This document shows positions 1 to 56,527 of a stretch of 56,527 nt of DNA, one piece after another; positions within the stretch are counted from its first letter, which is position 1; each line of letters starts with the position of its first letter. The stretch is from Reclinomonas americana ATCC 50394 (Eukaryota). The position numbers and the translations under genes were made by a program. The notes under the pieces were generated by a model. That model searched no databases. It saw only the letters and a list, made by a program, of their open reading frames with translations, and was not told the DNA's origin. The DNA is taken from contig AFZH01020179.1 in NCBI GenBank assembly GCA_048213135.1, forward strand, positions 1-56,527, in the 5' to 3' direction.

Positions 1-77
1 TGCTAAGCCTTGCGTTGACCCCTAGTTCAACTCTGCCCGACAGATTTGATCCGCTCGATCTGCTATCCGCTTCCCAC

Positions 78-237
78 TGTCCGTCGTCAGGACATTCGGC
101 GCAGATGGGGGCGTAAATTAGCGGAGAGCGGGCCTCGTCTGGGGGTTGAGCTTAGGCGGCGAGCTTGCGGTGCAGCAAGCGCCGATATTCGAGGGTCTGT
201 CGCTTGACCCTTTCGCGCTGCTTGATGATGGCTGCGG
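78..237 (-). mobile_element. Right-end remnant of an IS3-family element (same type as 35987-37529)
   Basis: Reverse complement is nearly identical to about 37370-37529 (end of orfB ...EYRRLLHRKLAA*, 3' UTR and terminal IR). Starts with TGTCCGTCGTCAGGA at 78. Confidence 0.9.
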
Positions 238-396
238 AACCATTTTGCAATGCTCAGGTGCAAAACCAAAACTTCCGCCAATGCGCGAAGTATTGCGGCC
301 ACGTAGAGACCCTGCTTCGCGGTACGCCCTTGTGTGACGCGCCAATGTTAATTAAGGGATGCACTTGACATCAATCTTCGATCTCGAAGCACGGAC

Positions 397-912
397 ATGC
401 CTCCCCAAATCGATCCGGAACTGGCGGCGAAACTGACGGCAGAGATCGCCGTCGCCTACATCAACCGCAACGCCATCGAACGCGCCGATCTACCTTCACT
501 GCTACGCGAGATCAGGGGCGTCCTCGAAGAACAGCCCGATACGGCCGCGCCGCCGGCACGAGCCACTCGACTCCCGACCGCCGATGCCGACGACGCCGGA
601 GCCCCTGACGTCGAACGCGTCGAACCGCGACCGAGCGCTCCTGCGGTCGCAGTCGAAGACTCCGTCCATGACGACTACATCGTCAGTCTAGAAGACGGAG
701 GACGTTTCAGATCTCTTCGCCGCCACCTGATGGCGAAGTACGGAATGACCCCAGACGACTATCGACGCAAATGGGGACTACCACCCGACTATCCGATGGT
801 GGCGCCGAGCTATGCGCGTGATCGCTCCGAGGTGGCGAAACGCATCGGATTGGGGCGCCCGGTCACGAAACCCGTCAAGACGAGGCGAAGGTCGGCGGCG
901 CGTACCAAATAG
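397..912 (+). CDS. mucR: MucR/Ros-family transcriptional regulator (probably zinc-free variant)
   Basis: LTAEIAVAYI N-terminus and DYIVSLEDG..FRSLRRHL..YGMTPDDYRRKWGLPPDYPMVAPSYA signature. The usual Cys ligands are replaced (SLED). Confidence 0.9.
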   Translation: MPPQIDPELAAKLTAEIAVAYINRNAIERADLPSLLREIRGVLEEQPDTAAPPARATRLPTADADDAGAPDVERVEPRPSAPAVAVEDSVHDDYIVSLEDGGRFRSLRRHLMAKYGMTPDDYRRKWGLPPDYPMVAPSYARDRSEVAKRIGLGRPVTKPVKTRRRSAARTK

Positions 913-924
913 GCGATCGCCGCT

Positions 925-1152
925 CTAGGCCGACGCGTCGCGACAGAGCTCCAAGAGCTCCCTTTCGGCAAGACCCAACAGGGTCAACGCCCGAGAGTGA
1001 CGTGTCCGCGCCATCTCGCATTCGGGGAAGGCGGCGAGCAGCTCGCCGTCTTCGATCGCCTGCAGAATGGCCAGGACGCCCTCGAGGCGCGTCCTGATGG
1101 CGCCAGGCTCCTCGGGGCTGTGCTCATAGATCTGAATGATTTCACCAGCCAT
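925..1152 (-). CDS. Small hypothetical protein
   Basis: 75-aa ATG ORF directly downstream of the ParB-like gene, with GAGG upstream. Protein-like composition. Confidence 0.55.
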   Translation of the reverse strand: MAGEIIQIYEHSPEEPGAIRTRLEGVLAILQAIEDGELLAAFPECEMARTRHSRALTLLGLAERELLELCRDASA

Positions 1153-1185
1153 TTGATAGGCCTCACTGCTCGATCCAGTCGCTCG

Positions 1186-2067
1186 TCAGGCGCGTAGCCG
1201 TACGGCCGCGTTTCGTCCGTTCAACTTCAAAGCATGTTTGAAGATCGTGCGGGCGAGCGATTTCCAATACTCGACCTTGTGGGTGGCGGCGAAGACCCTG
1301 GCGTCCTGCTCGAGACGGTCATCGAGCTTCAGGATGACGGCCGCGATCTCGTCCGGGCCGATGCGGCCTTCGAACTCTTCGTCGTGGAACAGATATTCGA
1401 CCGCCTTGATCGCGGAAGCGGCCAGGGGCGCAGCCTCTGCGCGCCGAAGCGTGGAGAGAACTCGTTTGGCGTTGCTGTCGCCACGACGCTCGATCAGGCG
1501 GCCGATCGCGGTGACGGCCACCGTGTCGCCGGGTTGATATTCCCCGCCCGCCGGCGGCGCCTTCAGGATCCGGACTTCTGCGGCCCTGCAGACCTCGTCG
1601 ATGGTTCGCGCGCTGACGTCGCCCGCTGTCAACGCTGCAAAGTGCAGTTGCATGTTGGTGATGCCGAGACGCTCGCGGTTGTGGCCGATGAAGGCCGCCG
1701 CTCGGCTGCCCCTCGCTGGAGCCCCCACCAGCATCACGGGGATCTGGTCGATCTCGGGGTGGGACGCCGCCGCGATCGCCGTATGCTGCCCGTCGATGAT
1801 CTCGAGCCCGATATCGGTATTGGCCACCACGGGCGGCTTGAAGCGCGTCCAGTCCCATCCGGCGAGCATTCGCCGAATGAGCGTCAGAGATCGGCTGGAT
1901 AGGTTGCGTTGATAGCTCTCGTCGACGAGCAGAAGCGCCGGATCGATCCATTCGAAGACCGGCGCCTCGCCCTTGGCGCGCGAGACCTCGACGCGGGGAA
2001 ACTGAAGCGGCGCAATGTGGCGCACACATTGACGCGCGGTCGATCCATCGGCCGTTTCGACTGACAT
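1186..2067 (-). CDS. ParB/Srx-like domain protein (DUF6551-like)
   Basis: VDESYQR and IIDGQH motifs. ATG at 2067 is preceded by GGAGG. Confidence 0.7.
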   Translation of the reverse strand: MSVETADGSTARQCVRHIAPLQFPRVEVSRAKGEAPVFEWIDPALLLVDESYQRNLSSRSLTLIRRMLAGWDWTRFKPPVVANTDIGLEIIDGQHTAIAAASHPEIDQIPVMLVGAPARGSRAAAFIGHNRERLGITNMQLHFAALTAGDVSARTIDEVCRAAEVRILKAPPAGGEYQPGDTVAVTAIGRLIERRGDSNAKRVLSTLRRAEAAPLAASAIKAVEYLFHDEEFEGRIGPDEIAAVILKLDDRLEQDARVFAATHKVEYWKSLARTIFKHALKLNGRNAAVRLRA

Positions 2068-2342
2068 TCGCCCCCTCCAAATTCGCCCCACTCACTCTCA
2101 GAGCGGTTTAAGGTGAAGGTGGGTGCAACCTTTGCGGTAAGTCAAGTTGCAATTTTTCGTTATGCGAATCGCGCTCCGTGAACTCCATTTTTTTGACGAT
2201 GCATTGGCAAGCCGAGAAATGAAACAACGACCGGGCCTGGTGACGAGCGACACTCGGGGAAAACTGCATTTCACGCCACTTGCTCATCGACAATGTCGCG
2301 CAGAAGAATTGGCCTGTAATGAGGCAAATGCAGGGGAGCTCC

Positions 2343-3560
2343 ATGACCTTGGGATTTCGCAGCGAGCGGAACTCGTTTCAGCGCGTGCTGAGGGACCTCG
2401 ATTTCGCACCGCTGGCTCCTGCGAGTGCGGACATCTTTTCGAGGGCTGCGGTGGAGACCTTCGACGGAAAGGACTGGGAGGAGTGGGGTTACGGCTTCAC
2501 TCAGATCTTCGAACCGGGCGTTCTCGTGGAGGTCGCAGTGCTCGAGGGCATGGCGCACGAGGAACTGTGCTCGCTCCGCGCCAGCCCGACCGGGCGCGGC
2601 GCATGGCTTCGTGAGCAATTGGAGATCGTTCCTAGCCTCACTGTGGTGCGTCGTCTGAACCTGGCGGCCGCACTCGTCAGTTTTTCACGGTTCGACCTCG
2701 CCGCAGCCATCCTGACGGACCTCACGACGGAGGCGCTTCAGAACAGAGAGCGGTTCGAACTCGCATGGCTGCAGTTCCTGGTCTCGAACCGCTGCGACGA
2801 CGGCAAGGCCTCGAGTGCGTCCTTCGAAGCGATGGTCGCCGCGATCCGTCACGGTGAGATTCCGACGGGACGTATCCTCGACGTCTGCTCCCAGGGCGTC
2901 GTCTGGTACACGAAGCGACATGAGATCTCGCGAGAGGTCTTCGACTGGTGCGTGGATACCGGCGAACGGCTTGCCGCCGAAAAGACTGGCCTCGACCTGG
3001 GCGCCATTTCCTCATGGTATCGCGGGATCGCCATGGTGCCGGCCGGACATGGGGACGCAGAATCCACCCGACGGTACATGAGGCTGGCCGAGGATGCGGC
3101 GCGAGAGACTTTCGCCGCCCGCCCCACGGCGTTCGAACTCAACACGATCAAGACGTATCATGAATCCACCATCAAGGAGCACATGTACGTCACGGGTGAT
3201 TTCGAGGCTGCGGAGGCCGCGGCGTTGGCGCTCATCGACCTGGACCCCGTCTGGGCCCCCAGCCGTGGCGAGCTCGCCGAAGCCTGCAAGCGGTTCGGAA
3301 AGTTCGAGCGAGCGGCCGGCCTCTACGAAGAGGCTTCGGCGATGGGCCCTCCCTATGTGGGTCACCACCTGTGGCAAGCGGCCAAGTGTCGAGCGCTGCA
3401 CGAGGACCATGACAGAGCCCTGACCCACTACACGACGCTCGTCGAGATCGCCCCGACCGTCGTGGCGTTGCGCACGGAAGGTCTGGCCGTGGCCGAGCGG
3501 GTATCCGGCTCGGCGCGGCGTGACTTCCTGGGCGCGCTCGAACGTGCCGCCGCCGCGTGA
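2343..3560 (+). CDS. Helical-repeat (TPR-like) hypothetical protein, first gene of the cluster
   Basis: ATG 2343 after GGGGAG. C-terminal TPR-like repeats (LIDLDPVWA..LAEA..GKFERAAGLYEEA). Confidence 0.65.
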   Translation: MTLGFRSERNSFQRVLRDLDFAPLAPASADIFSRAAVETFDGKDWEEWGYGFTQIFEPGVLVEVAVLEGMAHEELCSLRASPTGRGAWLREQLEIVPSLTVVRRLNLAAALVSFSRFDLAAAILTDLTTEALQNRERFELAWLQFLVSNRCDDGKASSASFEAMVAAIRHGEIPTGRILDVCSQGVVWYTKRHEISREVFDWCVDTGERLAAEKTGLDLGAISSWYRGIAMVPAGHGDAESTRRYMRLAEDAARETFAARPTAFELNTIKTYHESTIKEHMYVTGDFEAAEAAALALIDLDPVWAPSRGELAEACKRFGKFERAAGLYEEASAMGPPYVGHHLWQAAKCRALHEDHDRALTHYTTLVEIAPTVVALRTEGLAVAERVSGSARRDFLGALERAAAA

Positions 3561-3591
3561 CCGAACCTGATCCGATACCGCCGTCTCAACC

Positions 3592-4872
3592 ATGTCACAA
3601 CACACTGTGGTCTCTCACCAGGGCGAGACTGCCCCCCCGGCGCATCACTCGAAGGAGGAGGTCCGGACGCGATCGGCCTTTCGGCATGATCCCCGCAAGT
3701 TCGTGGATGGAAGAGACTTGGATTCGAGCCTCGAACCCTCTTGGCGGCGCGAGCCGGCGATCTTCGGCTATCGTCGGCTGACGCATCGGGACACGCGTGG
3801 TGAAGACCACCTGGTGCCCATCTGCGCCGCGACCTGCATCGTCCTGGGTCTGGGAGTGGTCGTAGGAAGCTTCGACGGGCGCCTGCGGCTTTTCAGTCGG
3901 GACCTGGGAGAGGTTCTCTGGGAACACCGACTGCCTGGTCCGATCTACGCATCGCCCGTTCTCGACCTGGCGCGCAGAACGGTGGTGGTCGCGACCACCA
4001 ACGGCGTCGTCGAATGCGTGGATCTCGGTGGGCGCCGGCTCTGGTCATCGCGCATCGAGGGGGGCTTCTACGCCACGCCCACCATTTCGCCGACCGAAGG
4101 CCTCGTCGTCTTCGGCGTATTCGGTGGCCAATGCCTCGGCTTCGATCTCGAAACCGGAAGGCAGCGCTTCGCGAAACGCCTTCCGCGCCCATGGTCTGCT
4201 GAGATCGGGGGTTCTGCGGCGCACCGAGACCCCTATGCCAGTCCGATCACAACGATGTCGGAGCAGACGATCTTGTGTTGCTCTCAGCACGCTCTATGTG
4301 TCGACGCTTCGGGCGTGGAGATCTGGCGTCACGACCACGGCGCCGATCTTCGAGCGTCGCCCGTCTACGTCGAGGCTACGAACGAGGTGATCGTCTCAGG
4401 AGTAGATGGTCGCTGTGACTTTCTCGATGCACAGACCGGTGCGTTTCGGGGGTCGATACGGCTCGACGGGAAGATCGTGGCGAGCCCGGCCGTCTCGATG
4501 GGGGTCGCCGTCTTCGGACTGACTGATGACGATGCGGTGGGGGTCGACGTGCGGACTCGCGCTGTTCAGTGGCGGCGCAGGGGCAGTGCTCCGAGAGACC
4601 ACTCCTCCTTCAGCGTAACGCCAGCCGGTGACTTCATCGTGGCCACGTCACGGGGGAATATCGTGTGTCTCACCCCAGGCGACGGTCAGTTCCTATGGGA
4701 AACCAGCCAACTTCTCGGGTTGCCCAACCATGATCCGAAGGTGGACACCACGCCGATCGCCGCAGCAGATGGGAGTCTATACTGCGGCTCCTACTCAGGC
4801 ATGTTGTATCACTTCCGCTTTGCAATGATGGATCTCGGGACGGGGCACGATGGAGAAGCACAGGCAGCCTGA
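3592..4872 (+). CDS. PQQ-binding-like beta-propeller repeat protein
   Basis: Repeated G-x-x-x-W and (S/T)P blade motifs (VVGSFDG, GEVLW, IYASP, GRRLW, YATP, GQFLW). Confidence 0.8.
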   Translation: MSQHTVVSHQGETAPPAHHSKEEVRTRSAFRHDPRKFVDGRDLDSSLEPSWRREPAIFGYRRLTHRDTRGEDHLVPICAATCIVLGLGVVVGSFDGRLRLFSRDLGEVLWEHRLPGPIYASPVLDLARRTVVVATTNGVVECVDLGGRRLWSSRIEGGFYATPTISPTEGLVVFGVFGGQCLGFDLETGRQRFAKRLPRPWSAEIGGSAAHRDPYASPITTMSEQTILCCSQHALCVDASGVEIWRHDHGADLRASPVYVEATNEVIVSGVDGRCDFLDAQTGAFRGSIRLDGKIVASPAVSMGVAVFGLTDDDAVGVDVRTRAVQWRRRGSAPRDHSSFSVTPAGDFIVATSRGNIVCLTPGDGQFLWETSQLLGLPNHDPKVDTTPIAAADGSLYCGSYSGMLYHFRFAMMDLGTGHDGEAQAA

Positions 4873-6601
4873 TCGCGTCGAGCGGGGGTCGTCCATCGTC
4901 GACGACTTGTTGCTTCTATCGGGACGCCTGGAGCAGCTGTTCGCACGTCCGGAACGGGACGAAGAGACATTCGACACTGCGATCGACTTGTTCGCGAGCA
5001 TTGCGCGGTTTCGCGGATACATCGACGGCAACGAGCGGTTTCTCCGGAGTCCCGGCTTGGCGCGCGCCAGAGACTTCCTGCTGGAGACCGACCTTTCGCG
5101 TCGTCTGAGCGAGTTTCTCGACAGGTTCGGAACTCTGCCCGCCGACCGTGAACCGCTTCGCCGCACCTGGAGCACCTGGCTTCGCTCGACGGCATCGGCC
5201 GAAGGAATATTGCGCGAGACGGGTTTGAAGGACGCCGCGGCGAGCGCCCGGGCCACTCTGGAGGAACTCAACCGTTCTCAGAGCGCGCTGTTGGAGAAGC
5301 TCGGCGCGAGGCCGCCGATCGTCTCTCCCGACGCAATGTTCTACTCGGTCCTGAGCCGAACACACGACACCCAACTTCGCAACAAACTCACCACGGCTTG
5401 GCGTCAGCAACGGGAGTCGTTGTTCTCCAAAGGGATCGACAAGTTCGACGACATAGTCCGCCTGCAGCGGCAGAAGGCGATCGCCGAAGGATTTCATACG
5501 CCGTTGCAGAAGACGCTTTCGCGAAGTCCCGTGCCCGAATTGCGGATCACGAAGTTCGTCGAGGCGTACCTCGCGCGTGCACTCGCTGCACACGACGAGC
5601 TGGAAGCAGAAGTCGAGGCCGCAATCGGAGCTGCCGAACGTCCAATCTATCACTTTCCGTATTTCCTCAGGCGCCACTTCGAAGGGATCAAGGTTCCCTT
5701 TTTTCCATTGTGGCCGTGTCTCGACTTCATCCGCACGATCTCTCGCGGGTATTTCGCAGTCGGACTCGATTTGCGAGAAACCCCGAACAGGACGGCGGTC
5801 CGCGCCGTCACGACCTGTGACGGCCGCATGTTGGGTGAGATCACCTTCGATCTGTTCGACGCCACGGGCTCCGAGCGACCGAAGGTAGGACCGAGGGAAC
5901 CCACGGCACACTGCGAGAACGTCCGGCGAGCGCGTGTTCTCTGTCGATACAATGGTCGATCGGACGATGGACCGCTGATCACGTTCGAAAGCCTCCACAG
6001 TATCCTGCACGAGTTCGGGCATGCTCTTCACGTCCTGTTGGCGGCCGAAGCCAGCCCCAGCCTCTCGGGCGTCGACTGTTTCCCAGCGGAGCGCCTGGAA
6101 AACCTGAGTAGCTGGTTCGAAAAGTGGGCGTTTCATCCATCACTCGCAGAACCCCTGGGTCTCGGCGACGCCGACAGTGAAGGCCTTCGCGCTTGTCGGC
6201 TTATCAAAGCTTACGAATTCCGGCGATCACATCTCGATCGCGCGGTCACGGCAGCCCTCGACTTGGAGGTCTATGGTCGAGAGCACGGTGGATTCGAGGA
6301 AGCGTTCCGCACTCTCGACGCAAGAAGCGGCGTATCCCGTCACTACGCACTGGAAGAGGCGCTCCATCACTTTTCGACCCTGAACTTCAACGCCAATTGC
6401 GGCGGCAGCTTCGCCTATCTGTGGGGTGGGGCTCGTGGCGCCCAGACATATCTGGACCTCTCGCCCTCCGGTTGGGCGCTTCCGTCCATCGGACGCAGCG
6501 GTGCAGAAGCCTTGGCTTCGAGTTTCGACGCCAAGTTGGACGAGGAGGCTCCGGACCTCGAGGCCGTGTTCGATTTCTATTCGGGCGTCGGTTGCTCCTG
6601 A
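4850..6601 (+). CDS. Divergent M3-family metallopeptidase (paralog A)
   Basis: HEFGH zinc motif followed by E..S.WFEKW. Overlaps the propeller gene. Confidence 0.75.
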   Translation: MEKHRQPDRVERGSSIVDDLLLLSGRLEQLFARPERDEETFDTAIDLFASIARFRGYIDGNERFLRSPGLARARDFLLETDLSRRLSEFLDRFGTLPADREPLRRTWSTWLRSTASAEGILRETGLKDAAASARATLEELNRSQSALLEKLGARPPIVSPDAMFYSVLSRTHDTQLRNKLTTAWRQQRESLFSKGIDKFDDIVRLQRQKAIAEGFHTPLQKTLSRSPVPELRITKFVEAYLARALAAHDELEAEVEAAIGAAERPIYHFPYFLRRHFEGIKVPFFPLWPCLDFIRTISRGYFAVGLDLRETPNRTAVRAVTTCDGRMLGEITFDLFDATGSERPKVGPREPTAHCENVRRARVLCRYNGRSDDGPLITFESLHSILHEFGHALHVLLAAEASPSLSGVDCFPAERLENLSSWFEKWAFHPSLAEPLGLGDADSEGLRACRLIKAYEFRRSHLDRAVTAALDLEVYGREHGGFEEAFRTLDARSGVSRHYALEEALHHFSTLNFNANCGGSFAYLWGGARGAQTYLDLSPSGWALPSIGRSGAEALASSFDAKLDEEAPDLEAVFDFYSGVGCS

Positions 6602-6652
6602 GGCGGCCAGGACGCCTGATGGCGACGAGTCGGTGCTCAAGCGGAGATCGTC

Positions 6653-7393
6653 GTGGCGCGTGCAGTCGTTCTGGGTGCGAGTTCAGGTCTCGGTCGCAGC
6701 TTGGCGACCCGCCTCGACGAGGACGGATGGGAGGTGCTCGGGATCGGGCGGAGAGACCTGAGCGCAGCACCTCCGAGTTTCGAATACATGCGATGTGATC
6801 TGGGCGACGCCTCAGGCTCGACGGATCTGCGGATCCGATTGGAGCAATCGCCGCCCGAGCTTTTCGTAATGAGCGCGGTGACGTACGAGACACCTGCCCC
6901 TCCGAGGTTGGAAGATCTGGAGCGTATGTTCCGGGTCAACACCCTAGCTCCGTATCTCCTCCTGTCGGAGTATCTCGGCGCTGCGAGCGCCGTAGATCGC
7001 CGCTCTGCGGTCGTCGTCAACTCGGACTCGATCTTTCACGCTAGCCGACAGACCGGGGTCTATGCATCGAGCAAGGCGGCGCTGAGAGTGCTCACCACGG
7101 CGCTCGCACACGACTGCAAAGGCCGAAATGCGAGTGTCGCAAGTCTGCTCCTCGGCCCGATCGCCGATCAGAAGAAGGTCGCCGACCTCGCCACCATCGC
7201 CGCCCGGCGAAGTCTCCCAGAGGCGGAGGTCGTGAGGATCTTCCTGGAGAAGTCGAACCCCTCATTCGTCGTCGATCGCCTGATCGATCTCGACGCATGT
7301 TATCGTAGCCTTCTCTACATCCATGGGCTCGGCCCTATCGCGAACGGCATGATGTGCCGGCTGGACGGCGGGTCCGCAGGATCGCTGGTGTAA
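6653..7393 (+). CDS. Short-chain dehydrogenase/reductase
   Basis: GASSGLG cofactor motif and catalytic YASSK. Confidence 0.85.
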   Translation: MARAVVLGASSGLGRSLATRLDEDGWEVLGIGRRDLSAAPPSFEYMRCDLGDASGSTDLRIRLEQSPPELFVMSAVTYETPAPPRLEDLERMFRVNTLAPYLLLSEYLGAASAVDRRSAVVVNSDSIFHASRQTGVYASSKAALRVLTTALAHDCKGRNASVASLLLGPIADQKKVADLATIAARRSLPEAEVVRIFLEKSNPSFVVDRLIDLDACYRSLLYIHGLGPIANGMMCRLDGGSAGSLV

Positions 7394-7466
7394 CAGCTCC
7401 CTGCGCTATTGCGCCCCTACACTTCGCACTGTGAAATGCGCCGCAATCTAGTGCGAGAGGGAAGTC

Positions 7467-7931
7467 ATGGCGGCCGATCGAAACCTCGAGTCGATGCGAG
7501 AGTATCATGAGCGGTGGAACCGCGGCGACGTCGACGGTGTCTTGGCCATGTTCGCCGTGGACACCAGCAATCACGGCAAGGCAGTGGGGCGCGGCGGGCT
7601 GGAAACTTCGCTCCGAGACATATTCACGATCTTCCCGGACACGCACATCGACGTCCTCGAGATGGTGGCGTCCGACGACAAGGTCGTCGTCCGATGCCGC
7701 TACTCCGGCACGCATCGCGGAATTGGGACCTCCAGCGTCTATGGCGGGTACTTTCGAGATGCTGCGCCGACCCAAAAGGTCTTCGACGTCCAGCACACCC
7801 ACTGGATGACGTTCCGCGACGGATTCATCGTCGAGCACCAGTCCAGCCGAGACGATCTCGGAATGCTCGTCCAGCTGGGCTTGCTCCCGGACGCCGACGC
7901 GTCGCGAGCCTCGGGGAGCACAAGTGCATGA
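7467..7931 (+). CDS. SnoaL-like/ester cyclase (NTF2 fold)
   Basis: WNRGDVD, FPDTHI, DKVVVR..YSGTH.G, DGFIVEH pattern. Confidence 0.85.
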   Translation: MAADRNLESMREYHERWNRGDVDGVLAMFAVDTSNHGKAVGRGGLETSLRDIFTIFPDTHIDVLEMVASDDKVVVRCRYSGTHRGIGTSSVYGGYFRDAAPTQKVFDVQHTHWMTFRDGFIVEHQSSRDDLGMLVQLGLLPDADASRASGSTSA

Positions 7932-8953
7932 CTTGGTCCTGGCGAGCCGAAGATCTGGAACGCTCTCAGGACCATGTGGTCAAGCTGACCGGGACGACGG
8001 TCGGGGTGCTGAAGTCGCTTCTTCCGAACGATGAGAGCGACCCGACGCTCGCCCGTCATCGTGAGGCCGAAGGTCTGTCCGTCCAGCTGGCGGGCATCGC
8101 CTCGCACGTTCTGCGCAAGGTCAGGACCGGTCCTGGAATCATGGTCTTGAGCGGCGAGGGCCTCGATGAACTCTCCGACGGTCAACTGCGCGCGCTCACC
8201 ATTGGAATTGCACGGCGCATCGGTCGGCTCGTGGCGCAAAACGCTTCGGGTGAACGCATAGTGCTGGTCGCCGATCAGAGGCCCTCGGACCTCAAGAGTG
8301 CGCGTGGCTATCTGACGAACGAGAACATGCTGTTGCACACCGACGCCTCGGACGTGGCGGCGCTCCTGTGTCTGGCTCCGTCCGCGCGGGGAGGCGGAAG
8401 TCTCCTGGCGAGTTCGGCCGCCGTCCACGATGTGCTCTGCGACGAGGCTCCCGACGAGCTGCACGCCTTCTATCGAACTTGGCGATGGAACGTCGGCAGC
8501 ATGCGCGTCGCCGACATCGACGGAACGCTGTCCTCGCCGATCTTCAGTGTGCGAGACGGCCGACTGAGTTGTCGGTACGGCTCCTATATGCTCCGCGAAG
8601 CGCGGGCCGGGGGCAGGCCGCTCACAGAGGATGCGCTGAGAGCCCTCGACCGTTTCGAGGACGTCGCCAGGCGCCCTGAGCTTCTCTTGCGTCATCGGCT
8701 GCAGCGCGGCGAAATCCTCTGGATGGACAACTACAGAGTTCTCCACGGGAGGGAGGCCTTCGTCGACGAAGCGTCGGAAGAACATGCACGCCGATTTCTT
8801 CGTTTCTGGATCAGGCTGCACGACCGACCGGCGCTCGCCGAGACATTCTCTCGGTTCGACGACGTCTTGCTCGACCATTTCGAAGCGGCTGCCGCCGCGC
8901 AACTGAACTCCCCCGACGACCTGCCAGGCCGGCCGAACCACCGGTCTCTATAA
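7928..8953 (+). CDS. TauD/TfdA-family Fe(II)/2-oxoglutarate dioxygenase
   Basis: LHTD (HxD) and DNYRVLHGR motifs. ATG 7928 overlaps the upstream stop (ATGA). Confidence 0.85.
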   Translation: MTWSWRAEDLERSQDHVVKLTGTTVGVLKSLLPNDESDPTLARHREAEGLSVQLAGIASHVLRKVRTGPGIMVLSGEGLDELSDGQLRALTIGIARRIGRLVAQNASGERIVLVADQRPSDLKSARGYLTNENMLLHTDASDVAALLCLAPSARGGGSLLASSAAVHDVLCDEAPDELHAFYRTWRWNVGSMRVADIDGTLSSPIFSVRDGRLSCRYGSYMLREARAGGRPLTEDALRALDRFEDVARRPELLLRHRLQRGEILWMDNYRVLHGREAFVDEASEEHARRFLRFWIRLHDRPALAETFSRFDDVLLDHFEAAAAAQLNSPDDLPGRPNHRSL

Positions 8954-9069
8954 TGCAGTCGCCCCTTCTTCACTTTTTACACGGACTCCCACTGTCGCTA
9001 CATTATCTACATTGCTAGGGTCGCATTGCTTCAACCACGAAGCGAACGACAACCAAATGGGAGTCTGAA

Positions 9070-9225
9070 ATGCAAACCTACAGCCTGGAAAAGAAGCCCG
9101 CCTTCTTCCCCTTCGTGTCCGCCGAGATCTTCTTCGAGGCCGACGCGCAAGAAGGCGGCCTGAAGATCGAGACCGCTGGTCTGGATCTGGACGTTGAACT
9201 CGACGAGCTCCTGAGCGTCGACTGA
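9070..9225 (+). CDS. 51-aa candidate RiPP precursor/scaffold peptide MQTYSLEKKPAFFPFVSAEIFFEADAQEGGLKIETAGLDLDVELDELLSVD
   Basis: Translated by hand because it is below the ORF-track cut-off. GGGAG RBS upstream, GC-ending codons, own intergenic leader, hairpin immediately downstream. Confidence 0.75.
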   Translation: MQTYSLEKKPAFFPFVSAEIFFEADAQEGGLKIETAGLDLDVELDELLSVD

Positions 9226-9234
9226 TCGTCCAAA

Positions 9235-9269
9235 GTCTTGGGCGCGCCCTCGGGGGGCGCGCCCAAGAC
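9235..9269 (+). terminator. Perfect 15-bp stem-loop after the peptide gene (mRNA stabiliser or partial terminator)
   Basis: GTCTTGGGCGCGCCC-TCGGG-GGGCGCGCCCAAGAC, with no U-tract. Confidence 0.75.
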
Positions 9270-9310
9270 CCCGAGCCGCAACACGTCGCCGATTCCCACC
9301 GAGAACCGTC

Positions 9311-11101
9311 ATGTCCGTGGATCTCATCGTCAGTCGAACCCAGCCGCGCCTTGCCGAGTTGGCCGCCGAGCTCGACGGCATGATGACGAGACTGAAGACT
9401 CTCGTCGGGAGCGCGGGCTTCGACGATCGGGCGATGGGTGAGCTGGCCGCGATCTACAACAACGTGGCCTACCTGTTCCTCTACTTGGAATCGAATGCCG
9501 CCCATGTCGCGTTCGACGAGCTGAAACCGTGGAAGACCGCCTTTTACGCCGACCCGGAACTCGACGAACTGGTGCTGCGACGCCTGGAACGGCTTCGGTG
9601 CGAGGACCCCGATGCGGAAACCGCTAGAGAGGCTTATGTCGGCTTCTTTAGGCAGCGGCTTGCAGACGGCGCCTGCCCGGACGATGCGGAAATCGAAGCG
9701 TTGCGGGCGCGGCTGTCGTCCATCGACGCGGAACTTCGACGCGATCGCGGCGAGCTTCTGGGACGCCTGACGCACACTGGGGCCTCTTTGACGCCAGAAG
9801 CGCATTACTACAATCTCGTGCGACGGCAACCCGATCCATCTGTCCGCTCCAAGTTGGCGCGGGCTTGGGACCGGCCCAGGAAGGCTCGGCGCGCCAGCCA
9901 CGCCCGCGCCGTCGACGATCTGGTGAGAGCTCGCCGCGCGAGGAGCCGCGCCCATGGGTTCGAAAGCGCGCGACAAGAGACCTTCGCGCGATGCGGCGTC
10001 ACGATCGACGAGGCGCGCTTTTTTCTGGATCGCTATCTCTCCTCCGCTCTGGAAAGTCAGAAGCGCCTGAATTCGGAGGTCCGTACGCTCGTCGGCCCGT
10101 GCGATCGCCCGATGGACCACTTCGAGTTCTTCGTGCGCCAGGTTCAAGGCGAAGACGAGATCCCTCTCTTCGTGCTCGACGACTGCCTCGACTTCCTCTT
10201 CGCCATTGCTGGTCGGATGTTCGACCTCGCCTTCGACCGCGTCTCGCGCGGTTTCGATCACGTGATCTCCGTCGATGTCTTGCAGGGAGGTCGCCCCTGC
10301 GGCCAGATCAATTTCGATCTATGGGACCACGACGCAGCGCCCAAGTCGGCCAACCACACCTTCGGCGCCCGCAACAGAATGAACTGGGGAGGCATCGAGC
10401 AACAGCCGGTGGCGTATGTCTCTTGCCGGTTCAGAACCCAGACGGGGACGGACGGCCGGATCACCTTTCAAAACATGCACAGCCTGTTCCATGAGTTCGG
10501 GCACGCGATAAATCATCTGCTCATACGTCGCCGGTTTCCGACGGAGTCCGGCCTCGACTATCTGCCCCTCGAGCGCCTCGAGACCCTCAGCATGTGGTTC
10601 GAGCGCTGGGTCTTTCACCCGTCGCTGGCTAGGCGGCTGCCGCTTTCGGACGCAGAACGGCGGGGCCTTCTGACCGCCCAGCGGATCAAGGGACTGGAGT
10701 ACCGCCGCACCCATGTCGACCGGGCGATGACCGCGGTTCTGGATTTCGCGGTGAACGGCGCCGAACATCCGGGCGTGGAAGAGGTCTTCGCGTCACTCGA
10801 CGCACGATATGATCTCAGCTGGGCCTGTGATCTCGACGACTTCCTCCCGTACTTCAATCTGCCGATGCTGGAGGCCAATCCGGGCGGCTACTTCTCATAC
10901 CTCTGGGGGGCCGCCGAAAGCGCCGAGCGCTTCCTTCCGCTCATGAGGCTCGATGTCGATGCTCTGCCCGTCGCGGCTACGACGCTTGCTTCTCTCGAGG
11001 CCTGCTTCGACTTCGATGCGACCAGCGTCGAGCCGACTGTCGAGGCTGCGATCGCCTTCTATGAACCCGATCTCATCATGCACGCCGGAGCACGGACATG
11101 A
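9311..11101 (+). CDS. Divergent M3-family metallopeptidase (paralog B)
   Basis: HEFGH plus ERLETLSMWFERW. Aligns by eye with the C-terminal half of 4850-6601. Confidence 0.8.
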   Translation: MSVDLIVSRTQPRLAELAAELDGMMTRLKTLVGSAGFDDRAMGELAAIYNNVAYLFLYLESNAAHVAFDELKPWKTAFYADPELDELVLRRLERLRCEDPDAETAREAYVGFFRQRLADGACPDDAEIEALRARLSSIDAELRRDRGELLGRLTHTGASLTPEAHYYNLVRRQPDPSVRSKLARAWDRPRKARRASHARAVDDLVRARRARSRAHGFESARQETFARCGVTIDEARFFLDRYLSSALESQKRLNSEVRTLVGPCDRPMDHFEFFVRQVQGEDEIPLFVLDDCLDFLFAIAGRMFDLAFDRVSRGFDHVISVDVLQGGRPCGQINFDLWDHDAAPKSANHTFGARNRMNWGGIEQQPVAYVSCRFRTQTGTDGRITFQNMHSLFHEFGHAINHLLIRRRFPTESGLDYLPLERLETLSMWFERWVFHPSLARRLPLSDAERRGLLTAQRIKGLEYRRTHVDRAMTAVLDFAVNGAEHPGVEEVFASLDARYDLSWACDLDDFLPYFNLPMLEANPGGYFSYLWGAAESAERFLPLMRLDVDALPVAATTLASLEACFDFDATSVEPTVEAAIAFYEPDLIMHAGART

Positions 11102-11739
11102 CTTCCAACGCTGCCTATGTCCGCACGATGCTCGGAACGCGCGAGACGGTTCTCGACGAAGTTCTTCGAGACGCCCTGCTGGGCCGAGGCCTTCGTCCCA
11201 TGCAGATCGACGACAACGCCGGACGGGTCCTGCAGCTGCTCACGCGATTGCGTGCGCCGCGCCTGGCGCTGGAGGTGGGGACCTACTTCGGGTTCTCCGC
11301 GATCCACATCGCAAGAGGTCTGCCCGACGGGGGACGCCTGATCAGTCTCGAAATCGACGAGGAGGTCGCGGCGGTCGCACGCCGCAACCTGATCGCGGCA
11401 GGCGTCGCCGACCGTGTCGAAGTGATCGTGACGGATGCGTTCGAATATCTGGCTGAAGTGACACCGGCCAGCATCGGCCTCGTGTTCATAGATGCGGACA
11501 AGAAGCGTTACCCGCAATACCTCAAAGCCTGCTTCCCGTTGCTCGAGAGCGGAGCGCTGCTCATCGCCGACGACGCGTTCGCGCACGGCGACTTTGCGCC
11601 CGAGGCGGTCGACACGGAAGAGGGGCAGACCGAAGTCCGCGCCATCAACACGTACAACCGAGCAATCTTGCGCAGCGATGCATTGATGTCGGCGTTCGTC
11701 GGGACGAACAATGGAATGTTGGTAAGCGTGCGCAAATGA
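11098..11739 (+). CDS. O-methyltransferase (caffeoyl-CoA OMT/Methyltransf_3 type)
   Basis: LEVGTYFGFS and VFIDADK..Y motifs. Confidence 0.9.
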   Translation: MTSNAAYVRTMLGTRETVLDEVLRDALLGRGLRPMQIDDNAGRVLQLLTRLRAPRLALEVGTYFGFSAIHIARGLPDGGRLISLEIDEEVAAVARRNLIAAGVADRVEVIVTDAFEYLAEVTPASIGLVFIDADKKRYPQYLKACFPLLESGALLIADDAFAHGDFAPEAVDTEEGQTEVRAINTYNRAILRSDALMSAFVGTNNGMLVSVRK

Positions 11740-11767
11740 AACATGCGCTTTGCATTGAGTCGGTCAA

Positions 11768-12253
11768 ATGAATCGAACCTTTGAGATGTTGGATCAGATC
11801 TGGCGCGATCCAGCGGCCGAGCGCCGTCTCGCCGAAGAAAGATTAGCGGCCGGGTCGGGCCCGGTCGTCTCGGCGCATGCCGACGAAGGGCGCGCGCTCC
11901 TCGAGAGTACGACCTGGCCTCTACCTGCCGACTGTCAAGTCACCTCGTCGTACGTGAGGCTCGGCGCACATTCCGGCGAGCACGACCTCGCCGGACTGTT
12001 GCAGGGCGCGACCTGGGCCTCCGTCGGCTGTCTCTCTCGTCACGCCGAATGGTCCGGCAGCGTCCATCTGCACCGCCGGGCTGGCGAAGCCGCGGACTTG
12101 GCAGGCGACGAGCCCATGGCAGTGCTCTCAGTGGACTTCAATCGCGCGATCTTCGTCAAAGTCGATGAGGTCTCGCTCCGCCTTCGACGCGATACGGCCT
12201 CGACAGGTGATTTGGTCGTTCACGTCGCGCGCGTCGTCGAAACGGCGCGCTGA
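11768..12253 (+). CDS. Hypothetical protein within the biosynthetic operon
   Basis: Fills the gap between co-oriented genes. No motif recognised. Confidence 0.6.
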   Translation: MNRTFEMLDQIWRDPAAERRLAEERLAAGSGPVVSAHADEGRALLESTTWPLPADCQVTSSYVRLGAHSGEHDLAGLLQGATWASVGCLSRHAEWSGSVHLHRRAGEAADLAGDEPMAVLSVDFNRAIFVKVDEVSLRLRRDTASTGDLVVHVARVVETAR

Positions 12254-12263
12254 AGGGTCCCAG

Positions 12264-12914
12264 ATGAGAAGCAAGGTCATCGTCGTCGACAACTTCTATA
12301 AGCGCCCCGCGTTCGTGCGCGAACGCGCGCTCCAGTCTCGCTATGCCGACATCGCCGAGACCGACTACCCCGGGTTCGCGAGCCAACTGCGCCTCGATGC
12401 GGCCTCGTTGCGGGAGAGCTTCTCCGAACTGATCGACGCCGAACTCAATCTGGATGGCGCGCGCTTCACCTGGGGAGGCTTCCGCTTCATCACCGCGGAC
12501 TCGGGCAGCCGCCCGAAGGTTCATGCCGACGTAGCGGTGGATTGGGCCGCGATGGTCTACCTGACCGAAGGCGTGCCGATGTCGGGAGGCACCGGCCTCT
12601 ATCGCCACAAGGAGACCGGTTTCGAAGCGCCTCCCACCGATCGGCAGGCGCGCGCGCTGGGTTTCAGCGATGCTTGCGACTTCGATGACAAGGTCATCAA
12701 AAGGGACAAGGCCGATCTCACGAAATGGGAGCTGATGACGGTGATCGCTCCCGTCTACAACCGCCTCGTGCTGTTCAGGGGCGCCGAATTCTACCATGCG
12801 CCGCTCGGCGGGACGGGCGACACCCCTGAGACGGCCCGGCTCACCCACATCTTCTTCTTCAACGAGCGACCGCCTGTGAAGACGGTCGTCCGCCAGCTGG
12901 AGTCGGCTCGATGA
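12264..12914 (+). CDS. DUF6445-like 2OG-Fe(II) oxygenase
   Basis: VIVVDNFY..P start, VHAD (HxD), WAAMVYL, GGTGLY, YNRLVLF..YH..R pattern. Confidence 0.75.
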   Translation: MRSKVIVVDNFYKRPAFVRERALQSRYADIAETDYPGFASQLRLDAASLRESFSELIDAELNLDGARFTWGGFRFITADSGSRPKVHADVAVDWAAMVYLTEGVPMSGGTGLYRHKETGFEAPPTDRQARALGFSDACDFDDKVIKRDKADLTKWELMTVIAPVYNRLVLFRGAEFYHAPLGGTGDTPETARLTHIFFFNERPPVKTVVRQLESAR

Positions 12915-13648
12915 CCATTCACGTCGAGACATCAGCGCCCCACCGCACCGTCACCCGTCACCTGTTGGATGCGGCCATCGAGGCTTGCGTTCGGGGGGAG
13001 CGACCGCACGAGGTGAGCTATGGCATCGTCGCCACGAGCAGTGTCGATTTGGCTAGCCGCGGAGTGGCCGAGACGCTGCGCCGCGCGCTCGCCGGCGACG
13101 AGCTCTGCGTCAGCGCCGCAGAATTGGCCCAACGCTCGGACGACCTCAGCACCCTGATCTTGGTGGAGCTCGACGAGCAAGGAGATCCGGGTCGCACCTG
13201 GGCGCTGGATGGTTGGAGTCTCATTCGTACGGCTGGCGAAGGCCTCGACCTACGTGGCGCGCGGCTTCGAGGCGCCCTTCTTCGCGGCGCGCGGCTCAAG
13301 GGAGCCGACCTTCGAGACGCCGATCTGTCCGGCGCCGACCTCGAGAAGGCGGACCTCTCGCGTACCGCTTTGAACGGAGCCTCGTTTGCCGGGGCCATCC
13401 TGCTGAGCGCGAGTCTCAACGGCGCCGATCTGACGGAAGCGGAGTTCTATCGGGCCGACCTTCGTCATGCCGATCTGCGTGGGGCCGACTGCTCCCGCAC
13501 CGCGTTCGGCTGTGCTGATTTCTGGAACGCCTATCTCTGGAACGTCGACCTGTCGGCGGCCTTCACGGACCGGGCAGACCCCGATCGAGCCGACCACTTG
13601 AACGACACGATCTCAGATCAACCACGTCAGAAGATGGGCGCCCGGTGA
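12911..13648 (+). CDS. Pentapeptide-repeat protein with an N-terminal extra domain
   Basis: Tandem A(D/R)Lxx repeats (ARLRG ALLRG ARLKG ADLRD ADLSG ADLEK...). Confidence 0.9.
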   Translation: MTIHVETSAPHRTVTRHLLDAAIEACVRGERPHEVSYGIVATSSVDLASRGVAETLRRALAGDELCVSAAELAQRSDDLSTLILVELDEQGDPGRTWALDGWSLIRTAGEGLDLRGARLRGALLRGARLKGADLRDADLSGADLEKADLSRTALNGASFAGAILLSASLNGADLTEAEFYRADLRHADLRGADCSRTAFGCADFWNAYLWNVDLSAAFTDRADPDRADHLNDTISDQPRQKMGAR

Positions 13649-14931
13649 TGACGACCGCCGGCGTGCTGTGGCCCTTGATGACGCCTCCGGAGGAACATGG
13701 CCTCGCCGACCTCTGTGCAGTGTCGGCGGACGGGGTGGAGATCACGTTCGCCGGAGGTCGCCGTGTCCTCTGCGGAACCAGCGGCCTCTGGAATACGCCT
13801 TTGGGATATGGAAACGAGGCCGTGGCGGCGGCCGCCGCCAAGGCGCTGCGAGACGCGTCTTATCTGAGCGTGTGGGGTTGCGAAAACGTCTATGCGCGAC
13901 AAGCCGCAGAGGCCCTCGTCCAACTCGCCGGCCCCAGTCACTACGGCCGCGTTCTATTTTCGACCTCCGGCGGCGCGGCCAACGACATGGCGATGAAGCT
14001 CGCGCGGCAATTTCAGGTCGTCCGTGGTCAGACAGATCGAAACGTGATCCTCGGTCTGCACGGCGGCTATCATGGGCTCACATACGGAGCATTTGCTCTC
14101 ACCAGCGGCCAGCTGGGACAGCGGATGTATGGTGTGGATCGCCGCCTCGTCGGACACGTGACCCCGAACGAAGTCGACGAGCTCGATCGGGTGATGGCCC
14201 GCATCGGAGACCGGGTCGCCGCGATCGTCGTCGAACCGGTCCTCGGCACAGGAGCTCTCGAGCTCACGGGCGAATATGTCCAGGCGCTCTTGGCCCATCG
14301 AGATCGCCACGGGTTCCTGCTGGTCGCTGACGAGGTTACGACCGGTTTCGGGCGCATCGGGCCCGGCATGTTCGCCAGTCAGGCGTGGCCCGGGCCCCCG
14401 GACGTTCTGGTGATCGCGAAAGGTCTGACGAACGGCGCCCAGGCGGCTTCGGCGCTCGTCGTCTCCGACGCCGTGGCGCGCACATTCACCACTTCGGGCG
14501 CGGTGCTCGCTCATGCGGAGACGCAGGCAGGGACTCCCGTAGTCTGCGCGGCCATCCTCGCCGTGATCGACGAGATGGAGCGCTTGGACGTGCTGGACCT
14601 CTCGGCGAGGTTGTCCGCAAAGTTGGACGCGGCGCTGCCAGAACTCATCGGTCGAGCCGCGCTCGTGACGGCGGTCGGCGGCCGGGGCTGTCTTCGCGCG
14701 ATCCACCTGCGCGCACCGGACGGGCGTGAATTCACGACCACCGAGATCGCCGAGGTGTTGCATGCGATCCGGCGCGCGGGAGCGATCGTCGCGGAGGGAC
14801 CGAGCTGCATTCAGATACTGCCGGCCCTGATCTATTCAGACGACGATCTGGACGAACTCTTCAGATCCATATGCGCCGGGCTTCGGCGGTTTTCGGAAGA
14901 ACGTTTCGAACTCGCCGTGGAACGCGAGTAG
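13645..14931 (+). CDS. Class III PLP aminotransferase (resembles daptide-type RiPP aminotransferases)
   Basis: SGLWN..LGYG, DEVTTGFGRIG, AKG (PLP lysine). Confidence 0.85.
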   Translation: MMTTAGVLWPLMTPPEEHGLADLCAVSADGVEITFAGGRRVLCGTSGLWNTPLGYGNEAVAAAAAKALRDASYLSVWGCENVYARQAAEALVQLAGPSHYGRVLFSTSGGAANDMAMKLARQFQVVRGQTDRNVILGLHGGYHGLTYGAFALTSGQLGQRMYGVDRRLVGHVTPNEVDELDRVMARIGDRVAAIVVEPVLGTGALELTGEYVQALLAHRDRHGFLLVADEVTTGFGRIGPGMFASQAWPGPPDVLVIAKGLTNGAQAASALVVSDAVARTFTTSGAVLAHAETQAGTPVVCAAILAVIDEMERLDVLDLSARLSAKLDAALPELIGRAALVTAVGGRGCLRAIHLRAPDGREFTTTEIAEVLHAIRRAGAIVAEGPSCIQILPALIYSDDDLDELFRSICAGLRRFSEERFELAVERE

Positions 14932-14935
14932 CTCC

Positions 14936-16165
14936 ATGACGGCTCACCGGCTTCCGAAGCAGGAACCTGGCGCACCCGAAGCTGCCGCGCCGCTGCGGCG
15001 CTTTTGCCCCTTCGCCAGCGACCAGGACCCGGGGCGCCTCGTTCACCCGCCGCTTCGGGCGACGCTGCCTTCCGGGCAGCAAGCCTGGGTCGTGGCCGGC
15101 TATGAGGCCGTAGCCGCGCTTCTCGGCGACGAACGCGTGAGCTCCGAGCACTCCCATCCTGATTTTCCGAACCTGTTTCCGGTCCGCAGGACGAGGTCCG
15201 AAGACGGGACGAAGCCTCTGCTCACCTATTCCGGGATGGATCCGCCCGAACACACCCGCCATCGGCGCATCGTCGCCAGGGATTTTTCGATCGGTGAGAT
15301 CGAGCGACTGAAGCCCCGCATTCGCGAGGTCGTGACTGCGCGTCTGCAGACTTTTCAGGCCGGCGCACGCCCAGCCGATCTCGTGACCGGCTTTGCCGAG
15401 CCGGTCACGAGCGCGATCACCACCGAGATGGTCGGCATCCCCGAAGACCGGCGCGACAGTTTTCGTGATCTCGCCAAGGTTCTGATGGGACGACAGCCTT
15501 CGCAGGACATGGCGCGCGAGGCGTCGCTCTCGTTCCGTGCGATGCTCACGCAGCTCTTGGCCGAGAAGGAACGTCTGCCGGCGTCGGACGTCCTCGGGAG
15601 ACTGGTGCACGCGTACTCGAGCTCCGGCTCCTACGACCGTCGTCAGCTGGTCGAATTTGCCGGCGCGCTGATCACCGCCGGATACGAGACCACGGTGAAC
15701 ATGTTGAGTCTCGGAGCCGTCGTTCTGATGGAGCACGAGGCGGAACGCAGAGCGATGTTTTCAAGACCCGACGGGCTTCGCCTCGGCGTCGAAGAGTTGC
15801 TCCGTTATCTGTCGATCGCCGACCTCGTCATGGGTCGCGTCACGCTTTCCGATCTGCGCATCGAGGGTGTCGACATACCGGCAGAGAATGGAATTCTGCC
15901 ATCGATCGCGGGCGCAAACCGCGACGCGCGGGTCTATCCCGCCCCAGATCGGTTTCTTCCCTTTCGGGAAGGGCCGCTCCACCTCGCGTTCGGACGCGGT
16001 CCGCATCGCTGCCTCGGCCAACATCTGGCCCGAGCTCAACTCGAAATCGCCTTCCAAGAACTGTTCACCGTGATGCCCGATCTACGGCTGGCGCCGTCGA
16101 GCCAAATCCGGGTTCGGAACGAAGGTGCGATCCTCGGTGTGGAAGAGGTCTTCGTGACATGGTGA
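14936..16165 (+). CDS. Cytochrome P450 (CYP105-like)
   Basis: DPPEHTR, AGYETT, EELLR, FGRGPHRCLG heme motif. Confidence 0.95.
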   Translation: MTAHRLPKQEPGAPEAAAPLRRFCPFASDQDPGRLVHPPLRATLPSGQQAWVVAGYEAVAALLGDERVSSEHSHPDFPNLFPVRRTRSEDGTKPLLTYSGMDPPEHTRHRRIVARDFSIGEIERLKPRIREVVTARLQTFQAGARPADLVTGFAEPVTSAITTEMVGIPEDRRDSFRDLAKVLMGRQPSQDMAREASLSFRAMLTQLLAEKERLPASDVLGRLVHAYSSSGSYDRRQLVEFAGALITAGYETTVNMLSLGAVVLMEHEAERRAMFSRPDGLRLGVEELLRYLSIADLVMGRVTLSDLRIEGVDIPAENGILPSIAGANRDARVYPAPDRFLPFREGPLHLAFGRGPHRCLGQHLARAQLEIAFQELFTVMPDLRLAPSSQIRVRNEGAILGVEEVFVTW

Positions 16166-18201
16166 GCGCCCGAAGCTCGGCCGACAGCGGCAATCCGTTT
16201 CTCGCCCATGGGGATGACGGGCTGGGTGCGCCACCGTTCGATGCGATCCGACCCGAGCACATGATCGTCGCCTTCGAGGCGCTCAGCGTCGAACATCTTG
16301 CTGCTCTGGACGCGATCGCCGGCAACGCGGAGCCTCCGGATGTCCGGAACGTTCTCTATGCGCTCGAGCGCGCCGCGGTCCCGATCAACCGGCTGCTCGA
16401 CGTGTTCTACGCCGTAACGAGCGCAGCCACCAACGCGGAGCTGCGGGACGTCGAGCAACGGCTCGCCCCACGAATTGCACGCCATTTCAGTCACTGCTCT
16501 CAGCATTCTGGAGTCGCGGCAAGGGTCGGCGAGCTCGCTCGGAACGAAGAGGCGCTTTCTCCCGATGAGCGGCGTCTCGCGGACAAGTATCTCGCCGATT
16601 TCCGCCGGGCCGGCGCCGGGAGAGACCTGGCCACGCGAAATAGACTGTCCGAACTCGCGGAGCGTCAGGCACTCCTTGGCGCGCGGTTTGCAGATAATCT
16701 CATGCGAGAGGAAGCCGAGTTCGAACTCGTCCTCGACAGTGAGGACGACCTCGTCGGCCTGCCGACCGAGCTTCGGGCGATCCTGAGGCAACGGGCCGAG
16801 GCGGAGGGCAGGTCGCAGGGCTGGCGCGTGCCGCTCTCGAGATCGATCGTCGATCAGATCCTGACGTTCTCAGAACAGCGCGGCCTACGAGAAGCAGTCT
16901 GGCGCGCGTGGAATGCGCGGGGCGAAAAGACCAATCTCCCTCTCATTTCCGAGATGCTGCAGCTGCGCGCCGAGCAGGCCGGGCTCTTGGGCTATCGAAC
17001 CTACGCTGACTTCGTCCTTGCCGATCGAATGGCGAGGTCCGCAGACAACGTGCGCGAACTGCTCCACCAGGTCTGGCGCGGCGCGATGGAAGCGTTCAAC
17101 CGAGACCTGGGGACGCTTTCGGCCTTCGCCAGGGAAGAGGGGCTGAACTTCGAGATCGAACCATGGGACTGCCGCTTCGTCGCAGAGAGGGTTCGGCGGT
17201 CGCGCTTCGACGTCGACGACGCCGAAGTGCGGCAACACTTGCAGCTCGATCGCATCATCGAGGCCGCCCATTACGTCGCCGGTCGGCTCTTCGGATTGCA
17301 ATTCTCCGAAAGGTTCGATCTCTCCACCTACCATCCCGATGTCCGCACCTGGGAGGTGACGGACGAGGTCGGGAGACACTTAGGTCTCTTCTACGGCGAC
17401 TATTTCGCGCGCCCGTCGAAGCGGGGAGGGGCCTGGATGACCGGGTTCCGACCTCAGCACCGTTTGGACGGCGACGTCTCGCCGATCGTGAGCAATGTGT
17501 GCAACTTCACCAGGCCGCCGCAGGGGGAGATCGCTCTACTCAGCCTCGACGAAGCCAGAACCCTCTTCCACGAGTTCGGCCACGCGCTCCATGCCCTCCT
17601 GTCGGACGTCACCTTTCCGCGCCTGTCGGGAGCAGATGTGGCGATGGATTTTGTGGAGTTCCCGGCGCAACTCTTCGAGCATTGGCTCTTCGAGGACGAT
17701 GTTCTCAGACGATTTGCGCGACACGTCGCCACCGGCAATGCGATCACGGAGGACTTGGCGGTCCGCCTGCGAACTGCCGACACGTTTCAGCAAGGCCTGA
17801 AGACGGCAGAGCTGCTGTTGAGCGCCTTCTTCGATCTCCACGCACACGACGGCCCAGCGGCCACCGACGCCTGCGAACTCGAGAGGCAAGTAGCCGCGCA
17901 TCTCGGTGCTCCTCCAGTCGTCGTGAGCCGACATCGCCCAGCACACTTCTCCCATGTGTTCGCGCACAGCTATGCCGCCGGGTACTACAGCTACATCTGG
18001 TCGGCGGTCTTGGACGCCGATGGCTTCGAGGCCTTCAAGGAGGCCGGCGACATCTTCAGTCCAGAAGTGGCCGCCAGACTGAAAGAACATGTCTATTCCG
18101 GAGGAGACCGACGAGATCCGTCGGAGGCCTATGTCGCCTTCCGCGGACGCGCGCCGAATGTAGAGGCGCTCCTTCGAAATCGAGCGTTTCAGACGGTCTG
18201 A
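16159..18201 (+). CDS. M3A metallopeptidase, peptidyl-dipeptidase Dcp-like
   Basis: NPFL..PPFDAI, KRGGAWM, FHEFGHALH, DFVEFPAQ, YAAGYYSY.W motifs. Confidence 0.9.
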   Translation: MVSARSSADSGNPFLAHGDDGLGAPPFDAIRPEHMIVAFEALSVEHLAALDAIAGNAEPPDVRNVLYALERAAVPINRLLDVFYAVTSAATNAELRDVEQRLAPRIARHFSHCSQHSGVAARVGELARNEEALSPDERRLADKYLADFRRAGAGRDLATRNRLSELAERQALLGARFADNLMREEAEFELVLDSEDDLVGLPTELRAILRQRAEAEGRSQGWRVPLSRSIVDQILTFSEQRGLREAVWRAWNARGEKTNLPLISEMLQLRAEQAGLLGYRTYADFVLADRMARSADNVRELLHQVWRGAMEAFNRDLGTLSAFAREEGLNFEIEPWDCRFVAERVRRSRFDVDDAEVRQHLQLDRIIEAAHYVAGRLFGLQFSERFDLSTYHPDVRTWEVTDEVGRHLGLFYGDYFARPSKRGGAWMTGFRPQHRLDGDVSPIVSNVCNFTRPPQGEIALLSLDEARTLFHEFGHALHALLSDVTFPRLSGADVAMDFVEFPAQLFEHWLFEDDVLRRFARHVATGNAITEDLAVRLRTADTFQQGLKTAELLLSAFFDLHAHDGPAATDACELERQVAAHLGAPPVVVSRHRPAHFSHVFAHSYAAGYYSYIWSAVLDADGFEAFKEAGDIFSPEVAARLKEHVYSGGDRRDPSEAYVAFRGRAPNVEALLRNRAFQTV

Positions 18202-18204
18202 ACC

Positions 18205-18975
18205 ATGCCCGGTTCCGAATGGCTCGGCCCCTCGTGGCATGGCGCTCAACCACCATGGCGGGTCGGCCGCCGCTCCGACGCATTCGGAGCTGAGCCCCAT
18301 CGGTCTTCCGATGTCTCGCTGCCCATTGGCGGCCCGCCGTCACGTTGGGCTCTGGATGCGATGCTCCGCACTACGGGGCCGGTGGAAAAGTCCAAGCGGG
18401 CGCGCCTCGAATGGGCTGCATTGGACCTCGAAATCGTGATGTCCCTTGCCCCGTCCCGGGCGCGCATAGTCGAAATCGGATGCGCGCCACATCTCCTCGC
18501 CGGGCCCCTCACCGATCTCGGACACCGGTTCGAGGGCACGACGTTGTCACGTGCGACAGTCGAAACAGAAGGGTCGGACCTGCCCGGCCCTGGTACGCAT
18601 GTCGACAGTCTCCCCGATGCAGGGTTCGATCTCGTGATACGCAACGAGGTCTTTCAGCGCGAACCGCGCGATTTCGAAGTGCTTCTCTTTCAAGCTTCCA
18701 GGTTGCTGAGACGGGGCGGTCACCTCCTCCTGTCGACCGCAAACGTTCCAAGGCACCGCGGTCCCTCGCGCTGTGTCCCCACTCCCGACACGACGGGCGG
18801 CGAGGCGGAAGATGGTGGCCGCGAATTCCCAAGCGTGGAGCACGACGTCCGCTTCCACGTGCGAACAGTGCTGTTCAGGGCGGGATCGCGGCCGTTGGGA
18901 CCTCTGAGCAGAATCGCGCGTGATCTGGCGCCGCGTCTTCGCCCCTACGCGACTCACGTGGCTCGCAAGATCTGA
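18205..18975 (+). CDS. Class I SAM-methyltransferase-like protein, possibly degenerate (start uncertain)
   Basis: IVEIGCA, FDLVI..EV and RLLRRGGHLLLST motifs. Low-complexity N-terminus. Confidence 0.5.
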   Translation: MPGSEWLGPSWHGAQPPWRVGRRSDAFGAEPHRSSDVSLPIGGPPSRWALDAMLRTTGPVEKSKRARLEWAALDLEIVMSLAPSRARIVEIGCAPHLLAGPLTDLGHRFEGTTLSRATVETEGSDLPGPGTHVDSLPDAGFDLVIRNEVFQREPRDFEVLLFQASRLLRRGGHLLLSTANVPRHRGPSRCVPTPDTTGGEAEDGGREFPSVEHDVRFHVRTVLFRAGSRPLGPLSRIARDLAPRLRPYATHVARKI

Positions 18976-19018
18976 TCTGGCCAGGCCGGCGACGAACCTG
19001 AGCGCGTACCTGGCGGGC

Positions 19019-20455
19019 TCAGGGGGCCGCGCCGAGGAGCGTCGCGAGAGGCGGGTCTGCCGATCCACAGGCTTCGACCAGAACATCCTCGAGGATGCTC
19101 ATGAAGCGGTCCACGGTCTCCGGGCGGAAGAGACGCGTGTTGAACTTCACGTAGCCTGCCAAGGGATCGAGATCGCAGACGATCACTGTGATGTCCTGAC
19201 CACCGCCACCGAAGTGGATTTCGTCGATCCTCGTCGTCAGATCACGTAGTTCCAGTGCGCGCTTGGGATAGTTCTGGACGACTAGACCCACCTTCAAGAG
19301 TTCCCCTGTGCTCAGCCCCAGGCGCTCGCTCGCCGCATCGAGTTGAAGGGGCGCAGGGTAGAGCGCGGTCGTTCGTATGGCTTCGCGGAGCTGTGTGCGC
19401 ACGTTTTCCAAGTGTTGCGTGAAGCGGCCGTCCAGCATGTCGACGCGCAGCAGGATGAGCGCACGAAAGATTCCTACGGTATCCTGAAAGTCCGCCAGCC
19501 CACGATTGGCCATCACCGTGTAGAACTGGACGCTCGTGGTCCCGCTCAGGCGAGCGACCAGAATGCTGAATGCTGCAGTCAGAACGCTGTGCGCCGTCAC
19601 GCCCGATCGCCGGCAGTAGGTGTTGAGCATTTCGCTGGCCGCGACGCCGAACGCGAACTCCCGCCGGCCGGCGACCGCTTCGCCAGCAGTGTCTCGCACC
19701 CAATCGGTCGGAAGACGCGGCGCAGGATCCGGAGGAGACCGCAGATCGGCGATCCTCCGCAGGACTGCGGGAGGCGGTTGGTCTGCAACTCCTCTGCGCT
19801 CGCGTGCTGCGAACTCGTGGAATGGCCGAGGCGGATCAGACAACGCATCCCCATTGTAGACGGTTTGCAAGTCGCGGAAGACCAATCCGAGCGACCAACC
19901 ATCGAAGATGATGTGGTCGACCATGAACATGAGCCAATGTAGGTTTTCGCTTCCTCTGAAGAGGACGATCCGATGAAGCGGAGGCGTGCCGACGTCGAAC
20001 GGCGCTTCGGAACAAGCTCTTGCGGAAGCTCTCGCTTCCTCGAACTGATCGTCTTCATGAGAGGATCGAAGTGGCACGACCTCTAGATGGGCCTCGACGT
20101 GCTCGGCGATGACCACCGACGGCTCACCGCCATGAGCAGGGTAAAATGAGCGAAATACGGAATGGCGGTCGATGAGCGCCTGCAGCGCCTCTCGTAATCT
20201 CGCTTCGTCGAGGCGCCCTGAGATCCGAAGCAGCACATACTGACTACGCCCGGGATCGTGCGGAGCGGCGGCGGCATACCGCCAATGTGTCAGCTGCTCG
20301 AGCGAAAGCTGAGGATCTCTCGGGATGTCCGGCCTCTGGGCGCTCGCTCGAGCCAGGGCGAAGTCACCTTGCGTCCAACGACGGAGCAGCTCCGCTCTCA
20401 GATCGATCGCATCGGTCGACCGGGGGACGTCGTCGGAGCGCCGCAAGTCCGTCAT
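19019..20455 (-). CDS. Stand-alone NRPS condensation domain protein
   Basis: LSLEQ, RHSVFRS, PFD...PL.R, active-site DHIIFDGWS. ATG 20455 after GAAAGG. Confidence 0.85.
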   Translation of the reverse strand: MTDLRRSDDVPRSTDAIDLRAELLRRWTQGDFALARASAQRPDIPRDPQLSLEQLTHWRYAAAAPHDPGRSQYVLLRISGRLDEARLREALQALIDRHSVFRSFYPAHGGEPSVVIAEHVEAHLEVVPLRSSHEDDQFEEARASARACSEAPFDVGTPPLHRIVLFRGSENLHWLMFMVDHIIFDGWSLGLVFRDLQTVYNGDALSDPPRPFHEFAARERRGVADQPPPAVLRRIADLRSPPDPAPRLPTDWVRDTAGEAVAGRREFAFGVAASEMLNTYCRRSGVTAHSVLTAAFSILVARLSGTTSVQFYTVMANRGLADFQDTVGIFRALILLRVDMLDGRFTQHLENVRTQLREAIRTTALYPAPLQLDAASERLGLSTGELLKVGLVVQNYPKRALELRDLTTRIDEIHFGGGGQDITVIVCDLDPLAGYVKFNTRLFRPETVDRFMSILEDVLVEACGSADPPLATLLGAAP

Positions 20456-20752
20456 CAGAAGCACCTTTCTCTACATTGCTCAGGACGTTGCTGCCTGCTC
20501 GCCAAGGGGTCAACACACGACGCGATCGCAAATGACCATTTCACCACGCGCAGTTCCATTGCGCGGAGCGAGCCAGAACGATTCTGCGCCATCCAGTTTC
20601 CGCCAAATGCAGGATCGATCCCGGAGCCACACCATCGGCTTCCTCGCGAACTTTCGCGCCAAAATTCGTTTTTGCATTTGCTGTCCTTGACGGGTGGGCG
20701 GCCCTGGACATCCAATCGCCACCTCGACATTGATCTTGCGGAGCGTTCCCAA

Positions 20753-22030
20753 ATGCAGATCGGCATGTTCTTTGAGCTGCAGCTGCCGCGCCCATGGGCG
20801 GACGGCGATGAGCTTCGCTTGTTCCAGAACGCGCTCGAATGGGCGGAGATCGGAGATCGGATCGGGATCTCCCACGCATGGGCGCAGGAGCATCACTTTC
20901 TCGAAGAGTATTCACATTCGACCGCGCCGGAGGTCTTCCTGGCGGCGTTGAGCCAGCGCACCAAGCGGATGCGGATCGGGCACGGGATCACACTCATGCC
21001 TCCGGCCTACAATCATCCGGCGCGCGTCGCCGAACGCATCGCCACGCTGGACCTCGTGAGCGGCGGACGGGTCGAGTGGGGAACTGGCGAGTCGAGCTCA
21101 CGGATCGAGCTGGAGGGCTTCGGTGTCAACTACATCGACAAGCGTGCGATGTGGGCAGAGGGCGTCCGAGAGACCTCTCGGATGATGGCGAGTGAGCCTT
21201 ATCCCGGCCACGTCGGAAAGTTCTTCAGCATGCCGGCGCGCAACATCGTCCCGAAGCCGGTGCAGCGTCCTCATCCGCCCGCGTGGATCGCGTGCACAAA
21301 TCGCGACACCCTCAAGCTGGCGGCTCGGCTGGGTATGGGCGCTCTGACTTTCGCCTTCATGGACGCGACGGAAGCCAAGTTCTGGGTCGAAGAATACTAC
21401 GAGATCTTTCGGCGGGAATGCGAACCCATGACGATGGGGGTGAATCCCAACGTCGCGATGCTTGCCGGGGTGATGTGCGACCGTGACGGCGAGCGCGCCA
21501 GGTCGCGCGGGATCGAAGGGCAGCAGTTCTTCAAGTGGGCCCTCGCTCACTATTACCGAACGGGGGTGCACGTCCCGGGGCGAACCGATCTCTGGGAACT
21601 GTTCAAGTCCGTCACGCCGGAGCCGATGGCGGGTCTGGGCGGTGTCGGCACGCCGGAAGAGGTGACGGAACACTTCCGCGGCCTGGAAGAGGCCGGTGTC
21701 GATCAGGTGATCATGCTTCAGCAGGCCGGCCAATACCGTCACGAGGACATCTGCGCTTCGCTCGAATTGCTGGGCGAGGAGGTGCTTCCGCCGTTCATCG
21801 AGCGCCACGCCGTCCGCGCCCAAGAAAAGGCGCGCGAGCTTCGACCCTTTGTCGAACAGGCCCTGGCCCGCGTCGAACAGATCGCAGACGGAGCCGTAGC
21901 GCCGGTGGAGGCCTACCCGATACTCTGGGAAAAGAGCGGGGCCGGCGCCCAGCAGGTGGGGACGAAACGAGCTGTCGACGCAGGCGCGATGTGGCGGCTC
22001 CACGTCGCCGGCGCCAATGCGCGGAGTTGA
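20753..22030 (+). CDS. LLM-class flavin-dependent oxidoreductase
   Basis: QEHHFLEEYSHS, HPARVAERIATLDLVSGGR, PKPVQRPHPP.W motifs. True start is ATG 20753. Confidence 0.9.
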   Translation: MQIGMFFELQLPRPWADGDELRLFQNALEWAEIGDRIGISHAWAQEHHFLEEYSHSTAPEVFLAALSQRTKRMRIGHGITLMPPAYNHPARVAERIATLDLVSGGRVEWGTGESSSRIELEGFGVNYIDKRAMWAEGVRETSRMMASEPYPGHVGKFFSMPARNIVPKPVQRPHPPAWIACTNRDTLKLAARLGMGALTFAFMDATEAKFWVEEYYEIFRRECEPMTMGVNPNVAMLAGVMCDRDGERARSRGIEGQQFFKWALAHYYRTGVHVPGRTDLWELFKSVTPEPMAGLGGVGTPEEVTEHFRGLEEAGVDQVIMLQQAGQYRHEDICASLELLGEEVLPPFIERHAVRAQEKARELRPFVEQALARVEQIADGAVAPVEAYPILWEKSGAGAQQVGTKRAVDAGAMWRLHVAGANARS

Positions 22031-22035
22031 GGGAG

Positions 22036-23790
22036 ATGTGGTCGCACCCGCCGACGACACTGCCTGACCTCGTCGATCACTTCGCAGCGGAGCAACCGGA
22101 CGCCTTGGCCTACGCCTACCTCTCGGATGGAGAGACGATCGGCGACACCATGACGTACGGCGAACTGCGCCGGTCTGCGGCTCAGATCGCCGCGCGTCTT
22201 CGCACTCTCGTTGCTCCCGGCTCTCGGATGGTGCTGGTCCACCGACCTGGTCTCGACTTCCTCAGGGCGTTCTTCGGGGCTTGCTTCGCAGGCATCGTCG
22301 CCGTCCCGGTCTATCCGCCGGAGCGCAGCCGCTGGTCTGCAGACCTCGCGAGGATCGCGAGCATCGCCAGTGACTGTGATGCCGCGCTGATACATTGCGA
22401 CGAAGAACTGCTCGAACTCATGTCCGAGATCGCGCTCGCCCAACCTGAGCTGGCGGCCCGCCAATGGACGTCGCTGGGCGACTGGGAGGATTTCTCGCCT
22501 TCGGAGACTTGGCGTCAGGTACGCAGCGAGCAGCTGGCCATGCTCCAATACACCTCGGGCTCTGTCGCGGCCCCGAAGGGGGTAATGCTCTCCCACGCGA
22601 ACCTACTCGCCAACCAGGCCTCCATCCGCGAGAGCATGGCCATCCCGGATCGACCGATCTTCGTCAGTTGGCTCCCTCTGTACCACGACATGGGCCTCAT
22701 CGGCGAAGTCATGCAGCCCCTCTACATGGGCGGGTGCTGCTATCTGATGTCGCCTCAGCACTTCGTGCAGAAACCGAGCCGATGGCTGCGGGCGGTGCAT
22801 CGGTTCCGCGCGCAGGTGAGCGGCGGACCGAACTTTGCGTTCGAGCTCTGTCTGAGCCGTATCACCGACCAAGCGAGGGCCGACCTCGACCTGTCGTGCT
22901 GGAAGGTCGCTTTCTGCGGCGCCGAGCCGATCCGCGCCGATGTCATGCGGCGTTTCACGGAGGCCTTCGAACCACTCGGCCTCGATCCTGGTGCGATCTA
23001 CCCCTGCTATGGCCTGGCCGAGTCATCCTTGCTCGTGACTGGAGCCACGCCGGCCGCAGGCGCTCATTACCGGACGGTCGAAGCCGCGGCGCTCGGTGAA
23101 GGCCGTGCCGTTCCCCGTAGCGAGGGCGACCTGATCGAGCTCGTGTCGTCGGGGCGTCCGCCCTCGAACCAACGTGTCGAGATTGTCGACATTTCGACGG
23201 GCCGCCCTGTCGAAGACGGTGTGCAGGGTGAGATCTGGGTGAACGGTGACAGCGTCGCGAAAGGCTATTGGGGCAACACGCGAGGCACCACCGAGTGTTT
23301 TCCGGCCCGGGAAGACGGAACGCGATGGCTTCGGACGGGCGACGTCGGTTTCAGGATCGACGGGGAGCTGTTCATCATCGGACGCGCCAAGGAGGCGATC
23401 ATCGTCCGTGGGCGGAACATCATTCCCCAGGACGTGGAAGCCTTGGTCCAAGGGGTCTCGCCGCTCTTTCGCATCGCTGGGGGAGCCGCGTTTGCAGTGC
23501 AGCGGGAGGGCCAGGAGCGTCTCGTCGTCGTTCAAGAGGTGGCTCGGGTACGCCGGCAGGGGCTCGCAGAGCTCGCGGCGGAGGCGGCACAACGGGTGCT
23601 CGGCGACCTGCAAGTCGCAATCCACGAGCTCGTACTCGTCGAACCTAAGGGTGTCCCAAAGACCCGAAACGGCAAGATCGGCCGCGTCGCCTGCCGCGCC
23701 GCGTATCTGTCCGATGATCTCCCGATCGTCGGGGTCTTCTCGAACGGCGCATTCCACGTGCGTCAGGAGCTCGTCGATGCAACGCGGTGA
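22036..23790 (+). CDS. Fatty acyl-AMP ligase (FAAL)
   Basis: LQYTSGS...PKGV, SWLPLYHDMGLIG, PCYGLAE, LRTGD motifs. ATG after GAGGGAG. Confidence 0.9.
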   Translation: MWSHPPTTLPDLVDHFAAEQPDALAYAYLSDGETIGDTMTYGELRRSAAQIAARLRTLVAPGSRMVLVHRPGLDFLRAFFGACFAGIVAVPVYPPERSRWSADLARIASIASDCDAALIHCDEELLELMSEIALAQPELAARQWTSLGDWEDFSPSETWRQVRSEQLAMLQYTSGSVAAPKGVMLSHANLLANQASIRESMAIPDRPIFVSWLPLYHDMGLIGEVMQPLYMGGCCYLMSPQHFVQKPSRWLRAVHRFRAQVSGGPNFAFELCLSRITDQARADLDLSCWKVAFCGAEPIRADVMRRFTEAFEPLGLDPGAIYPCYGLAESSLLVTGATPAAGAHYRTVEAAALGEGRAVPRSEGDLIELVSSGRPPSNQRVEIVDISTGRPVEDGVQGEIWVNGDSVAKGYWGNTRGTTECFPAREDGTRWLRTGDVGFRIDGELFIIGRAKEAIIVRGRNIIPQDVEALVQGVSPLFRIAGGAAFAVQREGQERLVVVQEVARVRRQGLAELAAEAAQRVLGDLQVAIHELVLVEPKGVPKTRNGKIGRVACRAAYLSDDLPIVGVFSNGAFHVRQELVDATR

Positions 23791-26700
23791 ACTGGAAGAA
23801 TGGCTGGTCGCCAGGCTCGCCACCAAGACTGGGCTCACGCCTGCTTCGATCGCATTGGACGAGCCGCTCAGCTCGTTCGGTCTGGACTCCGAAGCCATCC
23901 TGGCGATGACGGGCGAGATCTCGGAGAGGCTAGAACGAGACGTCGATCCCACGATCTTCTTCAGCTACCCGACGGTCTCCTCGGTGAGCGCCTACCTCTG
24001 CTCGAGCCTGATCGGGTCGCACCGACGAACTTCGGAGCGTCGCACCGATCAGGTCGGAGACCCTGTCGCCATCGTGGGACTTGCCTGCCGATTTCCGGGC
24101 GCGCCGGACAAGACTGCGTTTTGGGATCTGCTGAACGAAGGTCGTTCGGCGATCGAAGATCGTGGTGCAGACCGCTGGGCCTCGTCGGGCGCCTCCAGCG
24201 AGGAGCTCCGCAAGATCGCCCGGGCCGGCTTCTTGGATGGTGTGGATCTCTTCGCCGCCGAATTCTTCGGAATTCGTTCCGAAGAGGCCCGTCGCATGGA
24301 CCCGCAACAGCGGCTTCTCCTCGAAGTCGCCTGGGAGGCGCTGCAAGACGCCGGGATTCCGACGACACGCATCAAGGGTTCGTCCTGTGGAGTCTATGTC
24401 GGCATCTCCACCAATGAATACGGGAAGCGGCAGACTGAAGGTCTCGACGCGGTGGGCGCGATGACGGGGACCGGCGCGGCGCTTTCGATCGCCGCCAATC
24501 GGCTTTCCTACATGTTCGATCTGCGGGGAGAGAGCGTCGCCGTGGACACGGCGTGTTCCTCGTCCTTGGTGGCGCTCGGAATGGCGGTGCGCGCGCTTCG
24601 CCGAGGAGACTCGGAAACGGCTCTCGTCGGCGGCGTGAACCTTCTCATCGACCCGGAAATCAGCTGGGGCATGGCCCAGGCGGGCATGCTCTCGCCGAAC
24701 GCGCGATGCAGGACCTTCGACGAGCAGGCGGACGGGTACGTTCGCGGCGAGGGGTGCGGCGTGGTGGTGCTCAAGTCGCTCGCAGCGGCGCTTCGGGACG
24801 GAAACCAGATCTATGCCCTCGTGAGAGGCGTCGCCGTCAACCAGGACGGCCGTTCCAACGGGCTCACGGCGCCGAACGCCCTCGCCCAACAAGACGTCGT
24901 CCGGAAGGCTCTGGAAGACGCGGGTGTAGCGGCGGCCGACGTGGCCTACGTCGAAGCGCATGGCACCGGAACCCCGCTCGGCGATCCCATCGAAGCCAAT
25001 GCGCTCGGCGTCGTTCTGGCCGATGCCGCTGCGCCGGTCGGTGTGGGCTCGGTGAAGACGAACATCGGCCATTTGGAAGCTGCCGCCGGCATTGCGAGCG
25101 TCATAAAGACAGCCCTGTCGATCCGACATGGTTCGGTGCCTCCCACTCTCAACGTCGAGACCCTGAACCCCAAGATCACGGCCCCGAACCTGCGTGTCGC
25201 CACTCAGGGATGGCGGTTGCCCGCGACGGGAGAGGCGAGGATATGCGGCGTGAGCAGCTTCGGCTTCGGCGGCACCAACGCGCACGCGGTGCTCAGCGGC
25301 GCACCTTCGCTGGGCGCGAGGACGGGTGCGCCGGCGCTCGAGGGCTCGGTTCTGGTACCTTTGTCGGCTGGGAGTGAAGCTGAGCTCCGAGCCTTCGCCC
25401 AGCATCTCGCGACGGTCGTGGAAACGACGGGCGCACCTCCGTCCGCCGTAGCTCAGATCCTAGGAAACAAGCGCGACCTGCTCTCGGCGAGAACGGGCAT
25501 CGTGGCATCTGACGGCGCCGATCTCGCCCGCCAGCTTCGCTCCACTTCAGCGCGCGCAGTGATAGCCAAGTCCGCCCGTGCTCCGCGTATCGCGTTCGTC
25601 TTCGCCGGCCAGGGTAGTCAGACGCCGCAGATGGCCCGCGAGCTGTGGCGCGCAGAGCCCCTTGCAGCCTCGATCATGCGCCGGTGCGACGAGGTCGTGC
25701 GCGACGTGGCCGGTTGGTCGCTGCGAGACGCCTTGATGGGAGAACCCGATCGGTTCGCCGACACCGCCGTCCTCCAGCCTTGCCTGGTGGCTTACGGTAT
25801 CGCGCTCTTCGAACTCTATCGCAGCCGCGGACTCGAACCGACCCGGGTGCTCGGTCACAGCGTCGGCGAAATCACGGCGGCATACGCCGCTGGCGCGATT
25901 ACTCTCGAGGACGCGATGCTCATCGCCTGTCGTCGCGGCTCCGCGATGGCGAGCACTGCCGGGCAAGGCGCGATGCTGGCGGTCCAAGCGACGGCGGAGG
26001 AAGCCGCGCGGTTCGTCGAAGAGGGCGTGATCGGCTTGGCTGCAACGAATGCACCGACCGAAATCGTCCTGAGCGGCGCCCGGGGGCCCCTTGAACGCGT
26101 GCAGGCGGCCTCGAGAGCCGAAGGGCGTCACGTCGCCTGGGTGAACGAGACCTACGCGTTTCACAGTCACCAGATGTCGGACGCGGCGCTCGCGGTGGAA
26201 GCGGCCCTCGCGGGTTTGGATCCGCTGGACGGAAGCGTCGGCTTCATCTCGAGCGTCGTGGGCGACCTTCTTCCCGGCTCCGCTCTCACGCCGCAGTACT
26301 GGCGTCGCAACGTAGTCGAGACCGTGCGTTTCGCCGAAGCCGTCGACAAGCTCTCCGCGGTCGACCTGGTGATCGAGATCGGGGCTCGCCCGGTGTTGCA
26401 GCGTTCCATGCGTGACGTGCTGCCGGGCGAAGTCTCGGTGATCTCGAGCAGTCGGCCTGGCTCGAACGAGCATCGGGCATGGCTCTCGAGCCTCGCGGAG
26501 GCCTTCGAACGCGGCTGCGCTTTGAAATACGGCACAGGCGAACCGCGCCTCGATCCGGGTGAGATGCCTGTTCCGCGGCTGCCTCAGGAACGCTATTGGC
26601 TCGAACGGAGAACCGCGAGCCAGGGAGCGGGTCGAGGCCTCCTCGGCCGCCGTCTCCGGCTCGCACCCGTGGCAGGCGTCCACGTGTGGGAGGCGGAGCT

Positions 26701-29245
26701 CGGCCTGGACACCCATCCGTTTCTCGCAGGCCACGTCGTGGATGGCGCAATTGTGCTCCCGGCGGCCGCGCAAGTCGCCATGCTCGCGCGAGCTGCTAGC
26801 GAGATCGGTCTGGGAGAGCGAGTCGATCTCAAAGACGTCGTCTTTCGCCGACCCATCGTCCTGAGCGAGCGCGCGTCGACACTGCAGGTGGTGGCAAGTG
26901 TTCAAGCGCGCGCCGTTTCGCTCGAGATCGCCGCTTTCGACGCCGCCTCGGGCGACTTCGTGACTTGCTGCACATGCGAGGCCGCGACGGCTGACGAGAC
27001 CGCCCTCTTCGAAGGCGCGCCACCCAAGGATCTCGTCCGAACGGAGCCCGTAGTCGCGCTCTACGACGAGCTTGAACGGCGAGGTCTCGAATATGGTCCT
27101 TCGTTCCAGACCGTGACCGACCTGCGCGAAAGTGGTGCGACCACCTACGGAGCCTTACGCGCTGCGGCCGCGACCCCGACCGATGACGAGAGCAGGTTGA
27201 CGGTCATGCTCGACGGCGCCTTCCACCTGCTCGGCGCTGCGGATGGCGCCGACCGGGAGACCGGACTGCTGATCCCCGCTGCGATCAGGCGCCTGCGGAT
27301 CCACTCCGCCTGTCCGACGCAGGGTTGCAGCTGGGCTCGGCTCCGTGATCGAGCCGCTCGCCTGAGAAAGGCCGACGTGGTCCTGCATGGCGATCGAGGC
27401 CCGGTGATCGAACTGGAAGGGCTTGCTCTCGCAGTGTCCAAGGTCGGACCTCGGCGAGCGCAGCCTCTGGATCTCAAGGCCTATGAATCCGTCTGGCGTG
27501 CCGCTCCCCTCGACCACCTGATCGAATCCGGCGATCTGGTGCTCGTCGGCTCATCGGCCTTCGCAACGGAACTGGCGGCAGCGGCGCGCGCCTCGGGCGT
27601 CGAGGTCGCCTCGATAGCGCTTCGCACGGAAGCCGGCGACGGGCTCGATCCGGCCTGCCCGATCGATTGGAGAGGCCATCTCAGACGCGCGGCGTCAGTG
27701 ACGCCCGATGCCCGCGCGCTCGTCGTACTTCTCGACGATCTGTACGACGAGCTGACGACGCGGTGGGCGCAGTCCGCGCGGATCGCCGACGTCGTGCGCG
27801 CGGCGCTCCAAGCCGCGCCCTACGCTCCGTTCCAGTCGACACCGCGCCTCTGTTTCGTCAGCCGAGGTGCGGTCCGCGCCCTGCCTGACGACCTGGTGAC
27901 GAGCCCTATCGCAGCGATAGCGCATGGGCTTGCGCGCACGGCCCATTTCGAAGCGCCGAGCCTGAACTGCCTATGCGTGGATCTCGACGCCTTCGCGACT
28001 TCGGAGCGACAAGTCTCTCAACTACTGGCGGAGCTCGCCGGCGGTTCGACCGAGAGCGAAGTGGCGCACCGAGGCAGCGCCCGCATGGTCCGGCGCGTCC
28101 ATCCTCTCGACCTGCGCTCAGCCGATGTGACTGCCGCTTCGGTAACCGGTGAAGGGGCATACCTCGTCACCGGCGGCGCGGGCGCTCTAGGAGCTCTCGC
28201 CATCTCTTGGCTCTGCGAACAAGGCGCGGGGCGCGTGATTTCAGTCGGCCGCTCCGAGCCGTCGGAAGCCTGGAAAGCGATGCTCGAACCCCACCAGGCG
28301 AAGATCACTCACCTCTGCGCGGACATCGGCGACCGCGAGGCGCTACGCTGCATCGTCGGCGACTTGCCCGACGGCATGGCGCTCAAGGGCATAGTACATG
28401 CTGCAGGTGTGATCGAAGACGGTCCACTGATGTCGCTCTCGTCGGAGAGTCTGCAGCGAGTGCTTCGGCCGAAGGTGGATGGTGTCGAGGCGTTGTGGGA
28501 GACCCTTGCAGACGGAGATCTCGACTGGATCGTCCTCTATTCGAGTGCAGCATCGGTGCTGGGTTCGCCGGGACAAGCAAACTATGTGGCCGCCAACGCC
28601 TATCTGGATGCCTTCGTCGACTTCGCGCATGGCTCGAAGACCCGCGTGATCGGTTGCAACTGGGGGCCTTGGGCGGATCTCGGAATGGCGCAGGCCATCG
28701 ACGGCTCGAGCGCCCTCTCGGGAATCTCTCTGATTCCGCCTGAGCACGGGATGCATGCGCTATCTCGGATGCTGGAATCGACCGCGGACCATGCGATCCT
28801 TCTCCCGTTCGACTTGGAGAGCCTGGTCCAATACTACCCCGAAGGTCCCGGATTTGCGCTGTTCGAGGATCTTCTCGCGGGTCCGGGGCTGAACCTCCGG
28901 AGTGCGGGAGATCGTCTGACAGTGTCTCGGCGGCCGGATCTCGACACGCAGTTCGTCGAGCCTTCGACGCCGGTGGAACGCCTCATTGCGGGGATGTGGA
29001 GCCGCGCGCTCGGGATCGACCGGATCGGTCTGCACGACAACTTCTTCGCGCTCGGCGGGGACTCGGTCTTGGGGAATCAGATCTTCATCGAGATCAGCAC
29101 CGCGCTGGGCGTCACCATCTCGCCGGAAGAAGCCTTCGAGAACCTCACGGTCCATGAACTGGTGTCGCTTGCCGAGCGTCGCGCCGCGGAAATGCTCGAC
29201 GAAATGGACGATGAGACCCTTCGTGAACTCGCCGGGGCACAGTGA
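23777..29245 (+). CDS. Single-module type I PKS: ACP-KS-AT-DH-KR-ACP, no TE
   Basis: GLDS (ACP); DTACSSS/HGTGT/NIGHLE (KS); GHSVG/YAFHS (AT); HPFLAGHVVDG..VLP (DH); TGGAGALG/HAAGVIED/YVAAN (KR); FFALGGDS (ACP). Confidence 0.93.
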   Translation: MQRGELEEWLVARLATKTGLTPASIALDEPLSSFGLDSEAILAMTGEISERLERDVDPTIFFSYPTVSSVSAYLCSSLIGSHRRTSERRTDQVGDPVAIVGLACRFPGAPDKTAFWDLLNEGRSAIEDRGADRWASSGASSEELRKIARAGFLDGVDLFAAEFFGIRSEEARRMDPQQRLLLEVAWEALQDAGIPTTRIKGSSCGVYVGISTNEYGKRQTEGLDAVGAMTGTGAALSIAANRLSYMFDLRGESVAVDTACSSSLVALGMAVRALRRGDSETALVGGVNLLIDPEISWGMAQAGMLSPNARCRTFDEQADGYVRGEGCGVVVLKSLAAALRDGNQIYALVRGVAVNQDGRSNGLTAPNALAQQDVVRKALEDAGVAAADVAYVEAHGTGTPLGDPIEANALGVVLADAAAPVGVGSVKTNIGHLEAAAGIASVIKTALSIRHGSVPPTLNVETLNPKITAPNLRVATQGWRLPATGEARICGVSSFGFGGTNAHAVLSGAPSLGARTGAPALEGSVLVPLSAGSEAELRAFAQHLATVVETTGAPPSAVAQILGNKRDLLSARTGIVASDGADLARQLRSTSARAVIAKSARAPRIAFVFAGQGSQTPQMARELWRAEPLAASIMRRCDEVVRDVAGWSLRDALMGEPDRFADTAVLQPCLVAYGIALFELYRSRGLEPTRVLGHSVGEITAAYAAGAITLEDAMLIACRRGSAMASTAGQGAMLAVQATAEEAARFVEEGVIGLAATNAPTEIVLSGARGPLERVQAASRAEGRHVAWVNETYAFHSHQMSDAALAVEAALAGLDPLDGSVGFISSVVGDLLPGSALTPQYWRRNVVETVRFAEAVDKLSAVDLVIEIGARPVLQRSMRDVLPGEVSVISSSRPGSNEHRAWLSSLAEAFERGCALKYGTGEPRLDPGEMPVPRLPQERYWLERRTASQGAGRGLLGRRLRLAPVAGVHVWEAELGLDTHPFLAGHVVDGAIVLPAAAQVAMLARAASEIGLGERVDLKDVVFRRPIVLSERASTLQVVASVQARAVSLEIAAFDAASGDFVTCCTCEAATADETALFEGAPPKDLVRTEPVVALYDELERRGLEYGPSFQTVTDLRESGATTYGALRAAAATPTDDESRLTVMLDGAFHLLGAADGADRETGLLIPAAIRRLRIHSACPTQGCSWARLRDRAARLRKADVVLHGDRGPVIELEGLALAVSKVGPRRAQPLDLKAYESVWRAAPLDHLIESGDLVLVGSSAFATELAAAARASGVEVASIALRTEAGDGLDPACPIDWRGHLRRAASVTPDARALVVLLDDLYDELTTRWAQSARIADVVRAALQAAPYAPFQSTPRLCFVSRGAVRALPDDLVTSPIAAIAHGLARTAHFEAPSLNCLCVDLDAFATSERQVSQLLAELAGGSTESEVAHRGSARMVRRVHPLDLRSADVTAASVTGEGAYLVTGGAGALGALAISWLCEQGAGRVISVGRSEPSEAWKAMLEPHQAKITHLCADIGDREALRCIVGDLPDGMALKGIVHAAGVIEDGPLMSLSSESLQRVLRPKVDGVEALWETLADGDLDWIVLYSSAASVLGSPGQANYVAANAYLDAFVDFAHGSKTRVIGCNWGPWADLGMAQAIDGSSALSGISLIPPEHGMHALSRMLESTADHAILLPFDLESLVQYYPEGPGFALFEDLLAGPGLNLRSAGDRLTVSRRPDLDTQFVEPSTPVERLIAGMWSRALGIDRIGLHDNFFALGGDSVLGNQIFIEISTALGVTISPEEAFENLTVHELVSLAERRAAEMLDEMDDETLRELAGAQ

Positions 29246-29928
29246 CGGGGGACCGCGGCGGCGCAGCTGAAACGCTCCACGACCTCCATCGACTCGTGGC
29301 CTCGCTGCCGTCCGGCGTCTCGGCTGCCGCCTGCGAGATTTCGGAGACGGTAGAGCAGTACGACTGGTACCCGGAGGCGGCTGAAATGCAGAGCGTCGCC
29401 ATTCGCCGGCGACGCGAGTTTCTGGCCGGTCGAAGGTGCGCGCGACAAGCCCTGGCGCGCCTGGGCCATCCAGGCGCTCATGTACCGATCGGGACGGACC
29501 GCGCCCCTGTCTGGCCATCGGGGTTCGTGGGCAGCATCTCCCACAGCTCGACGCGGGCGCTCGCAGTCGTCGCGTCCTCAGGCGTGGTCACGGCGCTGGG
29601 CGTCGACTGCGAGACACGGGGCAGGGTGACACCCGGCCTTGCCTCGAAACTGCTGCGCGACGACGAGCGTCGGAACGGCGGCTTGATAGTCTACGACTGG
29701 CCGACACTGGTGTTCAGCGCGAAGGAGGCATGCTTCAAGGCTTGGTATCCCAGCCATGGGCAGATGCTCGACTTTCACGACGTCCGGCTACATTTTTCCT
29801 CGGACTTGAACTCTTTTCAGGCTGAAATCGTGCTCGACGGGCGAGTGAAGATGCACTTGCGTGGAGGGGCCGTTCATTTGGGCGTCGACCACGTCTACAC
29901 AGCCGCCTGGCAAGACACTCAAATATGA
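29242..29928 (+). CDS. 4'-phosphopantetheinyl transferase (EntD-like)
   Basis: RRREFLAGR, P.WP.G.VGSISHS, LGVDCE, FSAKEA.FKA motifs. Confidence 0.92.
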   Translation: MTGDRGGAAETLHDLHRLVASLPSGVSAAACEISETVEQYDWYPEAAEMQSVAIRRRREFLAGRRCARQALARLGHPGAHVPIGTDRAPVWPSGFVGSISHSSTRALAVVASSGVVTALGVDCETRGRVTPGLASKLLRDDERRNGGLIVYDWPTLVFSAKEACFKAWYPSHGQMLDFHDVRLHFSSDLNSFQAEIVLDGRVKMHLRGGAVHLGVDHVYTAAWQDTQI

Positions 29929-29953
29929 CCGGCGACGCCGGCGGGAGGAATCG

Positions 29954-31156
29954 ATGAGCAGTGGCGCTACGGGGCGTCTGACGTTGCCCCTATACCTCGT
30001 CATATTCTTGGACTCGATCGGCTACGCGCTGATCATGCCCTACCTTCCCTTCATTCTCATGGACCAGGGCGCGGATGCGCGGCTTGGCGGCTTCGTCGTC
30101 GCCGTTCACGCGGTCGCCGCGATCGGTGCTGCGCCGATCTTGGGGCGGCTTTCCGACAAATGGGGCCGAAAGCCGATCCTGTTGGCGACCATTCTGGGCA
30201 CGGCGGTCGCTTATCTCGCCTTCGCGCTCGCGCCCAACATCTGGATCCTGCTGCTGTCGCGTGCGATCGCCGGGGTCATGGCCGGCAACGCCGGCGTTGT
30301 CCAGGCAGCGCTCACTGACGCCACCTCCGACGAGGAACGCGGCAAAGCCATGGCCTTTTCCAACGCCGCATGGGGTATGGGCTATCTGGTAGGGCCCGCG
30401 GCAGGCGCCGGCTTGACGATGCTCACACCGCAGGCTTCGGGCCTTTACGTCGGTCTCCTCGCCGTGGTGGCGTCCATCGTCTCTGCAGTGGTGGTCTGGA
30501 CGCGGTACCACGACGTGTCGGTCGACAACGCTGCGGGCTCTTCTGCCGCATCGGGGAAATTGCCCGGGTCGGCGATGATCGTTCAGATGCTTCTGCTCTA
30601 CGGCTTGTTGTCCGTGGCGCAGAACGGCTTGGCTTCGATGACGGGCTTCTGGGCGAATGCGTCGTTCGGGTGGACCCAACGTGGCGTGAGCCTGCTCATG
30701 TTCGGGGTCGCCGCCAGCATCATCGTGATGCAGTTGCTGGTCATGCCCATCCTCTTCCGCAAGCTGAAGACCAACCATCTCCTCTTCTTCACCATCGGGG
30801 TGATGGTGATCGGATGCTCTGCGATCTGGTTGGCGAAGACGAACGTACCTCTGATGGGCGTGAGTGCGGCGCTCTTGTTCTGCGGCATCACGGCATCGCA
30901 AGCCGTCGCGAGTACAATTCTCTCCAAGGCCGCGACGCCTGAGACGCGAGGACGCGTCATGGGAGCCTCTGTGAGCTCCGGGGCCGTCGGACGCGTCATC
31001 GGTCCGCCTGCCTTCGGATATCTCTTCGTCACCGCAGGCCCCCAATCGCCGTTCGTGGCCGTACTGGCGATGATGTTGGCGTTTCTCGTCTGGCGGGGTC
31101 TGGAGGCTTCGACCCAACGCACGGTCGGTCGCACCGCCGAGCACGTTCCTGACTGA
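29954..31156 (+). CDS. MFS drug/H+ antiporter (TetA/DHA1-like)
   Basis: FLDSIG..LIMP.LP, GRLSDKWGRKP motif A, multiple hydrophobic helices. Confidence 0.88.
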   Translation: MSSGATGRLTLPLYLVIFLDSIGYALIMPYLPFILMDQGADARLGGFVVAVHAVAAIGAAPILGRLSDKWGRKPILLATILGTAVAYLAFALAPNIWILLLSRAIAGVMAGNAGVVQAALTDATSDEERGKAMAFSNAAWGMGYLVGPAAGAGLTMLTPQASGLYVGLLAVVASIVSAVVVWTRYHDVSVDNAAGSSAASGKLPGSAMIVQMLLLYGLLSVAQNGLASMTGFWANASFGWTQRGVSLLMFGVAASIIVMQLLVMPILFRKLKTNHLLFFTIGVMVIGCSAIWLAKTNVPLMGVSAALLFCGITASQAVASTILSKAATPETRGRVMGASVSSGAVGRVIGPPAFGYLFVTAGPQSPFVAVLAMMLAFLVWRGLEASTQRTVGRTAEHVPD

Positions 31157-31214
31157 AGCGGAGCGGATCACCCGAGAGCGTGGTAGGACACCTCGCTCTC
31201 GGTGGCCGCGAGGA

Positions 31215-33155
31215 TCAGACCCGCGACGACATGCGGAGCAGATATTCGCCTCGATTGAAGGGGTTCTGATCCTGTCGCGGCCGGTCGGGAACCGGCCCGC
31301 GGACTTGCTCGTAGTGGTCGAATGCGGACTCGAGGATGCCCTCGCCGTGGGTCAGACCGGGCAACTGCCGCTGAAGATCGTGAACCCGTGCGGCAGGGAT
31401 GTCGCCTTCCATGACGAAACGCGATCCCTCGATCTCCGGAGGATATGGCACCGCATGCAACGCCCCCAACGCCGGAAGAACTAGGCTCAAGGTGTCGGCC
31501 GGAGCGTCCAGCTGGAAGCGGTGAACGGGCTCGAACACTCTTGTGCCTGCGCGGCGAAGTGCGTCTGCGACCACCAACGGCGTGAGATTCCGGTGATCGG
31601 CCGCCGTGCTGGTCGCCCACTTCCGATAGCGGATCGCCTGAGTCATCGTGACGACGACATCGGTGACCTCCCACCCGTGTAGGCCCTGGCGGAGGGTGTC
31701 GCGAACGGCGTCCTCCACAGCCTTGAGAAAGGCATGAGGAACCGAGCCGACATCCACTTCGAGGCGGAACTCGACGCCGCTGCCGACCTGGCCGGGCTCG
31801 ACTCTCAGACCTACGGTCGCGATGAAGGGGTAGGGAGCCTCATCGATGGCTTCACCGACGCCGATGGGTCGTTCGACGCAGATCGTCGTCGTCTCCCGAA
31901 ATTCGACCTCGACACCGAAGTCCTTCGAGAGCGTTTCTTGAATGACTTCCTTCTGCACTTCGCCATAGAGCGAGAGAGACATCTCCTGACGTTCATCGTT
32001 CTGCCGAAGGTTGATGAGAGGGTCTTGCTCGGCGAGCCGCGTCAAAGCTGCATGCAAGCGCCCACGCTCCGAAGGATGTCGCGGGACGATGACCGTCTCC
32101 AAAGTCGGCGGTGAGAAGCGGTGCAGAGCTCGCGCCGGTCCTGAAATCCCGAGGGTGTCGCCGATACGGACGTCGGTCAGTCCCCAGATCATGCCGATCC
32201 GACCTGCGGGAAGTCGGTCGCTGGGACAAGCTTCCCCACGATGGAAGATACTCAGCGCCGTGATTTTCTGCTCTCGCCCTCGCACCGCCACGCGTTGACG
32301 TGCTTTGATCTCGCCGGCGAACATCCGTGCATAGGCGATCCGCTCTCCGTTCGGGCCTCTGTCGACTTTGAAGACCGTTCCAGTGGGAGGTTCGTCGACA
32401 TCGCCTTCGCGCGCCGGCAAGAGCTCCGCGAGCCCGTCCACGAGTTGCTCGATACCTGCTCCGGTGATCGCCGAACCGAAGTATACCGGCTGAAGCTTCA
32501 GACTTCGTGTCTGAGACCTGAGCACCCTTCGCAGCTTTGCGGCCGAGGTGGTGCGCCCAGCCACGTAGTCGGACAGGATCCGGTCGTCCTGCTCGGCGAG
32601 AAGCTCCATCAACTCCGTCGCCGCGAGCGGATCGTCGAAGTCGCGTGTTTCGACATACGCGCTCGCTCCACCGAGGTCTCGAGGGATGCTCATCGCGACG
32701 AGAGACGGCGATAGACGTTCGCGCATCGAAGACAGCAGACTCTCGAATCTCGCACCCCGCCTGTCGATCTTGTTGACGAAGATGAGCGTGGGGATCTGCA
32801 GCCGCTTCAGGGCTCGCATCAGGACACGCGTCTGCGCCTGGACGCCCTCGACCGCAGAAATGACGAGCACTGCGCCGTCCAGGACGCTTAACGATCGTTC
32901 GACCTCGGCGATGAAGTCTGGGTGGCCGGGCGTGTCGATGAGGTTGACGACGATGTCTTTCATCTCGAACGAGGCGACGGCCGCCTTGATCGTGATGCCT
33001 CTCTCTCGTTCTTGCTCGAGGGAGTCTGTCTGCGTATTGCCGCCGTCGACGCTACCGACTTGGTCTATGACGCCGCCTACGTAGAGGAGGCGCTCGGTGA
33101 GACTGGTCTTACCGGCGTCGACGTGCGCCAGAATGCCCAGGTTTAACACACGCAT
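31215..33155 (-). CDS. TetM/OtrA-family ribosomal protection-type translational GTPase
   Basis: LNLGILAHVDAGKTSLTE, TQTDSLEQERERGITI, DTPGHPDF, NKID, ST.AD.R.L.P motifs. Confidence 0.9.
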   Translation of the reverse strand: MRVLNLGILAHVDAGKTSLTERLLYVGGVIDQVGSVDGGNTQTDSLEQERERGITIKAAVASFEMKDIVVNLIDTPGHPDFIAEVERSLSVLDGAVLVISAVEGVQAQTRVLMRALKRLQIPTLIFVNKIDRRGARFESLLSSMRERLSPSLVAMSIPRDLGGASAYVETRDFDDPLAATELMELLAEQDDRILSDYVAGRTTSAAKLRRVLRSQTRSLKLQPVYFGSAITGAGIEQLVDGLAELLPAREGDVDEPPTGTVFKVDRGPNGERIAYARMFAGEIKARQRVAVRGREQKITALSIFHRGEACPSDRLPAGRIGMIWGLTDVRIGDTLGISGPARALHRFSPPTLETVIVPRHPSERGRLHAALTRLAEQDPLINLRQNDERQEMSLSLYGEVQKEVIQETLSKDFGVEVEFRETTTICVERPIGVGEAIDEAPYPFIATVGLRVEPGQVGSGVEFRLEVDVGSVPHAFLKAVEDAVRDTLRQGLHGWEVTDVVVTMTQAIRYRKWATSTAADHRNLTPLVVADALRRAGTRVFEPVHRFQLDAPADTLSLVLPALGALHAVPYPPEIEGSRFVMEGDIPAARVHDLQRQLPGLTHGEGILESAFDHYEQVRGPVPDRPRQDQNPFNRGEYLLRMSSRV

Positions 33156-33231
33156 GAAGCTTCATGTCCTTGAACTGGATGTTCTTTTCCGGTTGCTGGC
33201 TCATGGAGCTTCGGCGCATGGGGGCCTCCTG
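33109..33231 (-). promoter_or_regulatory. Candidate translational attenuator: leader ORF (33219-33109) with AGGAGG RBS and a palindrome over the GTPase start codon
   Basis: AGGAGG-N5-ATG leader MRRSSMSQQPEKNIQFKDMKLHACVKPGHSGARRRR*. Perfect palindrome CATGAAGCTTCATG at 33153-33166. Confidence 0.45.
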
Positions 33232-33319
33232 GACCTGTCGTGATCTGCGATTAAACCAGCCCACAACCCCTGAGCGCAACCTGTTTCGGGTCGCGTGGTG
33301 GTCCAGGCGGACCCGCACG

Positions 33320-34900
33320 TCATGAGAGCGCATTGGACGGCCCTGTGATCTCCCGGCGTCCAGCGTCGTCGGCAGCGATCGCGCGCGAACCACGCATGAT
33401 GAGAAGGTAGAGGACGGGCGTCGCGATACGCGACAGGAGCGTAGACGAGATCATCCCGCCGATGAGAACCACAGCCAACGGCGAGTAGAGACCGGAGTGT
33501 GCCAGCGCCAAGGGGATCATTCCTCCGATCGCGGTCACCGACGTGAGGAGGACCGGCAGGAAGCGGACCTCGCCCGCGATCTGGATCGCTTCCAGCAGCG
33601 GAGTTCCCTCGTTCCTAAGCCGCTCGGCATGATCGACCAGGAGGATCGAGTTCTTGACCTCGATACCTATGAGCGCGACGAGGCCGACAGCTCCGGTAAA
33701 GGAGAGGGAGTAGCCTGCGACCCAGAGCGCCACCACTGCGCCGAACATCCCGATCGGCACGATTCCGGCGACGACGAGGGCGGTGCGAAATCGCCTGAAC
33801 TCCAGCACCAAGACCGCAACGATGCCGAAGAGTGCGAGGAGGCCGGCCGCCACCAGACCGCTCGCGCTTTCGGATTGCGCCTCGGCATGACCACCGAAGG
33901 TGACCGTGTAGCCCGGCGGAACATGGACATCGCGTCGAACGGTCTCGACTACAGCGTCGCTGACTTCGCCGTCTGGAAAGTCGGAAGCGATATCGGCCGA
34001 CACCGAAACCGTGCGCTGGCGATCGAAACGATCGATCTGGGGAATTTCGGCGCGCAGGAGCGGGGAGGCGATCGCCGAGAACGGCGTCGCTTCACCCTGT
34101 TTGGAGGGGACCAGAAGCGCGTCGAAGATGGACAGGCGGTTCAGTGGCGCGCCGGCGGCAGCCGGATCCAACGCTCGCACGGTGACTGGATAGTCGTCCC
34201 CATCGAGGTCTCTGAGTCGACCGATCGGCTCTCCAGAGAGCGCCACTCTCGCAAGTTCCCGCGCTCGGCCGGGCATGACGCCGAGTGCAGTGGCTCTCGC
34301 ATCGTCGACGTTGAGGTCTATGCTCAGGCGTTCGTTGCGCGCGGGGTTGGTGACCCCGATCGCACCAGGCACGCGGTCGACCAGGAGTTCGACCTCCCGC
34401 GACATCTTCATGAGAACAGATGGATCGGGCCCGCTGATCCGAACGGCGATGGGCGCGGAGTAGGCGGAGCCGTTTTCAAACGTGATGACGGAGATCCGCG
34501 CCGGCCCATAGGCTTCGAAATCTCGCCGTAGGCGCGCGACGAGGGCCTCGCTCTTGCCGGGACGCCAAGCATCGAGGCTCACCAAGACTTCGGCTCCGGA
34601 GGAGGAGCTCGCCATCTGTCCGCGATTGTAGAACACCTGCGGATTACCTCGCCCCAAGTTGGAGGCCGTCCACGCTACTCCCGGATCTGCGGCCAATCGG
34701 CGCTCGACGAAGCGGAGCGCCTCGTCGGTCACTGGAATCGACGAGCCGGGCGCAGCTTCGATGCGTACGAGAAACTGCGGAACCTCTGCTGAAGGAAAGA
34801 GGCCGAAACCGACGACCCTCAACAGGGGGAAGGTGGTCGCGCAGGGCGCGAGAACGACGCCGAGTGCGATCCACGCAACCCGTCAAGGGAAGGGCGACGA
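33320..34900 (-). pseudogene. C-terminal half of an AcrB/RND efflux permease (N-half missing)
   Basis: IGIEVKNSILLVD and RFLPVLLTS.T...G..PL RND motifs. Only about 500 aa and no N-terminal half upstream. Confidence 0.75.
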
Positions 34901-35195
34901 CCGGGAGAAGCAACGCAAGCGTACGCAGAGCCGGCACCAGATACACGCTCCCCTCGCGCTTTGTCCGCAGACAACTTTTGCGCAAGCTTGCATGACCAGA
35001 TCCGGTTTGCAACGGCCAAGCTGTCGCCATGGCTCGTTTCACGTTTGCACTGAAAAGCATGCAAGTGAAGGTTGTTCGGGTCAATCGCTGCTGCTAACGA
35101 GTTCGCCGCTCGTCCGTCGGGTTCGCCCATCGATGCGAAAGAGGTCGTGTAAAGATCTCGAACCGCCTGGCATGACGACAAAGGAGCAGCGTCGT

Positions 35196-35986
35196 ATGCC
35201 CGTCGGGCCGATATTTACGGACATGGTCGATCCACGACCCGGCGACAGTGGACTGGAATGTCTTGTACTGGTCCTGGGCTTCCACCAGATCTCCGCAGAC
35301 ACCTCTCAGCTCAGACATGCATTAGGGCACGGAGATGCTGCGTCGGCTGCAGATCTCGTGCGCCTCGCCAAGCAGCTCGGAGCGCGATCCAAGCTCACGC
35401 GCCGGGCCGTAACGGCGGCCAGACGACTGCCGTTCCCCTACATCGTCCGCACGACGCAAGGGCGCTTTCTCGTCGTCGCGGCAGCGAAGGACGATGGTTT
35501 TCTCGTGCAAGGGGCCTCGGGGCCGCCTCTGCGGATGTCGACCGATCAGCTTGGCGAGCTCTGGAGCGGTGAAGTGGTACTGATGACCACCCGCGCAGAA
35601 TTCCAGGGCTCCCTGAAGTTCGACACCGGTTGGTTCGTTCCGGCGCTGATGAAGTATCGCGGACTGCTAGGCGAGGTGCTCTTGGCGTCCTTCGTGCTCC
35701 AGCTCTTCGCCTTGGCGACTCCGATGATCTTCCAGGTGGTCATCGACAAGGTCCTCGTTCACCGCTCTCTCACGACCCTGGACGTCTTGGCGGTCGGCCT
35801 CGTGGTCGTCATCGTGTTCGATACGACGCTCGGCGGCCTCAGAGCATATCTCTTCACGCACACGACGAGCCGCGTGGACGTCGAGCTGGGCGCCCGCCTC
35901 TATAGACACCTCCTCAATCTCCCTCTGGCCTATTTCGAAGCGCGACGTGTCGGCGACTCCGTCGCGCGGGTTCGCGAACTCGACAC
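35196..35986 (+). pseudogene. Type I secretion permease/ATPase (HlyB-like, C39-like domain) truncated by IS
   Basis: DSGLECL, FQVVIDKVLVHRSLTTL, RVDVELGARLY.HL..LP..YFE.RRVGDSVARVREL. Cut at the IS left end. Confidence 0.88.
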
Positions 35987-36071
35987 TGTCCCCCGTCAGC
36001 ACCGATGGCACAGATTTGAGGTTGTGAACTAAGGAGGATCTGGGCTTCGTCGCAGTGACGAAGGAACGAAG

Positions 36072-36458
36072 ATGAAGCCCAGATCCTCCAACGTGAAATT
36101 GCCGGCGAAGGCCCCTGCGGAGCAGGTGGTGAAGGACATTCGGCGACAGACGCGGCGCCACTTCTCGGCCGAGGACAAGATCCGCATCGTGCTCGAGGGC
36201 CTGCGCGGTGAGGACAGCATCGCCGAGCTGTGCCGCAAGGAAGGGATCGCCCAGAGCCTGTACTACACTTGGTCGAAGGAGTTCATGGAGGCGGGCAAGC
36301 GCCGCCTGGCCGGGGACACCGCCCGGGCCGCGACCACCGGCGAGGTGCAGGACCTGCGCCGCGAAGCCCGCGCCCTGAAGGAATGCGTGGCGGACCTGAC
36401 GCTGGAGAACCGTCTGCTCAAAAAAAGCATGATCGCGGATGGGGGCGACGACGCATGA
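36072..36458 (+). CDS. IS3-family transposase OrfA (HTH)
   Basis: RRHFSAEDKIRIVLEG..SIAELCRKEGI..YY.W motif, ends near A7G. Confidence 0.9.
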   Translation: MKPRSSNVKLPAKAPAEQVVKDIRRQTRRHFSAEDKIRIVLEGLRGEDSIAELCRKEGIAQSLYYTWSKEFMEAGKRRLAGDTARAATTGEVQDLRREARALKECVADLTLENRLLKKSMIADGGDDA

Positions 36459-37455
36459 GGTACCCCGCATCCGAGAAGCTGGAGATCATCAGGATCGTCG
36501 AGCAGTCGCACCTGCCGGCCAAACGCACGCTGGACCAGCTGGGCATTCCCCGTCGGACCTTCTACCGCTGGTACGACCGCTACCTCGACGGCGGGCCCGA
36601 AGCCTTGGAGGACCGGTCCTCGGCGCCGAGCAGGGTGTGGAACCGCATCGGCGACGACATCCAGGGTCAGATCGTCGAGATGGCGCTGGAGCACAGCGAG
36701 CTGTCCCCGCGCGAACTGGCGGTGCGATTTACCGATGAACGTCAGTACTTTGTCTCCGAGGCCACGGTCTATCGGCTGCTCAAGGCCCACGACCTGATCA
36801 CCAGCCCGGCCTTCGTGGTGATCAAGGCCGCCGACGCCTTCCACACCAAGACCACGCGGCCGAACCAGATGTGGCAGACCGAAACGAAGTTCGGCGAAGC
36901 CACTTTACCTACTTCAAGATCATCGGGTGGGGCTGGATGTATCTGTCGACCGTGCTCGACGACTTCTCGCGCTACATCATCGCCTGGAAGCTGTGCGCCA
37001 ACATGCGCGCACAGGACGTCACCGACACGCTGGACCTGGCCCTGGCGGCTTCCGGCTGTGACAGCGCCAAGGTGCTGCACAAGCCCCGGCTGCTCAGCGA
37101 CAACGGCCCCAGCTACATCGCCGATGAGCTGGCCCAATACATCGAGGCCAACAAGATGAGCCATGTGCGCGGCGCCCCGATGCATCCCCAGACCCAGGGC
37201 AAGATCGAGCGCTGGCATCAGACCTTGAAGAACCGCATCCTGCTGGAAAACTACTTCCTGCCCGGCGACCTGGAGGCCCAGATCCAGGCCTTCGTCGAGC
37301 ACTACAACCACCAGCGCTATCACGAGAGCCTGGCCAACGTGACCCCGGCCGACGCCTACTTCGGCAGGGCCGCTGCCATCATCAAACGGCGGGAACGGCT
37401 CAAGCGGCAGACCCTCGAATATCGGCGCTTGCTGCACCGCAAGCTCGCCGCCTAA
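36455..37455 (+). pseudogene. IS3-family transposase OrfB (DDE) frameshifted by a 20-bp insertion
   Basis: Removing 36882-36901 restores QMWQTDFTYF. SDNG and GKIERWH motifs lie downstream in another frame. Confidence 0.85.
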
Positions 37456-37529
37456 CATCAACCCCCAGACGAGGCCCGCTCTCCGCTAATTTACGCCCCC
37501 ATCTGCGCCGAATGTCCTGACGACGGACA

Positions 37530-38069
37530 GCGCAAGGTCGCCAGCAGATGCGGTGAGAGCAGCGCGTCACGGTCGCGCCGACCCTTGCCCTGTTCGACCC
37601 GAATGCGCATGCGCTGGCTGTCGATGTCGCCGACCTTCAGGCCCACGACCTCGGCGGCCCGCAGGCCCGCGCCATAGGCCACACTGAGCGCGGTGCGCCA
37701 CTTGAGCCCCGGCGCCGCCTGCAACAGCCGCGCGACCTCGTCCGGCGTCAGCACGACCGGCAATCTCTGCGGCTGGCGGGCGATCGGGATGTAGTCCAAG
37801 GCCTCTGGCCGCTTGAGCGTCACGCGGAAGAAGAACCGCAGCGCCACCATCGCGCCGTTGATGCTGGCTGGGGCCAGGCCGCTTTGCGTCAGGTGCAGCT
37901 GGTAGCGCCGCACATCCTCGAACGTCAGCTCGCCCGGGGTCCTGCCGCAGTAGCGACTGCAGGATCGAACCGCTCGGATGTAGGTCTCTTGGGTCCGCGG
38001 ATCGAAGTTGCGGAGGGTCATGTCTTCGACCATCCTGCGACGCAACGGGTGGATCGCTTCTTCGGGCAT
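37530..38069 (-). pseudogene. Tyrosine recombinase (type usually paired with IS91-like transposases), C-terminally truncated by the IS3 element
   Basis: PLRRRMVEDMTLRN...TQETYIRAV N-terminus, LPVVL..EV, YGAGLR..E, GKG..DR. The HxxR and Tyr region is missing. Confidence 0.85.
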
Positions 38070-38076
38070 CACTCGT

Positions 38077-38127
38077 CTCCTGTCTTGAGGAGGACGTGGC
38101 CGACCCACGCTCCTCTTCAGACAGGAG
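38077..38127. promoter_or_regulatory. Long imperfect hairpin covering the recombinase RBS
   Basis: Nested arms CTCCTGTCT/AGACAGGAG, GAGGAG/CTCCTC, CGTGG/CCACG. Confidence 0.65.
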
Positions 38128-38393
38128 GATCCCGATGTTCCCCAGCACCGAACAAATGCCCCTCCCGCGCGAGCGGGTTAGTACATTGGCGCCTATCGGT
38201 CCGATGCGTGGCCGCATTAGCCGGCCGGCCGCCCGGTCAACCACAACCGCTATCGCCGCCCGGTCGCCCCATTCAGCTTATCAGCCGGCGGACACACGCA
38301 ATTCCGCCTTTGCGAGAGCGCCGTCGCCCTTTATCGGCATACTTGTCTCGCTCGTCTTGATTGGTCATGATCCCTTCCGGGGGTAGGGCGAGA

Positions 38394-39881
38394 ATGTCGA
38401 AAGAAATCGTTGATGCCGCGCGCGTGAGCGGCGATTTGACCAACATCTTTTGTCTGGGGCCGTTCGCGAAGCGCGTGAGCTTCAGCGCCCAGCAGACGAG
38501 AGCGCTAAACCTAGTCTGGGCCCTCAACGAACAGAACGAGTTCAGTTCTGGCAACAGCGTGGCGGTCATTGGCGCGGGGGTCGCCGGAGTCACGGCCGCG
38601 GCGGCCTTCATCGCCTATGGATGCAAGGTCGATCTTTTCGAGGCTGCGCGGCGATCGATGCATCGGCAAAGGAAGACCGACCACCGGATGGTCCATCCGA
38701 CCATCAATCTCTGGCCCTTCCAGGAACCGTCCCTGACCGCCGATGGTCCCTTCCTGGAATGGCACGCGGCCAAGTGCGACGAGATTATCACCAACCTGTC
38801 GGACCAGTACGACCGATTGAAGGGCGACAACCGGCTGCTTGAGGACACCACGGTCACGGACATCTATCCGGTGGCCACCAAACTGCTCGCCTTGAACACT
38901 TCCAACGACGCCCAGGGCGAACAGACCTACGATCTGGTGCTGCTGGCGGTGGGGTTTGGCCACGAATATCCCGGCGAGGATTTCGAACACACGGACTACT
39001 GGCTGCCGGATGGCCTGGACCAGATCCGAAACGAGCCGAAGCGCGCCAAGACCGACGTCATCATCAGCGGCTGCGGCGACGGCGGCCTGATCGACGCCTT
39101 GCGGGTGGTGCACAGCAAGTTCGATCGCGGTCGTCTAGTCTTCTCGACCGCCTCGGCGCTGGTTGGCACCGAAATCGAGGAGAGCATCCGAAGAGGCGAG
39201 CGGGCCGCGCGGATCGCTAATGACGCGTCTGGCCTGGCCGCAGTCTATGAGGCGGCGGCTGAGGCGCTGGTGACCAAGCCCGAATATGCGACGTTGGATC
39301 AAAAGCTTCGCGCCTCCTTGATCCGACCGCCAGTCTTTCTGGTCGATAAATTCCTGAGCGCGCCATACTCGTTGTGGTCTGCGCCGATCCATAAACTGAT
39401 GATCGCTCACGCCCGGCGCTGTGGCTTCATCATTTTCTACAAGAGCGATGTGTCACGCCAAACAGACACGGATCGTATCAGGGCTGGTGACCGGTCGTTC
39501 GCCGCTGAGCCCGCCTCCAAGGTGGTGATCCGGCACGGCGCCAAGCCGAAGTTCGAACGCCTGATCGGGGATGCGGCGATCGCCGAGCTTGAGACGCGAA
39601 TGAAGGTGTTCGCCGATTTCCATGCCGATCGAAAGTGGCCCGACGACTACCCGCTTCCGCCAGGCGTGGCCCGTTATGAGATCGGGACGCCGGCCTTCAT
39701 GGAAAGCAAGCGAAAGCTGGCCAAGCGGGCGCTCAACGCGATCTCTCCCGACGCGGACCTGTCTCCTCGCGGCGCGGGCTTCGTCGTTCAGTGGGAAGAC
39801 GAAATTCCGCCCGACGCGCCCAAGGCTCTGTTCCGGGTAAAGGTCGAAAATGAACTCGTGCCGCCGGCGTTTGGCCTATGA
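38394..39881 (+). CDS. FAD/NAD(P)-binding oxidoreductase (FMO-like, resembling defence-effector type)
   Basis: QQTRALNL, VAVIGAGVAG and second dinucleotide motif ISGCGDGGLID. Confidence 0.7.
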   Translation: MSKEIVDAARVSGDLTNIFCLGPFAKRVSFSAQQTRALNLVWALNEQNEFSSGNSVAVIGAGVAGVTAAAAFIAYGCKVDLFEAARRSMHRQRKTDHRMVHPTINLWPFQEPSLTADGPFLEWHAAKCDEIITNLSDQYDRLKGDNRLLEDTTVTDIYPVATKLLALNTSNDAQGEQTYDLVLLAVGFGHEYPGEDFEHTDYWLPDGLDQIRNEPKRAKTDVIISGCGDGGLIDALRVVHSKFDRGRLVFSTASALVGTEIEESIRRGERAARIANDASGLAAVYEAAAEALVTKPEYATLDQKLRASLIRPPVFLVDKFLSAPYSLWSAPIHKLMIAHARRCGFIIFYKSDVSRQTDTDRIRAGDRSFAAEPASKVVIRHGAKPKFERLIGDAAIAELETRMKVFADFHADRKWPDDYPLPPGVARYEIGTPAFMESKRKLAKRALNAISPDADLSPRGAGFVVQWEDEIPPDAPKALFRVKVENELVPPAFGL

Positions 39882-40696
39882 AGCGACGGGTCTCTCTCCA
39901 GATTGGCCAGGCGCTGCGAACCCGCTCGGGCGTGGGCCAATGTCGCGTGGGCGCTGTGGTGCTCGACAAGGATGGCCGAGCCCTGGCCTTGACCGCGCGA
40001 CATCCGCTCTGGGCCGATCCTGAAGCGACGGTGTTGGACGCAGCGTCCGGTCAGGCGATTGGCGCGCGCCTTGAGCTGTCGCCGGCGGCGCTGACGGACG
40101 CAGCGTCGCCGCCATTCCATACGACGATCGGCGCGGTGCTGCTCGACGGCGACATCGACTATACCGAGGCACTGACGACACCGGCCGCCGGTGCCTACGC
40201 CACGGTTGAGGACCTGCGAGACAAGACCATTGTCAGCGTCGGTGCGGGTGATGCGGCCAGCGGCGTCGTCGTGGGCGTTGGAAGCGTCCGTTTCCTGGAT
40301 CCCTTCAGCGACAATCGCGTGAGGATGTCGGACGCAATCGAAATTCGCGTCGACTGCGGCGATCCGTTCCAGCGCGGCGAGGCCGGGTTGCTCTTCGTCG
40401 ACCAACTCGGCGCCGCCGTGGGCCTGCTCATCTCATCGGGCAAGCCAGGCCACGGCTACTTGGCGCCCTTGGCCAAGTTGCTGACGATCAACGGCCTGAA
40501 GTTCGCTGGCGACAGCGCCTTGCCCCTGTCCCTGGATAACGGTGGCGCCGACTTCGTTCTTTTGCTCGAAGCCCAGTTAGATCGGCTAGGCGAGACGAGC
40601 GCCGTCATGCGGCGAGCGCTCGAAGCCGAACCCAGCATGCACAGGGATCCGAGCGGTCAGCGGGTTCCGGAAAAACTCATGGCCCTTCTGGACTGA
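39878..40696 (+). CDS. Trypsin-like (S1) fold protein, probably catalytically inactive
   Basis: LTARH His motif is present, but GEAG replaces GDSG. ATGA overlap with the upstream gene. Confidence 0.55.
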   Translation: MKRRVSLQIGQALRTRSGVGQCRVGAVVLDKDGRALALTARHPLWADPEATVLDAASGQAIGARLELSPAALTDAASPPFHTTIGAVLLDGDIDYTEALTTPAAGAYATVEDLRDKTIVSVGAGDAASGVVVGVGSVRFLDPFSDNRVRMSDAIEIRVDCGDPFQRGEAGLLFVDQLGAAVGLLISSGKPGHGYLAPLAKLLTINGLKFAGDSALPLSLDNGGADFVLLLEAQLDRLGETSAVMRRALEAEPSMHRDPSGQRVPEKLMALLD

Positions 40697-40700
40697 CGCG

Positions 40701-43250
40701 ATGACCCTGGAGCCAGACGAGCAGGAGCGCGTAGCGCGAAAGATCTTGAGCTTGGTTGATCTGAGCCGGGATCTTGAACGGAATTTCGACGACAGCAGCT
40801 TTGCTAAGAACGGCGGCGAAATCATCTATGTCGTCGATGAAAACATCTTCGAGATGTTCCTCCGTCCCCATCGCCATCACGAGGCGGTCGAGACCTTCTA
40901 CGGTGAGGTCTGGGGTTCGGGGGGGAGCGCGGATCCAAGTTGGCGCCGGTTCGAGACGCAGGCTGCGATGATCGCCGCGGAGTTCCTGCTCTCCGGCGCC
41001 CTCCCTGGCGCCCGTGATGGAGTGGTCTACGTAACCGAACCGCATCGGTGGGAGCTCGCCGACCGGCTGGAAGTCGTGACCGGCGAGTTGCGGGGGCAGA
41101 TCGAGCAAGATCGCAGCCGCGTCGCCGAGGAGCTGCGCCGCAAGTTGGCGGTGTTCAGCCCAGGCGAGGTGGACAAGGAGACGCGATCAAGCCTGGCCGA
41201 TGCAACCCTGGCCGGCGACATGGCTAAGCTAGCGGCGGCGCAAACCCCACCGGCATTGCTGGAGCAGATGCGCTTGGCGCGCGGGGCTGCGGCCGTGCTG
41301 GCGGCCTCGGAACTTACCGAGCCGCTGGATCAGCTCCGAAGGCTCGTCTCCCAACCGCTGCGACGCCAGGTTCACTCCCTGCAGGTCGAGTTTCGCCCCA
41401 GCGAGCGCGACGTCAAGGCGATCGAGGAGGAGGCGGCCGGTTGGTTTGCCCTGCTGGTCGAGGAACTCAAGCAGGTCGGTCACCAGTCCCGGCAGCGCGC
41501 CAAGCGCGAGGAGGCGGGCCGGTCGCTTTGGAACGATGCGCGGTCGATCGCCTATCTGCGGTGGGTCTCAAGGCGACTGAGCGCCAATCAGCGCCTGGTG
41601 TTCGTCACCGGTGACCCGGTTCTTTTCGACGCCTATCGACGCTGGCATTCCAACCCGGAGGCAAAGCCTGGGTCATCGACCAAGCCCTCGCCGTCCAACG
41701 AGCCGTTCTTCATGAGGCGAGCGGTTCAGTTCAGTCCGATCTTCAATCCCAACGATATCGGCGGCGATCTCAGCCGCGGCCTCGACGGCGCCAGCGAGCG
41801 CGCCGTCCTGTTCTCGCTGATCCAGCAGGCGGTCGAAGCGACGCTGGTGTCGTTCAGTCTTGTCCAGGCTCAAGCCGTAGCCAACGCGTCCGACGGCGTG
41901 TTCAGCCGTCATAGAGAGCGGTTGGCGCTCAAGCTCGTCGAGCATGTGAGGGTGTTGAGCGATCCGGAGCTGTCGACCTTGCGCCAGCTCATTCAAAGCG
42001 ACCGCGTCGCCGAGCAGGGTCAGAAGCTCGATGAGATCCGCGACAATTGGCAGGAGTTGCACCGGCTGGCCATAGGCGCGTCCTACGAACTGATCATGCC
42101 GCGAATGAACGAGAAGGAGATCCGCGCCTTGGCGCCGGCGATCAACGCCGCCGCGCACGACAACGGCGCGGCCCTACAGGCTTATGCGGCGGAGATCATC
42201 GACAAGATCGTCAACGAGAGTCTGCACTTCTTTCTGCCCTTGGCTGAAACCATCATCGCCGGCGGCGCAGCTTCGGGCCACCCGCAGCGCTGGCCCAAAC
42301 GGCTCAATCTCGCGCTGCAACTCGACGATGAATCCCTGCGTGGTCAGCTCGGCCCCACCCAGCGCAACCTGCCGCCAGAGATGATCTTCGCGATCGCGGC
42401 CAAGCGCAGCCTCGAGCTGCAGGACGTGAACAATGCGGAACGGTTCTCGAGCCTGGCTGTCCGGGCCGACGACAGCGCCCGCATCCGTGATGGCGGCCTG
42501 CCGGGTTTTGCTTCCGAATTGCGCTACCTGAGCGCTGTCGCGCAAAGGTATCTGATCGCGACGGTGCGCGAGCATCTTGTCGGCAACGCGTCAGGCGAGC
42601 CTGATGCGCTCGCCATTATGCGCAGCATCGATCAGGTCAAGCTGACTTATGGCCGATCAGCTCAGCAAATCCACGCCTGCCTTTCCACCCATTTCTCATG
42701 GAACGACAGGCCGACGGCCGAGGACGCGAAGGGCCACCGCATGCGCTATGTGCGTGCGTTGTCCGAACGCGCGGCCCTAAACCTGTTCATGGCCACAAGC
42801 TTGGGACTTTCCGAGCCGCTGGCCGGGGACCAGATCCAGTCCGACGCACTCGCCTACCTTGACTTAGCACGAGGCGACCTGAAGCTCGCCGTCAACGAAA
42901 TGGACCGTATTGGCGAGGCAGATCCGATGTTGGAGGCTGTCAGCGAACAACTCATCCCCAACATCGCCGCGGCCGAGGTCCTGCGTTGCCTGCTGATCAG
43001 GGGCGAAGACTACCGCTTCGACACCTCCACCCGCGCGCAACAGCGGGCCATAGGGCGCTTCGCCATGGCTCAGAAGACGCCCCACCCACTCCTGGCCGCG
43101 GAACTCGAGGCCTTCTTCTTCCTGGCGGGCTGGCAACCGACAGATTTCAGACCGTGGGGGGAGAATGAGCGAATGAACGCTCAGGTCGCCAAGGTGCGCC
43201 TGCCGCTTGATCGGACATTGCTGAAGCGGATTCGCAGCGAGATCATCTGA
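40701..43250 (+). CDS. Large hypothetical protein with split PIN-like motifs and helical C-terminus
   Basis: YVVDEN, NDARSIAYL, VFVTGD acidic motifs. Confidence 0.6.
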   Translation: MTLEPDEQERVARKILSLVDLSRDLERNFDDSSFAKNGGEIIYVVDENIFEMFLRPHRHHEAVETFYGEVWGSGGSADPSWRRFETQAAMIAAEFLLSGALPGARDGVVYVTEPHRWELADRLEVVTGELRGQIEQDRSRVAEELRRKLAVFSPGEVDKETRSSLADATLAGDMAKLAAAQTPPALLEQMRLARGAAAVLAASELTEPLDQLRRLVSQPLRRQVHSLQVEFRPSERDVKAIEEEAAGWFALLVEELKQVGHQSRQRAKREEAGRSLWNDARSIAYLRWVSRRLSANQRLVFVTGDPVLFDAYRRWHSNPEAKPGSSTKPSPSNEPFFMRRAVQFSPIFNPNDIGGDLSRGLDGASERAVLFSLIQQAVEATLVSFSLVQAQAVANASDGVFSRHRERLALKLVEHVRVLSDPELSTLRQLIQSDRVAEQGQKLDEIRDNWQELHRLAIGASYELIMPRMNEKEIRALAPAINAAAHDNGAALQAYAAEIIDKIVNESLHFFLPLAETIIAGGAASGHPQRWPKRLNLALQLDDESLRGQLGPTQRNLPPEMIFAIAAKRSLELQDVNNAERFSSLAVRADDSARIRDGGLPGFASELRYLSAVAQRYLIATVREHLVGNASGEPDALAIMRSIDQVKLTYGRSAQQIHACLSTHFSWNDRPTAEDAKGHRMRYVRALSERAALNLFMATSLGLSEPLAGDQIQSDALAYLDLARGDLKLAVNEMDRIGEADPMLEAVSEQLIPNIAAAEVLRCLLIRGEDYRFDTSTRAQQRAIGRFAMAQKTPHPLLAAELEAFFFLAGWQPTDFRPWGENERMNAQVAKVRLPLDRTLLKRIRSEII

Positions 43251-43546
43251 AATGAACGCCTCGGATCTTGATCAAGAGCGGTCTTCAACTGCCGCCACCA
43301 AATACAAACGAATGCGTTGACGCTAGACGTTGATGCTCACCATGATTGCCGCGACATGAAGCTGCCCGCAGAAGGATGCCCTCTATGTTTTGGCGCATCG
43401 ACATGGCTTCCGCGCCGGGGTGAGACAGGACGTCAACGACCATGGCAGACGACAAGGGAATCCGCCTCGGACATTACGCTCGCGACCGCAACCTCGAGAA
43501 GGATCCGGTCAAGGCACCCGGGGGCGTCCGGTAAAACGCGCCGACG

Positions 43547-43589
43547 AATGTCCGCTTGCTGGAGCTGACCCAACGGCAGCTCGTGGCGC
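43547..43589 (+). repeat. Conserved intergenic bipartite motif, copy 1
   Basis: AATGTCCGCTTGCTGGAGCTGACCC-AACGGCAGCTCGTGGCGC. Confidence 0.75.
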
Positions 43590-43659
43590 GGAGCGGTTTG
43601 GCTTCGAAAGACCTAACGCGGCAGATTGCGTAGCCGGCTCCATGACTTAAGAGAAACGG

Positions 43660-46600
43660 TTAGACTTTTTTGGTGGCTCTCTTCTTCGGGCTAGGCTTTT
43701 TTACTGCACCGGGAGGCTTGCGCGGAGCACCTTTGGCGGTCGGCTTGCCGCCGGCGACGACGGCTGCGGTCTTCTGGATATCTTGGTTGAGGTCAAGCAC
43801 CATGAAGGTGACCTCAACCTCTTCTTCATCGCGCAAGTAGCGCGCGATGAAGCCTGGGGGCTGGTTGCCTTCAAGGGGAAGGCGTTGGTGACCTTGATAG
43901 GTGAATTTGGGTGGGGCGTGGGAGCGAGCGATATCTTCTAGGGTCGTCACGATCGAACCGATGTCGGGAACGATCGCGTATGTAAGGTGCGCGAAAACGC
44001 GGCAGGTCGAATAGCCGACCAGCTTCTGGAAGTGTTCCCTTAGCAGCCTCACCTGTGTGGAACTGGTCACCGGCCAACGGCAAACGATAGCCTCGACAAC
44101 GGCCACGTCGGTCGTTGCATAGCGGATCGTAAGGTCCCGCTCTCCCATATTGCCGGCCGCCGAGAAGCCACCTTTAGATTGGTCGCCGACTTGCCAGCCA
44201 AGGTCATGAACGCGAGTCTGCAACAGCTCCCGAAGGATTACGCTGACGTTGTCTTCCCAGTTGGGAAGGCCAAAGTCGCGGAGCGCCGAACGCAGGCCAA
44301 CAAGACTCGCCGCGCCGTGCGAGAGATAATCCCGAACCAATTCGCCCGAGGTCTTGCGACCGAGGATCTTGGCTTGCCGCTCGACCCCCGACACGCGGAA
44401 ATCGTTCAGCGCGGCCTTCACCGGTCCAATCTGGTCTTCGTTGAAGATGAAGGTTGCAGCCGCGTCGTAGCGAGCATTGGTGTTGATATGTTCGAGCGCA
44501 GCAGCCAGGGCAGGATCGCTGGCATGGGTCTGACGCCCCGCTTGAATCACCGCCAAGGCTTGGCGACCGTTGCCGAGTCGGTTCATCGCCACGGCCCGAT
44601 AGGCGAGTTGCCGCGGGGACGCGGTGATCGCGTCGCCACGATCAAGGGTTTGGATCGCATCCCCGGCCTCACCTACGGCTAATTGTAGAAGGGCCAGGTT
44701 CTCGACTATGGTCTCGCGAACTGACGGGCCGACGACGTCATTCAGAGCTTTGGCCTCATCGATGAGCGCTCGCGCCTCACCGACACTTTCCTCGCCTAAC
44801 CGCTCAAAAAGGTCCGTCCCGAGTAACAGGCTAATTCGGCTAGCCAGATGGTTAAGTCGATAGGCGGGGATATGCGGACGTTGCCTAGCCAGGTTGCCGA
44901 AGAGGCGCGCGGCTTCTCCCATTCCAGACTTGTTGGGTTGATCATAGGCAAGCAGGGCCTTATGGAACGAGAGGCTGTCCTCGGCTTCATTGACTTCGAA
45001 CGGTTTTAGCCCTTCAGGAGGCCGCAGCGCCGCCAAGGCCGTGGGATCGCGCCGCACCCAGGCAAGACGGACCTCCACCTTGAAGTCCTGAAGCAAGGTC
45101 GCTGAGCGACTACGGCGACGCCCCGCCTTGGAATGGTTCAGAAAGTCCTCGGCCTGTGTGGCCAGCCCAGCCGAGACGAGCGCTTCGATCCGCGCATGGT
45201 CGCCGTCAAACCCTTCCTCGCCGATGGCATCGGGTTCGATCTGTTCGATGCGTTTAATTATCGCCGACTTCAGCCCTGGTGGAACGAGGGTCGAAAGTTG
45301 AGCGAGGATATAGGGCTCCTCGACCCTAAAGATGGCGGCGAGGACGTCGTCTCGATCCGGCGGCGCCAGCACATTAAGGACCATCGACAGATCCTTCGCC
45401 AAGGGATGATCGTCCGGTCCGAACGGCGAACTGGTTTCGAGATGGGGGGAGAAGGCTCTTATACGGCCCAGCACAGGATTGTAGTCGCGCCCGCTGTCGA
45501 TGGCTTGTTGCAGGGCTTTGATCAGGTCTGGCGAAGCAGGTTTCGGCACGCCCGCGATCGCCCGACAAAGCACGCGAATGTGCGCACGCAGCGCACGCGC
45601 GGCTTGAGACTCTAACCATAGCGGGCTCTGAGAGCCGCCATGCATAAGGGCTTTCAAATCAAGCGGTTTGAGGAAGAGCGCCCGTGTGGCTTTGTCCGCC
45701 TTGCTGGCTTGATCGAGGGCGGCGCAAGCGCGCGGCGTCAGACGGCGTGTCGAGATCGTCAGATCGTCAGGCTTCAGCGCCAAAGCATAGGCGCGAACAA
45801 GCGCGCTCGCGTCATTCAGCACCGCGGCCGGGCCAATAGACAGGAGGTCCAGCGCCGTATCCAAGATCCATGGCGCCGAGCCGGGGACGATAAGCGCCTG
45901 GATCAAATGGTTGAGTATTGCCGAGAGGGTCTCGGCGGCCTGGCCTTGTAAGGCTTCGCGCAGGATCGGGAGATACGGCGATGGTGCCACGAGGTTTTGC
46001 ACAACCTCAAGGCGGGTCGGGCGGTGCAGGGCCGCCATCAGATCCGCGATTTCGCTTGCCCCATTCTGCGGCGGCTTCGCGGCAGCAAGCTGACGGGCCA
46101 GCGTCTCAGCGCAGTCGGAGAAGATCGCGATCTTGCCCGATCGTTCATCCTCCTCGTAGGACTTGCGGGCCCAGCCGCCTGGATTGTCCTCCCGTCGCAT
46201 GACCACGAGCCAAGCGGCCAAGGGAGCCGTTTTCGAATGAACGATCAGGTCGGCAAGCAGGATCGGATGACGGTTCACGTGCCAAAGCACCAGCACCAGC
46301 AGCGTGGGGTGCTCGACGGCTTGCTCGATCAGTTTCCAGCCGGCGTCGCGATGAGGGCCGTTGAATGGCTCATTGGCGAGATCGTCCAGAAGAAGGCGAA
46401 CGAAATCGTATAGCGGCCCATCGATCACGCTCTCAACGAGCAGGTCGTCCATCGGCGGGTCGCCCAGCCAACGGGCTCGCTCAACCAAGGTGGCGGGCAC
46501 GGGTGGCAGCGTCCAGCCCTGGCCCGATCCCCGAGCGTGCAGGGCTATCGTTTGGGAAAGCTCCGCGTGGAATGTCGACCAGTCGGCGGCCGTAGCCGAC

Positions 46601-47250
46601 GCCAAGTAAGCGCACGCGAGATCGCGAAAGGTTTCGGTGTCGGCGCTATTCCAGCAGAGATGCGGGATCACCTCGGGCGCTTGCAGCACACGCCAACGGT
46701 CGCGCCACTGTTCGAGCCTGTCGGGACCAGACGCCATTTCCCAAAGTCGCGCCGCGACCCACTCGGGCCTCTGGCAGCGCAGGTCGCGTAAGCTCAGAGC
46801 CCCGCCTTCCAGCCCGTCGATTACCTCGCTCAGCGCTGGGTCATTTTTAAGCGCTGGATCGAACGACCACGTCATTTTGTAACGGGTGCGGATCACCGAC
46901 CCGAGGGTCGCAAGCGCCGGGTCAGTCGAGTCCTCGATAGAGCGCGCCAAGGATGACGACGCCCATACGCGAGACCCTATAATTCGTATCCATCCGTCGG
47001 CGATCACCTGTTTGAACGGAAGAGAGGTCTCGGTCTGAGCCGCCTGATAGGCGGCCTCAAAAACGGAGAGATCGCCCTCGTGGTGCAGTGTCGCGCCGTT
47101 CAGCAGGCGAAGCATGGCTTCGTCCGAGAGCACGGTGTCGCCGCTCGGGGCCATAGGTACGCTGCGTTCAGGTAGATGGCGCGTCAAACGCTGCCGTAGG
47201 ACCTCACGCAACTGGTAGATGGTTGGCGCGGGTTGGCGATTCGGCGGCAC
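43660..47250 (-). CDS. Large helical/TPR-like protein with a C-terminal PD-(D/E)xK-like nuclease domain
   Basis: 1196-aa ORF. EDNVS..LRE.L...DQS..G..GERDLTI...VVEA near the C-terminus. Confidence 0.6.
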   Translation of the reverse strand: MPPNRQPAPTIYQLREVLRQRLTRHLPERSVPMAPSGDTVLSDEAMLRLLNGATLHHEGDLSVFEAAYQAAQTETSLPFKQVIADGWIRIIGSRVWASSSLARSIEDSTDPALATLGSVIRTRYKMTWSFDPALKNDPALSEVIDGLEGGALSLRDLRCQRPEWVAARLWEMASGPDRLEQWRDRWRVLQAPEVIPHLCWNSADTETFRDLACAYLASATAADWSTFHAELSQTIALHARGSGQGWTLPPVPATLVERARWLGDPPMDDLLVESVIDGPLYDFVRLLLDDLANEPFNGPHRDAGWKLIEQAVEHPTLLVLVLWHVNRHPILLADLIVHSKTAPLAAWLVVMRREDNPGGWARKSYEEDERSGKIAIFSDCAETLARQLAAAKPPQNGASEIADLMAALHRPTRLEVVQNLVAPSPYLPILREALQGQAAETLSAILNHLIQALIVPGSAPWILDTALDLLSIGPAAVLNDASALVRAYALALKPDDLTISTRRLTPRACAALDQASKADKATRALFLKPLDLKALMHGGSQSPLWLESQAARALRAHIRVLCRAIAGVPKPASPDLIKALQQAIDSGRDYNPVLGRIRAFSPHLETSSPFGPDDHPLAKDLSMVLNVLAPPDRDDVLAAIFRVEEPYILAQLSTLVPPGLKSAIIKRIEQIEPDAIGEEGFDGDHARIEALVSAGLATQAEDFLNHSKAGRRRSRSATLLQDFKVEVRLAWVRRDPTALAALRPPEGLKPFEVNEAEDSLSFHKALLAYDQPNKSGMGEAARLFGNLARQRPHIPAYRLNHLASRISLLLGTDLFERLGEESVGEARALIDEAKALNDVVGPSVRETIVENLALLQLAVGEAGDAIQTLDRGDAITASPRQLAYRAVAMNRLGNGRQALAVIQAGRQTHASDPALAAALEHINTNARYDAAATFIFNEDQIGPVKAALNDFRVSGVERQAKILGRKTSGELVRDYLSHGAASLVGLRSALRDFGLPNWEDNVSVILRELLQTRVHDLGWQVGDQSKGGFSAAGNMGERDLTIRYATTDVAVVEAIVCRWPVTSSTQVRLLREHFQKLVGYSTCRVFAHLTYAIVPDIGSIVTTLEDIARSHAPPKFTYQGHQRLPLEGNQPPGFIARYLRDEEEVEVTFMVLDLNQDIQKTAAVVAGGKPTAKGAPRKPPGAVKKPSPKKRATKKV

Positions 47251-47522
47251 TGGCTTGCGTCCAATGATAAGGTGGCTTTGGGGCCGTCGAGGTGAATGTG
47301 GTCACGCCGCCGGCCGCCGGCTCGGTCGAGATCGATGACACGCCGCCTCCCCCGAAACCAAGCTGAAGTTAGTGATATTCCCGCTAGAATTGCAAGATTG
47401 ACGGGCTAAACCAAAGGGCGTCATGCGCGCCACCTTGAAAGCGGCGCCAGTGAGAGGGAGTGCCTCGGAATTTGCCCGCACAAGCGGTCGCATACGAAGT
47501 CTCTCGGCACGCCTGGCTCATG

Positions 47523-47565
47523 AATGTCTTATTCCTGGAGGCAAGCAAACGGCGGCTCCTGGCGT
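47523..47565 (+). repeat. Conserved intergenic bipartite motif, copy 2
   Basis: AATGTCTTATTCCTGGAGGCAAGCA-AACGGCGGCTCCTGGCGT. Confidence 0.75.
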
Positions 47566-47727
47566 AACGGGGCGGCTAGTTGGGGGCGCACGTCAATCGA
47601 TGGCCTGGAGGTCAGTCGACGAAATCCGGACAATGCAGGATTGTGCCTAGTGCAACGATCCGCAGCACGATAGCTTGCGGCCAAGCTGTCGCTTCATCGC
47701 ATGAGTACGCTCCCCGAGGAGGGATCC

Positions 47728-48171
47728 ATGTCGCGTTCCGCTTTCATGGCCATGTCTCGCGTCGCTCTGGCGATCTCGGCGCTGTGCGTAGGAGCCTCGG
47801 CTCCCGCGCCGCCCCCCGACCCGGCGAGCGCGGCGCGCGCGCAGTTGCTGGCCGGAGAATGGATCCTCAAGGACGTCAACACCCACATGGGGTCGGCCGG
47901 CTGCACCGGCGGCAAGACCTACGTCTTCAAGGCCAGCCCGCCCGAAGTTACGATCGGCACCTGCGAGGCCGGCCGCTGGGTGAAGACCAAGGCGAGTTGG
48001 TCGCTCGCCCAGCCATCCGCCATCGACACCACCGTCACTATCGAAGGGCATCCCTACACGGTGCTGTTCCGCAAGGCGGGCGGTGTTCAGCAGATGTTGC
48101 TGCGGCGGCGCGACGGCGCGGGGAAAGCGGTGACGACGACCGACGAGGTTTTCCGGCTGTCGGACGACTGA
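47728..48171 (+). CDS. Secreted beta-rich (lipocalin-like) hypothetical protein
   Basis: GAGGAGG RBS, signal-peptide-like N-terminus, LLAGEW motif, Cys pair. Confidence 0.65.
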   Translation: MSRSAFMAMSRVALAISALCVGASAPAPPPDPASAARAQLLAGEWILKDVNTHMGSAGCTGGKTYVFKASPPEVTIGTCEAGRWVKTKASWSLAQPSAIDTTVTIEGHPYTVLFRKAGGVQQMLLRRRDGAGKAVTTTDEVFRLSDD

Positions 48172-48172
48172 C

Positions 48173-48658
48173 GTGGACGAGGACCGCAAGCGCGACTGGG
48201 ATGTTCGACTGGGATTTGTGGCTCCAGTCCTGACGCTTCTGAGCGTCGTGATCGGTGTCTGGCAGTTCAACGCCGGGGAGGAAAACCGGCGGCGCGAAGG
48301 TGTTGAGAGCGCCCGCCTCAAGGATGATATCGAATTTCGACGAAAGCTGTGGCTCGAGAAGTTGGAGCGTTACCGCAGCCTTTCGGAGTTGGCCGGGAAG
48401 ATCGTCTCGATGCCCAAGGGCAAGGCGCGCGATGCCGCCGTCCAGGATTTCAAGGGTCAGTATTGGGGCGCGATGATCCTCGTCGAGGACAAGGCCGTCG
48501 AGGAAGCCATGGTCGGCTTCTATCTCGAGCTGGAGGACGAGCGGACAGGGTGGAGCGTTGATCCCGATCGGCTCAAGGCAAGAGCGGACATCCTGATCAA
48601 AGCCTGCCGGCTGTCGATCGAGGCCGGCTCGTCCGCCGCTTTGAGTGCCGGCCGATGA
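48173..48658 (+). CDS. Single-TM hypothetical protein
   Basis: Hydrophobic LGFVAPVLTLLSVVIGVWQF segment, translationally coupled to neighbours. Confidence 0.65.
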   Translation: MDEDRKRDWDVRLGFVAPVLTLLSVVIGVWQFNAGEENRRREGVESARLKDDIEFRRKLWLEKLERYRSLSELAGKIVSMPKGKARDAAVQDFKGQYWGAMILVEDKAVEEAMVGFYLELEDERTGWSVDPDRLKARADILIKACRLSIEAGSSAALSAGR

Positions 48659-49611
48659 TCCGCGCCATCGTGCTGGCCTGGCTGCTGCCGCTTCTGGGGG
48701 CGGCGCCCGTCGCCGCAGCCGAGCGCGACGTCTACTTCGTGGCGATCGGCTCATCCAATTACGTCGATCCCGGCGACGCGACGCTTCGAGGCTTTGGCCG
48801 TATCCTGGGCGCGAACAAGAGCGCCAGGGCGGTTGGCGATCTGCTGACCCAGAGGGGGGGCCGCGCGGGCGTCGTGCTGACCGCGCCCAAGGATGGATAC
48901 GTCAGCGCGCAGGATATGAGACGCGCGTTGGACGAGATCGGAAAGATCCTCGCCAAGGACAGGCCCAAGTCGCCTTTCCTGATCGCATACATCGCCAGTC
49001 ACGGCGTGTCCGAGGGGTTCGCCTGGTCCCATTTTTCGATACCGGGCGACGTGGTCTTCCGCCGCGCCGAGAACGGATTGACCATGGATCAGATGATGCA
49101 GGGCGGCGTCAGCGCCGCCGAACTGGTCGACGTCTTGGACAAGCTCAAGGTCCCGTACCTGTTGCTTCTCGACAGCTGCTACGAGGGCAAGGCGGCGGTG
49201 CTTGAAAGTCCGGTCCTGTCGCCGGCCGCCTCGCAATCCTTGGCAGGCATCGGCGCAGTCCTGCGTCAGATCAACATGTTCGAACAGGCGAGCCCCGTCG
49301 TCTATTCGACGACCCCGGGCCAATTGGTCTCAACCGTGCCAGATCCGCGCCAGGGGAACGCCGACGCCGTCGCTCCGATCGCGCGCAGACTGTTGATCGT
49401 GTTCGCTCGGCCCGATCATCCAAGGACGCTGGGAGCCCTGCTGAAGGCGGTTGTCGATCCGGGCCTGGACACGCTCACCGGGCCACCCGTCACGCACGCC
49501 AAGGCCGCGGGGTTCTGGAACGACACCCTCTTCAAGGCACCCGACGCGACCGCGCGGGTCGATGTGCGACAAGGCACGGCGGATAAGCCGAGCGTCTGCT
49601 GCGGCGGATAG
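48655..49611 (+). CDS. Caspase-family (C14) peptidase with signal peptide
   Basis: VAIGSSNY, ASHG and LLDSC catalytic dyad motifs. Confidence 0.75.
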   Translation: MIRAIVLAWLLPLLGAAPVAAAERDVYFVAIGSSNYVDPGDATLRGFGRILGANKSARAVGDLLTQRGGRAGVVLTAPKDGYVSAQDMRRALDEIGKILAKDRPKSPFLIAYIASHGVSEGFAWSHFSIPGDVVFRRAENGLTMDQMMQGGVSAAELVDVLDKLKVPYLLLLDSCYEGKAAVLESPVLSPAASQSLAGIGAVLRQINMFEQASPVVYSTTPGQLVSTVPDPRQGNADAVAPIARRLLIVFARPDHPRTLGALLKAVVDPGLDTLTGPPVTHAKAAGFWNDTLFKAPDATARVDVRQGTADKPSVCCGG

Positions 49612-49647
49612 CCGACTAAATGGCGCTGGCTCTCTCACCTGTTGTTC

Positions 49648-49686
49648 AATGTCCCGTTTCCAGAGGTGCGCCAAGGTCGGCTCCTG
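49648..49686 (+). repeat. Conserved intergenic bipartite motif, copy 3, left part (interrupted by IS110; right part GGCGC resumes at 51034)
   Basis: AATGTCCCGTTTCCAGAGGTGCGCC-AAGGTCGGCTCCT|GGCGCGG after removing the IS. Confidence 0.75.
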
Positions 49687-49747
49687 ATGCCGTGGACGGC
49701 TCCCCACCCAGGTCGCAGGCTATGTGCGGCCGTAATGGAGGAGCGCC

Positions 49748-50776
49748 ATGGAAGAGGTGGTCACGGTGGGATTGGACATCGCCAAGTCGGTGTTTCGGGT
49801 CCACGGAGTCGATGCTGCGGGCCATGTGGTCGTGCAGCGCAAGCTCACGCGAGCGAAGCTTATCCCGTTCTTTGAGAAGCTGCCGCGCTGTCGGGTGGGG
49901 ATTGAGGCCTGCGCCACAGCACATCACTGGGGTCGCCGGCTGACTGAGCTGGGCCACGAGGTGAAGCTGATGCCGCCTTCCTACGTGAAGCCCTATGTGA
50001 AGCGGCAGAAGAACGACGCGGCTGATGCCGAGGCGATTTGCGAAGCTGTGACCCGGCCGACGATGCGTTTTGTCGAGGTGAAGGCCCCCGAGCAGCAGAG
50101 CGTGCTGGTGATCCATCGAACTCGGATGACCCTGATGCGTCACCGGATCGAGCTTTCCAACACGATCCGGGCTCACCTAGCCGAGTTTGGCCTGGTGGCT
50201 CCGATCGGCCGGATGGGGCTGCAGAGCCTGGTAGAGATCATTCGCGACGAGACCGATGAGCGGGTGCCGGTGAGCGCGCGGATCTGCCTGAAGTTGCTGG
50301 CTGACCAACTCGACCTGGTGAACCGCCAGGCGCTGGAGACCGATCGACTGACCCTAGCGAGCGCGCGGGCGAGCGATGTGGGCCGCCGGCTGATGGCCGT
50401 TCCCGGCATCGGCCCCGTGCTCGCTAGCGCAATCGTGGCCAGCGTGCCGGATCCACACGCCTTCAAGTCTGGTCGAAACCTATCGGCCTGGATCGGCCTC
50501 GTGCCCAAGCAAAACTCAAGCGGCGGTAAGGAGCGGCTCGGCGGCATCACCAAGCAGGGCAACAGATATCTGCGCCAGCTGTTGGTGGTCGGCGCGCTCG
50601 CCGTTATCCGCTACGCCGAACGACACGGGTCGAGGCGACCCTGGCTCCTGCAGCTGATGGCGCGGCGGACCACGAAGGTCGCCGCGGTGGCGCTGGCCAA
50701 CAAGAACGCCCGCATGATCTGGGCGATCATGACCAGCGGCGAGGCCTATCGAGAGCCGCAGCTGCAAGCCGCGTAG
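49748..50776 (+). CDS. IS110-family transposase/recombinase
   Basis: GLDIAK, IEAC, KNDAADA (DEDD) and SSGGK motifs. Confidence 0.95.
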   Translation: MEEVVTVGLDIAKSVFRVHGVDAAGHVVVQRKLTRAKLIPFFEKLPRCRVGIEACATAHHWGRRLTELGHEVKLMPPSYVKPYVKRQKNDAADAEAICEAVTRPTMRFVEVKAPEQQSVLVIHRTRMTLMRHRIELSNTIRAHLAEFGLVAPIGRMGLQSLVEIIRDETDERVPVSARICLKLLADQLDLVNRQALETDRLTLASARASDVGRRLMAVPGIGPVLASAIVASVPDPHAFKSGRNLSAWIGLVPKQNSSGGKERLGGITKQGNRYLRQLLVVGALAVIRYAERHGSRRPWLLQLMARRTTKVAAVALANKNARMIWAIMTSGEAYREPQLQAA

Positions 50777-50829
50777 AGATCAGGCGCCAACGGCGTCGGA
50801 CCAGTTTGGGAAGGGCGACGAAGGAGTGA

Positions 50830-51000
50830 TGTGATCCGGTCGAACCGGGAAGCGGGAAAACCCAACGCGCCATCGTGCTTCAAAGCACGTGCTTTTGGTC
50901 GGGACCTAGCTTCGCGGAGGGCATCATGGCCAGCGGCCCATGCGCCGCACCAACAGGTCGAAGACATGGCCGCACCGACCAGCTGTCACAGAACTCTCAG
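50830..51000 (+). ncRNA. Predicted seek/bridge RNA of the IS1111-type element (ends approximate)
   Basis: Four 7-nt segments match the target and donor junctions (50866-72, 50891-97, 50920-26, 50962-68), with internal hairpins between each pair. Confidence 0.6.
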
Positions 51001-51285
51001 ATCAACCTTGCCAACGGGGAGCCGTCCAGACATGGCGCGGATCGCCCGTCGAGCCGTACCCGTCGCGCGATGGGGCAAAAGGGAGAGCCGCCTAACCTGT
51101 GACGGACCAAGTCAGAGCGTAGGCGTCGCTCGGCCCAGCGGCTTCGTCGAGTTGAGGGTGTGCCTCCCAGTTTGCCAGTGTCGGCTCGTCGCTAAGACCC
51201 GTTTTGCTGAGAACAGCAGCCAACGCTGCGTTGTTGGGGTGGCAGGTCACTGCGAGCTGGCCCCGGGGACGCTCCCCGCCGGCGC

Positions 51286-52446
51286 CTAGAGATCGATGCT
51301 GACAGGCCCTTCCGTAACGGTCGCGCCCATGGCCTTAAGCCGCGCCACCACGTCGCCGATGTCGTGCTCGGCCGGCGTGTAGGTCTTGTGCAGCGCATCG
51401 CGGTACTTGCGGTGCGTCTGCTGGATGTGATCGACCGAATAGGTCAGGTGCAGGGTGAAGTTTGGAGATGCGGCCCGAACCTCGGCGATCATTTCCAGCG
51501 TCGCGCGGTCGGGGTTTCCGAACTTGCCGTCGCCTGAAGCGACGTAGTGACGAGCCGGCAGTCGCGCGAAGAAGTCCTTGTCGACGTTGCGAATGCTGCC
51601 GTGGTGCGGCAGCTTCAGGATGTCGAGCGCGAGCGCGCCGTGGGGCGACAAAAGTCCGGCCGCTTCGAGGCCCTTGAGAATCTTGTCACCCCGGGCGTCG
51701 CCGGTGAGCAACGTCTTGCGGCCTTGCCAGTCAACCAGGGCGACGATGCTGGAAAGGTTGGGCACGGACTTGTCCGCATAGGCGGCGAAGGCCTTGCGCG
51801 CGTCCGCCGACTGGGTGGCCTCCCACTTGGCCCATTCGGCGCGCAGCTTGTCGATGTCATCCTGCAGCGGACCCAGGATGACGAACTTCGCCTGGCCGAC
51901 CGAGAAGCCCATGGGGGGATGGGCTGAGCGGAAGATGTCGCCGCTGGGGGTGGCGTCGAGATTGATCGGGATCCCCAACCCCTTGGCCAATGTGCGCAGG
52001 GCCGCGCCATTTTCGATGCTGGCGAAGATCTCCGCCGCCTCGCCCATGTCATCGGCTCCTTGGCTAGCCGAGAGGCTGGCGAAGGCGCTGGCGGGGGCGC
52101 CCGCGGCGTGGCCCGAGCCCTTGGCCAGACCTTGGAAGCTGTTGTGGATCAGCTTTTCGATGCGAACCGCGCGCGGCTGATGAGCATCGACCGAGGCCCT
52201 TATGCTTGTGAAGAGGTCGACGAGACCGACCACATGGTCGTCATCGACGTGACTGACCATGACCGCGTCGAGCACCAGCGGTCCGCCGGCGGGCTTGAGC
52301 GACTGAAGCTTGGCCTTGAGCGCGCCGGCATAGACGCCGCTGGGTCCCCCATCGATCAGCATCCGCCGAACCGCGCCTTGATCCGGAATGGTCAGCAGCA
52401 GGCTGTCGCCGAACTTGGCCGGCAGGGCTTCGAACCTCATGCTCAT
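51286..52446 (-). CDS. MBL-fold metallo-hydrolase (ComEC/Rec2-like, putative nuclease)
   Basis: GDSLLL, LIDGG, SHVDDDH, N.SSIV, LLTGD, KLPHHGS motifs. ATGA overlap with the S8 stop. Confidence 0.85.
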   Translation of the reverse strand: MSMRFEALPAKFGDSLLLTIPDQGAVRRMLIDGGPSGVYAGALKAKLQSLKPAGGPLVLDAVMVSHVDDDHVVGLVDLFTSIRASVDAHQPRAVRIEKLIHNSFQGLAKGSGHAAGAPASAFASLSASQGADDMGEAAEIFASIENGAALRTLAKGLGIPINLDATPSGDIFRSAHPPMGFSVGQAKFVILGPLQDDIDKLRAEWAKWEATQSADARKAFAAYADKSVPNLSSIVALVDWQGRKTLLTGDARGDKILKGLEAAGLLSPHGALALDILKLPHHGSIRNVDKDFFARLPARHYVASGDGKFGNPDRATLEMIAEVRAASPNFTLHLTYSVDHIQQTHRKYRDALHKTYTPAEHDIGDVVARLKAMGATVTEGPVSIDL

Positions 52447-54290
52447 CTCCATTGCAGCGCACGAAGCGCGTCGACCAGTCCCGCGCCCTGAAAGGCGCGT
52501 TCGCGCCGCAGGTCCGTGGCCGTGGCCATCAGGGTGTTCTTGATCTCGAAAGGGTCGCCCACCAGTTCGATGCGACGGGCCATCAGCAGAGCGGCCACGC
52601 CGCTGACATGCGGTGCGGCCATGCTCGTGCCGTCTAGCTGACCTTGCTTCTCGTCGGGCAGGGGGCCGTCGATCTTTTCGCCCGGGGCCACGAGGTCGGG
52701 TTTCATACGGCCATCGCCGGTCGGTCCGCGCGAGGAGAAAAAGCTCACCCCATAAGTCATCGGGCGCTCGCGATGGGTCGCGCCGACCGTGATCACCGAC
52801 TCCGCATTGCCTGGATCCATAATCGAGGCCGAAGCATAGCCCTCGTAGCTGCGCTGCTCGCTGAGCAGGAAGCTCTGCCAGCCTTCGTTACCGGCGGCTG
52901 CGACCACCACCACGCCGTTGTCCACCAGCGTATCGCAAGCCACGCAAACCGGCGTCTGACCGCAGGCCCAGTTGCGCACATCGTGCTTCATGCCGATGCT
53001 CAGATTGACGCCATGGACCACGCGATAGCGGTTGCGGTTGTTGAGCCAGGCGATGAACTCCAAGGCGCCGATGACGCCGAACTCGGTCTCATCGCGCGTG
53101 TCGCCCAACACCCTGAGGTCCAGGAGCCGCAGATCCGGGCAAACCCCGACCAAGTCAGCTTCCGGCCAATGCCCGGCCAGAACGCCGGCGACGTGGGTGC
53201 CATGCGGTTCGCGCGGCCGTGTCTCGGGGGCGATGCGCAGCAGCGGTTCCAGCAGCGTCCAGCTGAAGGGCCGTTCCTGCTGGGCGTCCCGGCGCATCTG
53301 CTCCAGAAGCTCTGCGGCGGTCAGGTCCGGCATGGCGTCGTGGCTGGCGTTGGCGGCTGGCGGAGCGTCTTGTCGCCACCGGGCGATATCGGCTTCCAGC
53401 GCTTGGAAGGGCGCACTGCTCGGCTCCAGGAGGATGTCGTAGCTGGTCAGGCGTCGCAGGCGCGAGAAGTCGTAGGCGCCGACGATGCGGTGGGCGTCGA
53501 GGTTTTCCGGATCGCGAAAGGAAGGATGGGTGGCGTCTATCCCGGAGTCGACGACTGCCCAGAGCAGGTCGCGACAGCCGGCCTCGAACACTCGGCGCGC
53601 GGCGTCAGCCTTGATGGTGCGGATGGAGGCGGCGCCGAGCGGTTGGGCTTGCCGGTTCAGCGTGGCGCGGCGAAAGACCGGGCGCGGCCTCTCGCGCGCT
53701 TGGGTGGTGGTGCGCCATCCCAGCTCGGAGAATATCACGGCGGCGACGCCATCGGCCCGACGCATGGCCACGGCGGCCTGGCCCGCCGTGGCCACTGGCC
53801 GGTCGAAATGACGCGCGTGCAGGATCAAGGTGGCCAGGGCGCTGAGGCGTTCTTGGCGATCGGGCGCGTGCTCGCGCGCCTCATGGCGTCGATTGCTCTC
53901 CAGGGGCTCGATCCGCTCGAGCACTTCGGCGGCGGCGTCGGTGGTGAGAACGTTGATCTCGAGTCCGATCAGGGGGGCAAGCGCGAACAAGAGTTCGTCG
54001 AAAGCCAGATTGGCGGCCACGAACCCCTGCAGCGGCGAGACATGCGCGGCCGGTCGCGCGCTGTCGGGTTCTCGATAGTGGCGCAGGTTCTCGGCTAGAG
54101 CCATGGCCGCGCGGGGCGGCGTGGTGGTCTCGGCCGGCGACAAGAGCAGAGAGACCCGATCCTCGGGTTGTGCGGCGAACGCCGCCCACACGTCGGTCAG
54201 GATCGAGACGTCATGGACCAGCCGCAACCCCGAACGTGCGTCATGCAGCAGGCGCTCGACAAGGGAGCGGGCGACAACGGCGTCAGACAA
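52443..54290 (-). CDS. S8 subtilisin-like serine peptidase, no signal peptide
   Basis: VVDSGID, HGTHVAG, AAGN, GTSMAAPHVSG triad motifs. Confidence 0.92.
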   Translation of the reverse strand: MSDAVVARSLVERLLHDARSGLRLVHDVSILTDVWAAFAAQPEDRVSLLLSPAETTTPPRAAMALAENLRHYREPDSARPAAHVSPLQGFVAANLAFDELLFALAPLIGLEINVLTTDAAAEVLERIEPLESNRRHEAREHAPDRQERLSALATLILHARHFDRPVATAGQAAVAMRRADGVAAVIFSELGWRTTTQARERPRPVFRRATLNRQAQPLGAASIRTIKADAARRVFEAGCRDLLWAVVDSGIDATHPSFRDPENLDAHRIVGAYDFSRLRRLTSYDILLEPSSAPFQALEADIARWRQDAPPAANASHDAMPDLTAAELLEQMRRDAQQERPFSWTLLEPLLRIAPETRPREPHGTHVAGVLAGHWPEADLVGVCPDLRLLDLRVLGDTRDETEFGVIGALEFIAWLNNRNRYRVVHGVNLSIGMKHDVRNWACGQTPVCVACDTLVDNGVVVVAAAGNEGWQSFLLSEQRSYEGYASASIMDPGNAESVITVGATHRERPMTYGVSFFSSRGPTGDGRMKPDLVAPGEKIDGPLPDEKQGQLDGTSMAAPHVSGVAALLMARRIELVGDPFEIKNTLMATATDLRRERAFQGAGLVDALRALQWR

Positions 54291-54305
54291 GCAAAACGCT
54301 CCGCA

Positions 54306-55190
54306 TCAAGGCAAGCCCAGAACATAGGCGATGGCTGGAGCGTTAACGCCGTAGTTGGTGTTGGCGCCAACCAGGGTGTGCACGTTGATGCCCACCAAGG
54401 CGCCAGTGGTGACGTCGAAAATGCCGCCGCCCGACATCTTGTTGTAGGAGTTGATGCGGTGAGCAAACACGCCGTGGCTTTGTGGTGAGCCCGAATTGAC
54501 GATCGCTCCGATCGTGGCGCGCAAGCTCACCACGTTGGTGACCAAGGCGCCATTGGGGAGCCGAACGCCAAAGACCTTGATGTCTTGCGGCGGCGGATTT
54601 TGCAGCTCGACCGGGTCTGGAGCGCCGACCAGGGCCGCGTTGCTGTTTGGCGTAGGGGCGGCCAAGGCCGTGGGCGCCACGCCTTGGGGGAGGGTGAAGC
54701 CAGGAGGCGGATGAGGCAGGGGCATCAGGGCCACGTCCAGGCCCGGCGCGGTCTTGATCGGCGCGCCAGTGATGCGCAGCCCGGGAAAATGATCGAGCTG
54801 CGCCAGGGTGAGAAACTGGCCGTTGCGCCCGACCGCGTCGAAGAACACCCAGGCGTCCGGATGACTGACATGCTGTGCGGCCGCGCCCGGCGCTATCAAG
54901 ACGCTGGCCACGTGCCCGGCGGTGAGCATCAGGCCGTTGGCCAAGAGGACCCCCGAGCCCGCCAGCGCCCACGCGCCGGTCTGAGGCTCGCGGACGGCAA
55001 AGATGAGAGCCGACGTGGCCGCTGTATGGCCCGCGGCGGTCGACAAGAACGGCCCAATCGGAAAGTGGCTCGTCTGAATAGGGTGCAAGGGGGCCGGGCC
55101 CAGTATGCCGTTGGCCCAGACCAAGGCTGGCGCGGCTTCGGGGGTGACGACCGCCGCAAGAACCTGATTGACGGTCTCCTGGTCGCTCAT
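54306..55190 (-). CDS. Trypsin-like serine peptidase
   Basis: GSGVLL..LTAGHV, DVAL, MSGGGIF triad. ATGA overlap with the upstream gene. Confidence 0.75.
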   Translation of the reverse strand: MSDQETVNQVLAAVVTPEAAPALVWANGILGPAPLHPIQTSHFPIGPFLSTAAGHTAATSALIFAVREPQTGAWALAGSGVLLANGLMLTAGHVASVLIAPGAAAQHVSHPDAWVFFDAVGRNGQFLTLAQLDHFPGLRITGAPIKTAPGLDVALMPLPHPPPGFTLPQGVAPTALAAPTPNSNAALVGAPDPVELQNPPPQDIKVFGVRLPNGALVTNVVSLRATIGAIVNSGSPQSHGVFAHRINSYNKMSGGGIFDVTTGALVGINVHTLVGANTNYGVNAPAIAYVLGLP

Positions 55191-56401
55191 TTGAGCTCGT
55201 ATTCGGCCTTCTTGGCCGCGTCGTAGGCTTCGATCAGGGTTTTCGCGCTGGCGGCGGCGTTGGCCACGGCGTCGGCTGCGTCGCTCCACTTGATTTTGTC
55301 GTTGGCGAAATCGACGAGCTTGCTGTTGGCCCTCTCCAGGTCGTTGACCGCATCCAGAACGCTGGGCGGATCAAGCTGGGCGTCGACAGCGCGGATAGCC
55401 TCGATGACGCCTTGCTCCTGCTTTTCGAGCTTGGCGTAGTAGTCGATCCGTCCAGTGCTGGTCGCCGCTGCGCTGGCGTAGTTGTAGGCGGCCAGGCGCG
55501 CTCCGGCATAGCGGGCGTAGGCGATGTTGGCGCTGGCCCAGCGCGCGTAGATGAGCTTGCGGTCCCAGGAAGTCAGCAACCCCTTGCTGCGGCCAAGGCA
55601 GGGCCAAATCGGCCGCTCGATGGTCTCGTAGTCGAAGCCGCCGGGCGTTCTGGGCCGGCTTGTCGCGCAAAGAGCCTGGGCCGTGGCGTCGCTCTTCTTG
55701 AGGGCGGCGATCATCACCGAGGAGCGCGCCTCGACGTCGCTGGTGGCCTCGGCTTGGCGGACATAGGCCTTGGCGCGATCGACCCGGACCTTTTCCTCGG
55801 CCAGCAGCGAGGCCTGGACCAGGAACTTGTAGGCCGCGCCGATCAGGCTGAGCACCGGGACGGCGTCGCCGAGCGTCGACTCGTTTTGGCTCGCCAGCGC
55901 TTTGGCGAACTCGGGGTCGATCAGTTCGCCGACGTCGGCCAGGCATTTGTTGCGGAAGACCGACGCGGCTTCGGGCGCGCTCACCCCGGGCGGGGCCTTG
56001 CGCGCGAAGCTTCCAAAGGCCCCGCTGAGCGTCTTTTCCGGCGCCTTGGACACCTTGCCCAGCGCCTTGCCATAGCCGCTCAACGCCGAGAGCCTGGCTT
56101 GATCAAAGCGCGTGTCCGCGGCCGGATCGCAAACCAGCACAGCGAAATCGGCGCGCATCTTGGCCTCATCGATCAGGTCGGCGACGGGCGCGGCGGCCAG
56201 TGACAGGTTGAGGGCGCCGTTAAGGATCACCCGCCGGCGTCCGTCGCGATAGGCGGCGGCCTGGAGGTCGCCGGCAGCAGACAGGCTGGTCACTGCGTCG
56301 GTATAGGCCTTGACGTTGGTCTCAAGGCTGGGGCCCTGCCCAAAGCCGGCGCAGGCCGAAAGCACCACGCTGGACATAACAATGGCGACGCTACGCTTCA
56401 T
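55187..56401 (-). CDS. Helical lipoprotein of unknown function
   Basis: MKRSVAIVMSSVVLSAC lipobox, CAGGAG RBS. Confidence 0.75.
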   Translation of the reverse strand: MKRSVAIVMSSVVLSACAGFGQGPSLETNVKAYTDAVTSLSAAGDLQAAAYRDGRRRVILNGALNLSLAAAPVADLIDEAKMRADFAVLVCDPAADTRFDQARLSALSGYGKALGKVSKAPEKTLSGAFGSFARKAPPGVSAPEAASVFRNKCLADVGELIDPEFAKALASQNESTLGDAVPVLSLIGAAYKFLVQASLLAEEKVRVDRAKAYVRQAEATSDVEARSSVMIAALKKSDATAQALCATSRPRTPGGFDYETIERPIWPCLGRSKGLLTSWDRKLIYARWASANIAYARYAGARLAAYNYASAAATSTGRIDYYAKLEKQEQGVIEAIRAVDAQLDPPSVLDAVNDLERANSKLVDFANDKIKWSDAADAVANAAASAKTLIEAYDAAKKAEYELK

Positions 56402-56509
56402 GACCAACTCCTGCTTATGGGGCGAACTGGAACGAAACGCAGGCATAAGTAGAGCAGAGCTCGGCCATAAGCGCCAGTGCTTTTCAGTGGGCTGCTAACA
56501 AGGGGTCCC

Positions 56510-56527
56510 AACGGCCGCTTCTGGCGC
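56510..56527 (+). repeat. Conserved intergenic motif, copy 4 (right block only, at window edge)
   Basis: AACGGCCGCTTCTGGCGC. The upstream AATGTC block is not conserved. Confidence 0.65.

Follow-up and report, generated by a model that had tools for sequence, protein, structure and literature searches.

We have identified a gene family, represented by the peptide block of the locus described here, that is very likely a widespread and apparently undescribed RiPP family. In this locus the peptide block is joined by a lipid cassette that includes a free-standing condensation (C) domain. Our preferred reading is that the RiPP family is undescribed, that the lipidation cassette is specific to this lineage and that its C domain lipidates the peptide; we give this slightly less than an even chance.

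The window, i.e., the whole stretch of DNA that was analyzed, consists of 56,527 nt of contig AFZH01020179.1, and the cluster under study occupies positions 2343..33155. Pfam scans of the 42 ORFs in the window and NCBIfam scans of 24 cluster proteins found every gene named in the first-pass annotation. The left block (peptide block) spans 2343-18975 and contains, in this order:

2343..3560, plus strand: TPR-superhelix protein, all-helical; family core and, judging from its structural model, a candidate peptide-binding scaffold
3592..4872, plus strand: PQQ/BamB-type beta-propeller (PF13360, PF13570); family core gene
4850..6601, plus strand: M3a, a divergent M3 zinc peptidase paralogue (PF01432) retaining HEFGH and the downstream Glu
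6653..7393, plus strand: SDR (PF00106) with YxxxK retained; family core gene
7467..7931, plus strand: SnoaL-like protein (PF07366); window only, 0/13 relatives
7928..8953, plus strand: TauD-type 2OG-Fe(II) oxygenase (PF02668)
8976..9004, plus strand: sigma-70-like site 5' of the peptide gene, a consensus match only
9070..9225, plus strand: precursor peptide of 51 aa, KPAFF-PFVS-AEIFFEA plus an acidic LDxELDxLL tail
9235..9269, plus strand: hairpin with a 16-bp perfect stem after the peptide stop (z -2.65)
9311..11101, plus strand: M3b, a divergent M3A zinc peptidase; family hallmark
11098..11739, plus strand: O-methyltransferase of the catechol/caffeoyl-CoA type (PF01596, PDB relatives); family core
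11768..12253, plus strand: degenerate DUF6445 paralogue (161-aa ORF) with the HxD..H iron triad missing
12264..12914, plus strand: DUF6445 2OG-Fe(II)-type oxygenase (PF20043) with a HAD..H..R motif
12911..13648, plus strand: pentapeptide-repeat protein (PF00805) with a unique N-terminal domain
13645..14931, plus strand: daptide-type class III aminotransferase (NF041821)
14936..16165, plus strand: cytochrome P450 (PF00067)
16159..18201, plus strand: Dcp-like M3 peptidase (PF01432, E 3.6e-109)
18205..18975, plus strand: weak class I methyltransferase (PF13489, E 2.9e-6), which may be degenerate; window only, 0/13 relatives

The conserved locus family consists of the peptide together with the TPR protein, beta-propeller, M3b, O-methyltransferase and SDR, and comprises 13 loci besides the window. 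This count leaves out the short loci L001, L042, L043 and L045-L047 (1.4-4.5 kb), as well as G191 and G205, which carry DUF6445 and the pentapeptide protein but have a different peptide and no M3b. The TPR protein (43-56% identity) and the O-methyltransferase (54-65% identity) occur in all 13 relatives, and the beta-propeller in 12, the exception being a truncated contig. The C-terminal end of the SDR, DGGSxG(S/T)L, is conserved in 13 aligned copies. M3b has 151 homologues at E<=1e-20 and, aligned to oligopeptidase A, retains HEFGH, the Glu ligand and a YSYLW-type motif; no strong M3b match was found on plasmids. The family occurs in well-sampled actinomycete genera, and genome samples gave one match in 401 for the class of G001 and one in 386 for the order of G002, each being the centre itself. 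Gene order in two relatives, L041 and L044, is almost that of the window, with 13.5 kb downstream in view. The Dcp-like M3 peptidase has counterparts in L041 (46%) and G720 (36%). At the sequence level, catalytic motifs are kept in all three M3 peptidases, TauD, DUF6445, P450, SDR and the aminotransferase, as well as in the KS, AT, DH, KR and both ACPs of the PKS described below.

Family peptides are 46-56 aa long and read AFF-X1X2X3X4-AE-x-FF followed by an acidic tail; in the window the tetrad is PFVS (residues 14-17, bases 9109-9120). Eleven homologues of the peptide were found, 12 positions are invariant in 25 aligned copies, and a long hairpin lies directly 3' of the peptide stop in 10/10 loci folded (the window and nine relatives; z -1.3 to -5.6), conserved in position but not in sequence. 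Thus, the peptide is a real gene. The sigma-70-like site is by itself no evidence, since one such site was found and 2.5 are expected by chance; promoter and terminator scans gave counts at or under chance, and Rfam gave no match within 1-36000. The window peptide contains no Cys, and the C-termini of the 25 peptides vary in length and residue. At X4, Ser or Thr is present in 9/9 aminotransferase loci, which is weak evidence because Ser is the majority state anyway (22/25 copies); G1460 keeps the SDR and an aldo-keto reductase (AKR) with Asn at X4. The TPR protein model (pLDDT 92.6) gave TPR domains such as LGN as best fold matches (Z 20.2, rmsd 5.4, 298 aligned), and a predicted TPR-peptide complex, for which alignments were not used, scored 0.01, which counts in neither direction.

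The enzyme content of the loci follows the peptide tetrad. Arginase lies directly after the peptide in all three loci with Arg at X1. The DUF6445 pair and the pentapeptide protein are present in all 11 Pro-type loci (window included), and DUF6445 and the pentapeptide protein, whose distributions are the same, are found in none of the three Arg-type loci; the arginase and DUF6445 sets are never mixed. TauD is found in 6/8 PFVS-type loci (window included) and 0/6 others. P450 (>=40% identity) is linked to Phe at X2, with the same counts of PFVS and other loci. Nine loci have the aminotransferase and four an AKR, never both; G075 says nothing on the aminotransferase, because its contig breaks off within the cluster and no propeller was found there either. 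In a quick M3b tree the arginase/DUF6445 and aminotransferase/AKR exchanges each fall in one clade (support 95 and 99), so that each exchange is one event and not three or four. The sister M3b (support 99) is that of P0012/P0001, encoded on a 6,228-base contig. A profile of eight positional equivalents, with the window rows excluded, matches the 11768..12253 ORF (E 1.4e-12), and this degenerate DUF6445 paralogue is probably a partner subunit. Other clades carry add-ons of their own: FabH and MATE in G075 and G750 (65% identical), A-T didomains in G720 and G750, and glycosyltransferases in G003 and G637.

The tracking of Arg by arginase and of Pro by DUF6445, together with the mutually exclusive aminotransferase and AKR, points to a RiPP family that passes via a carbonyl intermediate. 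Two general marks of RiPP loci were found, i.e., a short conserved precursor clustered with modifying enzymes and peptidases, and enzyme content that follows the precursor sequence, the latter albeit in one clade. The RiPP-like character that the first-pass annotation had ascribed to the block is thus borne out by the conserved precursor and the enzymes tracking it, although the larger result, the gene family itself, had been missed. No NCBIfam model (June 2026) is passed by the TPR protein, propeller, M3b, O-methyltransferase, SDR, DUF6445 or peptide. DUF6445 had no sequence match in the PDB, and no paper was found with DUF6445 as search word. The openly accessible literature that was searched contained no account of this family, nor of a RiPP acylated by a C domain.

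The closest known system is in part that of the daptides, in which DapD aminates a peptide ketone according to the available portions of the daptide papers (10.1101/2023.03.08.531785, 10.1101/2025.07.11.664356). The window aminotransferase belongs to the same subfamily, scoring 558 bits against NF041821 (cut-off 450), as do 5/5 relatives tested, which upholds the suggestion that it can supply an amine. As far as those portions go, the daptides share the carbonyl-then-amine logic on a ribosomal peptide, and SDRs are among common daptide cluster matches. By the same sources, daptides have an invariant C-terminal Thr and an ELExMEAP leader, a motif absent in the 25 peptides here, and a DUF-RRE with an Fe-dependent ADH as well as an RRE-site-2 protease; for ADH and protease, PF00465 and PF02163 gave no match in the 42 window ORFs. 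Here, in contrast, a single precursor carries the variable tetrad internally, the M3 peptidases, TPR protein and propeller take their place, and in one clade an AKR replaces the aminotransferase. No further daptide model matched in 24 cluster proteins. For the N-methyltransferase that acts on the new amine of daptides, the sole candidate in the window is the weak class I methyltransferase, which the relatives lack. With the leader and C-terminal motif, the Fe-dependent ADH and the site-2 protease all missing, daptide membership was rejected.

Other classes were considered through their defining enzymes. LgrE of linear gramicidin and MxcL of myxochelin represent systems in which a peptide aldehyde has two alternative fates, reduction by an AKR or amination by a class III aminotransferase, and this alternative recurs across the present family; those are NRPS products freed by a reductase domain, whereas no NRPS or thioester-bound peptide is present here. 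Pearlins depend on a PEARL (LanB-like) aminoacyl-tRNA ligase and were rejected, as no lantibiotic dehydratase matched in Pfam/NCBIfam scans of the window. Lasso peptides have an asparagine-synthetase-like cyclase and an RRE/protease; neither matched in the same scans, and this class was rejected despite a lasso-like A11 to E19 spacing. A lanthipeptide-type dehydratase/cyclase, as expected for avionin or AviCys members, also gave no match in these scans of the window.

The right block follows after a gap of 43 bases:

19019..20464, minus strand: free-standing condensation domain (PF00668) with a DHIIFDG motif, LCL-like by best PDB matches
20753..22030, plus strand: luciferase-like flavin monooxygenase (LLM; PF00296)
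22036..23790, plus strand: fatty acyl-AMP ligase (FAAL); best NCBIfam model FAALs, under cut-offs
23774..29245, plus strand: PKS, single module ACP-KS-AT-DH-KR-ACP, thioesterase absent
29242..29928, plus strand: phosphopantetheinyl transferase (PPTase; PF17837, PF01648)
29954..31156, plus strand: MFS exporter, TetA-like, far below Tet cut-offs
31215..33155, minus strand: Otr(A)-like ribosomal protection GTPase, called Otr-like only as it scores below both curated tetracycline ribosomal protection cut-offs (NF000120, 738 vs 900; NF012153, 717 vs 775)

The FAAL is the sole AMP-binding protein among the 42 ORFs, and therefore the window holds no NRPS A domain, as had been claimed; a free C domain of this kind needs an acceptor from outside, a point on which we agree with the first-pass annotation. 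Among the matches listed, the only close homologue of the C domain is P0132 (53%), encoded on a 10,190-base contig, and in a profile search of 1.84 billion representatives multi-module NRPS dominate among the best 150 matches, below which moderately close free C domains may lie. A fold predicted for the C domain from its sequence alone reached a pLDDT of 35.9, too low for use. A 47% relative of the LLM sits between type I PKS genes. Codon usage does not differ between the two blocks (permutation p 0.31), and the two together differ from nine flanking genes (0/1000 permutations). The junction is spanned by one error-free 170-base contig from a public run, which is not independent support since that run may share its sequencing campaign with the window. 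By gene content in Pfam scans both flanks look mobile, with a MucR gene on the left and a truncated RND, a broken C39-ABC gene, transposases and an integrase on the right.

The C domain, PKS, LLM, PPTase and a true FAAL are absent from all 13 relatives, including L041 and L044, and the hybrid is thus not the family norm. No second case of peptide block and lipid cassette together was found. Nor was the cassette found alone; viral and metagenome contigs gave no match, and plasmids about 32% at best. The hybrid proposed in the first-pass annotation is partly supported: its RiPP-like part stands, and of the independent occurrence of the blocks that it had set against its own proposal, only the half concerning the peptide block was seen. 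The lipid cassette is placed between the peptide operon and the Otr-like gene, the family's usual neighbour. Otr-like genes adjoin 7/13 relatives and are polyphyletic. The window Otr resembles Otr proteins from outside these clusters (61%, 60%) more than those from within them (45-54%), so its position does not prove nesting of the cassette, and the Otr tree did not identify it as an orthologue of the Otr genes in the other clusters. The recurring neighbour is a sequence-level clue hinting at a ribosome or elongation-factor target.

In the proposed pathway, the precursor would be held via its acidic tail and the tetrad would be oxidized, by the DUF6445 pair on Pro and by P450 and TauD on or near Phe. 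The peptide would be O-methylated, and the M3 peptidases would cut out a short FF-PFVS-type core. The SDR would then produce a carbonyl, the simplest source being daptide-like oxidation and decarboxylation of the newly exposed C-terminal Ser, a route that we put forward tentatively; the daptide-type aminotransferase would convert this carbonyl to a primary amine. In parallel, the FAAL would load a fatty acid and the PKS module would add two carbons to give a 2-enoyl-ACP, with the LLM possibly oxidizing the acyl chain. The free C domain would offload the acyl group onto the peptide amine, and the MFS protein would export the resulting small lipopeptide.

In the available portions of PMC13647313 and 10.1101/2023.10.25.564083, goadvionins, lipolanthines, lipoavitides and selidamides are acylated by GNATs. 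The first-pass annotation was right on GNAT attachment; its FabH-like attaching enzyme does not hold for the lipoavitides, where, by that text, a GNAT attaches and FabH builds the acyl group. As those portions describe them, these systems resemble the present locus in that their RiPP genes neighbor fatty-acid or PKS genes (FabH in two relatives here), and the goadvionin route uses a PKS and an ACP-bound acyl donor. They differ from it in that Pfam/NCBIfam scans here gave no GNAT match, the C domain being the candidate coupler, and in that no lanthipeptide synthetase is present. C-domain coupling of an acyl chain to a ribosomal peptide is not among the routes in the available text of the cited lipopeptide papers. 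A nearer parallel for the coupling step is Zmn19 of the zeamine pathway, in the available part of PMC3547906 a free C domain with its first His replaced (PHxxxDG), whose proposed role is to couple a PKS-bound acyl chain with an amine. The same text proposes for Zmn19 and VibH (vibriobactin) release onto a free amine by a free-standing C domain after the assembly line. The window has a free-standing C domain with an xHxxxDG motif (DHIIFDG), its first His also replaced, beside a thioesterase-less PKS ending in ACP. The acceptors in that source are polyamines and not ribosomal peptides, and the donor here is one FAAL-primed PKS module.

A local hybrid is plausible from the shared codon usage, the lack of an adenylation domain in the window, the Zmn19-like free C domain and the add-ons in other clades. 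Granted the RiPP family, we regard coupling of the lipid cassette to the peptide as evenly poised. The window holds neither an A domain nor a thioesterase, which speaks for coupling; against it, the cassette forms a divergent unit that is complete in itself and brings along a PPTase and an exporter, and likeness in codon usage can arise from common residence on one island. A real if minority possibility is that the same new RiPP family merely neighbors an independent FAAL-PKS-C-LLM-PPTase-MFS unit on a mobile island, whose C domain uses a small amine or alcohol of the host as acceptor, giving two products. The cassette-free relatives, the divergent transcription, the separate PPTase and exporter and the mobile-looking flanks favor this, but the viral, metagenome and plasmid searches found no free-standing copy, one close C homologue is among the matches listed, and the blocks abut within 43 bases and have codon usage in common.

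Two further explanations are improbable. The family could make an already described compound whose genes have gone unmatched: it has 151 M3b homologues and lives in well-sampled actinomycete genera, and the daptide work, in its available portions, BLASTed aminotransferases widely, with its supplementary datasets, like MIBiG and subscription journals, outside our comparison. Set against this, the core proteins and peptide pass no NCBIfam model, and literature on DUF6445 or combined terms held nothing relevant. It is about as improbable that the TPR protein reads the peptide as a signal or scaffold, with the enzymes acting on small metabolites, although the many TPR proteins that share its fold include the Rap/NprR/PlcR peptide receptors, and universal O-methyltransferase and SDR genes are typical of small-molecule chemistry. 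Arginase follows the peptide directly exactly when X1 is Arg, the aminotransferase subfamily is known to act on peptides, and Pfam gives the TPR protein no DNA-binding domain, all of which count against a signal.

The broadest form of the preferred reading, which we hold with well under even confidence, is that the TPR/beta-propeller/M3 core, without a known class-defining enzyme, marks a new RiPP class whose short peptides target the ribosome, end in an amine or alcohol and are decorated there in clade-specific ways; here, the peptide would receive a fatty acyl chain, extended by the PKS, from an NRPS-type C domain. Even without the lipid, this is a testable RiPP family whose natural variants link individual enzymes with individual residues (arginase with Arg, DUF6445 with Pro, P450 with Phe, and aminotransferase versus AKR), and DUF6445 would gain its first substrate. 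Otr-like proteins have been recruited repeatedly and polyphyletically, which is the type of self-resistance signal that guides the search for new translation inhibitors. Should the peptide be acylated by the C domain, this would add to the GNATs named in the available portion of the October 2026 paper PMC13647313 another route of lipidation, with which gene-encoded peptides could be turned into lipopeptides.

The peptide block (2343-18975) is very probably an undescribed RiPP family. Its precursor is a 51-aa ORF at 9070-9225, for which the protein collection contains 11 homologues. In an alignment of 25 peptides that included genome and metagenome copies, A11 F12 F13, A18 E19, F21 F22, A24 and L44 D45 L48 were invariant. 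The tetrad between FF and AE (X1-X4, residues 14-17) was variable (PFVS, PSVA, PAVT, PSVS, RVMS, RVAN and RIVS), as were both peptide ends. In all 10 loci that were folded, a long hairpin lies 3' of the peptide stop. In Bradyrhizobium sp. vgs-9, the accession numbers of the peptide and of M3b, the hallmark M3 peptidase of the family (9311-11101 in the window), are consecutive. A peptide-based genome scan identified 5 loci, including those of Nocardia amamiensis, Amycolatopsis sp. cmx-4-68, Streptomyces scopuliridis and Streptomyces sp. NPDC005811, and a metagenome scan identified 7, two of them long. The genome samples contained loci in 5/401 (2 of these being a different family), 5/401, 3/391, 1/401 and 1/386 genomes. 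A search with M3b gave 151 homologues (E<=1e-20); the protein can be aligned along oligopeptidase A and keeps the zinc and catalytic motifs. Genes for TPR, M3b and O-methyltransferase (OMT) proteins were present in all 13 relatives with usable context, and propeller and SDR genes in 12, the missing case being a truncated contig. The TPR protein was confidently predicted as a TPR superhelix by structure modelling and fold comparison. No account of the peptide family was found in the literature searched, a scope that excluded MIBiG, subscription journals and supplements; daptide datasets could list its aminotransferases.

Signs of decay were seen in two cluster copies, as an in-frame stop in the second M3 gene at L012:3100-4800 (genome G001) and a frameshifted M3b at L044:7274-8900. 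A different peptide cluster, sharing DUF6445 and the pentapeptide protein with the main family, occurs at L024:4800-12000 (G191) and L027:2000-12000 (G205). It encodes a 47-aa peptide with a NNMMRFTDFSPL motif, a class I/II aminotransferase, a flavin reductase, a 570-aa unknown protein and an MFS protein, with heme-oxygenase-like and TauD enzymes added in G191 and an amidohydrolase and a nitroreductase in G205. It looks like another uncharacterised RiPP family.

Every gene of the first-pass annotation was found where it had been placed, and the cluster region is organised in three transcription units:

2343-18975, + strand: unit 1, a tightly packed run from the TPR gene to a weak methyltransferase (MT)
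19019-20464, - strand: unit 2, C-domain gene of a divergent pair
20753-31156, + strand: unit 2, the LLM (luciferase-like monooxygenase)-FAAL-PKS-PPTase-MFS operon
31215-33155, - strand: unit 3, Otr(A)-like gene

The noted lack of an NRPS adenylation domain was also confirmed, with FAAL the sole adenylating enzyme among 42 scanned ORFs. The catalytic motifs inspected were intact; one 161-aa ORF lacks the iron triad and is a degenerate paralogue of DUF6445. An ACP forms the end of the PKS, which has no thioesterase. By motif rules, we take its KR and DH to yield a 2-enoyl product and its AT presumably to use malonyl-CoA. Short pieces of window DNA from both blocks were present at depth 2-3.4 in three public freshwater metagenome runs, which are possibly from the window's own campaign; 17 of the 24 listed pieces had no difference from the window. 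One 170-base piece, from a run possibly of that campaign, spans the MT/C-domain junction.

Outside the cluster, a MucR/Ros regulator and a protein that is ParB-like by eye, with no Pfam hit (397-2091), suggest an alphaproteobacterial host and the edge of a mobile element. The right flank (33320-37500) is decayed, with an AcrB-type gene reduced to its C-terminal half, a broken transposase and a C39-peptidase ABC transporter fragment whose end adjoins a transposase. An FAD-dependent oxidoreductase and three large proteins (272, 849 and 1196 aa) that have no Pfam match, at 38361-47250, are possibly a defence or conflict module. On the - strand at 51286-56446 are a metallo-beta-lactamase-fold protein, a subtilase, a trypsin-like peptidase and an unknown protein whose start resembles that of a lipoprotein.

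Enzyme content followed the tetrad across 14 loci (13 relatives and the window). An arginase gene, placed directly after the peptide gene, is present in 3/3 loci with Arg at X1 and 0/11 with Pro, and DUF6445 and the pentapeptide protein occur in 11/11 Pro loci and 0/3 Arg loci. The window-type P450 and TauD were each found in 6/8 PFVS loci and 0/6 others, and both PFVS loci lacking that P450 have an FAD oxidase. Aminotransferase (9 loci) and aldo-keto reductase (AKR; 4 loci) never occurred together, and the truncated locus had neither. In a quick tree of M3b, loci with Arg formed a single clade (support 95), as did the AKR loci (support 99), so the arginase/DUF6445 and aminotransferase/AKR swaps were one event each. 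Even so, the gain of an arginase with the appearance of Arg, and the loss of a proline-linked oxygenase in the same step, are difficult to account for if the tetrad is not the substrate. Next to its peptide block, the richest member, G720 (L035:16084 to L036:15786), carries an arginase, an Asp/Arg hydroxylase, JmjC, an ATP-grasp ligase, an A-T didomain, a P450 and an unknown protein of 692 aa.

In the maturation pathway that we propose, the acidic tail would probably be a recognition follower. M3 enzymes would cut out a short core around FF-X1X2X3X4 for decoration by oxygenases and OMT, and SDR would create a carbonyl that is then aminated or reduced. The family works partly like daptides but lacks their defining features. 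All 6 aminotransferases tested passed the daptide cut-off. In daptides, the Thr at the C-terminus is oxidised and loses its carboxyl group, and the ketone is aminated by DapD (10.1101/2023.03.08.531785; 10.1101/2025.07.11.664356). The simplest analogue here would be daptide-like oxidation and decarboxylation of Ser17 following a cut N-terminal to A18-E19. X4 is Ser or Thr in 9/9 aminotransferase loci; this does not fix the carbonyl site, since Ser is the majority state (22/25 peptides) and G1460 has Asn yet carries SDR and AKR.

That the cluster makes a RiPP-lipid hybrid is somewhat less probable than not, and is of less interest than the undescribed-family reading. No C domain, PKS, LLM, PPTase or MFS gene lies closer than 25 kb to the peptide in any of the 13 relatives, or in the sequence analysed where this was shorter. 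The clusters of L041 and L044, with gene order nearly as in the window, end after Dcp or P450; the RiPP block therefore works without the cassette. Of the independent occurrence that would count against the hybrid, one half was observed, the peptide block standing without the cassette in 13/13 relatives; no copy of the cassette by itself was found. For the C domain there is a single close homologue (P0132, 53% identity), and the best match in five genomes searched whole was 32%. Codon usage is common to both blocks (p 0.31), which together differ from flanking genes (0/1000 permutations). Other clades carry add-ons of their own: FabH and MATE in G075 and G750, A-T didomains in G720 and G750, and glycosyltransferases in G003 and G637. 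Its best PDB matches make the C domain LCL-like, and its motif is DHIIFDG; zeamine Zmn19 (PHxxxDG) has been proposed to free a PKS-bound chain by transferring it to an amine (PMC3547906). We give roughly equal weight to the C domain coupling a PKS-derived acyl chain to the ribosomal peptide and to its not doing so. No C domain acylating a RiPP was found in the literature searched, of the scope given above. Likeness to goadvionins and lipoavitides is limited to gene neighbourhood. Attachment there by GNAT or FabH-like enzymes, as first annotated, is borne out for GNATs (PMC13647313; 10.1101/2023.10.25.564083); the lipoavitide FabH builds the acyl group, which the GNAT attaches.

Otr-like genes adjoin 7/13 relatives, and copies are rare genome-wide (0, 0, 0, 0 and 2 in five genomes searched). 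In a tree with six non-cluster Otr proteins, the cluster Otr genes were polyphyletic, and the copy of the window was closest to non-cluster ones. The repeated recruitment of Otr-like genes suggests that the product acts on translation, but no Otr match was present in four cluster genomes. This pattern does not prove nesting of the cassette inside the RiPP cluster.

Follow-up and report, generated by a model that had tools for sequence, protein, structure and literature searches.

An open reading frame at positions 9070..9225 of the window, the whole 56,527-nt stretch of DNA analysed here, probably encodes a leader-core-follower precursor peptide for an undescribed RiPP-type pathway, judging from the sequences of the peptide, its relatives and its neighbours. 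The surrounding bacterial enzyme set would most likely cut and decorate this peptide to give a small exported, possibly antibiotic, compound. The preliminary description of this DNA had proposed an unrecognised RiPP class, and the proposal is strengthened by the conservation of the gene cluster and by the RiPP-precursor make-up of the peptide.

The peptide gene and its relatives

The gene lies on the forward strand, begins with ATG, comprises 51 codons and a stop, and is present in the program-made ORF list. Translation confirms the five phenylalanines (residues 12, 13, 15, 21 and 22) and the acidic segment LDLDVELDELL (residues 38-48) that had been pointed out in the preliminary description, and the local signals claimed there are likewise found. 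A forward-strand ribosome-binding site, GGAG, occupies 9060..9063, 6 nt 5′ of the ATG, and similar purine-rich sites occur upstream of the peptide homologues at other loci. With the preceding gene terminating at 8953, the peptide gene has an intergenic spacer of its own of 116 nt, the G+C content of which is 0.53-0.54 versus 0.60-0.69 in its surroundings. Within this spacer lies a sigma-70-like promoter-like site on the same strand (TTTACA-17-TACATT, 8976..9004), one such site being observed compared with 0.1 expected from shuffles. On the opposite side, 10 nt 3′ of the stop, a G+C-rich hairpin of 16 bp extends over 9235..9269 of the forward strand with a folding energy of -35.1 kcal/mol (z -4.18), a strength equalled by none of 200 shuffles. 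Because it has no T-run, this hairpin is not called by a terminator scan. A strong hairpin follows the peptide gene in all nine of the loci having enough downstream sequence.

Comparison with its relatives indicates that the reading frame is a genuine, conserved gene, beyond what chance would produce. A profile of the peptide, searched exhaustively against 1.84 billion protein representatives (clusters), matched 47 representatives at E<=1e-3 and 11 at E<=1e-10, and a word-indexed search retrieved 11 relatives, including hypothetical proteins from Frankia sp. KB5 and from a Gemmatimonadales MAG. The family ranges over Actinomycetota (Streptomyces, Frankia, Nocardia, Micrococcus), the Gemmatimonadales MAG and Bradyrhizobium, and is also represented in metagenomes of soil or freshwater. 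Codons of the conserved flanks exhibit 307 synonymous versus 128 non-synonymous differences (120 locus pairs), and for those of the variable cassette described below the corresponding figures are 189 and 247; the conserved Ser17 is encoded by both TCN and AGY codons among relatives. In keeping with RiPP precursors generally, the gene is therefore a short ribosomal ORF with conservation at the protein level. A search for longer homologues yielded only two proteins, 104 and 136 aa long, neither of which has a Pfam domain or is fused to an enzyme. Literature searches for a RiPP family associated with M3 peptidases, TPR proteins, a follower or an O-methyltransferase found no publication on this peptide family, and KKPAFF, PAFFPF and FFEADA gave no occurrence in a literature text search.

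Architecture of the peptide family

Nearly all family members share a common order of elements, consisting of an N-terminal segment ending in KKPAFF, a hypervariable cassette and the sequence xxFF(E/D), after which come an acidic linker, the motif ELDxxL and a tail that varies. The pattern formed by A(F/Y)F, the cassette and xxFF is matched by 74 of 75 distinct sequences, among which the cassette is five residues long in 72 and six residues long in 2. The first cassette residue is proline in 40 of these 74 sequences, arginine in 27 and another amino acid in 7, and roughly 40 different cassettes occur across the family, which provides the combination of conserved recognition region(s) and variable core that is characteristic of RiPP precursors.

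In the window peptide, all segments of which are encoded on the forward strand, residues 1-13 (9070..9108) form the short N-terminal segment ending in KKPAFF, which we propose to comprise a leader and the first Phe-Phe bracket. Residues 14-18, PFVSA (9109..9123), are the hypervariable cassette and putative heart of the core peptide, and residues 19-26, EIFFEADA (9124..9147), constitute a second conserved block that holds the second Phe-Phe bracket. These are followed by an acidic linker, residues 27-37 (9148..9180), the length and sequence of which vary among relatives, and by residues 38-51 (9181..9222), which carry the acidic (L/V)DxELDxxL motif, predicted to be helical, and then the variable tail, and which may represent a follower docking helix. 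An AlphaFold2 prediction of the peptide alone is mostly of low confidence, with a helix at residues 38-48 containing the ELDELL motif (block pLDDT 85). Beyond ELDxxL, the tail measures from 2 to more than 30 residues and is widely divergent in sequence, the C-terminal residues of family members being D, G, K, T, F, V, A, S and others.

These features modify the arrangement originally envisaged, in which an N-terminal aromatic core was followed by an acidic follower. The RiPP-like make-up with a long acidic follower holds, but the core is not strictly N-terminal, being preceded by some 10 conserved residues that end in KKP. The aromatic segment, moreover, is not core throughout, its two nearly invariant Phe-Phe pairs bracketing a hypervariable five-residue cassette.

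The gene cluster in the window and at related loci

Upstream of the peptide gene and on the same strand are genes for an all-helical TPR superhelix protein (2280..3560; homology from about residue 24-31), which we propose to be a peptide-docking protein, a BamB/PQQ_2-type beta-propeller protein (3592..4872), an M3-like zinc peptidase (paralogue A; 4850..6601), a short-chain dehydrogenase/reductase (SDR; 6653..7393) and a TauD-family 2-oxoglutarate oxygenase (7514..8953). Homology within the last of these starts at about residue 154, and its Arg-rich first ~137 residues are therefore probably untranslated. The AlphaFold2 model of the TPR protein has a pLDDT of 93.2, and its best matches among solved structures are consensus TPR superhelices and the peptide-binding TPR domains of LGN/Pins. 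Downstream, also on the forward strand, are genes for a second M3-like zinc peptidase (paralogue B; 9311..11101), of a type present in every cluster, and for a cation-dependent catechol-type O-methyltransferase of family 3 (11098..11739). Next come a degenerate DUF6445 paralogue without the HxD motif (11768..12253) and a DUF6445 protein with an HxD...H pattern (12165..12914; likely start ~12264), the latter a putative 2-oxoglutarate/Fe oxygenase; a literature search found no paper on DUF6445. The remaining forward-strand genes encode a pentapeptide-repeat protein that is Qnr/MfpA-like and scores under the family cut-offs (12911..13648), a class-III aminotransferase (13645..14931), a cytochrome P450 (14936..16165) and a full-length M3A peptidase resembling Dcp and oligopeptidase A (16159..18201), which has an orthologue in locus L004. 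An Otr(A)/Tet-type ribosomal-protection-like GTPase is encoded on the reverse strand (31215..33155), and its orthologues adjoin the TPR gene in loci L003, L004 and L005. FAAL-PKS-condensation-domain genes also adjoin the cluster in the window.

Both M3-like paralogues retain the sequence HEFGH. The cluster peptidases score 49.6 and 32.5 bits against Pfam PF01432, for which the cut-off is 27, and the relatives of the M3-like peptidase in the PDB are oligopeptidase A and Dcp. In 20 of the 21 M3-like regions examined, HE(F/C/Y/V/L)GH is followed, 25-30 residues on, by the conserved block E-R-(L/I)-E; the cluster peptidases thus have the HExxH motif and the downstream Glu ligand of M3 metallopeptidases.

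The preliminary description had made its proposal depend on conservation in homologous clusters. Among 12 long loci (the window, three metagenome contigs, seven Streptomyces genomes and one other actinomycete), a single copy of the peptide gene is found in every case, along with genes for the TPR protein, an M3-like peptidase and the O-methyltransferase, and the proposal withstands this check. The beta-propeller and SDR genes are present in 11 of the 12, the exception being L021, which is truncated by a contig end, and all eight actinomycete loci have a MATE exporter gene. A minimal actinomycete cluster, such as locus L001 of Streptomyces composti, comprises genes for the peptide, TPR protein, MATE transporter, propeller, M3-like peptidase, O-methyltransferase and SDR. 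The peptide thus exhibits the constant linkage to tailoring enzymes, protease and exporter that is generally expected of RiPP precursors. Gene order differs, the peptide gene being located before the TPR gene, before the gene for peptidase B or after the P450 gene, with linkage kept. As the earlier account had stated, LanB/C/M, YcaO, radical-SAM, lasso cyclase and ATP-grasp proteins have no Pfam match among the 40 larger ORFs of the window. No relatives of peptidase B were found on plasmids. Only about 160 bp at the left end of the window (76-237) have plasmid matches, in Sphingomonas, Roseomonas, Sphingobium and others, and many of these lie next to IS genes. Nine sequencing runs share 5-12% of the words sampled, none of these runs being listed as RNA.

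Gene content covaries with the first residue of the cassette. An agmatinase-like gene occurs immediately 3′ of the peptide gene in all four Arg-type loci (L018, L019, L020 and L024) and in none of the eight Pro-type loci, an agreement between core residues and available tailoring enzymes of the kind seen in RiPP pathways. Because L019 and L020 are near-identical, this covariation represents about three independent Arg lineages. The encoded enzyme carries the motifs GGDH, DHHLD and SVDVDVLD. Passages of a report on the peptide-arginase RiPPs OspR, FlmR and OhkR describe an arginase-fold enzyme beside an Arg-core precursor, and here likewise such a fold is encoded beside a peptide with Arg in its putative core, although the present enzyme is agmatinase-like and the present precursor is not of the 'DD(I/V)LF' type given there (Pfeiffer et al., 2025). 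An OspR-type peptide arginase was ruled out on the grounds that, of the three motifs ascribed to it in those passages, DHHLD alone is present in the L018 and L019 enzymes.

A proposed pathway and its alternatives

If the peptide is a precursor, its acidic C-terminal helix and conserved flanks would dock on the TPR superhelix and/or the beta-propeller, proteins that might do the work of the RRE domain found in other RiPP systems. The M3-like peptidases, with their HExxH motif, could cleave at or near the two Phe-Phe brackets, freeing a cassette-containing short peptide of roughly 5-12 residues to be tailored by the O-methyltransferase and SDR, and the product would be exported by the MATE transporter in actinomycetes and possibly by an MFS protein in the window. 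The agmatinase-like enzyme of Arg-type clusters may turn the cassette arginine into ornithine. In the Pro-type extended cluster of the window, the TauD and DUF6445 oxygenases and the P450 may add oxidations, and the daptide-type aminotransferase may make an amine from a carbonyl. The pentapeptide-repeat protein and Otr(A)-like GTPase would provide self-protection, a role that suggests an antibiotic acting on the ribosome or gyrase. The fullest form of this proposal is a new RiPP class with an FF-bracketed cassette, an acidic follower helix that docks on TPR/propeller proteins instead of an RRE, excision by M3 peptidases, and an extended version matured by oxygenases and a borrowed daptide-type aminotransferase into a ribosome-targeting antibiotic, which in the window might further be combined with the FAAL-PKS-condensation-domain genes to give a lipidated hybrid. 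We advance it tentatively, as possible and somewhat more doubtful than probable.

Several considerations count against the precursor explanation. The usual substrates of M3 oligopeptidases are limited to short unfolded peptides, and we know of no M3 oligopeptidase described as a RiPP protease. The family is also unmentioned in the relevant passages of a review of RiPP proteases. Among the window ORFs scanned (40 with Pfam, 16 with NCBIfam), neither a known class-defining RiPP enzyme nor a detectable RRE domain is present, and the catechol-type O-methyltransferase is encoded in the minimal Streptomyces cluster without an obvious catechol-making oxygenase.

The aminotransferase invites comparison with daptides. 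It scores 558.5 bits against NF041821 ('daptide-type RiPP biosynthesis aminotransferase'), above the NCBI equivalog cut-off of 450, and in this respect the window resembles a daptide cluster; a methyltransferase gene is nearby too, as is an SDR, one of two dehydrogenase types counted in daptide clusters in passages of the preprints on these compounds. As set out in those passages, daptide precursors invariably end in Thr and carry the leader motif ELExMEAP, their clusters encode the accessory protein DapB with an RRE as well as an RRE-peptidase, and the enzymes act on peptide termini (Ren et al., 2023; Dommaraju et al., 2025; preprints). A canonical daptide is ruled out by the variable C-terminus and by the absence of the ELExMEAP motif, as given there, from family peptides, and neither a DapB/RRE accessory protein nor an RRE-peptidase is matched among window ORFs (40 with Pfam, 16 with NCBIfam), although a cryptic RRE is possible. 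Seven of the 12 loci lack the daptide-type aminotransferase (the one match in L020, at 26%, is unrelated and lies in another part of the locus), and since minimal clusters do without this enzyme, it is not what defines the pathway but an add-on. Most cassettes, though not all, have Ser or Thr at position 17. A daptide-like route through an exposed C-terminal Ser17 or Thr17, involving SDR oxidation, decarboxylation and transamination, was rejected on account of cassettes such as RAANA, RVIAA and PSVAA, and is retained solely as a chemistry that the PFVSA subgroup might use.

Cyanobactin PatE-type and AgrD-type precursors have a variable core and conserved flanks and are cleaved on both sides. 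The present peptide shares with them a hypervariable short core between conserved flanks, and its cluster encodes proteases, but these are relatives of M3 zinc oligopeptidases and not subtilisin-like PatA/PatG or AgrB. In bottromycin, the core begins directly after Met1 and the cluster has YcaO and radical-SAM enzymes; here, by contrast, the core comes after a conserved N-terminal stretch of ~10 residues, and neither enzyme is found among the 40 larger ORFs. The likeness is that a long C-terminal follower and not a long leader seems to bear a recognition motif, as in bottromycin precursors according to passages of the RiPP protease review. A crocagin-type pathway was ruled out, as CgnB and CgnE resemble M29 aminopeptidases and not M3 enzymes, and no TPR or propeller protein is mentioned in the crocagin paper.

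The same processing might instead yield a secreted signalling pheromone, in an AgrD-like arrangement with the TPR protein perhaps as receptor. In AgrD, a variable specificity core stands between a short N-terminal portion and a conserved acidic tail that processing requires, and TPR proteins serve as peptide receptors in RRNPP systems, which favours such a role. The variable core and acidic tail of the present peptide likewise resemble AgrD as presented in the RiPP protease review, in a figure legend dealing with AIP follower cleavage, and in the minimal actinomycete cluster an exporter gene is present and resistance-like genes are absent. Nevertheless, the TPR protein has no DNA-binding or other output domain (its Pfam matches are to TPR only, and its model is all-TPR), an AgrB-like gene is lacking among the window ORFs scanned, and the pentapeptide-repeat protein and Otr(A)-like GTPase of extended clusters suit self-protection better, all of which makes a pheromone unlikely. 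Co-occurrence by itself would fit equally if the small protein were an accessory factor and not a substrate, for instance one that serves in regulation, works as an adaptor, or inhibits or chaperones the M3-like peptidases. Many small adaptors are acidic and largely disordered with one helix, as this peptide is predicted to be. A five-residue cassette that is hypervariable, yet keeps its position within invariant brackets, would, however, be unexpected in an adaptor, as would covariation of its first residue with a guanidine hydrolase, and the separate promoter-like site and immediate downstream hairpin suit a highly expressed precursor; an accessory role is accordingly judged to be quite unlikely.

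Two other explanations appear far less probable still. The preliminary description had offered a scaffold peptide as an alternative, on which, as in pearlin biosynthesis, amino acids would be added to the C-terminus, modified and then cut off. M3-type carboxy-dipeptidase-like enzymes could in principle release such a C-terminal product, but the conserved and covarying positions are in the N-terminal half, and the C-terminus varies in sequence and length where a pearlin-type pathway would have a defined acceptor. Moreover, the scanned window ORFs include neither a PEARL, the LanB-like peptide aminoacyl-tRNA ligase, nor an ATP-grasp enzyme, and a scaffold function is thus very improbable. A Phe-rich attenuation leader resembling pheL, in which translation and the downstream hairpin regulate the operon, might account for five Phe codons within 11 and for the strong hairpin so close to the stop. 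Yet amino acid conservation extends far past the Phe codons to the C-terminal motif about 20 codons on, the hairpin has no T-run, the position of the gene in the cluster shifts between loci, and the adjacent genes are unrelated to phenylalanine supply, which leaves attenuation equally hard to credit. The leader-core-follower precursor is the reading that we prefer.

If it is correct, the peptides would constitute an orphan RiPP family spanning Actinomycetota, a Gemmatimonadales MAG, Bradyrhizobium and environmental metagenomes, and one that standard genome-mining rules would miss because it has no known class-defining enzyme. The RiPP toolbox would gain relatives of M3 oligopeptidases, a protease family not so far tied to RiPP maturation, together with docking by TPR/propeller proteins that replaces RRE domains and a peptide guanidine hydrolase of the agmatinase type, and the daptide aminotransferase module would be shown to be portable. 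The hypervariable cassette within fixed brackets suggests a tolerant, engineerable scaffold, and, in the extended clusters, conservation of the Otr(A)-like and pentapeptide-repeat genes indicates a bioactive product whose target should be definable.

A Conserved, Single-Copy Peptide Gene

The open reading frame at 9070-9225 (+) translates to 51 residues, with five Phe among residues 12-22 and the acidic sequence LDLDVELDELL at residues 38-48, and a GGAG lies 6 nt before its ATG. The preliminary description had noted the 51-aa ORF, a ribosome-binding site, the five Phe and the acidic motif, and all were found again in the sequence, as were its own upstream intergenic region and the downstream hairpin. 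The former is a 116-nt spacer after the TauD-like gene, with a G+C content of 0.53-0.54 versus 0.60-0.69 nearby, and it contains the sole sigma-70-like site of the region (8976-9004; 0.1 expected). The latter is a 16-bp G+C hairpin (9235-9269) that starts ten bases past the stop codon and has a folding energy of -35.1 kcal/mol (z = -4.18), a stability reached by none of 200 shuffles; having no T-run, it departs from a textbook intrinsic terminator. All nine loci with enough downstream sequence have a strong hairpin after the peptide stop codon, which ranks among the most stable 0.5% of the 60-nt windows of its own locus in six and at 3.6%, 7.7% and 13% in the remaining three. In the TauD ORF (window 7514-7924), about 137 Arg-rich leading residues have no homology in relatives, and translation probably begins at an internal Met close to residue 138.

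A word-indexed search recovered 11 relatives of 48-56 residues, including hypothetical proteins of Frankia sp. KB5 and a Gemmatimonadales MAG. A profile built from 21 sequences and run on every one of 1.84 billion representatives matched 47 proteins at E<=1e-3, of which 11 reached E<=1e-10; almost all are 49-80 residues in length. The pooled set comprises 75 distinct peptides, and all but one match a single pattern, in which 5-8 variable residues precede (K)(K)(P)A(F/Y)F and a cassette of five residues (72 sequences) or six (2 sequences). Two further residues, mostly Glu and a hydrophobic one, lead into FF, (E/D), (A/S), (E/D), a length-variable acidic linker, the motif (L/V/I)D-x-ELD-x-(I/L)L, and a tail ranging in length from 2 to over 30 residues. 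Hypervariable, with about 40 versions in all, the cassette (PFVSA in the window) begins with Pro in 40, with Arg in 27 and with another amino acid in 7 of the 74 sequences. Modeled alone with AlphaFold2, the peptide is a low-confidence chain (mean pLDDT 68.5) in which the only better-defined element is a helix across the ELDELL motif.

Codons were compared across 16 loci for which DNA is available. The nine conserved flank codons exhibit 307 synonymous versus 128 non-synonymous differences, whereas the five cassette codons exhibit 189 and 247, respectively, and five codons (TCC, TCT, TCG, AGT and AGC) are used for the conserved Ser17. This pattern, together with the mixture of Ser17 codons, argues for selection on the amino acid and is hard to explain otherwise. 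The peptide is present in exactly one copy in each locus, and its family is rare, occurring in 7 of 401 genomes of a Streptomyces sample, in 2 of 401 of a class-level sample (one being the centre genome itself), and in genome G601 alone among the 401 of an order sample around it. Judged by these sequence comparisons, 9070-9225 is a real, conserved gene.

Gene Partners and Their Predicted Functions

Local tblastn with the window's proteins, together with a profile hit for G601, defined 12 long loci. Besides the window itself, these are L003, L004 and L005 from metagenome contigs, L001 (S. composti) and L018 to L023 from Streptomyces, and L024 from one further actinomycete. The peptide, a TPR protein, at least one M3-like peptidase and a family-3 O-methyltransferase (OMT) occur in all 12, which bears out the conservation in homologous clusters that the preliminary description had proposed as a check. 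The beta-propeller and the SDR are each present in 11, the exception being L021, whose sequence stops 110 nt past its TPR gene. The actinomycete minimal set consists of the peptide, (an agmatinase-like enzyme), TPR, a MATE exporter, propeller, M3-like peptidase, OMT and SDR. Extended clusters (the window, L003-L005, L023 and partly L021) add a DUF6445 protein with an HxD...H pattern and an adjoining degenerate paralogue, a pentapeptide-repeat protein, a class-III aminotransferase and additional M3 paralogues, and some also carry a TauD oxygenase and a P450. On short contigs, TPR lies downstream of the peptide gene (L006, L010) or a P450 lies upstream of it (L009). That linkage is kept despite differing gene order argues for a functional unit.

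Both M3-like paralogues of the window, and 20 of the 21 regions examined, contain HExxH and, at the expected spacing, a conserved E-R-(L/I)-E block. Among solved structures, oligopeptidase A and Dcp are the closest to these M3-like proteins, which are probably active peptidases. The TPR protein is modeled as an uninterrupted helical-repeat superhelix (pLDDT 93.2) whose best solved matches, at TM 0.4-0.5, are consensus TPR arrays and LGN/Pins domains, which clasp extended peptides; in a PDB sequence search, matches to TPR proteins were confined to its last ~100 residues. With 41 clusters, its family is about as small as that of the peptide, the named sources being Bradyrhizobium, Nocardia, Streptomyces and Micrococcus and the annotations all "hypothetical" or "TPR repeat protein." The OMT is a relative of cation-dependent catechol OMTs. 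The window aminotransferase scores 558.5 bits on the NCBI model for daptide-type RiPP biosynthesis aminotransferases (cut-off 450).

The DUF6445 proteins are paired in the window (11768-12253 and 12165-12914) and likewise in L004, L005, L021 and L023. One of each pair keeps HxD...H and is a putative 2-oxoglutarate oxygenase, and the degenerate paralogue without it may be a non-catalytic partner. An aldo/keto reductase (L018 11198-12277) and a JmjC/cupin-type oxygenase (L019 15638-16468) that follow minimal Streptomyces clusters may be lineage-specific tailoring genes.

A GTPase of the window (31215-33155, minus strand) resembles Otr(A)/Tet-type ribosomal-protection proteins, its scores falling just short of the NCBIfam cut-offs: 738 bits against 900 for the Otr(A) model and 717 bits against 775 for tet_protect. 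Its orthologues (52-60% identity) directly adjoin the TPR gene in L003 (543-2462), L004 (2677-4596) and L005 (1758-3698), making the GTPase a member of the extended cluster; it is likely a self-protection gene, hinting at the target of the product. The block at 18205-31156, between the last conserved cluster gene and this GTPase, encodes a methyltransferase, a free-standing condensation domain (minus strand), a luciferase-like monooxygenase, a FAAL-type AMP-binding enzyme, a KS-AT-DH-KR-ACP polyketide synthase, a PPTase and an MFS transporter. Of this block, the methyltransferase, condensation domain, oxygenase and FAAL genes were sought in the other loci, and all four lack a counterpart there. 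The block could be an insertion or could make the window version a lipidated RiPP-PKS hybrid. A stretch rich in mobile elements (33320-38108 and 49748-50776) contains a truncated AcrB-type pump gene, a C39-peptidase ABC transporter fragment, HTH transposase-like and integrase fragments, and an IS110 transposase. The regions 40701-47250 and 51286-56446 contain two large ORFs (849 and 1196 aa) without a Pfam family, followed on the minus strand by genes for a metallo-beta-lactamase-fold protein, an S8 subtilase and a trypsin-like peptidase, with no apparent link to the peptide cluster. At the other end, ~160 bp (76-237) share 88-92% identity with plasmid sequences from Sphingomonas, Roseomonas, Sphingobium and Novosphingobium, frequently next to IS genes, and a ROS/MucR regulator lies at 397-912; together these hint at an alphaproteobacterial origin of this metagenome-like contig.

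Arg Cassettes and an Agmatinase-Like Gene

In all four loci with an Arg-initial cassette (L018, RAANA; L019 and L020, RTTSV; L024, RAATP), a gene of the Pfam Arginase family lies directly downstream of the peptide gene (L018 3123-4091, L019 6417-7418, L020 12981-13934 on the minus strand, L024 8096-9016). NCBIfam models place its product as agmatinase-like, below cut-off, and all eight Pro-type loci lack the gene. With L019 and L020 treated as a single lineage, the comparison is between 3 Arg and about 5 Pro independent lineages, and the covariation is suggestive rather than conclusive. Such covariation would be expected of a peptide that is the substrate of the enzymes and whose residue 14 is retained in the matured product. 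The arginase-fold enzyme does not belong to the OspR type of published peptide arginases. The agmatinase-like ureohydrolase could represent a second class of peptide guanidine hydrolase, independent of and distinct from OspR.

A Proposed Maturation Pathway

Comparison establishes a single-copy gene that is constrained at the protein level and has constant enzyme partners, and a bracketed hypervariable cassette that covaries with a tailoring gene. We regard it as very probable that the peptide is the precursor of a RiPP family not yet described, and as likely, on this comparative evidence, that it serves as a ribosomal precursor and substrate of this cluster. The acidic helix and flanks would dock on TPR and/or the propeller, and the M3-like peptidases would cut near the Phe-Phe brackets, freeing a short cassette-containing peptide; to this specific picture of docking and cleavage we give roughly half that confidence. 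The OMT and SDR might then tailor the freed peptide for export by a transporter, with the extended cluster contributing oxidation and a carbonyl-to-amine step, and with pentapeptide-repeat and Otr(A)-like proteins protecting the producer. In daptides, an alcohol dehydrogenase or SDR, an aminotransferase and a methyltransferase turn a C-terminal Thr into an amine (Ren et al., 2023; Dommaraju et al., 2025). By analogy, cleavage in the PFVSA subgroup might bare a beta-hydroxy residue, making SDR oxidation, decarboxylation and transamination possible; such a route would not be general, as some cassettes have neither Ser nor Thr at position 17.

Other roles can be imagined for the peptide or its product. 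Maturation might yield a pheromone instead of an antibiotic, which we regard as unlikely, and it is slightly less likely still that the peptide is an accessory protein that is not itself a substrate. Far less probable are the proposals that it is a scaffold of the pearlin type or, equally improbable, that the ORF is an attenuation leader acting through its Phe codons.

The peptide appears to function like a leader-core-follower precursor, resembling cyanobactin and AgrD precursors in layout and bottromycin in its reliance on a follower, but belonging to none of these classes. The peptide and cluster also fall outside the daptides by both the precursor and the DapB criteria. A Pfam scan of the 40 larger window ORFs revealed no YcaO, radical-SAM, LanB or ATP-grasp protein, in agreement with the preliminary description. 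M3 enzymes are not mentioned in the passages searched of a RiPP protease review, and searches of an open-access literature collection, its motifs and DUF6445 included, revealed nothing on the peptide family. The family shares its RiPP logic with known systems, whereas its recognition proteins, proteases and class-defining chemistry may be new.

Follow-up and report, generated by a model that had tools for sequence, protein, structure and literature searches.

Remnant of a probable IS91-like element targeted to a cassette-junction site within an integron-like Caulobacter-type array

Positions 37530–38186 of the window, by which we mean the whole stretch of 56,527 nucleotides analyzed here (a complete bacterial contig within the 108-Mb Reclinomonas americana ATCC 50394 assembly), are probably the surviving terIS-side end of a targeted IS91-like element that inserted in a cassette-junction site. 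The element is more likely a passenger in an integron-like array than the enzyme that operates it. Comparison with relatives shows that the intact element consists of a tyrosine recombinase gene and then an IS91-family Y2/HUH transposase gene (~2.54 kb in total), and inserts in one orientation between the dinucleotide NN and the TG of a ~48-bp cassette-junction site common in Caulobacter. After insertion, the left half of the site lies at the oriIS-like end and TGGCGC at the terIS-like end. In the window, the remainder of the element was lost in an IS3-linked deletion (feature coordinates are listed in Table 1).

The recombinase is transcribed away from the array, as the first-pass annotation of this DNA had described, from an ATG at 38069 on the minus strand. 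The fragment retains the SAM-like domain and the first catalytic part (matches to PF13495 at residues 9–88 and PF00589 at residues 106–176), and its reading frame breaks off behind codon 180, where it meets the IS3 element (37529/37530). The nearest intact relative, in Caulobacter sp. BE264 (L006), is 288 aa long with 98% amino acid identity, and carries HxxR at 228 and a TSVY motif at 260. Because the HxxR and TSVY residues are missing and just 13 of 540 nucleotides differ from L006, the window copy is dead, as had been claimed, and recently broken. The IS3-family element lacks a target duplication, indicating that the missing DNA was lost by deletion or rearrangement. We found no Y2 transposase in the window, in line with the earlier proposal that it had been lost at the IS3 junction, and a search of the rest of the assembly for the remainder of the element gave only 74%–83% relatives.

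What is missing from the window can be read from relatives. Among 79 loci from species genomes, taken from the best 80 of 184 confirmed stretches, an IS91-family transposase gene lies directly behind the recombinase gene in 74 of the 77 with room to tell and is absent in three (two more were too short), placing the window recombinase in the IS91-associated type to which it had first been assigned. The transposase of these relatives scores 434 bits against the NCBIfam IS91 model NF033538 (cut-off of 125), and copies share ~2.5 kb with no similarity outside it. The best NCBIfam match of the intact recombinase is the integron integrase TIGR02249, at 196.6 bits and thus under the cut-off of 265, and its best PDB match is IntI4 (2a3v). 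The IntI-specific insertion is missing, with residues 181–208 of the intact enzyme aligning where IntI4 spans 179–247.

Intact copies also clarify the geometry of insertion. Directly ahead of their downstream end (TG-TTTAGG...) comes the left half of the motif seen at 43547 in the window; such left halves stand before the far end at 11 of 11 ends in genome G002 (12–42 bits, against a 99.99th percentile of 0.6 in the window) and at four of five in genome G001. Given these far-end left halves, the hybrid junction in the window, correctly recognized in the first-pass annotation as element sequence joined to the right half of a repeated site, is what any copy leaves when splitting a site between NN and TG. 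The further suggestion that 38160–38200 is a primary, attI-like insertion site is not supported, because the far end of intact copies abuts the left half of a site and these copies lie between empty sites inside arrays. G002 has 12 or more element copies, with 12 full-length recombinase genes, and on its contig 15 five copies alternate with three co-oriented empty sites, one of which is upstream of all five; at least six element ends are present in G001. The presence of multiple copies, their alternation with empty sites, and a 159-bp non-autonomous element made up of just the two ends and inserted in a site likewise (G002 C11:94186–94345, L104) argue for a targeted insertion sequence rather than a lone integrase at an array head. 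A pre-insertion allele with both neighbors was found for none of the element copies.

At the ter side, the window reads GCGGGTTAGTAC-AT-TGGCGC at 38173–38192. TGGCGC by itself is common, with 127 copies on both strands of the window; it is the comparison with homologues that, despite this, supports the junction as real. Against 16 close copies, the window has a mean identity of 0.99 in the final 20 nucleotides of the element, 0.22 in the two that follow, 0.78 in the hexamer, and 0.35 and 0.30 further out. We compared 63 distinct flanks, picked by an end pattern that demands a hairpin and a tetranucleotide, such that copies without this end are uncounted; the tetranucleotide is GTCC in 38, GTAC in 23, and GTGC in 2, with the hairpin alongside in 63 of 63. 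TGGCGC is exact in 11 of these flanks (0.11% expected per random position), and a looser YGRCN[CGT] hexamer, defined post hoc once the flanks had been inspected, is present in 37 of them (2.8% expected per random position). According to the available text of PMC13181058, the terIS of the IS91 family comprises one subterminal palindrome beside a cleavage tetranucleotide, with GTTC, GTCC, and GTAC among the tetranucleotides. As its hairpin and tetranucleotide match such ends, 38164–38184 is best read as a terIS, and the boundary of the element is to be placed at GTAC (38184), rather than at TGGCGC. The alignment of upstream regions had been predicted to show conservation stopping at TGGCGC; it stops instead at GTAC. 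The outcome named beforehand as refuting did not occur: homologues do have a TGGCGC-like core at their ends and are found within arrays delimited by the site. Contig depth in two metagenome runs drops steeply at each of the two element ends.

The window itself carries further sites of the same kind. A profile built from G002 element flanks alone detects those at 43584, 47560, and 49685 (Table 1), whereas none of 30 shuffled sequences gave a match at 17 bits; a lower-scoring match, of 14.8 bits at 28911, was lost with later profiles. This profile was rebuilt from close copies because targets are genus-specific, and a mixed-genus 36-column profile gave no window site above chance. A candidate site near 51170–51200 was rejected, as it did not score and the true right half lies at 51033. 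Relatives of the IS110-type element, about 75% identical, use the same TG in seven of seven copies with both ends visible. Among the cargo are matches to defense models (LmuA-like, subtilase, and MBL-fold). For the first cassette, neither an empty allele nor a homologue was detected in 301 family-level genomes at the DNA level, where an intergenic piece of 87 bp was the sole match, or in metagenome contigs at the protein level. Upstream of the array nothing survives in the window, its head having been deleted, and an Rfam scan of 35000–56527 found nothing. A tight site pattern run across the window's own assembly matched only 43560–43589 and missed a site on contig C8904, and so does not amount to a census.

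Table 1. Coordinates of the element remnant, its IS3 neighbor, and the cassette sites in the window
Feature	Position	Strand	Basis or remark
IS3-family element	35988..37529	+	Right end cuts recombinase; left end cuts peptidase-C39/ABC transporter gene
Element tyrosine recombinase, 5' 180 codons	37530..38069	minus	HxxR and catalytic Tyr region absent; intact form 288 aa
Element leader up to terIS-like end	38070..38184	no strand	Long inverted repeat covers recombinase ribosome-binding region
terIS-like end	38164..38184	+	CCCGC-GCGA-GCGGG hairpin (38164-38177), TTA, GTAC (38181-38184)
2-nt spacer AT, variable, carried with element	38185..38186	+	Comparison of copies
TGGCGC, right half of element-split cassette-junction site	38187..38192	+	Comparison of copies
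First cassette	38187..43583	+	ORFs of 506, 272, and 849 aa; first matches PADLOC LmuA model (6.7e-62)
Intact empty site, TG at 43584	43542..43589	+	47.9 bits, G002-flank profile
Intact empty site, TG at 47560	47518..47565	+	34.3 bits, G002-flank profile
Site left half, split at TG by IS110/IS1111-type element	49643..49686	+	G002-flank profile, 30 bits at 49685
IS110-family element	49687..51032	+	13-bp subterminal inverted repeats at 49693-49705 and 51016-51028
TGGCGC, right half of IS110-split site	51033..51038	+	Junction comparison
Partial site, inner box and TGGCGC, at contig end	56508..56527	+	Top inner-box score in window; outer box unmatched

The cassette array is real and mostly independent of the element recombinase. 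At E ≤ 0.01, a site model, trained on sites partly from G002, has matches in 78 of 101 genomes of the genus Caulobacter (57 of them at E ≤ 1e-6) and none in G003 or G004, two genomes from outside this sample; the element recombinase matches nine of the same 101. Together with the 12 or more copies per genome, this difference speaks against the idea that the enzyme runs the array. We located 62 sites in 13 regions of 10 genomes, with a single orientation within each of the 11 multi-site regions; the 13 regions were chosen for having sites and the profile was refined on those sites, making the constancy of TGGCGC partly circular. None of the 11 multi-site regions contains the element recombinase, some arrays reaching the edge of the fetched sequence, and eight of the 10 genomes with fetched array regions have no match to it. 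Two cassettes are shared between genomes: one of 606/609 bp with the same boundaries in G002 and G311, and one of 1.81 kb, 93% identical, which has an element on either side in G001 and an empty site on either side in G367, its downstream-end NN being identical in both. Both start at TGGCGC and finish at NN, which is the insertion point of the element. Accordingly, the NN|TG crossover of Caulobacter cassette arrays is fixed by three independent markers, namely the element, the IS110-type element, and the common cassettes. An all-against-all comparison of the array regions yielded few other cassettes in common that are bounded by a site at each end. The attC core GTTRRRY was found near the crossover in only one of 73 sites, and attC-like folding of the sites was not supported, with z-scores of −0.85 to +0.83 for eight strands and a consensus fold of four pairs without covariation.

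The two bases next to each element end behave differently from the element itself. Ten G002 copies differ in 2 of 2,546 columns, yet have eight left and six right dinucleotides. The G001/G367 pair shows the left NN remaining with the cassette upstream, so it is the right NN that the element carries along and that changes from one hop to the next. Right dinucleotides occur among the left ones of the same genome in 27 of 32 copies versus 20.0 after permutation (p = 0.0007, with copies not independent), and by type in 12 of 15 versus 8.9 expected (p = 0.036), pooling that omits L007, a divergent copy in G002, and one G001 end with an internal duplication. A strict rule, by which the right NN of a child equals the left NN of its parent, failed for the one remaining copy in G004, which was predicted to have TC on the right or AG on the left and in fact has TC on the left and TT on the right. 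Hand-over of dinucleotides is therefore at most partial, mixed, or heteroduplex. Ori-side flanks (n = 30) read (G)CT-NN-TG with variable NN, and an IS91 target tetranucleotide (CTTG/GTTC/GTCC) is not present beside the ori end in any of them. We infer a mechanism, to which we give an even chance, in which the HUH transposase would nick after GTAC at ter, as it does in IS91, and form a circle that includes the two flanking bases, and the element recombinase would join this circle to a cassette site, the common sequence being NN-TG only. Such a circle would explain both the missing target tetranucleotide and the changing 2-nt spacer. An ori-ter circle joint was found in none of four assembled metagenome runs, a search in which contigs drop rare forms and the best runs contained 6%–8% of the window's words.

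The HUH transposase could instead select and cut the site alone, with the recombinase resolving multimers or being regulatory. In favor of this, the element has an ordinary IS91-type end at ter, and a resolvase role for the IS91-associated recombinase has been suggested in IS reviews. However, the ori-end neighbors are GCT-NN or CT-NN-TG, not CTTG/GTTC/GTCC, and both flanking dinucleotides vary among near-identical copies, whereas a single fixed nick would keep one constant; we consider this explanation unlikely.

Two further readings give the element a role in building arrays, and under the preferred reading of a targeted insertion sequence this would be at most a secondary one, in that the element may capture cassettes at the ter hybrid after insertion. 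The broader is that a parallel cassette system, based on non-attC sites, operates in Alphaproteobacteria and that the HUH-plus-recombinase element is its mobile capture platform, an IntI-related enzyme recombining dissimilar sites that share only TG, the ter junction serving as a portable attI, and rolling-circle read-through exporting defense cassettes. We think this quite unlikely; if true, the element would offer a living model of the step from the IS91 recombinase to IntI. Integrons, In0, and CALIN elements are given as none among 243 alphaproteobacterial genomes in the available text of Cury et al. (PMC4889954). The narrower reading, that of a mobile integron platform, equates the ter-NN-TGGCGC junction with attI, at which the IntI-related recombinase would add cassettes for export by rolling-circle read-through. 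The geometry is indeed that of intI/attI, the intact enzyme has its best matches in an integron integrase (below cut-off) and IntI4, cassettes and element use one crossover point, two short G001 contigs consist of cassettes between two element copies, and IS91 reads beyond terIS in 11%–53% of events (available text of PMC13181058). Nonetheless, element copies are internal and multicopy, eight of 10 array genomes are without a recombinase match, the enzyme has no IntI-specific insertion, and a second IS family parasitizes the same point, which together make this reading very unlikely.

A better candidate for driving the arrays emerged from the recombinase scan of array regions: a 208-aa tyrosine recombinase consisting of the catalytic domain only, with 26% identity to the element enzyme over 159 residues. 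This protein matches 32 of the 101 genomes (14 near full length), with no match in some site-rich genomes (G243, G273), and an atlas look-up returned generic phage-integrase clusters only. We fetched 30 loci from 51 matches and added two from the window's own assembly (copies include L125:2991–3614 and L169, G000:C8904:7550–8173). A site lies 77–96 nt past the stop codon in 13 of the 25 loci with room to tell, and 60–150 nt ahead of the start in several others. An intact copy (95% amino acid identity) with a 55.6-bit site behind it lies on contig C8904 of the same assembly as the window, possibly from another cell. The earlier suggestion that the array may be frozen is thus doubtful and is no consequence of the dead copy. 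Association with sites makes it more likely that the 208-aa recombinase shuffles the arrays. That the same enzyme integrated the element circle as a hitch-hiking cassette is highly improbable: the crossover point is the same as for cassettes and G002, with its 12 copies, has an intact 208-aa gene, but the ends being joined have NN-TG alone in common with the site and neither of its two boxes, and G001, with at least six element ends, has no 208-aa match.

IS91-family elements with an upstream tyrosine recombinase form a subgroup in ISfinder, with ISAzo26, ISShvi3, and ISWz1 as examples. The targeted element described here resembles them in its gene order, from recombinase to Y2 transposase, and in missing the IntI insertion; unlike them, it targets a non-attC site in Alphaproteobacteria, at one position and in one orientation in many copies, with a swapped 2-nt spacer. 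The recombinases of IS91 elements are the closest homologues of IntI and are without its insertion (available text of Smyshlyaev et al., 10.1101/542381), and an IS91-type element with a recombinase has been reported beside an attC site (available text of PMC9229058). In literature searched without most subscription journals, we found no description of site targeting by the recombinase-bearing subgroup or of these Caulobacter arrays. Like IS91, IS801, IS1294, and ISCR, the element has an IS91-family transposase, a hairpin and GT(A/C)C at the upstream end, and no terminal inverted repeats; unlike these, it has an extra recombinase, a long specific target, and no CTTG/GTTC-type ori target. Because no target tetranucleotide lies beside oriIS, the element is an IS91-like variant rather than a canonical member of IS91.

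The arrays share with integrons and CALINs co-oriented sites, most of each site lying 5' of the crossover, site-precise cassette ends, and defense-like cargo, often without an enzyme nearby. They differ in having no GTTRRRY core, no stable hairpin, and no IntI insertion, and the Caulobacter cassettes are multi-gene, in both orientations. Of the features that define an integron, co-oriented site-precise cassettes were found, and an IntI with its insertion, a single integrase at the array head, and attC sites were not; the element is thus no integron, and the array around it behaves in an integron-like manner. IS1111-type elements are mentioned as invading attC sites in the available text of PMC9229058. 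Similarly, both the studied element and the IS110-family element of the window parasitize cassette sites, although the former, as an HUH enzyme plus a tyrosine recombinase, belongs to another enzyme class. A candidate job for the recombinase in some IS91-like elements would be to steer the element into cassette recombination sites. No claim here is based on the unpublished genome G282.

Several smaller observations concern the element, its targets, and its surroundings. The ori end is tandemly duplicated in L006 (16 nt) and in L197 (G001:C11; about 68 nt). Elements at the Bradyrhizobium-type loci L031–L084 have a related target of more palindromic form, which often recurs about 40 nt onward; host groups seem to differ in target sequence. 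In the ter flanks of L032, L084, and L077, what we take to be group II intron-like ends lie directly at the element ter junction. Gene-less cassettes were seen as pairs of sites 114 bp apart (G306 2781878–2781992 and G166 C44 195080–195194). Immediately ahead of the 43547 site, the intergenic piece of 87 bp (window 43459–43546) is 91% identical to a G248 stretch, also located after a gene end. The window (56522–56527) and contig C8904 (L169) both stop exactly after the TGGCGC of a site, and these contig ends could reflect alternative junctions in the sample. A second IS3-end piece of 160 bp (94%) lies at window 78–237, inverted relative to that at 35988–37529, and the two bracket a large PKS/peptidase-M3/luciferase-like biosynthetic cluster. 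A sigma-70 consensus scan of 37900–38500 gave no match, and this consensus may not suit Caulobacter promoters. Ahead of the recombinase start, an RNA hairpin (window 38060–38140, minus strand; z of −4.95) covers the AGGAG and is kept with different sequence in L006, L020, and L042 (z of −3.5 to −4.8), possibly acting as a brake on translation.

Follow-up and report, generated by a model that had tools for sequence, protein, structure and literature searches.

What kind of repeated site separates the gene modules at the right-hand end of the 56,527-nt stretch of DNA analysed here (the window), and do site and modules together make up a system for collecting genes? An initial annotation, made from the sequence alone, had read the motif as a recombination site and the modules between its copies as mobile cassettes of a site-specific system other than IntI/attC. 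The present analysis supports this view: no conserved fold is detected in the site, the recombinase that accompanies it (208 aa) consists of a catalytic domain only, and the borders of exchanged modules lie at the core of the site. We consider it probable that the motif is the recombination site of an integron-like but non-integron gene-cassette system. Such a system would represent integron-like gene collection in a bacterial class, the Alphaproteobacteria, from which integrons are entirely absent according to the available text of a preprint (10.1101/2022.02.06.479319).

The array in the window

A search for the bipartite pattern of the 43-base motif with up to two mismatches gave three matches in the window, at 43547, 47523 and 49648, against 0.00 expected from 100 shuffles, and the block starts were 25 nt apart in all three full copies. 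The positions and spacing reported initially were thereby confirmed, as were the additional right block at 56510 and the location of all array copies on the + strand. At the same tolerance the right block alone matched five times in the window (0.42 expected); four of these matches belong to the array, the last of them at the very end of the window (56510-56527), and the remaining one falls within a gene at 8220. Since the left block alone was matched only at the three full array copies, the copy at 56510 is without it, and the array may extend past this site. An extra motif copy, split by an insertion sequence, is found at 38185-38192 with its core abutting the end of an IS91-family element, and the start of the array as first proposed, 38160, coincides with it; the window array has five sites (Table 1). 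This copy, S0, forms the left border of module 1. Junctions of the same type, in which the IS end is followed by two nucleotides and TGGCGC, recur in five other regions (L086, L087, L107, L091 and L100), where the continuations are unrelated.

Table 1. Coordinates of the array and of the adjoining insertion sequences in the window.
Feature	Position	Strand	Description
IS3-family element	36072..37455	+	OrfA HTH_Tnp_1 1e-11, OrfB rve 2e-18 (Pfam)
Tyrosine recombinase of IS91-family element, 5' fragment	37491..38108	-	193 of 301 codons
IS91-family element, terminal region	38109..38184	.	ends ...GTTAGTAC; limit of homology to L004 and 17 further copies
Site S0	38185..38192	+	right remnant, NN and TGGCGC core (38187-38192); motif copy split by the IS91-family element
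Module 1	38193..43546	+	three co-directional genes: 38361-39881, 39878-40696, 40701-43250
Site S1	43547..43589	+	full motif, both blocks and TGGCGC core; profile 44.5 bits
Module 2	43660..47250	-	single gene, 1196 aa, no family
Site S2	47523..47565	+	full motif, core TGGCGT; profile 42.4 bits
Module 3	47580..49611	+	two or three small co-directional ORFs: 47580-48233, 48173-48658, 48655-49611
Site S3, left part	49648..49686	+	motif positions 1-39, ends ...CTCCTG at IS junction; 29.9 bits
IS1111-type (IS110-family) element	49687..51032	+	inside S3 core; transposase gene 49748-50776
Site S3, right part	51033..51038	+	TGGCGC core
Module 4	51286..56446	-	four co-directional genes: MBL fold 51286-52452; S8 peptidase 52443-54290; Trypsin_2 54306-55289; 55187-56446 without family (Pfam)
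Site S4	56510..56527	+	truncated at the end of the window, with right block and core but no left block; 15.9 bits

Each interval between sites is occupied by one co-directional gene set and the orientation alternates from interval to interval, in agreement with the earlier description of single transcription units. The gene labels attached to these units held in part. Pfam identifies the FAD/NAD(P) oxidoreductase of module 1 (38361-39881; Pyr_redox_2, 6e-15) and the Trypsin_2, Peptidase_S8 and metallo-beta-lactamase fold proteins of module 4, whereas the labels 'PIN-like', 'caspase' and 'large nuclease' have no match in Pfam, NCBIfam or PADLOC. In these three databases no family was matched by the two other genes of module 1, by the protein of module 2 or by the ORFs of module 3; in the Atlas the module 2 protein falls into hypothetical-protein clusters, with weak leads towards Mrr/NucS. 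Similarly, the designation of the cargo as conflict or defence genes is supported for a part of it only, namely 38361-39881, which is LmuA-like (PADLOC LmuA, 6.7e-62), the MBL gene (LmuA, 8.7e-44, also Avs1a and RTasMBL) and the S8 gene (subtilase, 6e-43).

No close homologues of the window's own modules were found elsewhere, and it is from the site that we infer the mobility of all four. No homologue of the small recombinase discussed below was detected in the window by tblastn, no intI-like ORF was present among the window ORFs scanned, and the IS91-type element accounts for the sole recombinase fragment in the window. With five sites, four modules and no candidate recombinase gene, the window array is CALIN-like.

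Insertion sequences in the core of the site

The recombinase gene of the IS91-type element has lost its 3' part to the IS3-family element, and Pfam recognises Phage_int_SAM_4 and the first half of Phage_integrase in the remaining fragment. We rejected this fragment as the cassette recombinase. It belongs to an IS91-family element, since it shares 91% identity over 181 aa with L004:3526-4431, a gene directly upstream of a Y2 (IS91) transposase. In L004 and L120 the other end of the element abuts motif positions 1-37, and the element sits between motif position 37 and TGGCGC. The family of this 301-aa recombinase is represented in 21 of the 201 genomes, by at most five matches in any one of them, and copies of the element also have other flank types, e.g. 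ATGAGCC.

The element within S3 has the features of the IS1111 group, which according to the available text of PMC11187229 are a DEDD transposase, subterminal inverted repeats, a long non-coding region 3' of tnp and a sequence-specific target. The transposase matches the NCBIfam model for IS110 family RNA-guided transposases (NF033542, 2e-99), subterminal inverted repeats and a 3' non-coding region of about 260 nt are seen in the sequence, and the flanks are the same in four of four public runs. Although a repeated TG makes its borders ambiguous, S3 reads ...CTCC-TG-GCGC once the element is removed. Near-identical IS contigs from the four runs align from 49671 or 49676 to 51038 or 51039, past the borders of the element, so that flanks derived from the site are common to those IS copies; one loose contig end in the public runs reads the left half of the motif. 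Two unrelated types of insertion sequence, IS1111-type and IS91-type, insert precisely into the core of the site.

Distribution and polarity in other genomes

With a loosened pattern the motif was found at 13 loci with unrelated flanks in six Caulobacter, in Phenylobacterium, Brevundimonas, Ancylobacter, Alsobacter and Bosea and in two MAGs. With up to three mismatches it is present in 80 of the 201 Caulobacteraceae genomes searched and the reversed control pattern in none of the 201; some Hyphomicrobiales have the motif as well. The initial annotation had held a genome-wide scatter of the REP type against the reading as a recombination site; the copies are instead few (0-22 matches per genome, with none in 121 of the 201), clustered, co-oriented and located in stretches of low GC3, the ORFs of the arrays having values of 0.68-0.80 and neighbouring core ORFs 0.85-0.95. 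Adjacent profile matches in 17 fetched regions were co-oriented in 72 of 73 cases at a median spacing of 2.9 kb, adjacent pattern matches within 30 kb in 56 of 59 (hand count; binomial p 1e-13), and all ten matches in an Alsobacter MAG were on one strand.

Co-orientation over tens of kb could also originate from a replication-polar element.

Borders of exchanged modules

Four independent comparisons of gene blocks show that the synteny breakpoints between modules of other genomes fall on the TGGCGC core, as had been anticipated for mobile modules. First, L049:1340-8471 and L070:9176-16307 are 99.7% identical over 7.1 kb; the two sequences become identical at the TGGCGC of a motif that otherwise differs between them and diverge again 2 nt past the TGGCGC of the last motif. 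Second, a 4.6-kb block common to three genomes (99-99.8%) ends exactly after TGGCGC, where three unrelated continuations follow; no recognisable site was found at its left end. Third, a single cassette of 1.1 kb (L052:9964-11080 and L077:9800-10916, 87%) starts right behind the TGGCGC of a preceding, unrelated motif and ends at its own TGGCGC, retaining an unusual motif variant between unrelated neighbours. Fourth, a motif-bounded MFS-SDR-LysR cassette reaching from L044:17393 to L045:1801 is found again at L055:11962-16278 (82-89%), also with unrelated neighbours. Each exchanged block has its own motif variant at the 3' end. A cassette may consist of a single gene or of several, in either orientation, and frequently brings a regulator of its own; L050 contains four consecutive ORF-motif units of 0.57-1.1 kb.

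In the mechanism that we propose, a cassette would reach from just after one TGGCGC to the next and carry its own site body of about 40 nt at the 3' end. Strand exchange, and with it presumably cleavage, would occur in or at TGGCGC. Recombination between two direct sites would excise the cassette, probably as a circle, and by the same reaction run backwards the cassette would enter any resident site; insertion and excision at direct sites would give all copies in an array the same direction. Neither excision products nor circles nor empty sites were seen, and the public runs contained only the IS and not the array of the window.

Direct repeats with gene blocks between them are also the expected product of tandem accretion, in which the modules would be decayed islands, formerly with their own integrase, inserted at the same att site (CIME-like), and one array does adjoin the conjugation gene TrbI (L044:9613-10779). 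This origin appears highly improbable for units that go down to 0.5-1.1 kb and a single ORF, and no integrase remnants were found within the modules of the window or of the other annotated arrays. Moreover, one and the same short cassette occurs alone in another genome, which suggests independent movement of single-gene units. The mechanism of accretion is close to that of cassette exchange, with the same sites and the same chemistry.

Anatomy of the site

The site is about 55 bp long, asymmetric, GC-rich and conserved in sequence. It consists of two direct units of about 18 nt, AAYGTC-N3-TTY-(C)TGG-N-G, with starts 25 nt apart, the second of which ends in the 6-bp core TGGCGC and is followed by a weak inverted arm, GCNGMC. 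A position weight matrix of 68 in-register sites shows these two units and the dyad around the core at positions 29-34 and 47-52, and with the inverted arm the core region resembles a 9-6-9 tyrosine-recombinase site. The core is uniform within a genome, reading GGGCG in ten of ten sites of G041, G077 and G059 and TGG(C/G)G in all 28 sites of G135 and G174, as a homology-dependent overlap region would predict. For the 68 aligned sites RNAalifold predicted no consensus pairing, whichever strand was used, and on average the sites fold with the same energy as shuffles (-19.4 for both).

REP and BIME sequences are palindromic and dispersed in tens to hundreds of copies per genome, and the low number of clustered matches and the lack of a hairpin led us to reject the motif as one of them. 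In a wider version of this idea the motif would be an intergenic repeat of the REP/BIME type, or a safe harbour with a host function, that attracts IS, islands and recombinase genes, the look of an array being a by-product. Many motif copies do lie between convergent, ordinary metabolic genes and three different mobile elements target the motif. The explanation is nevertheless quite improbable in view of the patchy occurrence and strict polarity of the motif and of the exchange of gene blocks at one 6-bp point, the site body moving with the upstream block. Six common bases are too few for homologous recombination, which thus leaves block exchange at the core unexplained.

A candidate recombinase

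The most likely enzyme of the site is the 208-aa tyrosine recombinase. R59, K87, R159, H182 and Y191 are the same in all 12 sequences compared, 11 of which also have H156; Phage_integrase is the only Pfam match. Xer-type models score far below their cut-offs, the protein reaches 50.7 bits with the XerA/'integron integrase' model NF040815 (cut-off 220), and the match to NF007370 ('tyrosine-type DNA invertase') is weak (E 6e-6, 25.9 bits; cut-off 221 bits). A structure model of the protein (pLDDT 69) is similar to the catalytic domains of XerA, XerH, XerD and lambda Int (Foldseek E 2e-5 to 6e-4), and together the catalytic residues and this model indicate membership of the tyrosine recombinase superfamily. 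Our literature search found no paper describing this kind of small recombinase with cassette-bounding sites.

The gene is linked to the site, being co-oriented with the sites and located between two of them. In 10 of 13 loci the start codon is preceded, at a distance of 60-120 nt, by the end of a site or of its right block, and a full site follows 21-100 bp downstream on the same strand in L048, L040, L058, L060, G174:C9, G071:C157, G095:C106 and G154:C2. Directly behind a site, the gene would itself be cassette-like. Of the 46 genomes with the small recombinase, 32 have the motif and 14 are without a pattern match; among the 155 genomes in which the recombinase had no match, the motif occurs in 48 (odds ratio 5.1, p 5e-6, phylogeny ignored). 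Copies of the gene often cease to be homologous about 45 nt before the start codon and a few nucleotides past the stop; as the homology ends inside the flanking sites, the gene may move or convert as a smaller unit. On the Bosea plasmid L084 an inverted copy of the site lies just 3' of the gene.

The homology among copies of the small-recombinase gene, which does not extend to the flanking sites, would also fit a motif that serves module exchange through another enzyme, be it the 301-aa IS91-type recombinase, host XerC/XerD or a further protein, with the small-recombinase gene as passenger or parasite. Arrays in G003 and G124, with 13 and 8 pattern matches, had no small-recombinase match at E <= 1e-20, and the IS91-type element, a remnant of which marks the left edge of the window array, has a CB+CAT tyrosine recombinase and joins DNA beside TGGCGC. 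That another protein is the enzyme seems rather unlikely to us all the same. The 301-aa recombinase is always accompanied by the Y2 transposase and behaves as part of a multi-copy IS, with its limited distribution and varied flanks; the small-recombinase gene is positioned right behind a site in most loci and right before one in at least eight places; and a recombinase gene between direct sites, if mobile at all, must use them.

Comparison with known systems

The pdif sites of Acinetobacter plasmids are 28-bp dif look-alikes used by host XerCD, with alternating orientation around modules. Like these, the system described here has short tyrosine-recombinase sites that bound gene modules recurring in different contexts, but its sites are about 55 bp, GC-rich, all direct and linked to a dedicated small recombinase, and an assignment to pdif/Xer modules was rejected on these grounds. 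Invertases of the FimB/FimE type share a length of about 200 aa and essentially only a catalytic domain; the sites they use are inverted and enclose a single promoter segment, in contrast to the direct repeats found here, which enclose gene modules. The duplicated left arm of the site recalls the one-sided extra direct copies of a binding motif beside the core in the internal resolution site of Tn4430 TnpI. TnpI resolves the transposition cointegrates of one transposon and is not known to form cassette arrays.

In integrons an attI site and the promoter Pc by a divergent integrase gene express promoterless cassettes, and attC sites, with their R''/R' boxes (GTTRRRY), are imperfect palindromes whose structure is conserved. 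The present site was rejected as an attC since it is conserved in sequence and not in fold, has no GTTRRRY core and has ends, AAYGTC and TGGCGC, that are not complementary. IntI combines CB, CAT and an IntI-specific segment, whereas the small recombinase has neither a core-binding domain nor the IntI insertion. The arrangement of an attI/Pc platform with divergent integrase is likewise absent, the recombinase gene being co-oriented with the sites and cassette-like, and the cassettes differ from those of integrons in being often multi-gene, on both strands and equipped with their own regulators. The system is therefore not an IntI/attC integron, although it shares with integrons and CALINs the co-oriented arrays of sites between unrelated gene units, and the site that would move at the 3' end of its unit with crossover at its far edge. 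As in CALINs, some arrays are without a recombinase gene, and as in integrons, defence-like genes are part of the cargo. The likeness extends to IS1111-type elements specialised on the site: ISKpn4 and ISPst6 target attC, according to the available text of PMC11187229, and their counterparts here are the IS1111-type and IS91-type elements inserting in the core.

Layout and cargo of the array

The bipartite motif described in the initial annotation was recovered at the three positions given there, three matches with up to two mismatches being found in the window against 0.00 expected, and the right block makes up the final bases of the window (Table). In the first 38 kb the sole right-block match is weak and intragenic. 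All copies lie on the + strand and, as had been noted, between genes, and each of the four intervals between sites holds one co-directional gene set, in agreement with the single transcription units of alternating orientation proposed for them. The third copy is split by an IS110-family element with the junctions ...CTCCTG / IS / TGGCGC.

The suggestion that the modules serve conflict or defence is plausible for two of the four. Module 1 opens with an LmuA-like oxidoreductase (PADLOC 6.7e-62), and module 4 encodes a subtilase, a trypsin-like protease and an MBL protein with matches to the LmuA, Avs1a and RTasMBL models; modules 2 and 3 had no family match. The only plasmid match to 38160-56527 in a megablast search covered 108 bases within the IS. 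The 1196-aa protein of module 2 had no relative among the genome contigs or metagenome contigs searched, and for an 849-aa protein the 201 genomes of the family yielded matches in only two, at 29-36% identity, both of them without the motif. When public reads were mined for excised circles, the best runs matched at most 0.10 of sampled words, and their coverage of the window was limited to the IS. Upstream of the array, a region unrelated to the array finding encodes a 1999-aa type I polyketide synthase (KS-AT-DH-KR-ACP), a luciferase-like monooxygenase and an MFS transporter.

Coordinates of the features discussed (plain numbers, window; L, loci or regions fetched for comparison; G, sampled Caulobacteraceae genomes; C, contig)
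Feature	Location	Remarks
Weak right-block match	8220	Intragenic
Polyketide synthase region	20258-31156	
RND pump, AcrB-type	33320-34822	C-terminal half, truncated beside IS cluster
C39-peptidase ABC exporter	34659-36032	N-terminal part, ends at IS3-family element
IS91-type recombinase fragment	37491-38108 (-)	First 193 of 301 codons
Relative of the fragment	L004:3526-4431	Adjoins Y2 (IS91-type) transposase
Site S0	38185-38192	Split by IS91-type end
Module 1	38193-43546	+
Site S1	43547	+
Module 2	43660-47250	-
Site S2	47523	+
Module 3	47580-49611	+
Site S3	49648	+; split by IS110-family element
Module 4	51286-56446	-
Site S4	56510-56527	+; right block
Small recombinase, 208 aa	L048:7647-8273	Adjoins motif copies
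Full site 21-100 bp behind its stop codon	L048, L040, L058, L060, G174:C9, G071:C157, G095:C106, G154:C2	Same strand
7.1-kb block	L049:1340-8471; L070:9176-16307	99.7% identity
groES-groEL pair and usg-like gene	L049:4006-6043	Inside 7.1-kb block
Tandem motif pair	L049:3801-3906; L070:13741-13846	52 nt start to start, 12 nt apart
4.6-kb block	L048:2057-6634; L072:9013-13587; G135:C46:25583-30156	99-99.8% identity
One-gene 1.1-kb unit	L052:9964-11080; L077:9800-10916	87% identity
MFS-SDR-LysR unit	L044:17393 to L045:1801; L055:11962-16278	82-89% identity
Conserved post-core element, ~45 nt	L048:6635-6690; L077:5086-5150; L070 just below 9176	Non-coding
2031-aa protein	L045:5959-12054	After last site of G001 array
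RtcB and RF-1-domain protein	L054:1390-3167	Between two sites, Caulobacter
Hen1-Pnkp	L085:10703-14619	Upstream of small recombinase gene, Asticcacaulis plasmid
Inverted site	L084:20701-20751	Bosea plasmid NZ_CP102773

Distribution and polarity of the motif

A loosened pattern of 24 fixed bases retrieved 13 loci from a collection of species-representative genomes, belonging to six Caulobacter, Phenylobacterium, Brevundimonas, a Caulobacteraceae MAG, Ancylobacter, Alsobacter, Bosea and one unclassified MAG. Similarity among these loci is confined to about 45-55 nt and the flanks are unrelated. Five of the genomes gave 13, 1, 13, 4 and 10 matches with up to three mismatches and the reversed control gave 0. 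Within the Caulobacteraceae, 80 of 201 sampled genomes carried the pattern (0-22 matches per genome; reversed control 0/201).

Listed neighbouring matches no more than 30 kb apart were co-oriented in 56 of 59 cases (hand count, whole genomes; p 1e-13). A profile built from 41 motif copies detected further, weaker ones, and its matches in 17 fetched regions were co-oriented in 72/73 adjacent pairs, with spacings from 52 bp to 20.8 kb (median 2.9 kb); since these regions were picked for holding clusters, the whole-genome count is the less biased of the two. In the Alsobacter MAG all ten matches lie on one strand, in three clusters. The GC3 of array ORFs is about 0.68-0.80, against 0.85-0.95 in neighbouring ORFs. 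A REP-like sequence acting as a safe harbour is an alternative explanation of the motif; in the related genomes the motif proved conserved, clustered and polar, and is not scattered like a REP.

Anatomy of the site

Gap-free alignment was obtained for 68 of the 72 different sites with scores of 25 bits or more, giving the consensus cTG-AAYGTC-N3-TTY-CTGGAG-N5-CC-AA-S-GKC-N-GCT-N2-TGGCGC-N3-SC-N-GMC. One unit, AAYGTC ... T ... TGG.G, is present in two direct copies (positions 1-18 and 26-43) with an offset of one base, and these copies explain the 25 bp between block starts that had been correctly reported. A dyad surrounds the core TGGCGC (38-43), formed by positions 29-34 (GKCNGC) and 47-52 (GCNGMC), which gives the core the look of a 9-6-9 tyrosine-recombinase site whose left arm is strong and whose right arm is weak.

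All sites of one genome begin the core with the same base, which varies between lineages: the core reads GGGCG in 10/10 sites of G041, G077 and G059 and TGG(C/G)G in 28/28 sites of G135 and G174. An overlap region that has to match between recombination partners would look like this, and so would shared descent of the sites.

Several other identities were rejected. An attC-like hairpin is contradicted by the lack of conserved secondary structure on either strand and by folding energies equal to those of shuffles across the 68 sites. A coding motif, suggested by the three-base rhythm of the variable positions, showed no consistent long frame among the six frames around 42 copies, and the ATG within AATGTC reads ACG in 10 of these 42. 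A tRNA-derived att site, suggested by a by-eye likeness to a tRNA 5′ half that proved unfounded, was rejected as ARAGORN finds no tRNA or tmRNA in the window, and a known RNA family was rejected on 0 Rfam matches at gathering scores in the window.

Two peculiarities of individual sites were observed. The same tandem motif pair is found at two homologous loci (Table). At about 8 of the 68 sites a second conserved element directly follows TGGCGC, and at L077 it takes up the whole of an "empty" interval of 112 bp separating two sites. It may belong to the site as a longer right arm, or a recurrent type of cassette may begin with it.

Gene-block borders at the core

The expectation that gene blocks elsewhere begin and end at the TGGCGC core was borne out in four between-genome comparisons. 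In the 7.1-kb block, for which no other sequence in the surrounding 40 kb is alike at that level, the motif bodies at the left end differ and identity starts at TGGCGC, and at the right end it passes through the motif and ends 2 nt beyond TGGCGC. The 1.1-kb unit starts where the TGGCGC of the motif before it, an unrelated one, ends, and it closes at the TGGCGC of its own motif, an unusual variant kept in both genomes, and the MFS-SDR-LysR unit is bounded by motifs in both; the neighbours of both units are unrelated. The 4.6-kb block ends directly after TGGCGC in 3/3 genomes, followed by three unrelated sequences. Its left end has no recognisable site, and a search there for a degenerate one gave none that was convincing; this is one of the main doubts on reading the blocks as cassettes. 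Tandem accretion of islands is an alternative to that reading.

Following from these borders, a cassette starts immediately behind one TGGCGC and extends to the following one, and the site body of about 40 nt belongs to the upstream cassette, the same logic as in attC. Four consecutive ORF-motif units of 0.57-1.1 kb at L050 encode a cupin, a DUF938 methyltransferase, an esterase and a protein without a family; other array units are multi-gene, with regulators (LysR, TetR, AraC) and genes on both strands.

Further genes were observed at or near sites. A chaperonin copy seems to travel as cassette cargo in the 7.1-kb block common to two species-level genomes. The RtcB and Hen1-Pnkp loci present RNA-repair pairs as array cargo or as neighbours of the small recombinase considered below, and the gene for the 2031-aa protein (domains: DUF4011, helicase, MTES_1575 nuclease, DUF3320 and Schlafen AlbA_2) has the look of a defence gene.

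A candidate recombinase

The 208-aa ORF adjoining motif copies at L048 has Phage_integrase as its only Pfam match and is 70% identical between Caulobacter and Ancylobacter. Among 12 homologues the catalytic residues R59, K87, R159, H182 and Y191 are present in 12/12 and H156 in 11/12. NCBIfam models of XerC, XerA, XerD and Fim-type invertases match the catalytic part only, far below cut-offs. A sequence search for a matching solved structure found none; in the AlphaFold model (pLDDT 69) the fold is similar to that of the catalytic domains of XerA, XerH, XerD and lambda Int.

The gene was matched, often as fragments, in 46 of the 201 family genomes. The motif occurs in 32 of these 46 and in 48 of the 155 genomes lacking a match (odds ratio 5.1, p 5e-6, uncorrected for phylogeny). 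Physical linkage of gene and site is closer than this co-occurrence. A full site follows the stop codon at eight loci, and ahead of the start codon 10 of 13 loci have the end of a site, or of its right block, at a distance of 60-120 nt; having sites before and behind it, the gene itself resembles a cassette. On plasmids, tblastn gave 1378 records at E <= 1e-10, with relatives of 60-72% identity in Bosea, Methylobacterium, Azospirillum, Sinorhizobium, Rhizobium, Agrobacterium, Cupriavidus, Pantoea and others, and the Bosea plasmid carries co-oriented sites after its LysR and rsgA genes. One further site on this plasmid, immediately 3′ of the small recombinase gene, is inverted, the other plasmid copies being direct, and would permit inversion instead of excision there.

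The remaining main doubts are these: some arrays (G003, G124) have no recombinase match, 14 genomes with the recombinase have no pattern match, and similarity among the recombinase genes ends before the flanking sites are reached. In the window, tblastn found no homologue. A different enzyme (Xer or the IS91-type recombinase described below) is an alternative.

Insertion sequences at the core

Two IS families aim at the core. The IS110-family element of the window combines subterminal inverted repeats with a long 3′ non-coding region, the layout given for the IS1111 group in passages of PMC11187229, in which other members are reported to target attC sites and REPs. Near-identical elements stand in other contexts in contigs of 4/4 public runs. 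These contigs align from 49671/49676 to 51038/51039 of the window and therefore include 11-16 nt of the right block at the left and TGGCGC(G) at the right; one loose contig end reads the left half of the motif.

At the left edge of the array lies the beginning of a CB+CAT recombinase gene, interrupted by an IS3-family element, whose product is 91% identical to its relative beside an IS91-type transposase. This recombinase is multi-copy and IS-like (21/201 genomes, up to five matches in one). The element end reads ...GTTAGTAC and is followed in the window and in five other copies by NN-TGGCGC and then unrelated DNA, and in further copies by NN-GGGCGC or another flank; the other end abuts motif positions 1-37 in the two copies in which it is readable. 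The window thus has a fifth, split site, with which the array start of the initial annotation coincides, and module 1 is core-bounded on both sides.

In a sublineage with 73-80% identical recombinases (L092, L094, L098, L109, L110) the flank is ATGAGCC instead of NN-TGGCGC, and judged by these flanks IS91-type lineages apparently differ in target. Beside the IS cluster, the truncated pump and exporter genes indicate that rearrangement has affected the DNA to the left of the array.

Discussion

The proposal that the motifs are recombination sites of mobile cassettes is supported by the site itself, its polarity, the core borders, the gene linkage and the IS targeting. In the mechanism we propose, the motif would be the recombination site of a gene-cassette system, the small recombinase would bind the repeated unit and strand exchange would take place within TGGCGC. 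Direct sites would lead to excision of a cassette as a circle, which could be inserted at any resident site, and by the same route the window's own modules would be mobile.

The most far-reaching reading, which we consider evenly poised between right and wrong, is that Alphaproteobacteria, which are reported to lack integrons, run a separate cassette system in which a minimal, catalytic-domain-only tyrosine recombinase acts on double-stranded, sequence-defined sites of about 55 bp with a 6-bp core. Through it, modules with their own regulation and often of several genes, anti-phage systems included, would be stockpiled and exchanged between chromosomes, plasmids and conjugative elements. The system would be old and common enough to have its own site-specific parasites (the RNA-guided IS1111 type and the IS91 type), and would form one branch of a wider undescribed family of mini-recombinase cassette systems. 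If so, cassette platforms evolved more than once, and there would be a mechanism for the movement of defence and catabolic modules among the replicons of Caulobacter, rhizobia and methylotrophs. The recombinase, being very small and having a defined site of about 55 bp, would be directly testable, and predictable array borders would aid the finding of new cargo genes.

In the full-text literature searched there was no account of the motif, of Caulobacter cassette arrays or of a cassette system with a catalytic-domain-only tyrosine recombinase. Simple recombinases are described as having CB and CAT domains in passages of PMC8138268, in which the phrase 'catalytic domain only' is absent; its supplementary datasets, which lie outside the search, might list this family.

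Integrons are the textbook platform for collecting, storing and reshuffling genes, and the system described here works like an integron or CALIN. Neither its enzyme nor its site, however, tested as belonging to an integron, in support of the initial annotation, which invoked a system other than IntI/attC. Integrons are stated to be entirely absent from Alphaproteobacteria in passages of 10.1101/2022.02.06.479319, where this absence is called intriguing. The independent specialisation of IS1111-type elements on the present site and on attC suggests that cassette sites are a general niche for site-specific IS.

Follow-up and report, generated by a model that had tools for sequence, protein, structure and literature searches.

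An IS1111-group insertion sequence with a predicted target- and donor-guiding RNA at a near-cognate copy of a recurring intergenic motif

Results

The element and its transposase

Within the stretch of 56,527 nucleotides analysed here (the window), an IS1111-group insertion sequence of 1,348 bp, present once in these 56.5 kb, occupies positions 49687–51034 of the forward strand, on which the features of the element and the motif copies described below also lie. Its right end is counted with one copy of a TG core dinucleotide, and its coordinates are exactly those proposed by an earlier sequence-only reading of this DNA. The transposase gene (49748–50776) is open and full length and encodes 342 amino acids, comprising a DEDD/RuvC-like domain and a C-terminal Transposase_20 domain. 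The protein matches PF01548 (50.4 bits; cut-off 29) and PF02371 (92.7 bits; cut-off 21.3) as well as the NCBIfam model NF033542, ‘IS110 family RNA-guided transposase’ (333 bits; cut-off 140), and its string GLVPKQNSSG fits the GL-P----S(t)G motif which, together with a length of 330–350 residues, has been described for transposases of the IS1111 group (PMC11187229). It is less than 60% identical to the enterobacterial plasmid members of the seekRNA-bearing IS1111 family, and its nearest plasmid matches are alphaproteobacterial ‘IS110 family transposase’ genes, at an identity of no more than 75%. Non-coding DNA extends over 258 nt downstream of the gene versus 61 nt upstream.

Two perfect subterminal inverted repeats of 13 bp each frame the element, that is, TGGACGGCTCCCC at 49693–49705, 6 nt away from the left end, and GGGGAGCCGTCCA at 51016–51028; in the IS1111 group, such repeats usually measure 11–13 bp and are perfect or nearly so (PMC11187229). 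The last 7 nt of the left flank are GCTCCTG (49680–49686), the element terminates in AGACATG at 51034, and the right flank begins with GCGCG (51035–51039). Because the left flank and the element alike end in TG, the boundary can be shifted by 2 nt, and TG is therefore the shared core. The terminal extensions measure 6 nt at the left and 6 nt at the right when the core is counted at the right, and 8 and 4 nt with the boundary shifted; the extensions of IS1111 elements are usually asymmetric, with 7 bp (or 6) at the left and 3 bp at the right (PMC11187229), and 7 and 3 are found here in neither register. Insertion is site-specific and without target duplication, only the 2-nt core being held in common, and the same target core is found at every copy of the lineage examined. 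Among 482 candidate stretches of genome contigs, 395 encode a relative; the best 80 of these 395 were kept, and both ends were located, and are conserved, in 68 of the 80 loci. Judged by its sequence, we classify 49687–51034 as an intact IS1111-group insertion sequence of the bridge/seek RNA-guided kind that is already known.

A predicted RNA with two loops

The 3′ non-coding tail is predicted to carry a folded RNA of ∼210 nt (50806–51014) which is closed by a stem between 50806–50814 and 51006–51014 and contains two internal loops, referred to below as the target loop and the donor loop. In the target loop, CGCGCCA (50866–50872; ‘T-guide’) complements the top strand over the core TG and the right flank GCGCG with 7/7 Watson-Crick pairs, while GCTTTTG (50891–50897; ‘B-guide’) pairs with the bottom strand of GCTCCTG through five Watson-Crick pairs and two U:G wobbles. 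The distal hairpin of this loop, CGTGCT-TCAA-AGCACG (50874–50889), lies between the two segments and exhibits compensatory changes; for example, 20 of 59 sequences carry G-C in place of A-U. In the donor loop, GGCATCA (50920–50926; ‘D1’) complements the core TG and the left end ATGCC, and AGACATG (50962–50968; ‘D2’) has the same letters as the last 7 nt of the element, i.e., its right end and core; the distal stems TGGCC/GGTCG and GCGG/CCGC (helices 9 and 10) occupy 50927–50960. All four guides match this copy's own site and ends. The sequence-only reading had placed the four segments and the hairpin at just these positions, including the reverse complementarity of the first and the wobble match of the second, and each of them was recovered. 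The order of the target guides agrees with that of IS1111 seekRNAs, in which the top-strand complement stands 5′ of the bottom-strand complement (PMC11187229), and the location of the RNA in the right end agrees with PMC11208160.

The fold model comprises 46 pairs in 10 helices, with 88.9% of cells paired as compared with 31–46% for slid partners. Both-side changes were counted in 128 cells versus 47 in shuffles, and the covariation score is 0.191 versus 0.115 in shuffles; none of 500 shuffles reached the former or equalled the latter. For the donor-loop helices, covariation support is weak because these helices are nearly invariant (pairing reaches 99.7% in helix 9 and 100% in helix 10). The single-sequence fold only modestly beats shuffles (z = −2.0), and in 49500–51300 no Rfam 15 family was matched at E values up to 10, a model of this subgroup possibly being absent from that collection.

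Guides, flanks and ends across relatives

Guides were compared with flanks in the 59 elements for which both flanks are at hand, the score being the summed longest complementary run. The T-guides score 404 with their own flanks and 287 ± 9 with permuted flanks, the B-guides 270 and 229 ± 8, respectively, and 0 of 10,000 permutations reach the observed value in either case, figures which overstate the significance since related elements are not independent. When the register is kept fixed, six or more of the seven positions are paired for the T-guide in 56/63 elements, for the B-guide likewise in 56/63, and for both D1 and D2 in all 67. Seven of the 63 T-guides lie outside the fixed register, and by eye five of these (L010, L022, L023, L034 and L040) resemble a 1-nt shift. 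D2 pairs with 7/7 Watson-Crick matches in 60 of the 67 elements and tracks the right end, with AGACATG/GACATG in the window's lineage, ACACATG/CACATG elsewhere and ACACACG/CACACG in L006, L014 and L040; D2 and the right end mismatch in L010, L022 and L059. For D1, 7/7 Watson-Crick pairing is seen in 3/67 elements, most relatives pairing the left end through two wobbles; D1 does not track the core change in CG-core elements, and its covariation is weak.

The CG core is found in L006, L014 and L040, where T-guide, B-guide, D2, left flank and right end have all changed alike. Retargeted relatives include L004, in which the T-guide TGGGTCA accompanies TG|ACCCA, and L015 to L017, in which TTATCCCA accompanies TG|GGATA; L077 and L078 are paired at 8/8 positions, and the B-guides of L059 and L066 at 7/7. 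Among the ∼70 relatives, the T-guide reads the core and four right-flank bases strictly and the fifth weakly, and the left guide is strict for the three outer bases and the core and loose at the two middle positions, at which A and G occur in nature as well as C and T.

Copies of the window's own lineage, at 19 distinct metagenome sites and in Phenylobacterium and Caulobacter genomes, are all positioned after ..GTCCGCTnnTG and before GCGC. The element is followed by GCGC at 19/19 of the metagenome sites, the fifth right-flank base being G at just 3/19, and GCTnnTG was found in 9/10 left flanks recovered from metagenomes; two of these flanks are GCTCCTG and face the guide GCTTTTG, the combination also present in the window. 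U:G wobble is thus used at real sites. GCTnnTG|GCGC also fits a second copy in genome G001 and the left flanks of G002 and G004. The proposal of the sequence-only reading that the element is programmed against a repeat family is thus borne out by guides that covary with flanks and ends and by lineage copies at GCTnnTG|GCGC, instead of the unrelated sequence which it had named as refuting. The flank alignment it anticipated, GCTYYTG-GCGCG, was right in its frame and too strict in two places, namely at YY, because A and G also occur at the middle positions, and in the infrequent final G.

Copies 98.8–99% identical to the element were found elsewhere, at different sites of other samples and genomes. 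One of them, 98.8% identical, lies on a contig of run X1 at a site of its own. The 30 nt of its left loose end are the same as the DNA next to an unoccupied site in G002; its right flank could not be matched to that empty site (agreement 0.6), since two contigs are blended in the loose-end consensus. The window's own flanks were looked for in G001–G004 and G008 and not found, and a 24-nt left-flank string had no match in the metagenome contigs; hence, no empty copy of the exact locus was obtained.

The interrupted motif

The element interrupts the target motif, whose left part (AATGTC...GCTCCTG) spans 49648–49686; the B-guide would read 49680–49686 as the left target, the last 2 nt being the core. 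This left part shares its 39-nt geometry with two unoccupied intergenic copies at 43547–43590 and 47523–47566, and a partial copy at the end of the window (56501–56527), right half only, is a weak match (nhmmer E = 0.16). The pattern AATGTC-N26-GCTNNTG is found three times in the window (43547, 47523 and 49648) versus 0.20 expected, in all cases on the forward strand, intergenic and with a span of 39 nt, and, when GGCG is appended, twice versus 0.02 expected; these enrichments are generous because the pattern was written after the copies had been seen. The claim that removal of the element regenerates a copy of a motif accordingly stands in that further copies of the motif exist both in the window and in related genomes, and fails for the proposed 20-mer itself, which has no other copy in the window at up to three mismatches. 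Likewise, the 12-mer motif core (33 versus 24.4 expected) and the degenerate family pattern GTCCGCTNNTGGCRC (50 versus 69.5 expected) are not enriched in the window, and blastn-short with the rebuilt site revealed no enrichment there. A reading that the motif does not recur was dropped, the real motif being longer and looser than these searches assumed.

An array in a Caulobacter genome (G002) holds nine copies in 40 kb. The motif as a whole, of roughly 45 nt, has the consensus GAAnGTCyggttnCtGGag-N6-gCCAAnGnCnGCTnnTGGCGC. The motif is one-directional and intergenic, lying between units of one or two genes, and is conserved in sequence, 15 copies having no common structure (alifold −0.06 kcal/mol). 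It is low-copy and clustered rather than genome-wide: the target core exhibits no genome-wide excess in G001 (7 versus 9 in the control) or G002 (3 versus 6), and only a mild one in a Bradyrhizobium genome (38 versus 25). Two known types of repeat were considered. The reading as a canonical integron attC is rejected, because such a site would have inverse cores near its copies and an imperfect palindrome that is kept in structure rather than in sequence, and neither was found; with the element removed, pairs of RYYYAAC ... GTTRRRY 50–140 nt apart occur twice in the window (25–151 and 18244–18350) and nowhere near the motif. A REP/BIME-type repeat is disfavoured by the lack of a hairpin and of high chromosomal copy number. 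A truncated tyrosine recombinase in the window (37491–38108) matches TIGR02249 best, at 93 bits (cut-off 265), and the integron integrase profile had no match above cut-off in G002, which carries the nine-copy array. The recombinase fragments of the window and of that array do not align, an outcome uninformative either way because each represents a different half of the fold. Taken by its sequence, the present insertion site is a near-cognate copy of this ∼45-nt motif, which recurs in the window and in arrays of related Caulobacterales genomes, and its reading involves two U:G wobbles.

Discussion

The insertion sequence very probably chooses both its target and its donor ends by RNA guidance and has occupied a near-cognate copy of the motif. 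If, instead, the transposase protein alone picked the site, the four segment matches would be due to chance. Each 7-mer singly does turn up in 1.4–4.4% of shuffled tails, yet all four jointly appear in 0 of 50,000 mononucleotide shuffles of the 239-nt tail; guide–flank covariation that no permutation reached, retargeting, the fixed-register counts and the concerted core changes in three elements likewise appear already to contradict chance, to which we assign practically no weight. The tail might also encode a short target-seeking seekRNA only, with the protein recognising the ends via the subterminal repeats and D1 and D2 not acting as guides but owing their conservation to something else. 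The predominant seekRNAs, of 82–96 nt, were indeed described with target matches only (PMC11187229), the true covariation of D1 is slight, and a short RNA could stop before the donor loop because the hairpin at 50874–50889, followed by TGCTTTTGG, scores as terminator-like. However, D2 changes with the right end across lineages, D1 and D2 face each other across a single internal loop, arranged as the target guides are, and donor loops are reported for IS1111 elements (PMC11208160); we regard a target-only RNA as very unlikely. Finally, the single copy in the window could point to a dead relic, that is, a guide system which was once real in a copy now immobile. An open, full-length reading frame, perfect subterminal repeats, four guides fitting their own site and ends, and near-identical copies elsewhere speak against such decay, and a relic appears unlikely.

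For the RNA-guided element that we favour, the mechanism of the family suggests that it would excise as a circle, whereupon the RNA-bound transposase would pair the circle junction with a chromosomal site fitting the target loop, and recombination would take place at the TG core. In the target loop, 50866–50872 would read the top strand (core TG and right flank) and 50891–50897 the bottom strand (left flank and core); in the donor loop, 50920–50926 and 50962–50968 would read the joined element ends likewise. The joined ends probably also form a promoter that would drive the transposase gene. TTGCCA at 51008–51013 may be the −35 half of such a junction promoter, with the proposed sequence TTGCCA-N17-CATGAT, which would exist only in the excised circle; hybrid junction promoters are described for this family (PMC12288879). 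On the opposing side, a search of 49600–51150 for a sigma-70-like promoter found none. RNA runs X19 and X20 cover only small parts of the stretch at low depth, uncovered parts being uninformative; the one hint of expression, a weak one, is a 194-nt contig of the X20 library (depth 4.4) that extends over 50819–51012 and may be DNA carry-over.

Rather than a new system, the element is a fine natural instance of RNA-guided recombination as it was described in 2024; since the mechanism is known, it adds a member and not a principle. Its value lies in a clean natural data set, in which ∼70 related elements reveal the guide positions that are actually read. The core dinucleotide, TG here or CG in some relatives as compared with CT in IS621, shifts in concert across three guides, the target and the right end. 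Moreover, the guide doubles as a probe, having led to a conserved one-directional intergenic motif in cassette-like Caulobacterales arrays.

With the IS1111 seekRNA elements ISEc11, ISPa11, ISKpn4 and ISPst6 (Siddiquee et al. 2024, PMC11187229), the element shares a DEDD transposase in the range of 330–350 aa, subterminal repeats in that of 11–13 bp, a long non-coding region downstream of tnp, a top-strand match located 5′ of the bottom-strand match with overlap at the insertion point, and a short repeated sequence as target; it differs from them in its extensions of 6 + 6 nt (core included) versus the usual 7 + 3, and in its target motif. The bridge RNA of IS621, as presented by Durrant et al. 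(2024, PMC11208160), likewise possesses target and donor internal loops, the target loop being 5′, and in each loop the 5′ and 3′ guides read opposite strands around a 2-nt core. IS621 belongs, however, to the IS110 group, encodes its RNA at the left end, 5′ of the recombinase gene, and has repeats of only 2–3 bp versus 13 bp here.

According to PMC11187229 and PMC12288879, ISKpn4 and ISPst6 target attC, ISPa11 the REP sequences of P. aeruginosa, and ISPpu9 and ISPpu10 those of P. putida; Hyphomicrobiales relatives of our element are inserted in a palindrome of the type ATGTCCGCTnnTG|GCAC..AGCGGACAT. Like the attC- and REP-targeting members as described there, the present element has a single orientation and a fixed insertion point within a short intergenic repeat that punctuates gene units, whereas the Caulobacterales motif, unlike their targets, is devoid of attC inverse cores and of a common hairpin, and is low-copy and clustered. 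One may speculate, albeit with considerable doubt, that the motif is the boundary or recombination site of a putative, undescribed Caulobacterales cassette system. Such a system would be integron-like in its layout and would differ in its type of site, because the motif keeps its sequence and forms no hairpin, and this IS1111 lineage would then parasitise the motif just as the IS1111-attC group parasitises integrons.

Element boundaries and guide segments

Reading of positions 49400-51300 delimits the IS1111-group element to 49687-51034: the left flank terminates ...AAGGTCGGCTCCTG at 49686, the element begins with ATGCCG and ends ...CCAGACATG, and the right flank starts with GCGCGG. The left flank and the element both finish in TG, so that the boundary may be slid by two bases and TG constitutes the shared core. 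Perfect subterminal inverted repeats of 13 bp (49693-49705 and 51016-51028) lie six bases inward of each end, and the transposase ORF (49748-50776; 342 aa) is the sole long high-GC3 frame within the element. The sequence-only reading had located in the 3' non-coding end (the 'tail') two target guides, T (CGCGCCA, 50866-72; right flank) and B (GCTTTTG, 50891-97; left flank), two donor guides, D1 (GGCATCA, 50920-26; left element end) and D2 (AGACATG, 50962-68; right element end), and a hairpin; all its coordinates are correct, for the 7-mers as for the hairpin. When the 239-nt tail was shuffled 50,000 times, single 7-mers were found in 1.4-4.4% of the shuffles (the left-flank match being scored with wobble), and the four jointly in none.

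A conserved fold that evolves with target and element ends

The tail is a conserved, folded region, four segments of which correspond to the target and the element ends and change along with them. Relatives were collected by scanning a single genome for each species, which yielded 395 stretches encoding relatives; the best 80 (61-97% amino-acid identity) were retained. Both ends could be located with simple end patterns in 68 of these 80, the other 12 having variant ends or lying on short contigs, and the final 235-270 nt of the elements align well across the family. A ten-helix model, drawn from the window sequence and RNAalifold and assessed over 59 distinct sequences, exhibits 88.9% pairing versus 31-46% after displacement of the partners by 1-3 columns, and both-side changes occur in 128 cells versus 47 in shuffles, a level reached by 0 of 500 shuffles. 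The model comprises two internal loops, each with a hairpin cap: in loop 1 the 5' side holds CGCGCCA and the 3' side GCTTTTG, and loop 2 holds GGCATCA and AGACATG. The loop-2 helices are nearly invariant and hence agree with the model while being unproven by covariation. Five copies in one MAG (L020, L024, L026, L027 and L061) are decaying, with reading frames extended or disrupted or tails truncated; ~90 nt are missing from the RNA region of L020.

When the register is fixed, six or more of the seven positions pair for T and B (56/63 each) and for D1 and D2 (67/67 each); five of the seven T failures (L010, L022, L023, L034, L040) look shifted by one base when inspected by eye. The 5' segment of loop 1 follows the right flank in L004 (TGGGTCA with TG|ACCCA), L077 (TTGGGCCA with TG|GCCCAA), L078 (ATGTGCCA with TG|GCACAT) and three identical copies on the Defluviicoccus vanus chromosome (L015, L016, L017), where the T-guide TTATCCCA accompanies TG|GGATA in sites reading ..GACGCACCTG|GGATA... 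The retargeting of these three copies is natural reprogramming inside the family. The 3' segment matches the left flank exactly as GCTATTG (L059), GCTTCTG (L066) and GGTTTTG (L037, L058, L060), and in L005 GGAGTTG stands with CAAGTTG. For the 59 elements with both flanks, permutation tests give 404 versus 287 +/- 9 for T and 270 versus 229 +/- 8 for B, values reached by 0 of 10,000 permutations in either case, which overstates independence because the elements are mutually related.

Position by position, T reads the core plus four bases of the flank strictly (Watson-Crick in 50-59 of 59), the fifth weakly (34 Watson-Crick plus 4 wobble), and nothing further out; B reads -7 to -5 and the core strictly, and -4 and -3 loosely (32+10 and 36+13 of 59). 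L006, L014 and L040 have a core changed to CG; the change also appears in T, B and D2 and in both the left flank and the right end, but D1 does not follow it. D1, which is entirely Watson-Crick in the window, L002 and L003 only and has two wobbles in the other elements, is the weak point of the guide evidence.

Flanks of other copies and nature of the target

The sequence-only reading expected other copies to be flanked by GCTYYTG-GCGCG. Four genomes that harbour close relatives contain another complete copy (L082) and two further left ends (L084, L089), all similarly flanked. Metagenome contigs were scanned for the 19-nt right end, which gave 46 loci, of which 37 have a right flank beginning GCGC; among the other nine, seven resemble the element in the 19-mer only, and two (L153, L176) belong to an element that has diverged, with GCTGC in the aligned guide column opposite flank GCAGC. 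A tail homologous to that of the window is present at 21 loci, representing 19 distinct sites, and all 19 have GCGC at the right; of the ten distinct left flanks recovered, nine read GCTnnTG, and those of L151/L158 and L165 oppose GCTCCTG to a GCTTTTG guide, the double wobble of the window. The expected flanks are thus borne out except for the fifth base on the right, which is G at 3 of 19 sites, and the two middle positions on the left, which may be A or G as well as C or T; the copies of this lineage do not lie in unrelated sequence, the outcome that had been named as evidence against programmed insertion. Sequencing run X1 supplied a further copy on a 2,056-nt contig (16 differences over 49676-51039), whose 30-nt left loose end is the sequence adjoining an unoccupied GTCCGCTCGTGGCGC site in the Caulobacter genome.

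It had also been proposed that the interrupted motif recurs. Initial window searches first suggested a non-recurring motif, a reading reversed by three near-matches which are intergenic on a GC3-based gene map and, when read, share a longer element: AATGTC-N26-GCTNNTG (39 nt, + strand in all three) occurs at 43547, 47523 and 49648, i.e., three times versus 0.20 expected for a pattern picked post hoc, and the right half is found at 56501, at the window end. A profile built from these three copies revealed nine more in a 40-kb stretch of the Caulobacter genome (L205+L206, C1:4636000-4675999), all with the same orientation, and two to four weaker ones beside the L082 copy on a Phenylobacterium contig (L207-L209, C2:96000-150000). 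The Caulobacter copies fall between one- or two-gene units of mixed orientation (DUF6119, FRG, PhyH, DUF302, SLFN_AlbA_2, DUF4238 and a tyrosine-recombinase piece), a cassette-like layout. The consensus of 15 copies is GAAnGTCyggttnCtGGag-N6-gCCAAnGnCnGCTnnTGGCGC.

We considered whether the motif is an attC site or a classical REP. An attC is rejected since inverse cores are absent near every motif copy and the 15 copies have no common structure; the latter, together with the lack of a genome-wide excess of the target core in the Phenylobacterium and Caulobacter genomes, likewise rejects a classical REP. The motif is hence a real, clustered, one-directional intergenic repeat that is neither. 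More distant relatives, in Hyphomicrobiales, are inserted in a true palindrome, ATGTCCGCTnnTG|GCAC..AGCGGACAT. The left flanks of ten Bradyrhizobium-type relatives (L042, L043, L048, L050, L055, L058, L072, L076, L077, L079) lie near the ends of ORFs which, ~30-40 nt upstream, terminate ..GCCGACGAGGTGATCGAATAA/TAG (A-D-E-V-I-E-stop), so that their target repeat follows a paralogous gene family. A near-cognate target at 8222-8251 (+) in the window, GGTCGGCTCGTGGCGCAAAAC, with one mismatch to each guide, lies in a coding region and is probably due to chance (nhmmer E = 0.088).

Transposition and transcription

By analogy with the family (PMC11187229, PMC11208160, PMC12288879), the element would be excised as a circle, its junction would be brought into RNA-guided synapsis with the target, and exchange would occur at the core. 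Joining of the ends would bring together TTGCCA (51008-13) and CATGAT with a 17-nt spacer across the junction, a geometry also encountered in 58 of 67 relatives; in the integrated element the second hexamer is instead CATGGC, and a search for a promoter-like site there found none. The loop-1 hairpin followed by TGCTTTTGG (together 50874-50899) scores as intrinsic-terminator-like, and it is tempting to speculate that this site might end a short seekRNA after the B-guide. A 194-nt contig of depth 4.4 from an RNA library (X20), located entirely on 50819-51012 and carrying a T-guide variant (50866 C>T), provides a weak hint of transcription.

Genomic neighbourhood

To the left of the motif copies, a truncated tyrosine recombinase (37491-38108, -; Phage_int_SAM_4 and part of Phage_integrase), whose best NCBIfam match is the integron integrase TIGR02249 at 93 bits, far under the cut-off of 265, is interrupted by an abutting IS3-family remnant (36072-37549; rve domains 36739-37455). 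A 180-nt inverted repeat (91% complementary) pairs 58-237 with 37370-37549, which suggests that a second copy of the end of the IS3-family element may lie at the window start. The IS1111-group element is located directly downstream of an MBL-fold protein (51286-52452, -), Avs1a-like (AVAST type 1) at 131 bits versus a cut-off of 420, and the adjoining S8 subtilase (52443-54290, -), which may form an anti-phage pair.

Comparison with known systems

The transposase matches Pfam DEDD_Tnp_IS110 and Transposase_20, and scores 333 bits (cut-off 140) against NCBIfam NF033542 ('IS110 family RNA-guided transposase'); a search of the element region against Rfam 15 gave no match with E up to 10. IS1111-family transposases comprise 330-350 aa and contain a GL-P----S(t)G motif (PMC11187229, section 6), and the window transposase fits this length as well as the motif, in the form GLVPKQNSSG. 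Likewise, the element has (i) subterminal repeats of the size stated for the family and (ii) a long non-coding region (258 nt) downstream of tnp. Its terminal extensions count 6 + 6 nt with the core assigned to the right, or 8 + 4 with the boundary slid, against a usual 7 + 3. No named IS1111 member among those compared is close: enterobacterial members are <60% identical in the transposase, and plasmid matches, at most 75%, are unnamed. The element belongs to those of the IS1111 group that have their bridge/seek RNA, here a predicted one, in the right end, and would work in the same way.
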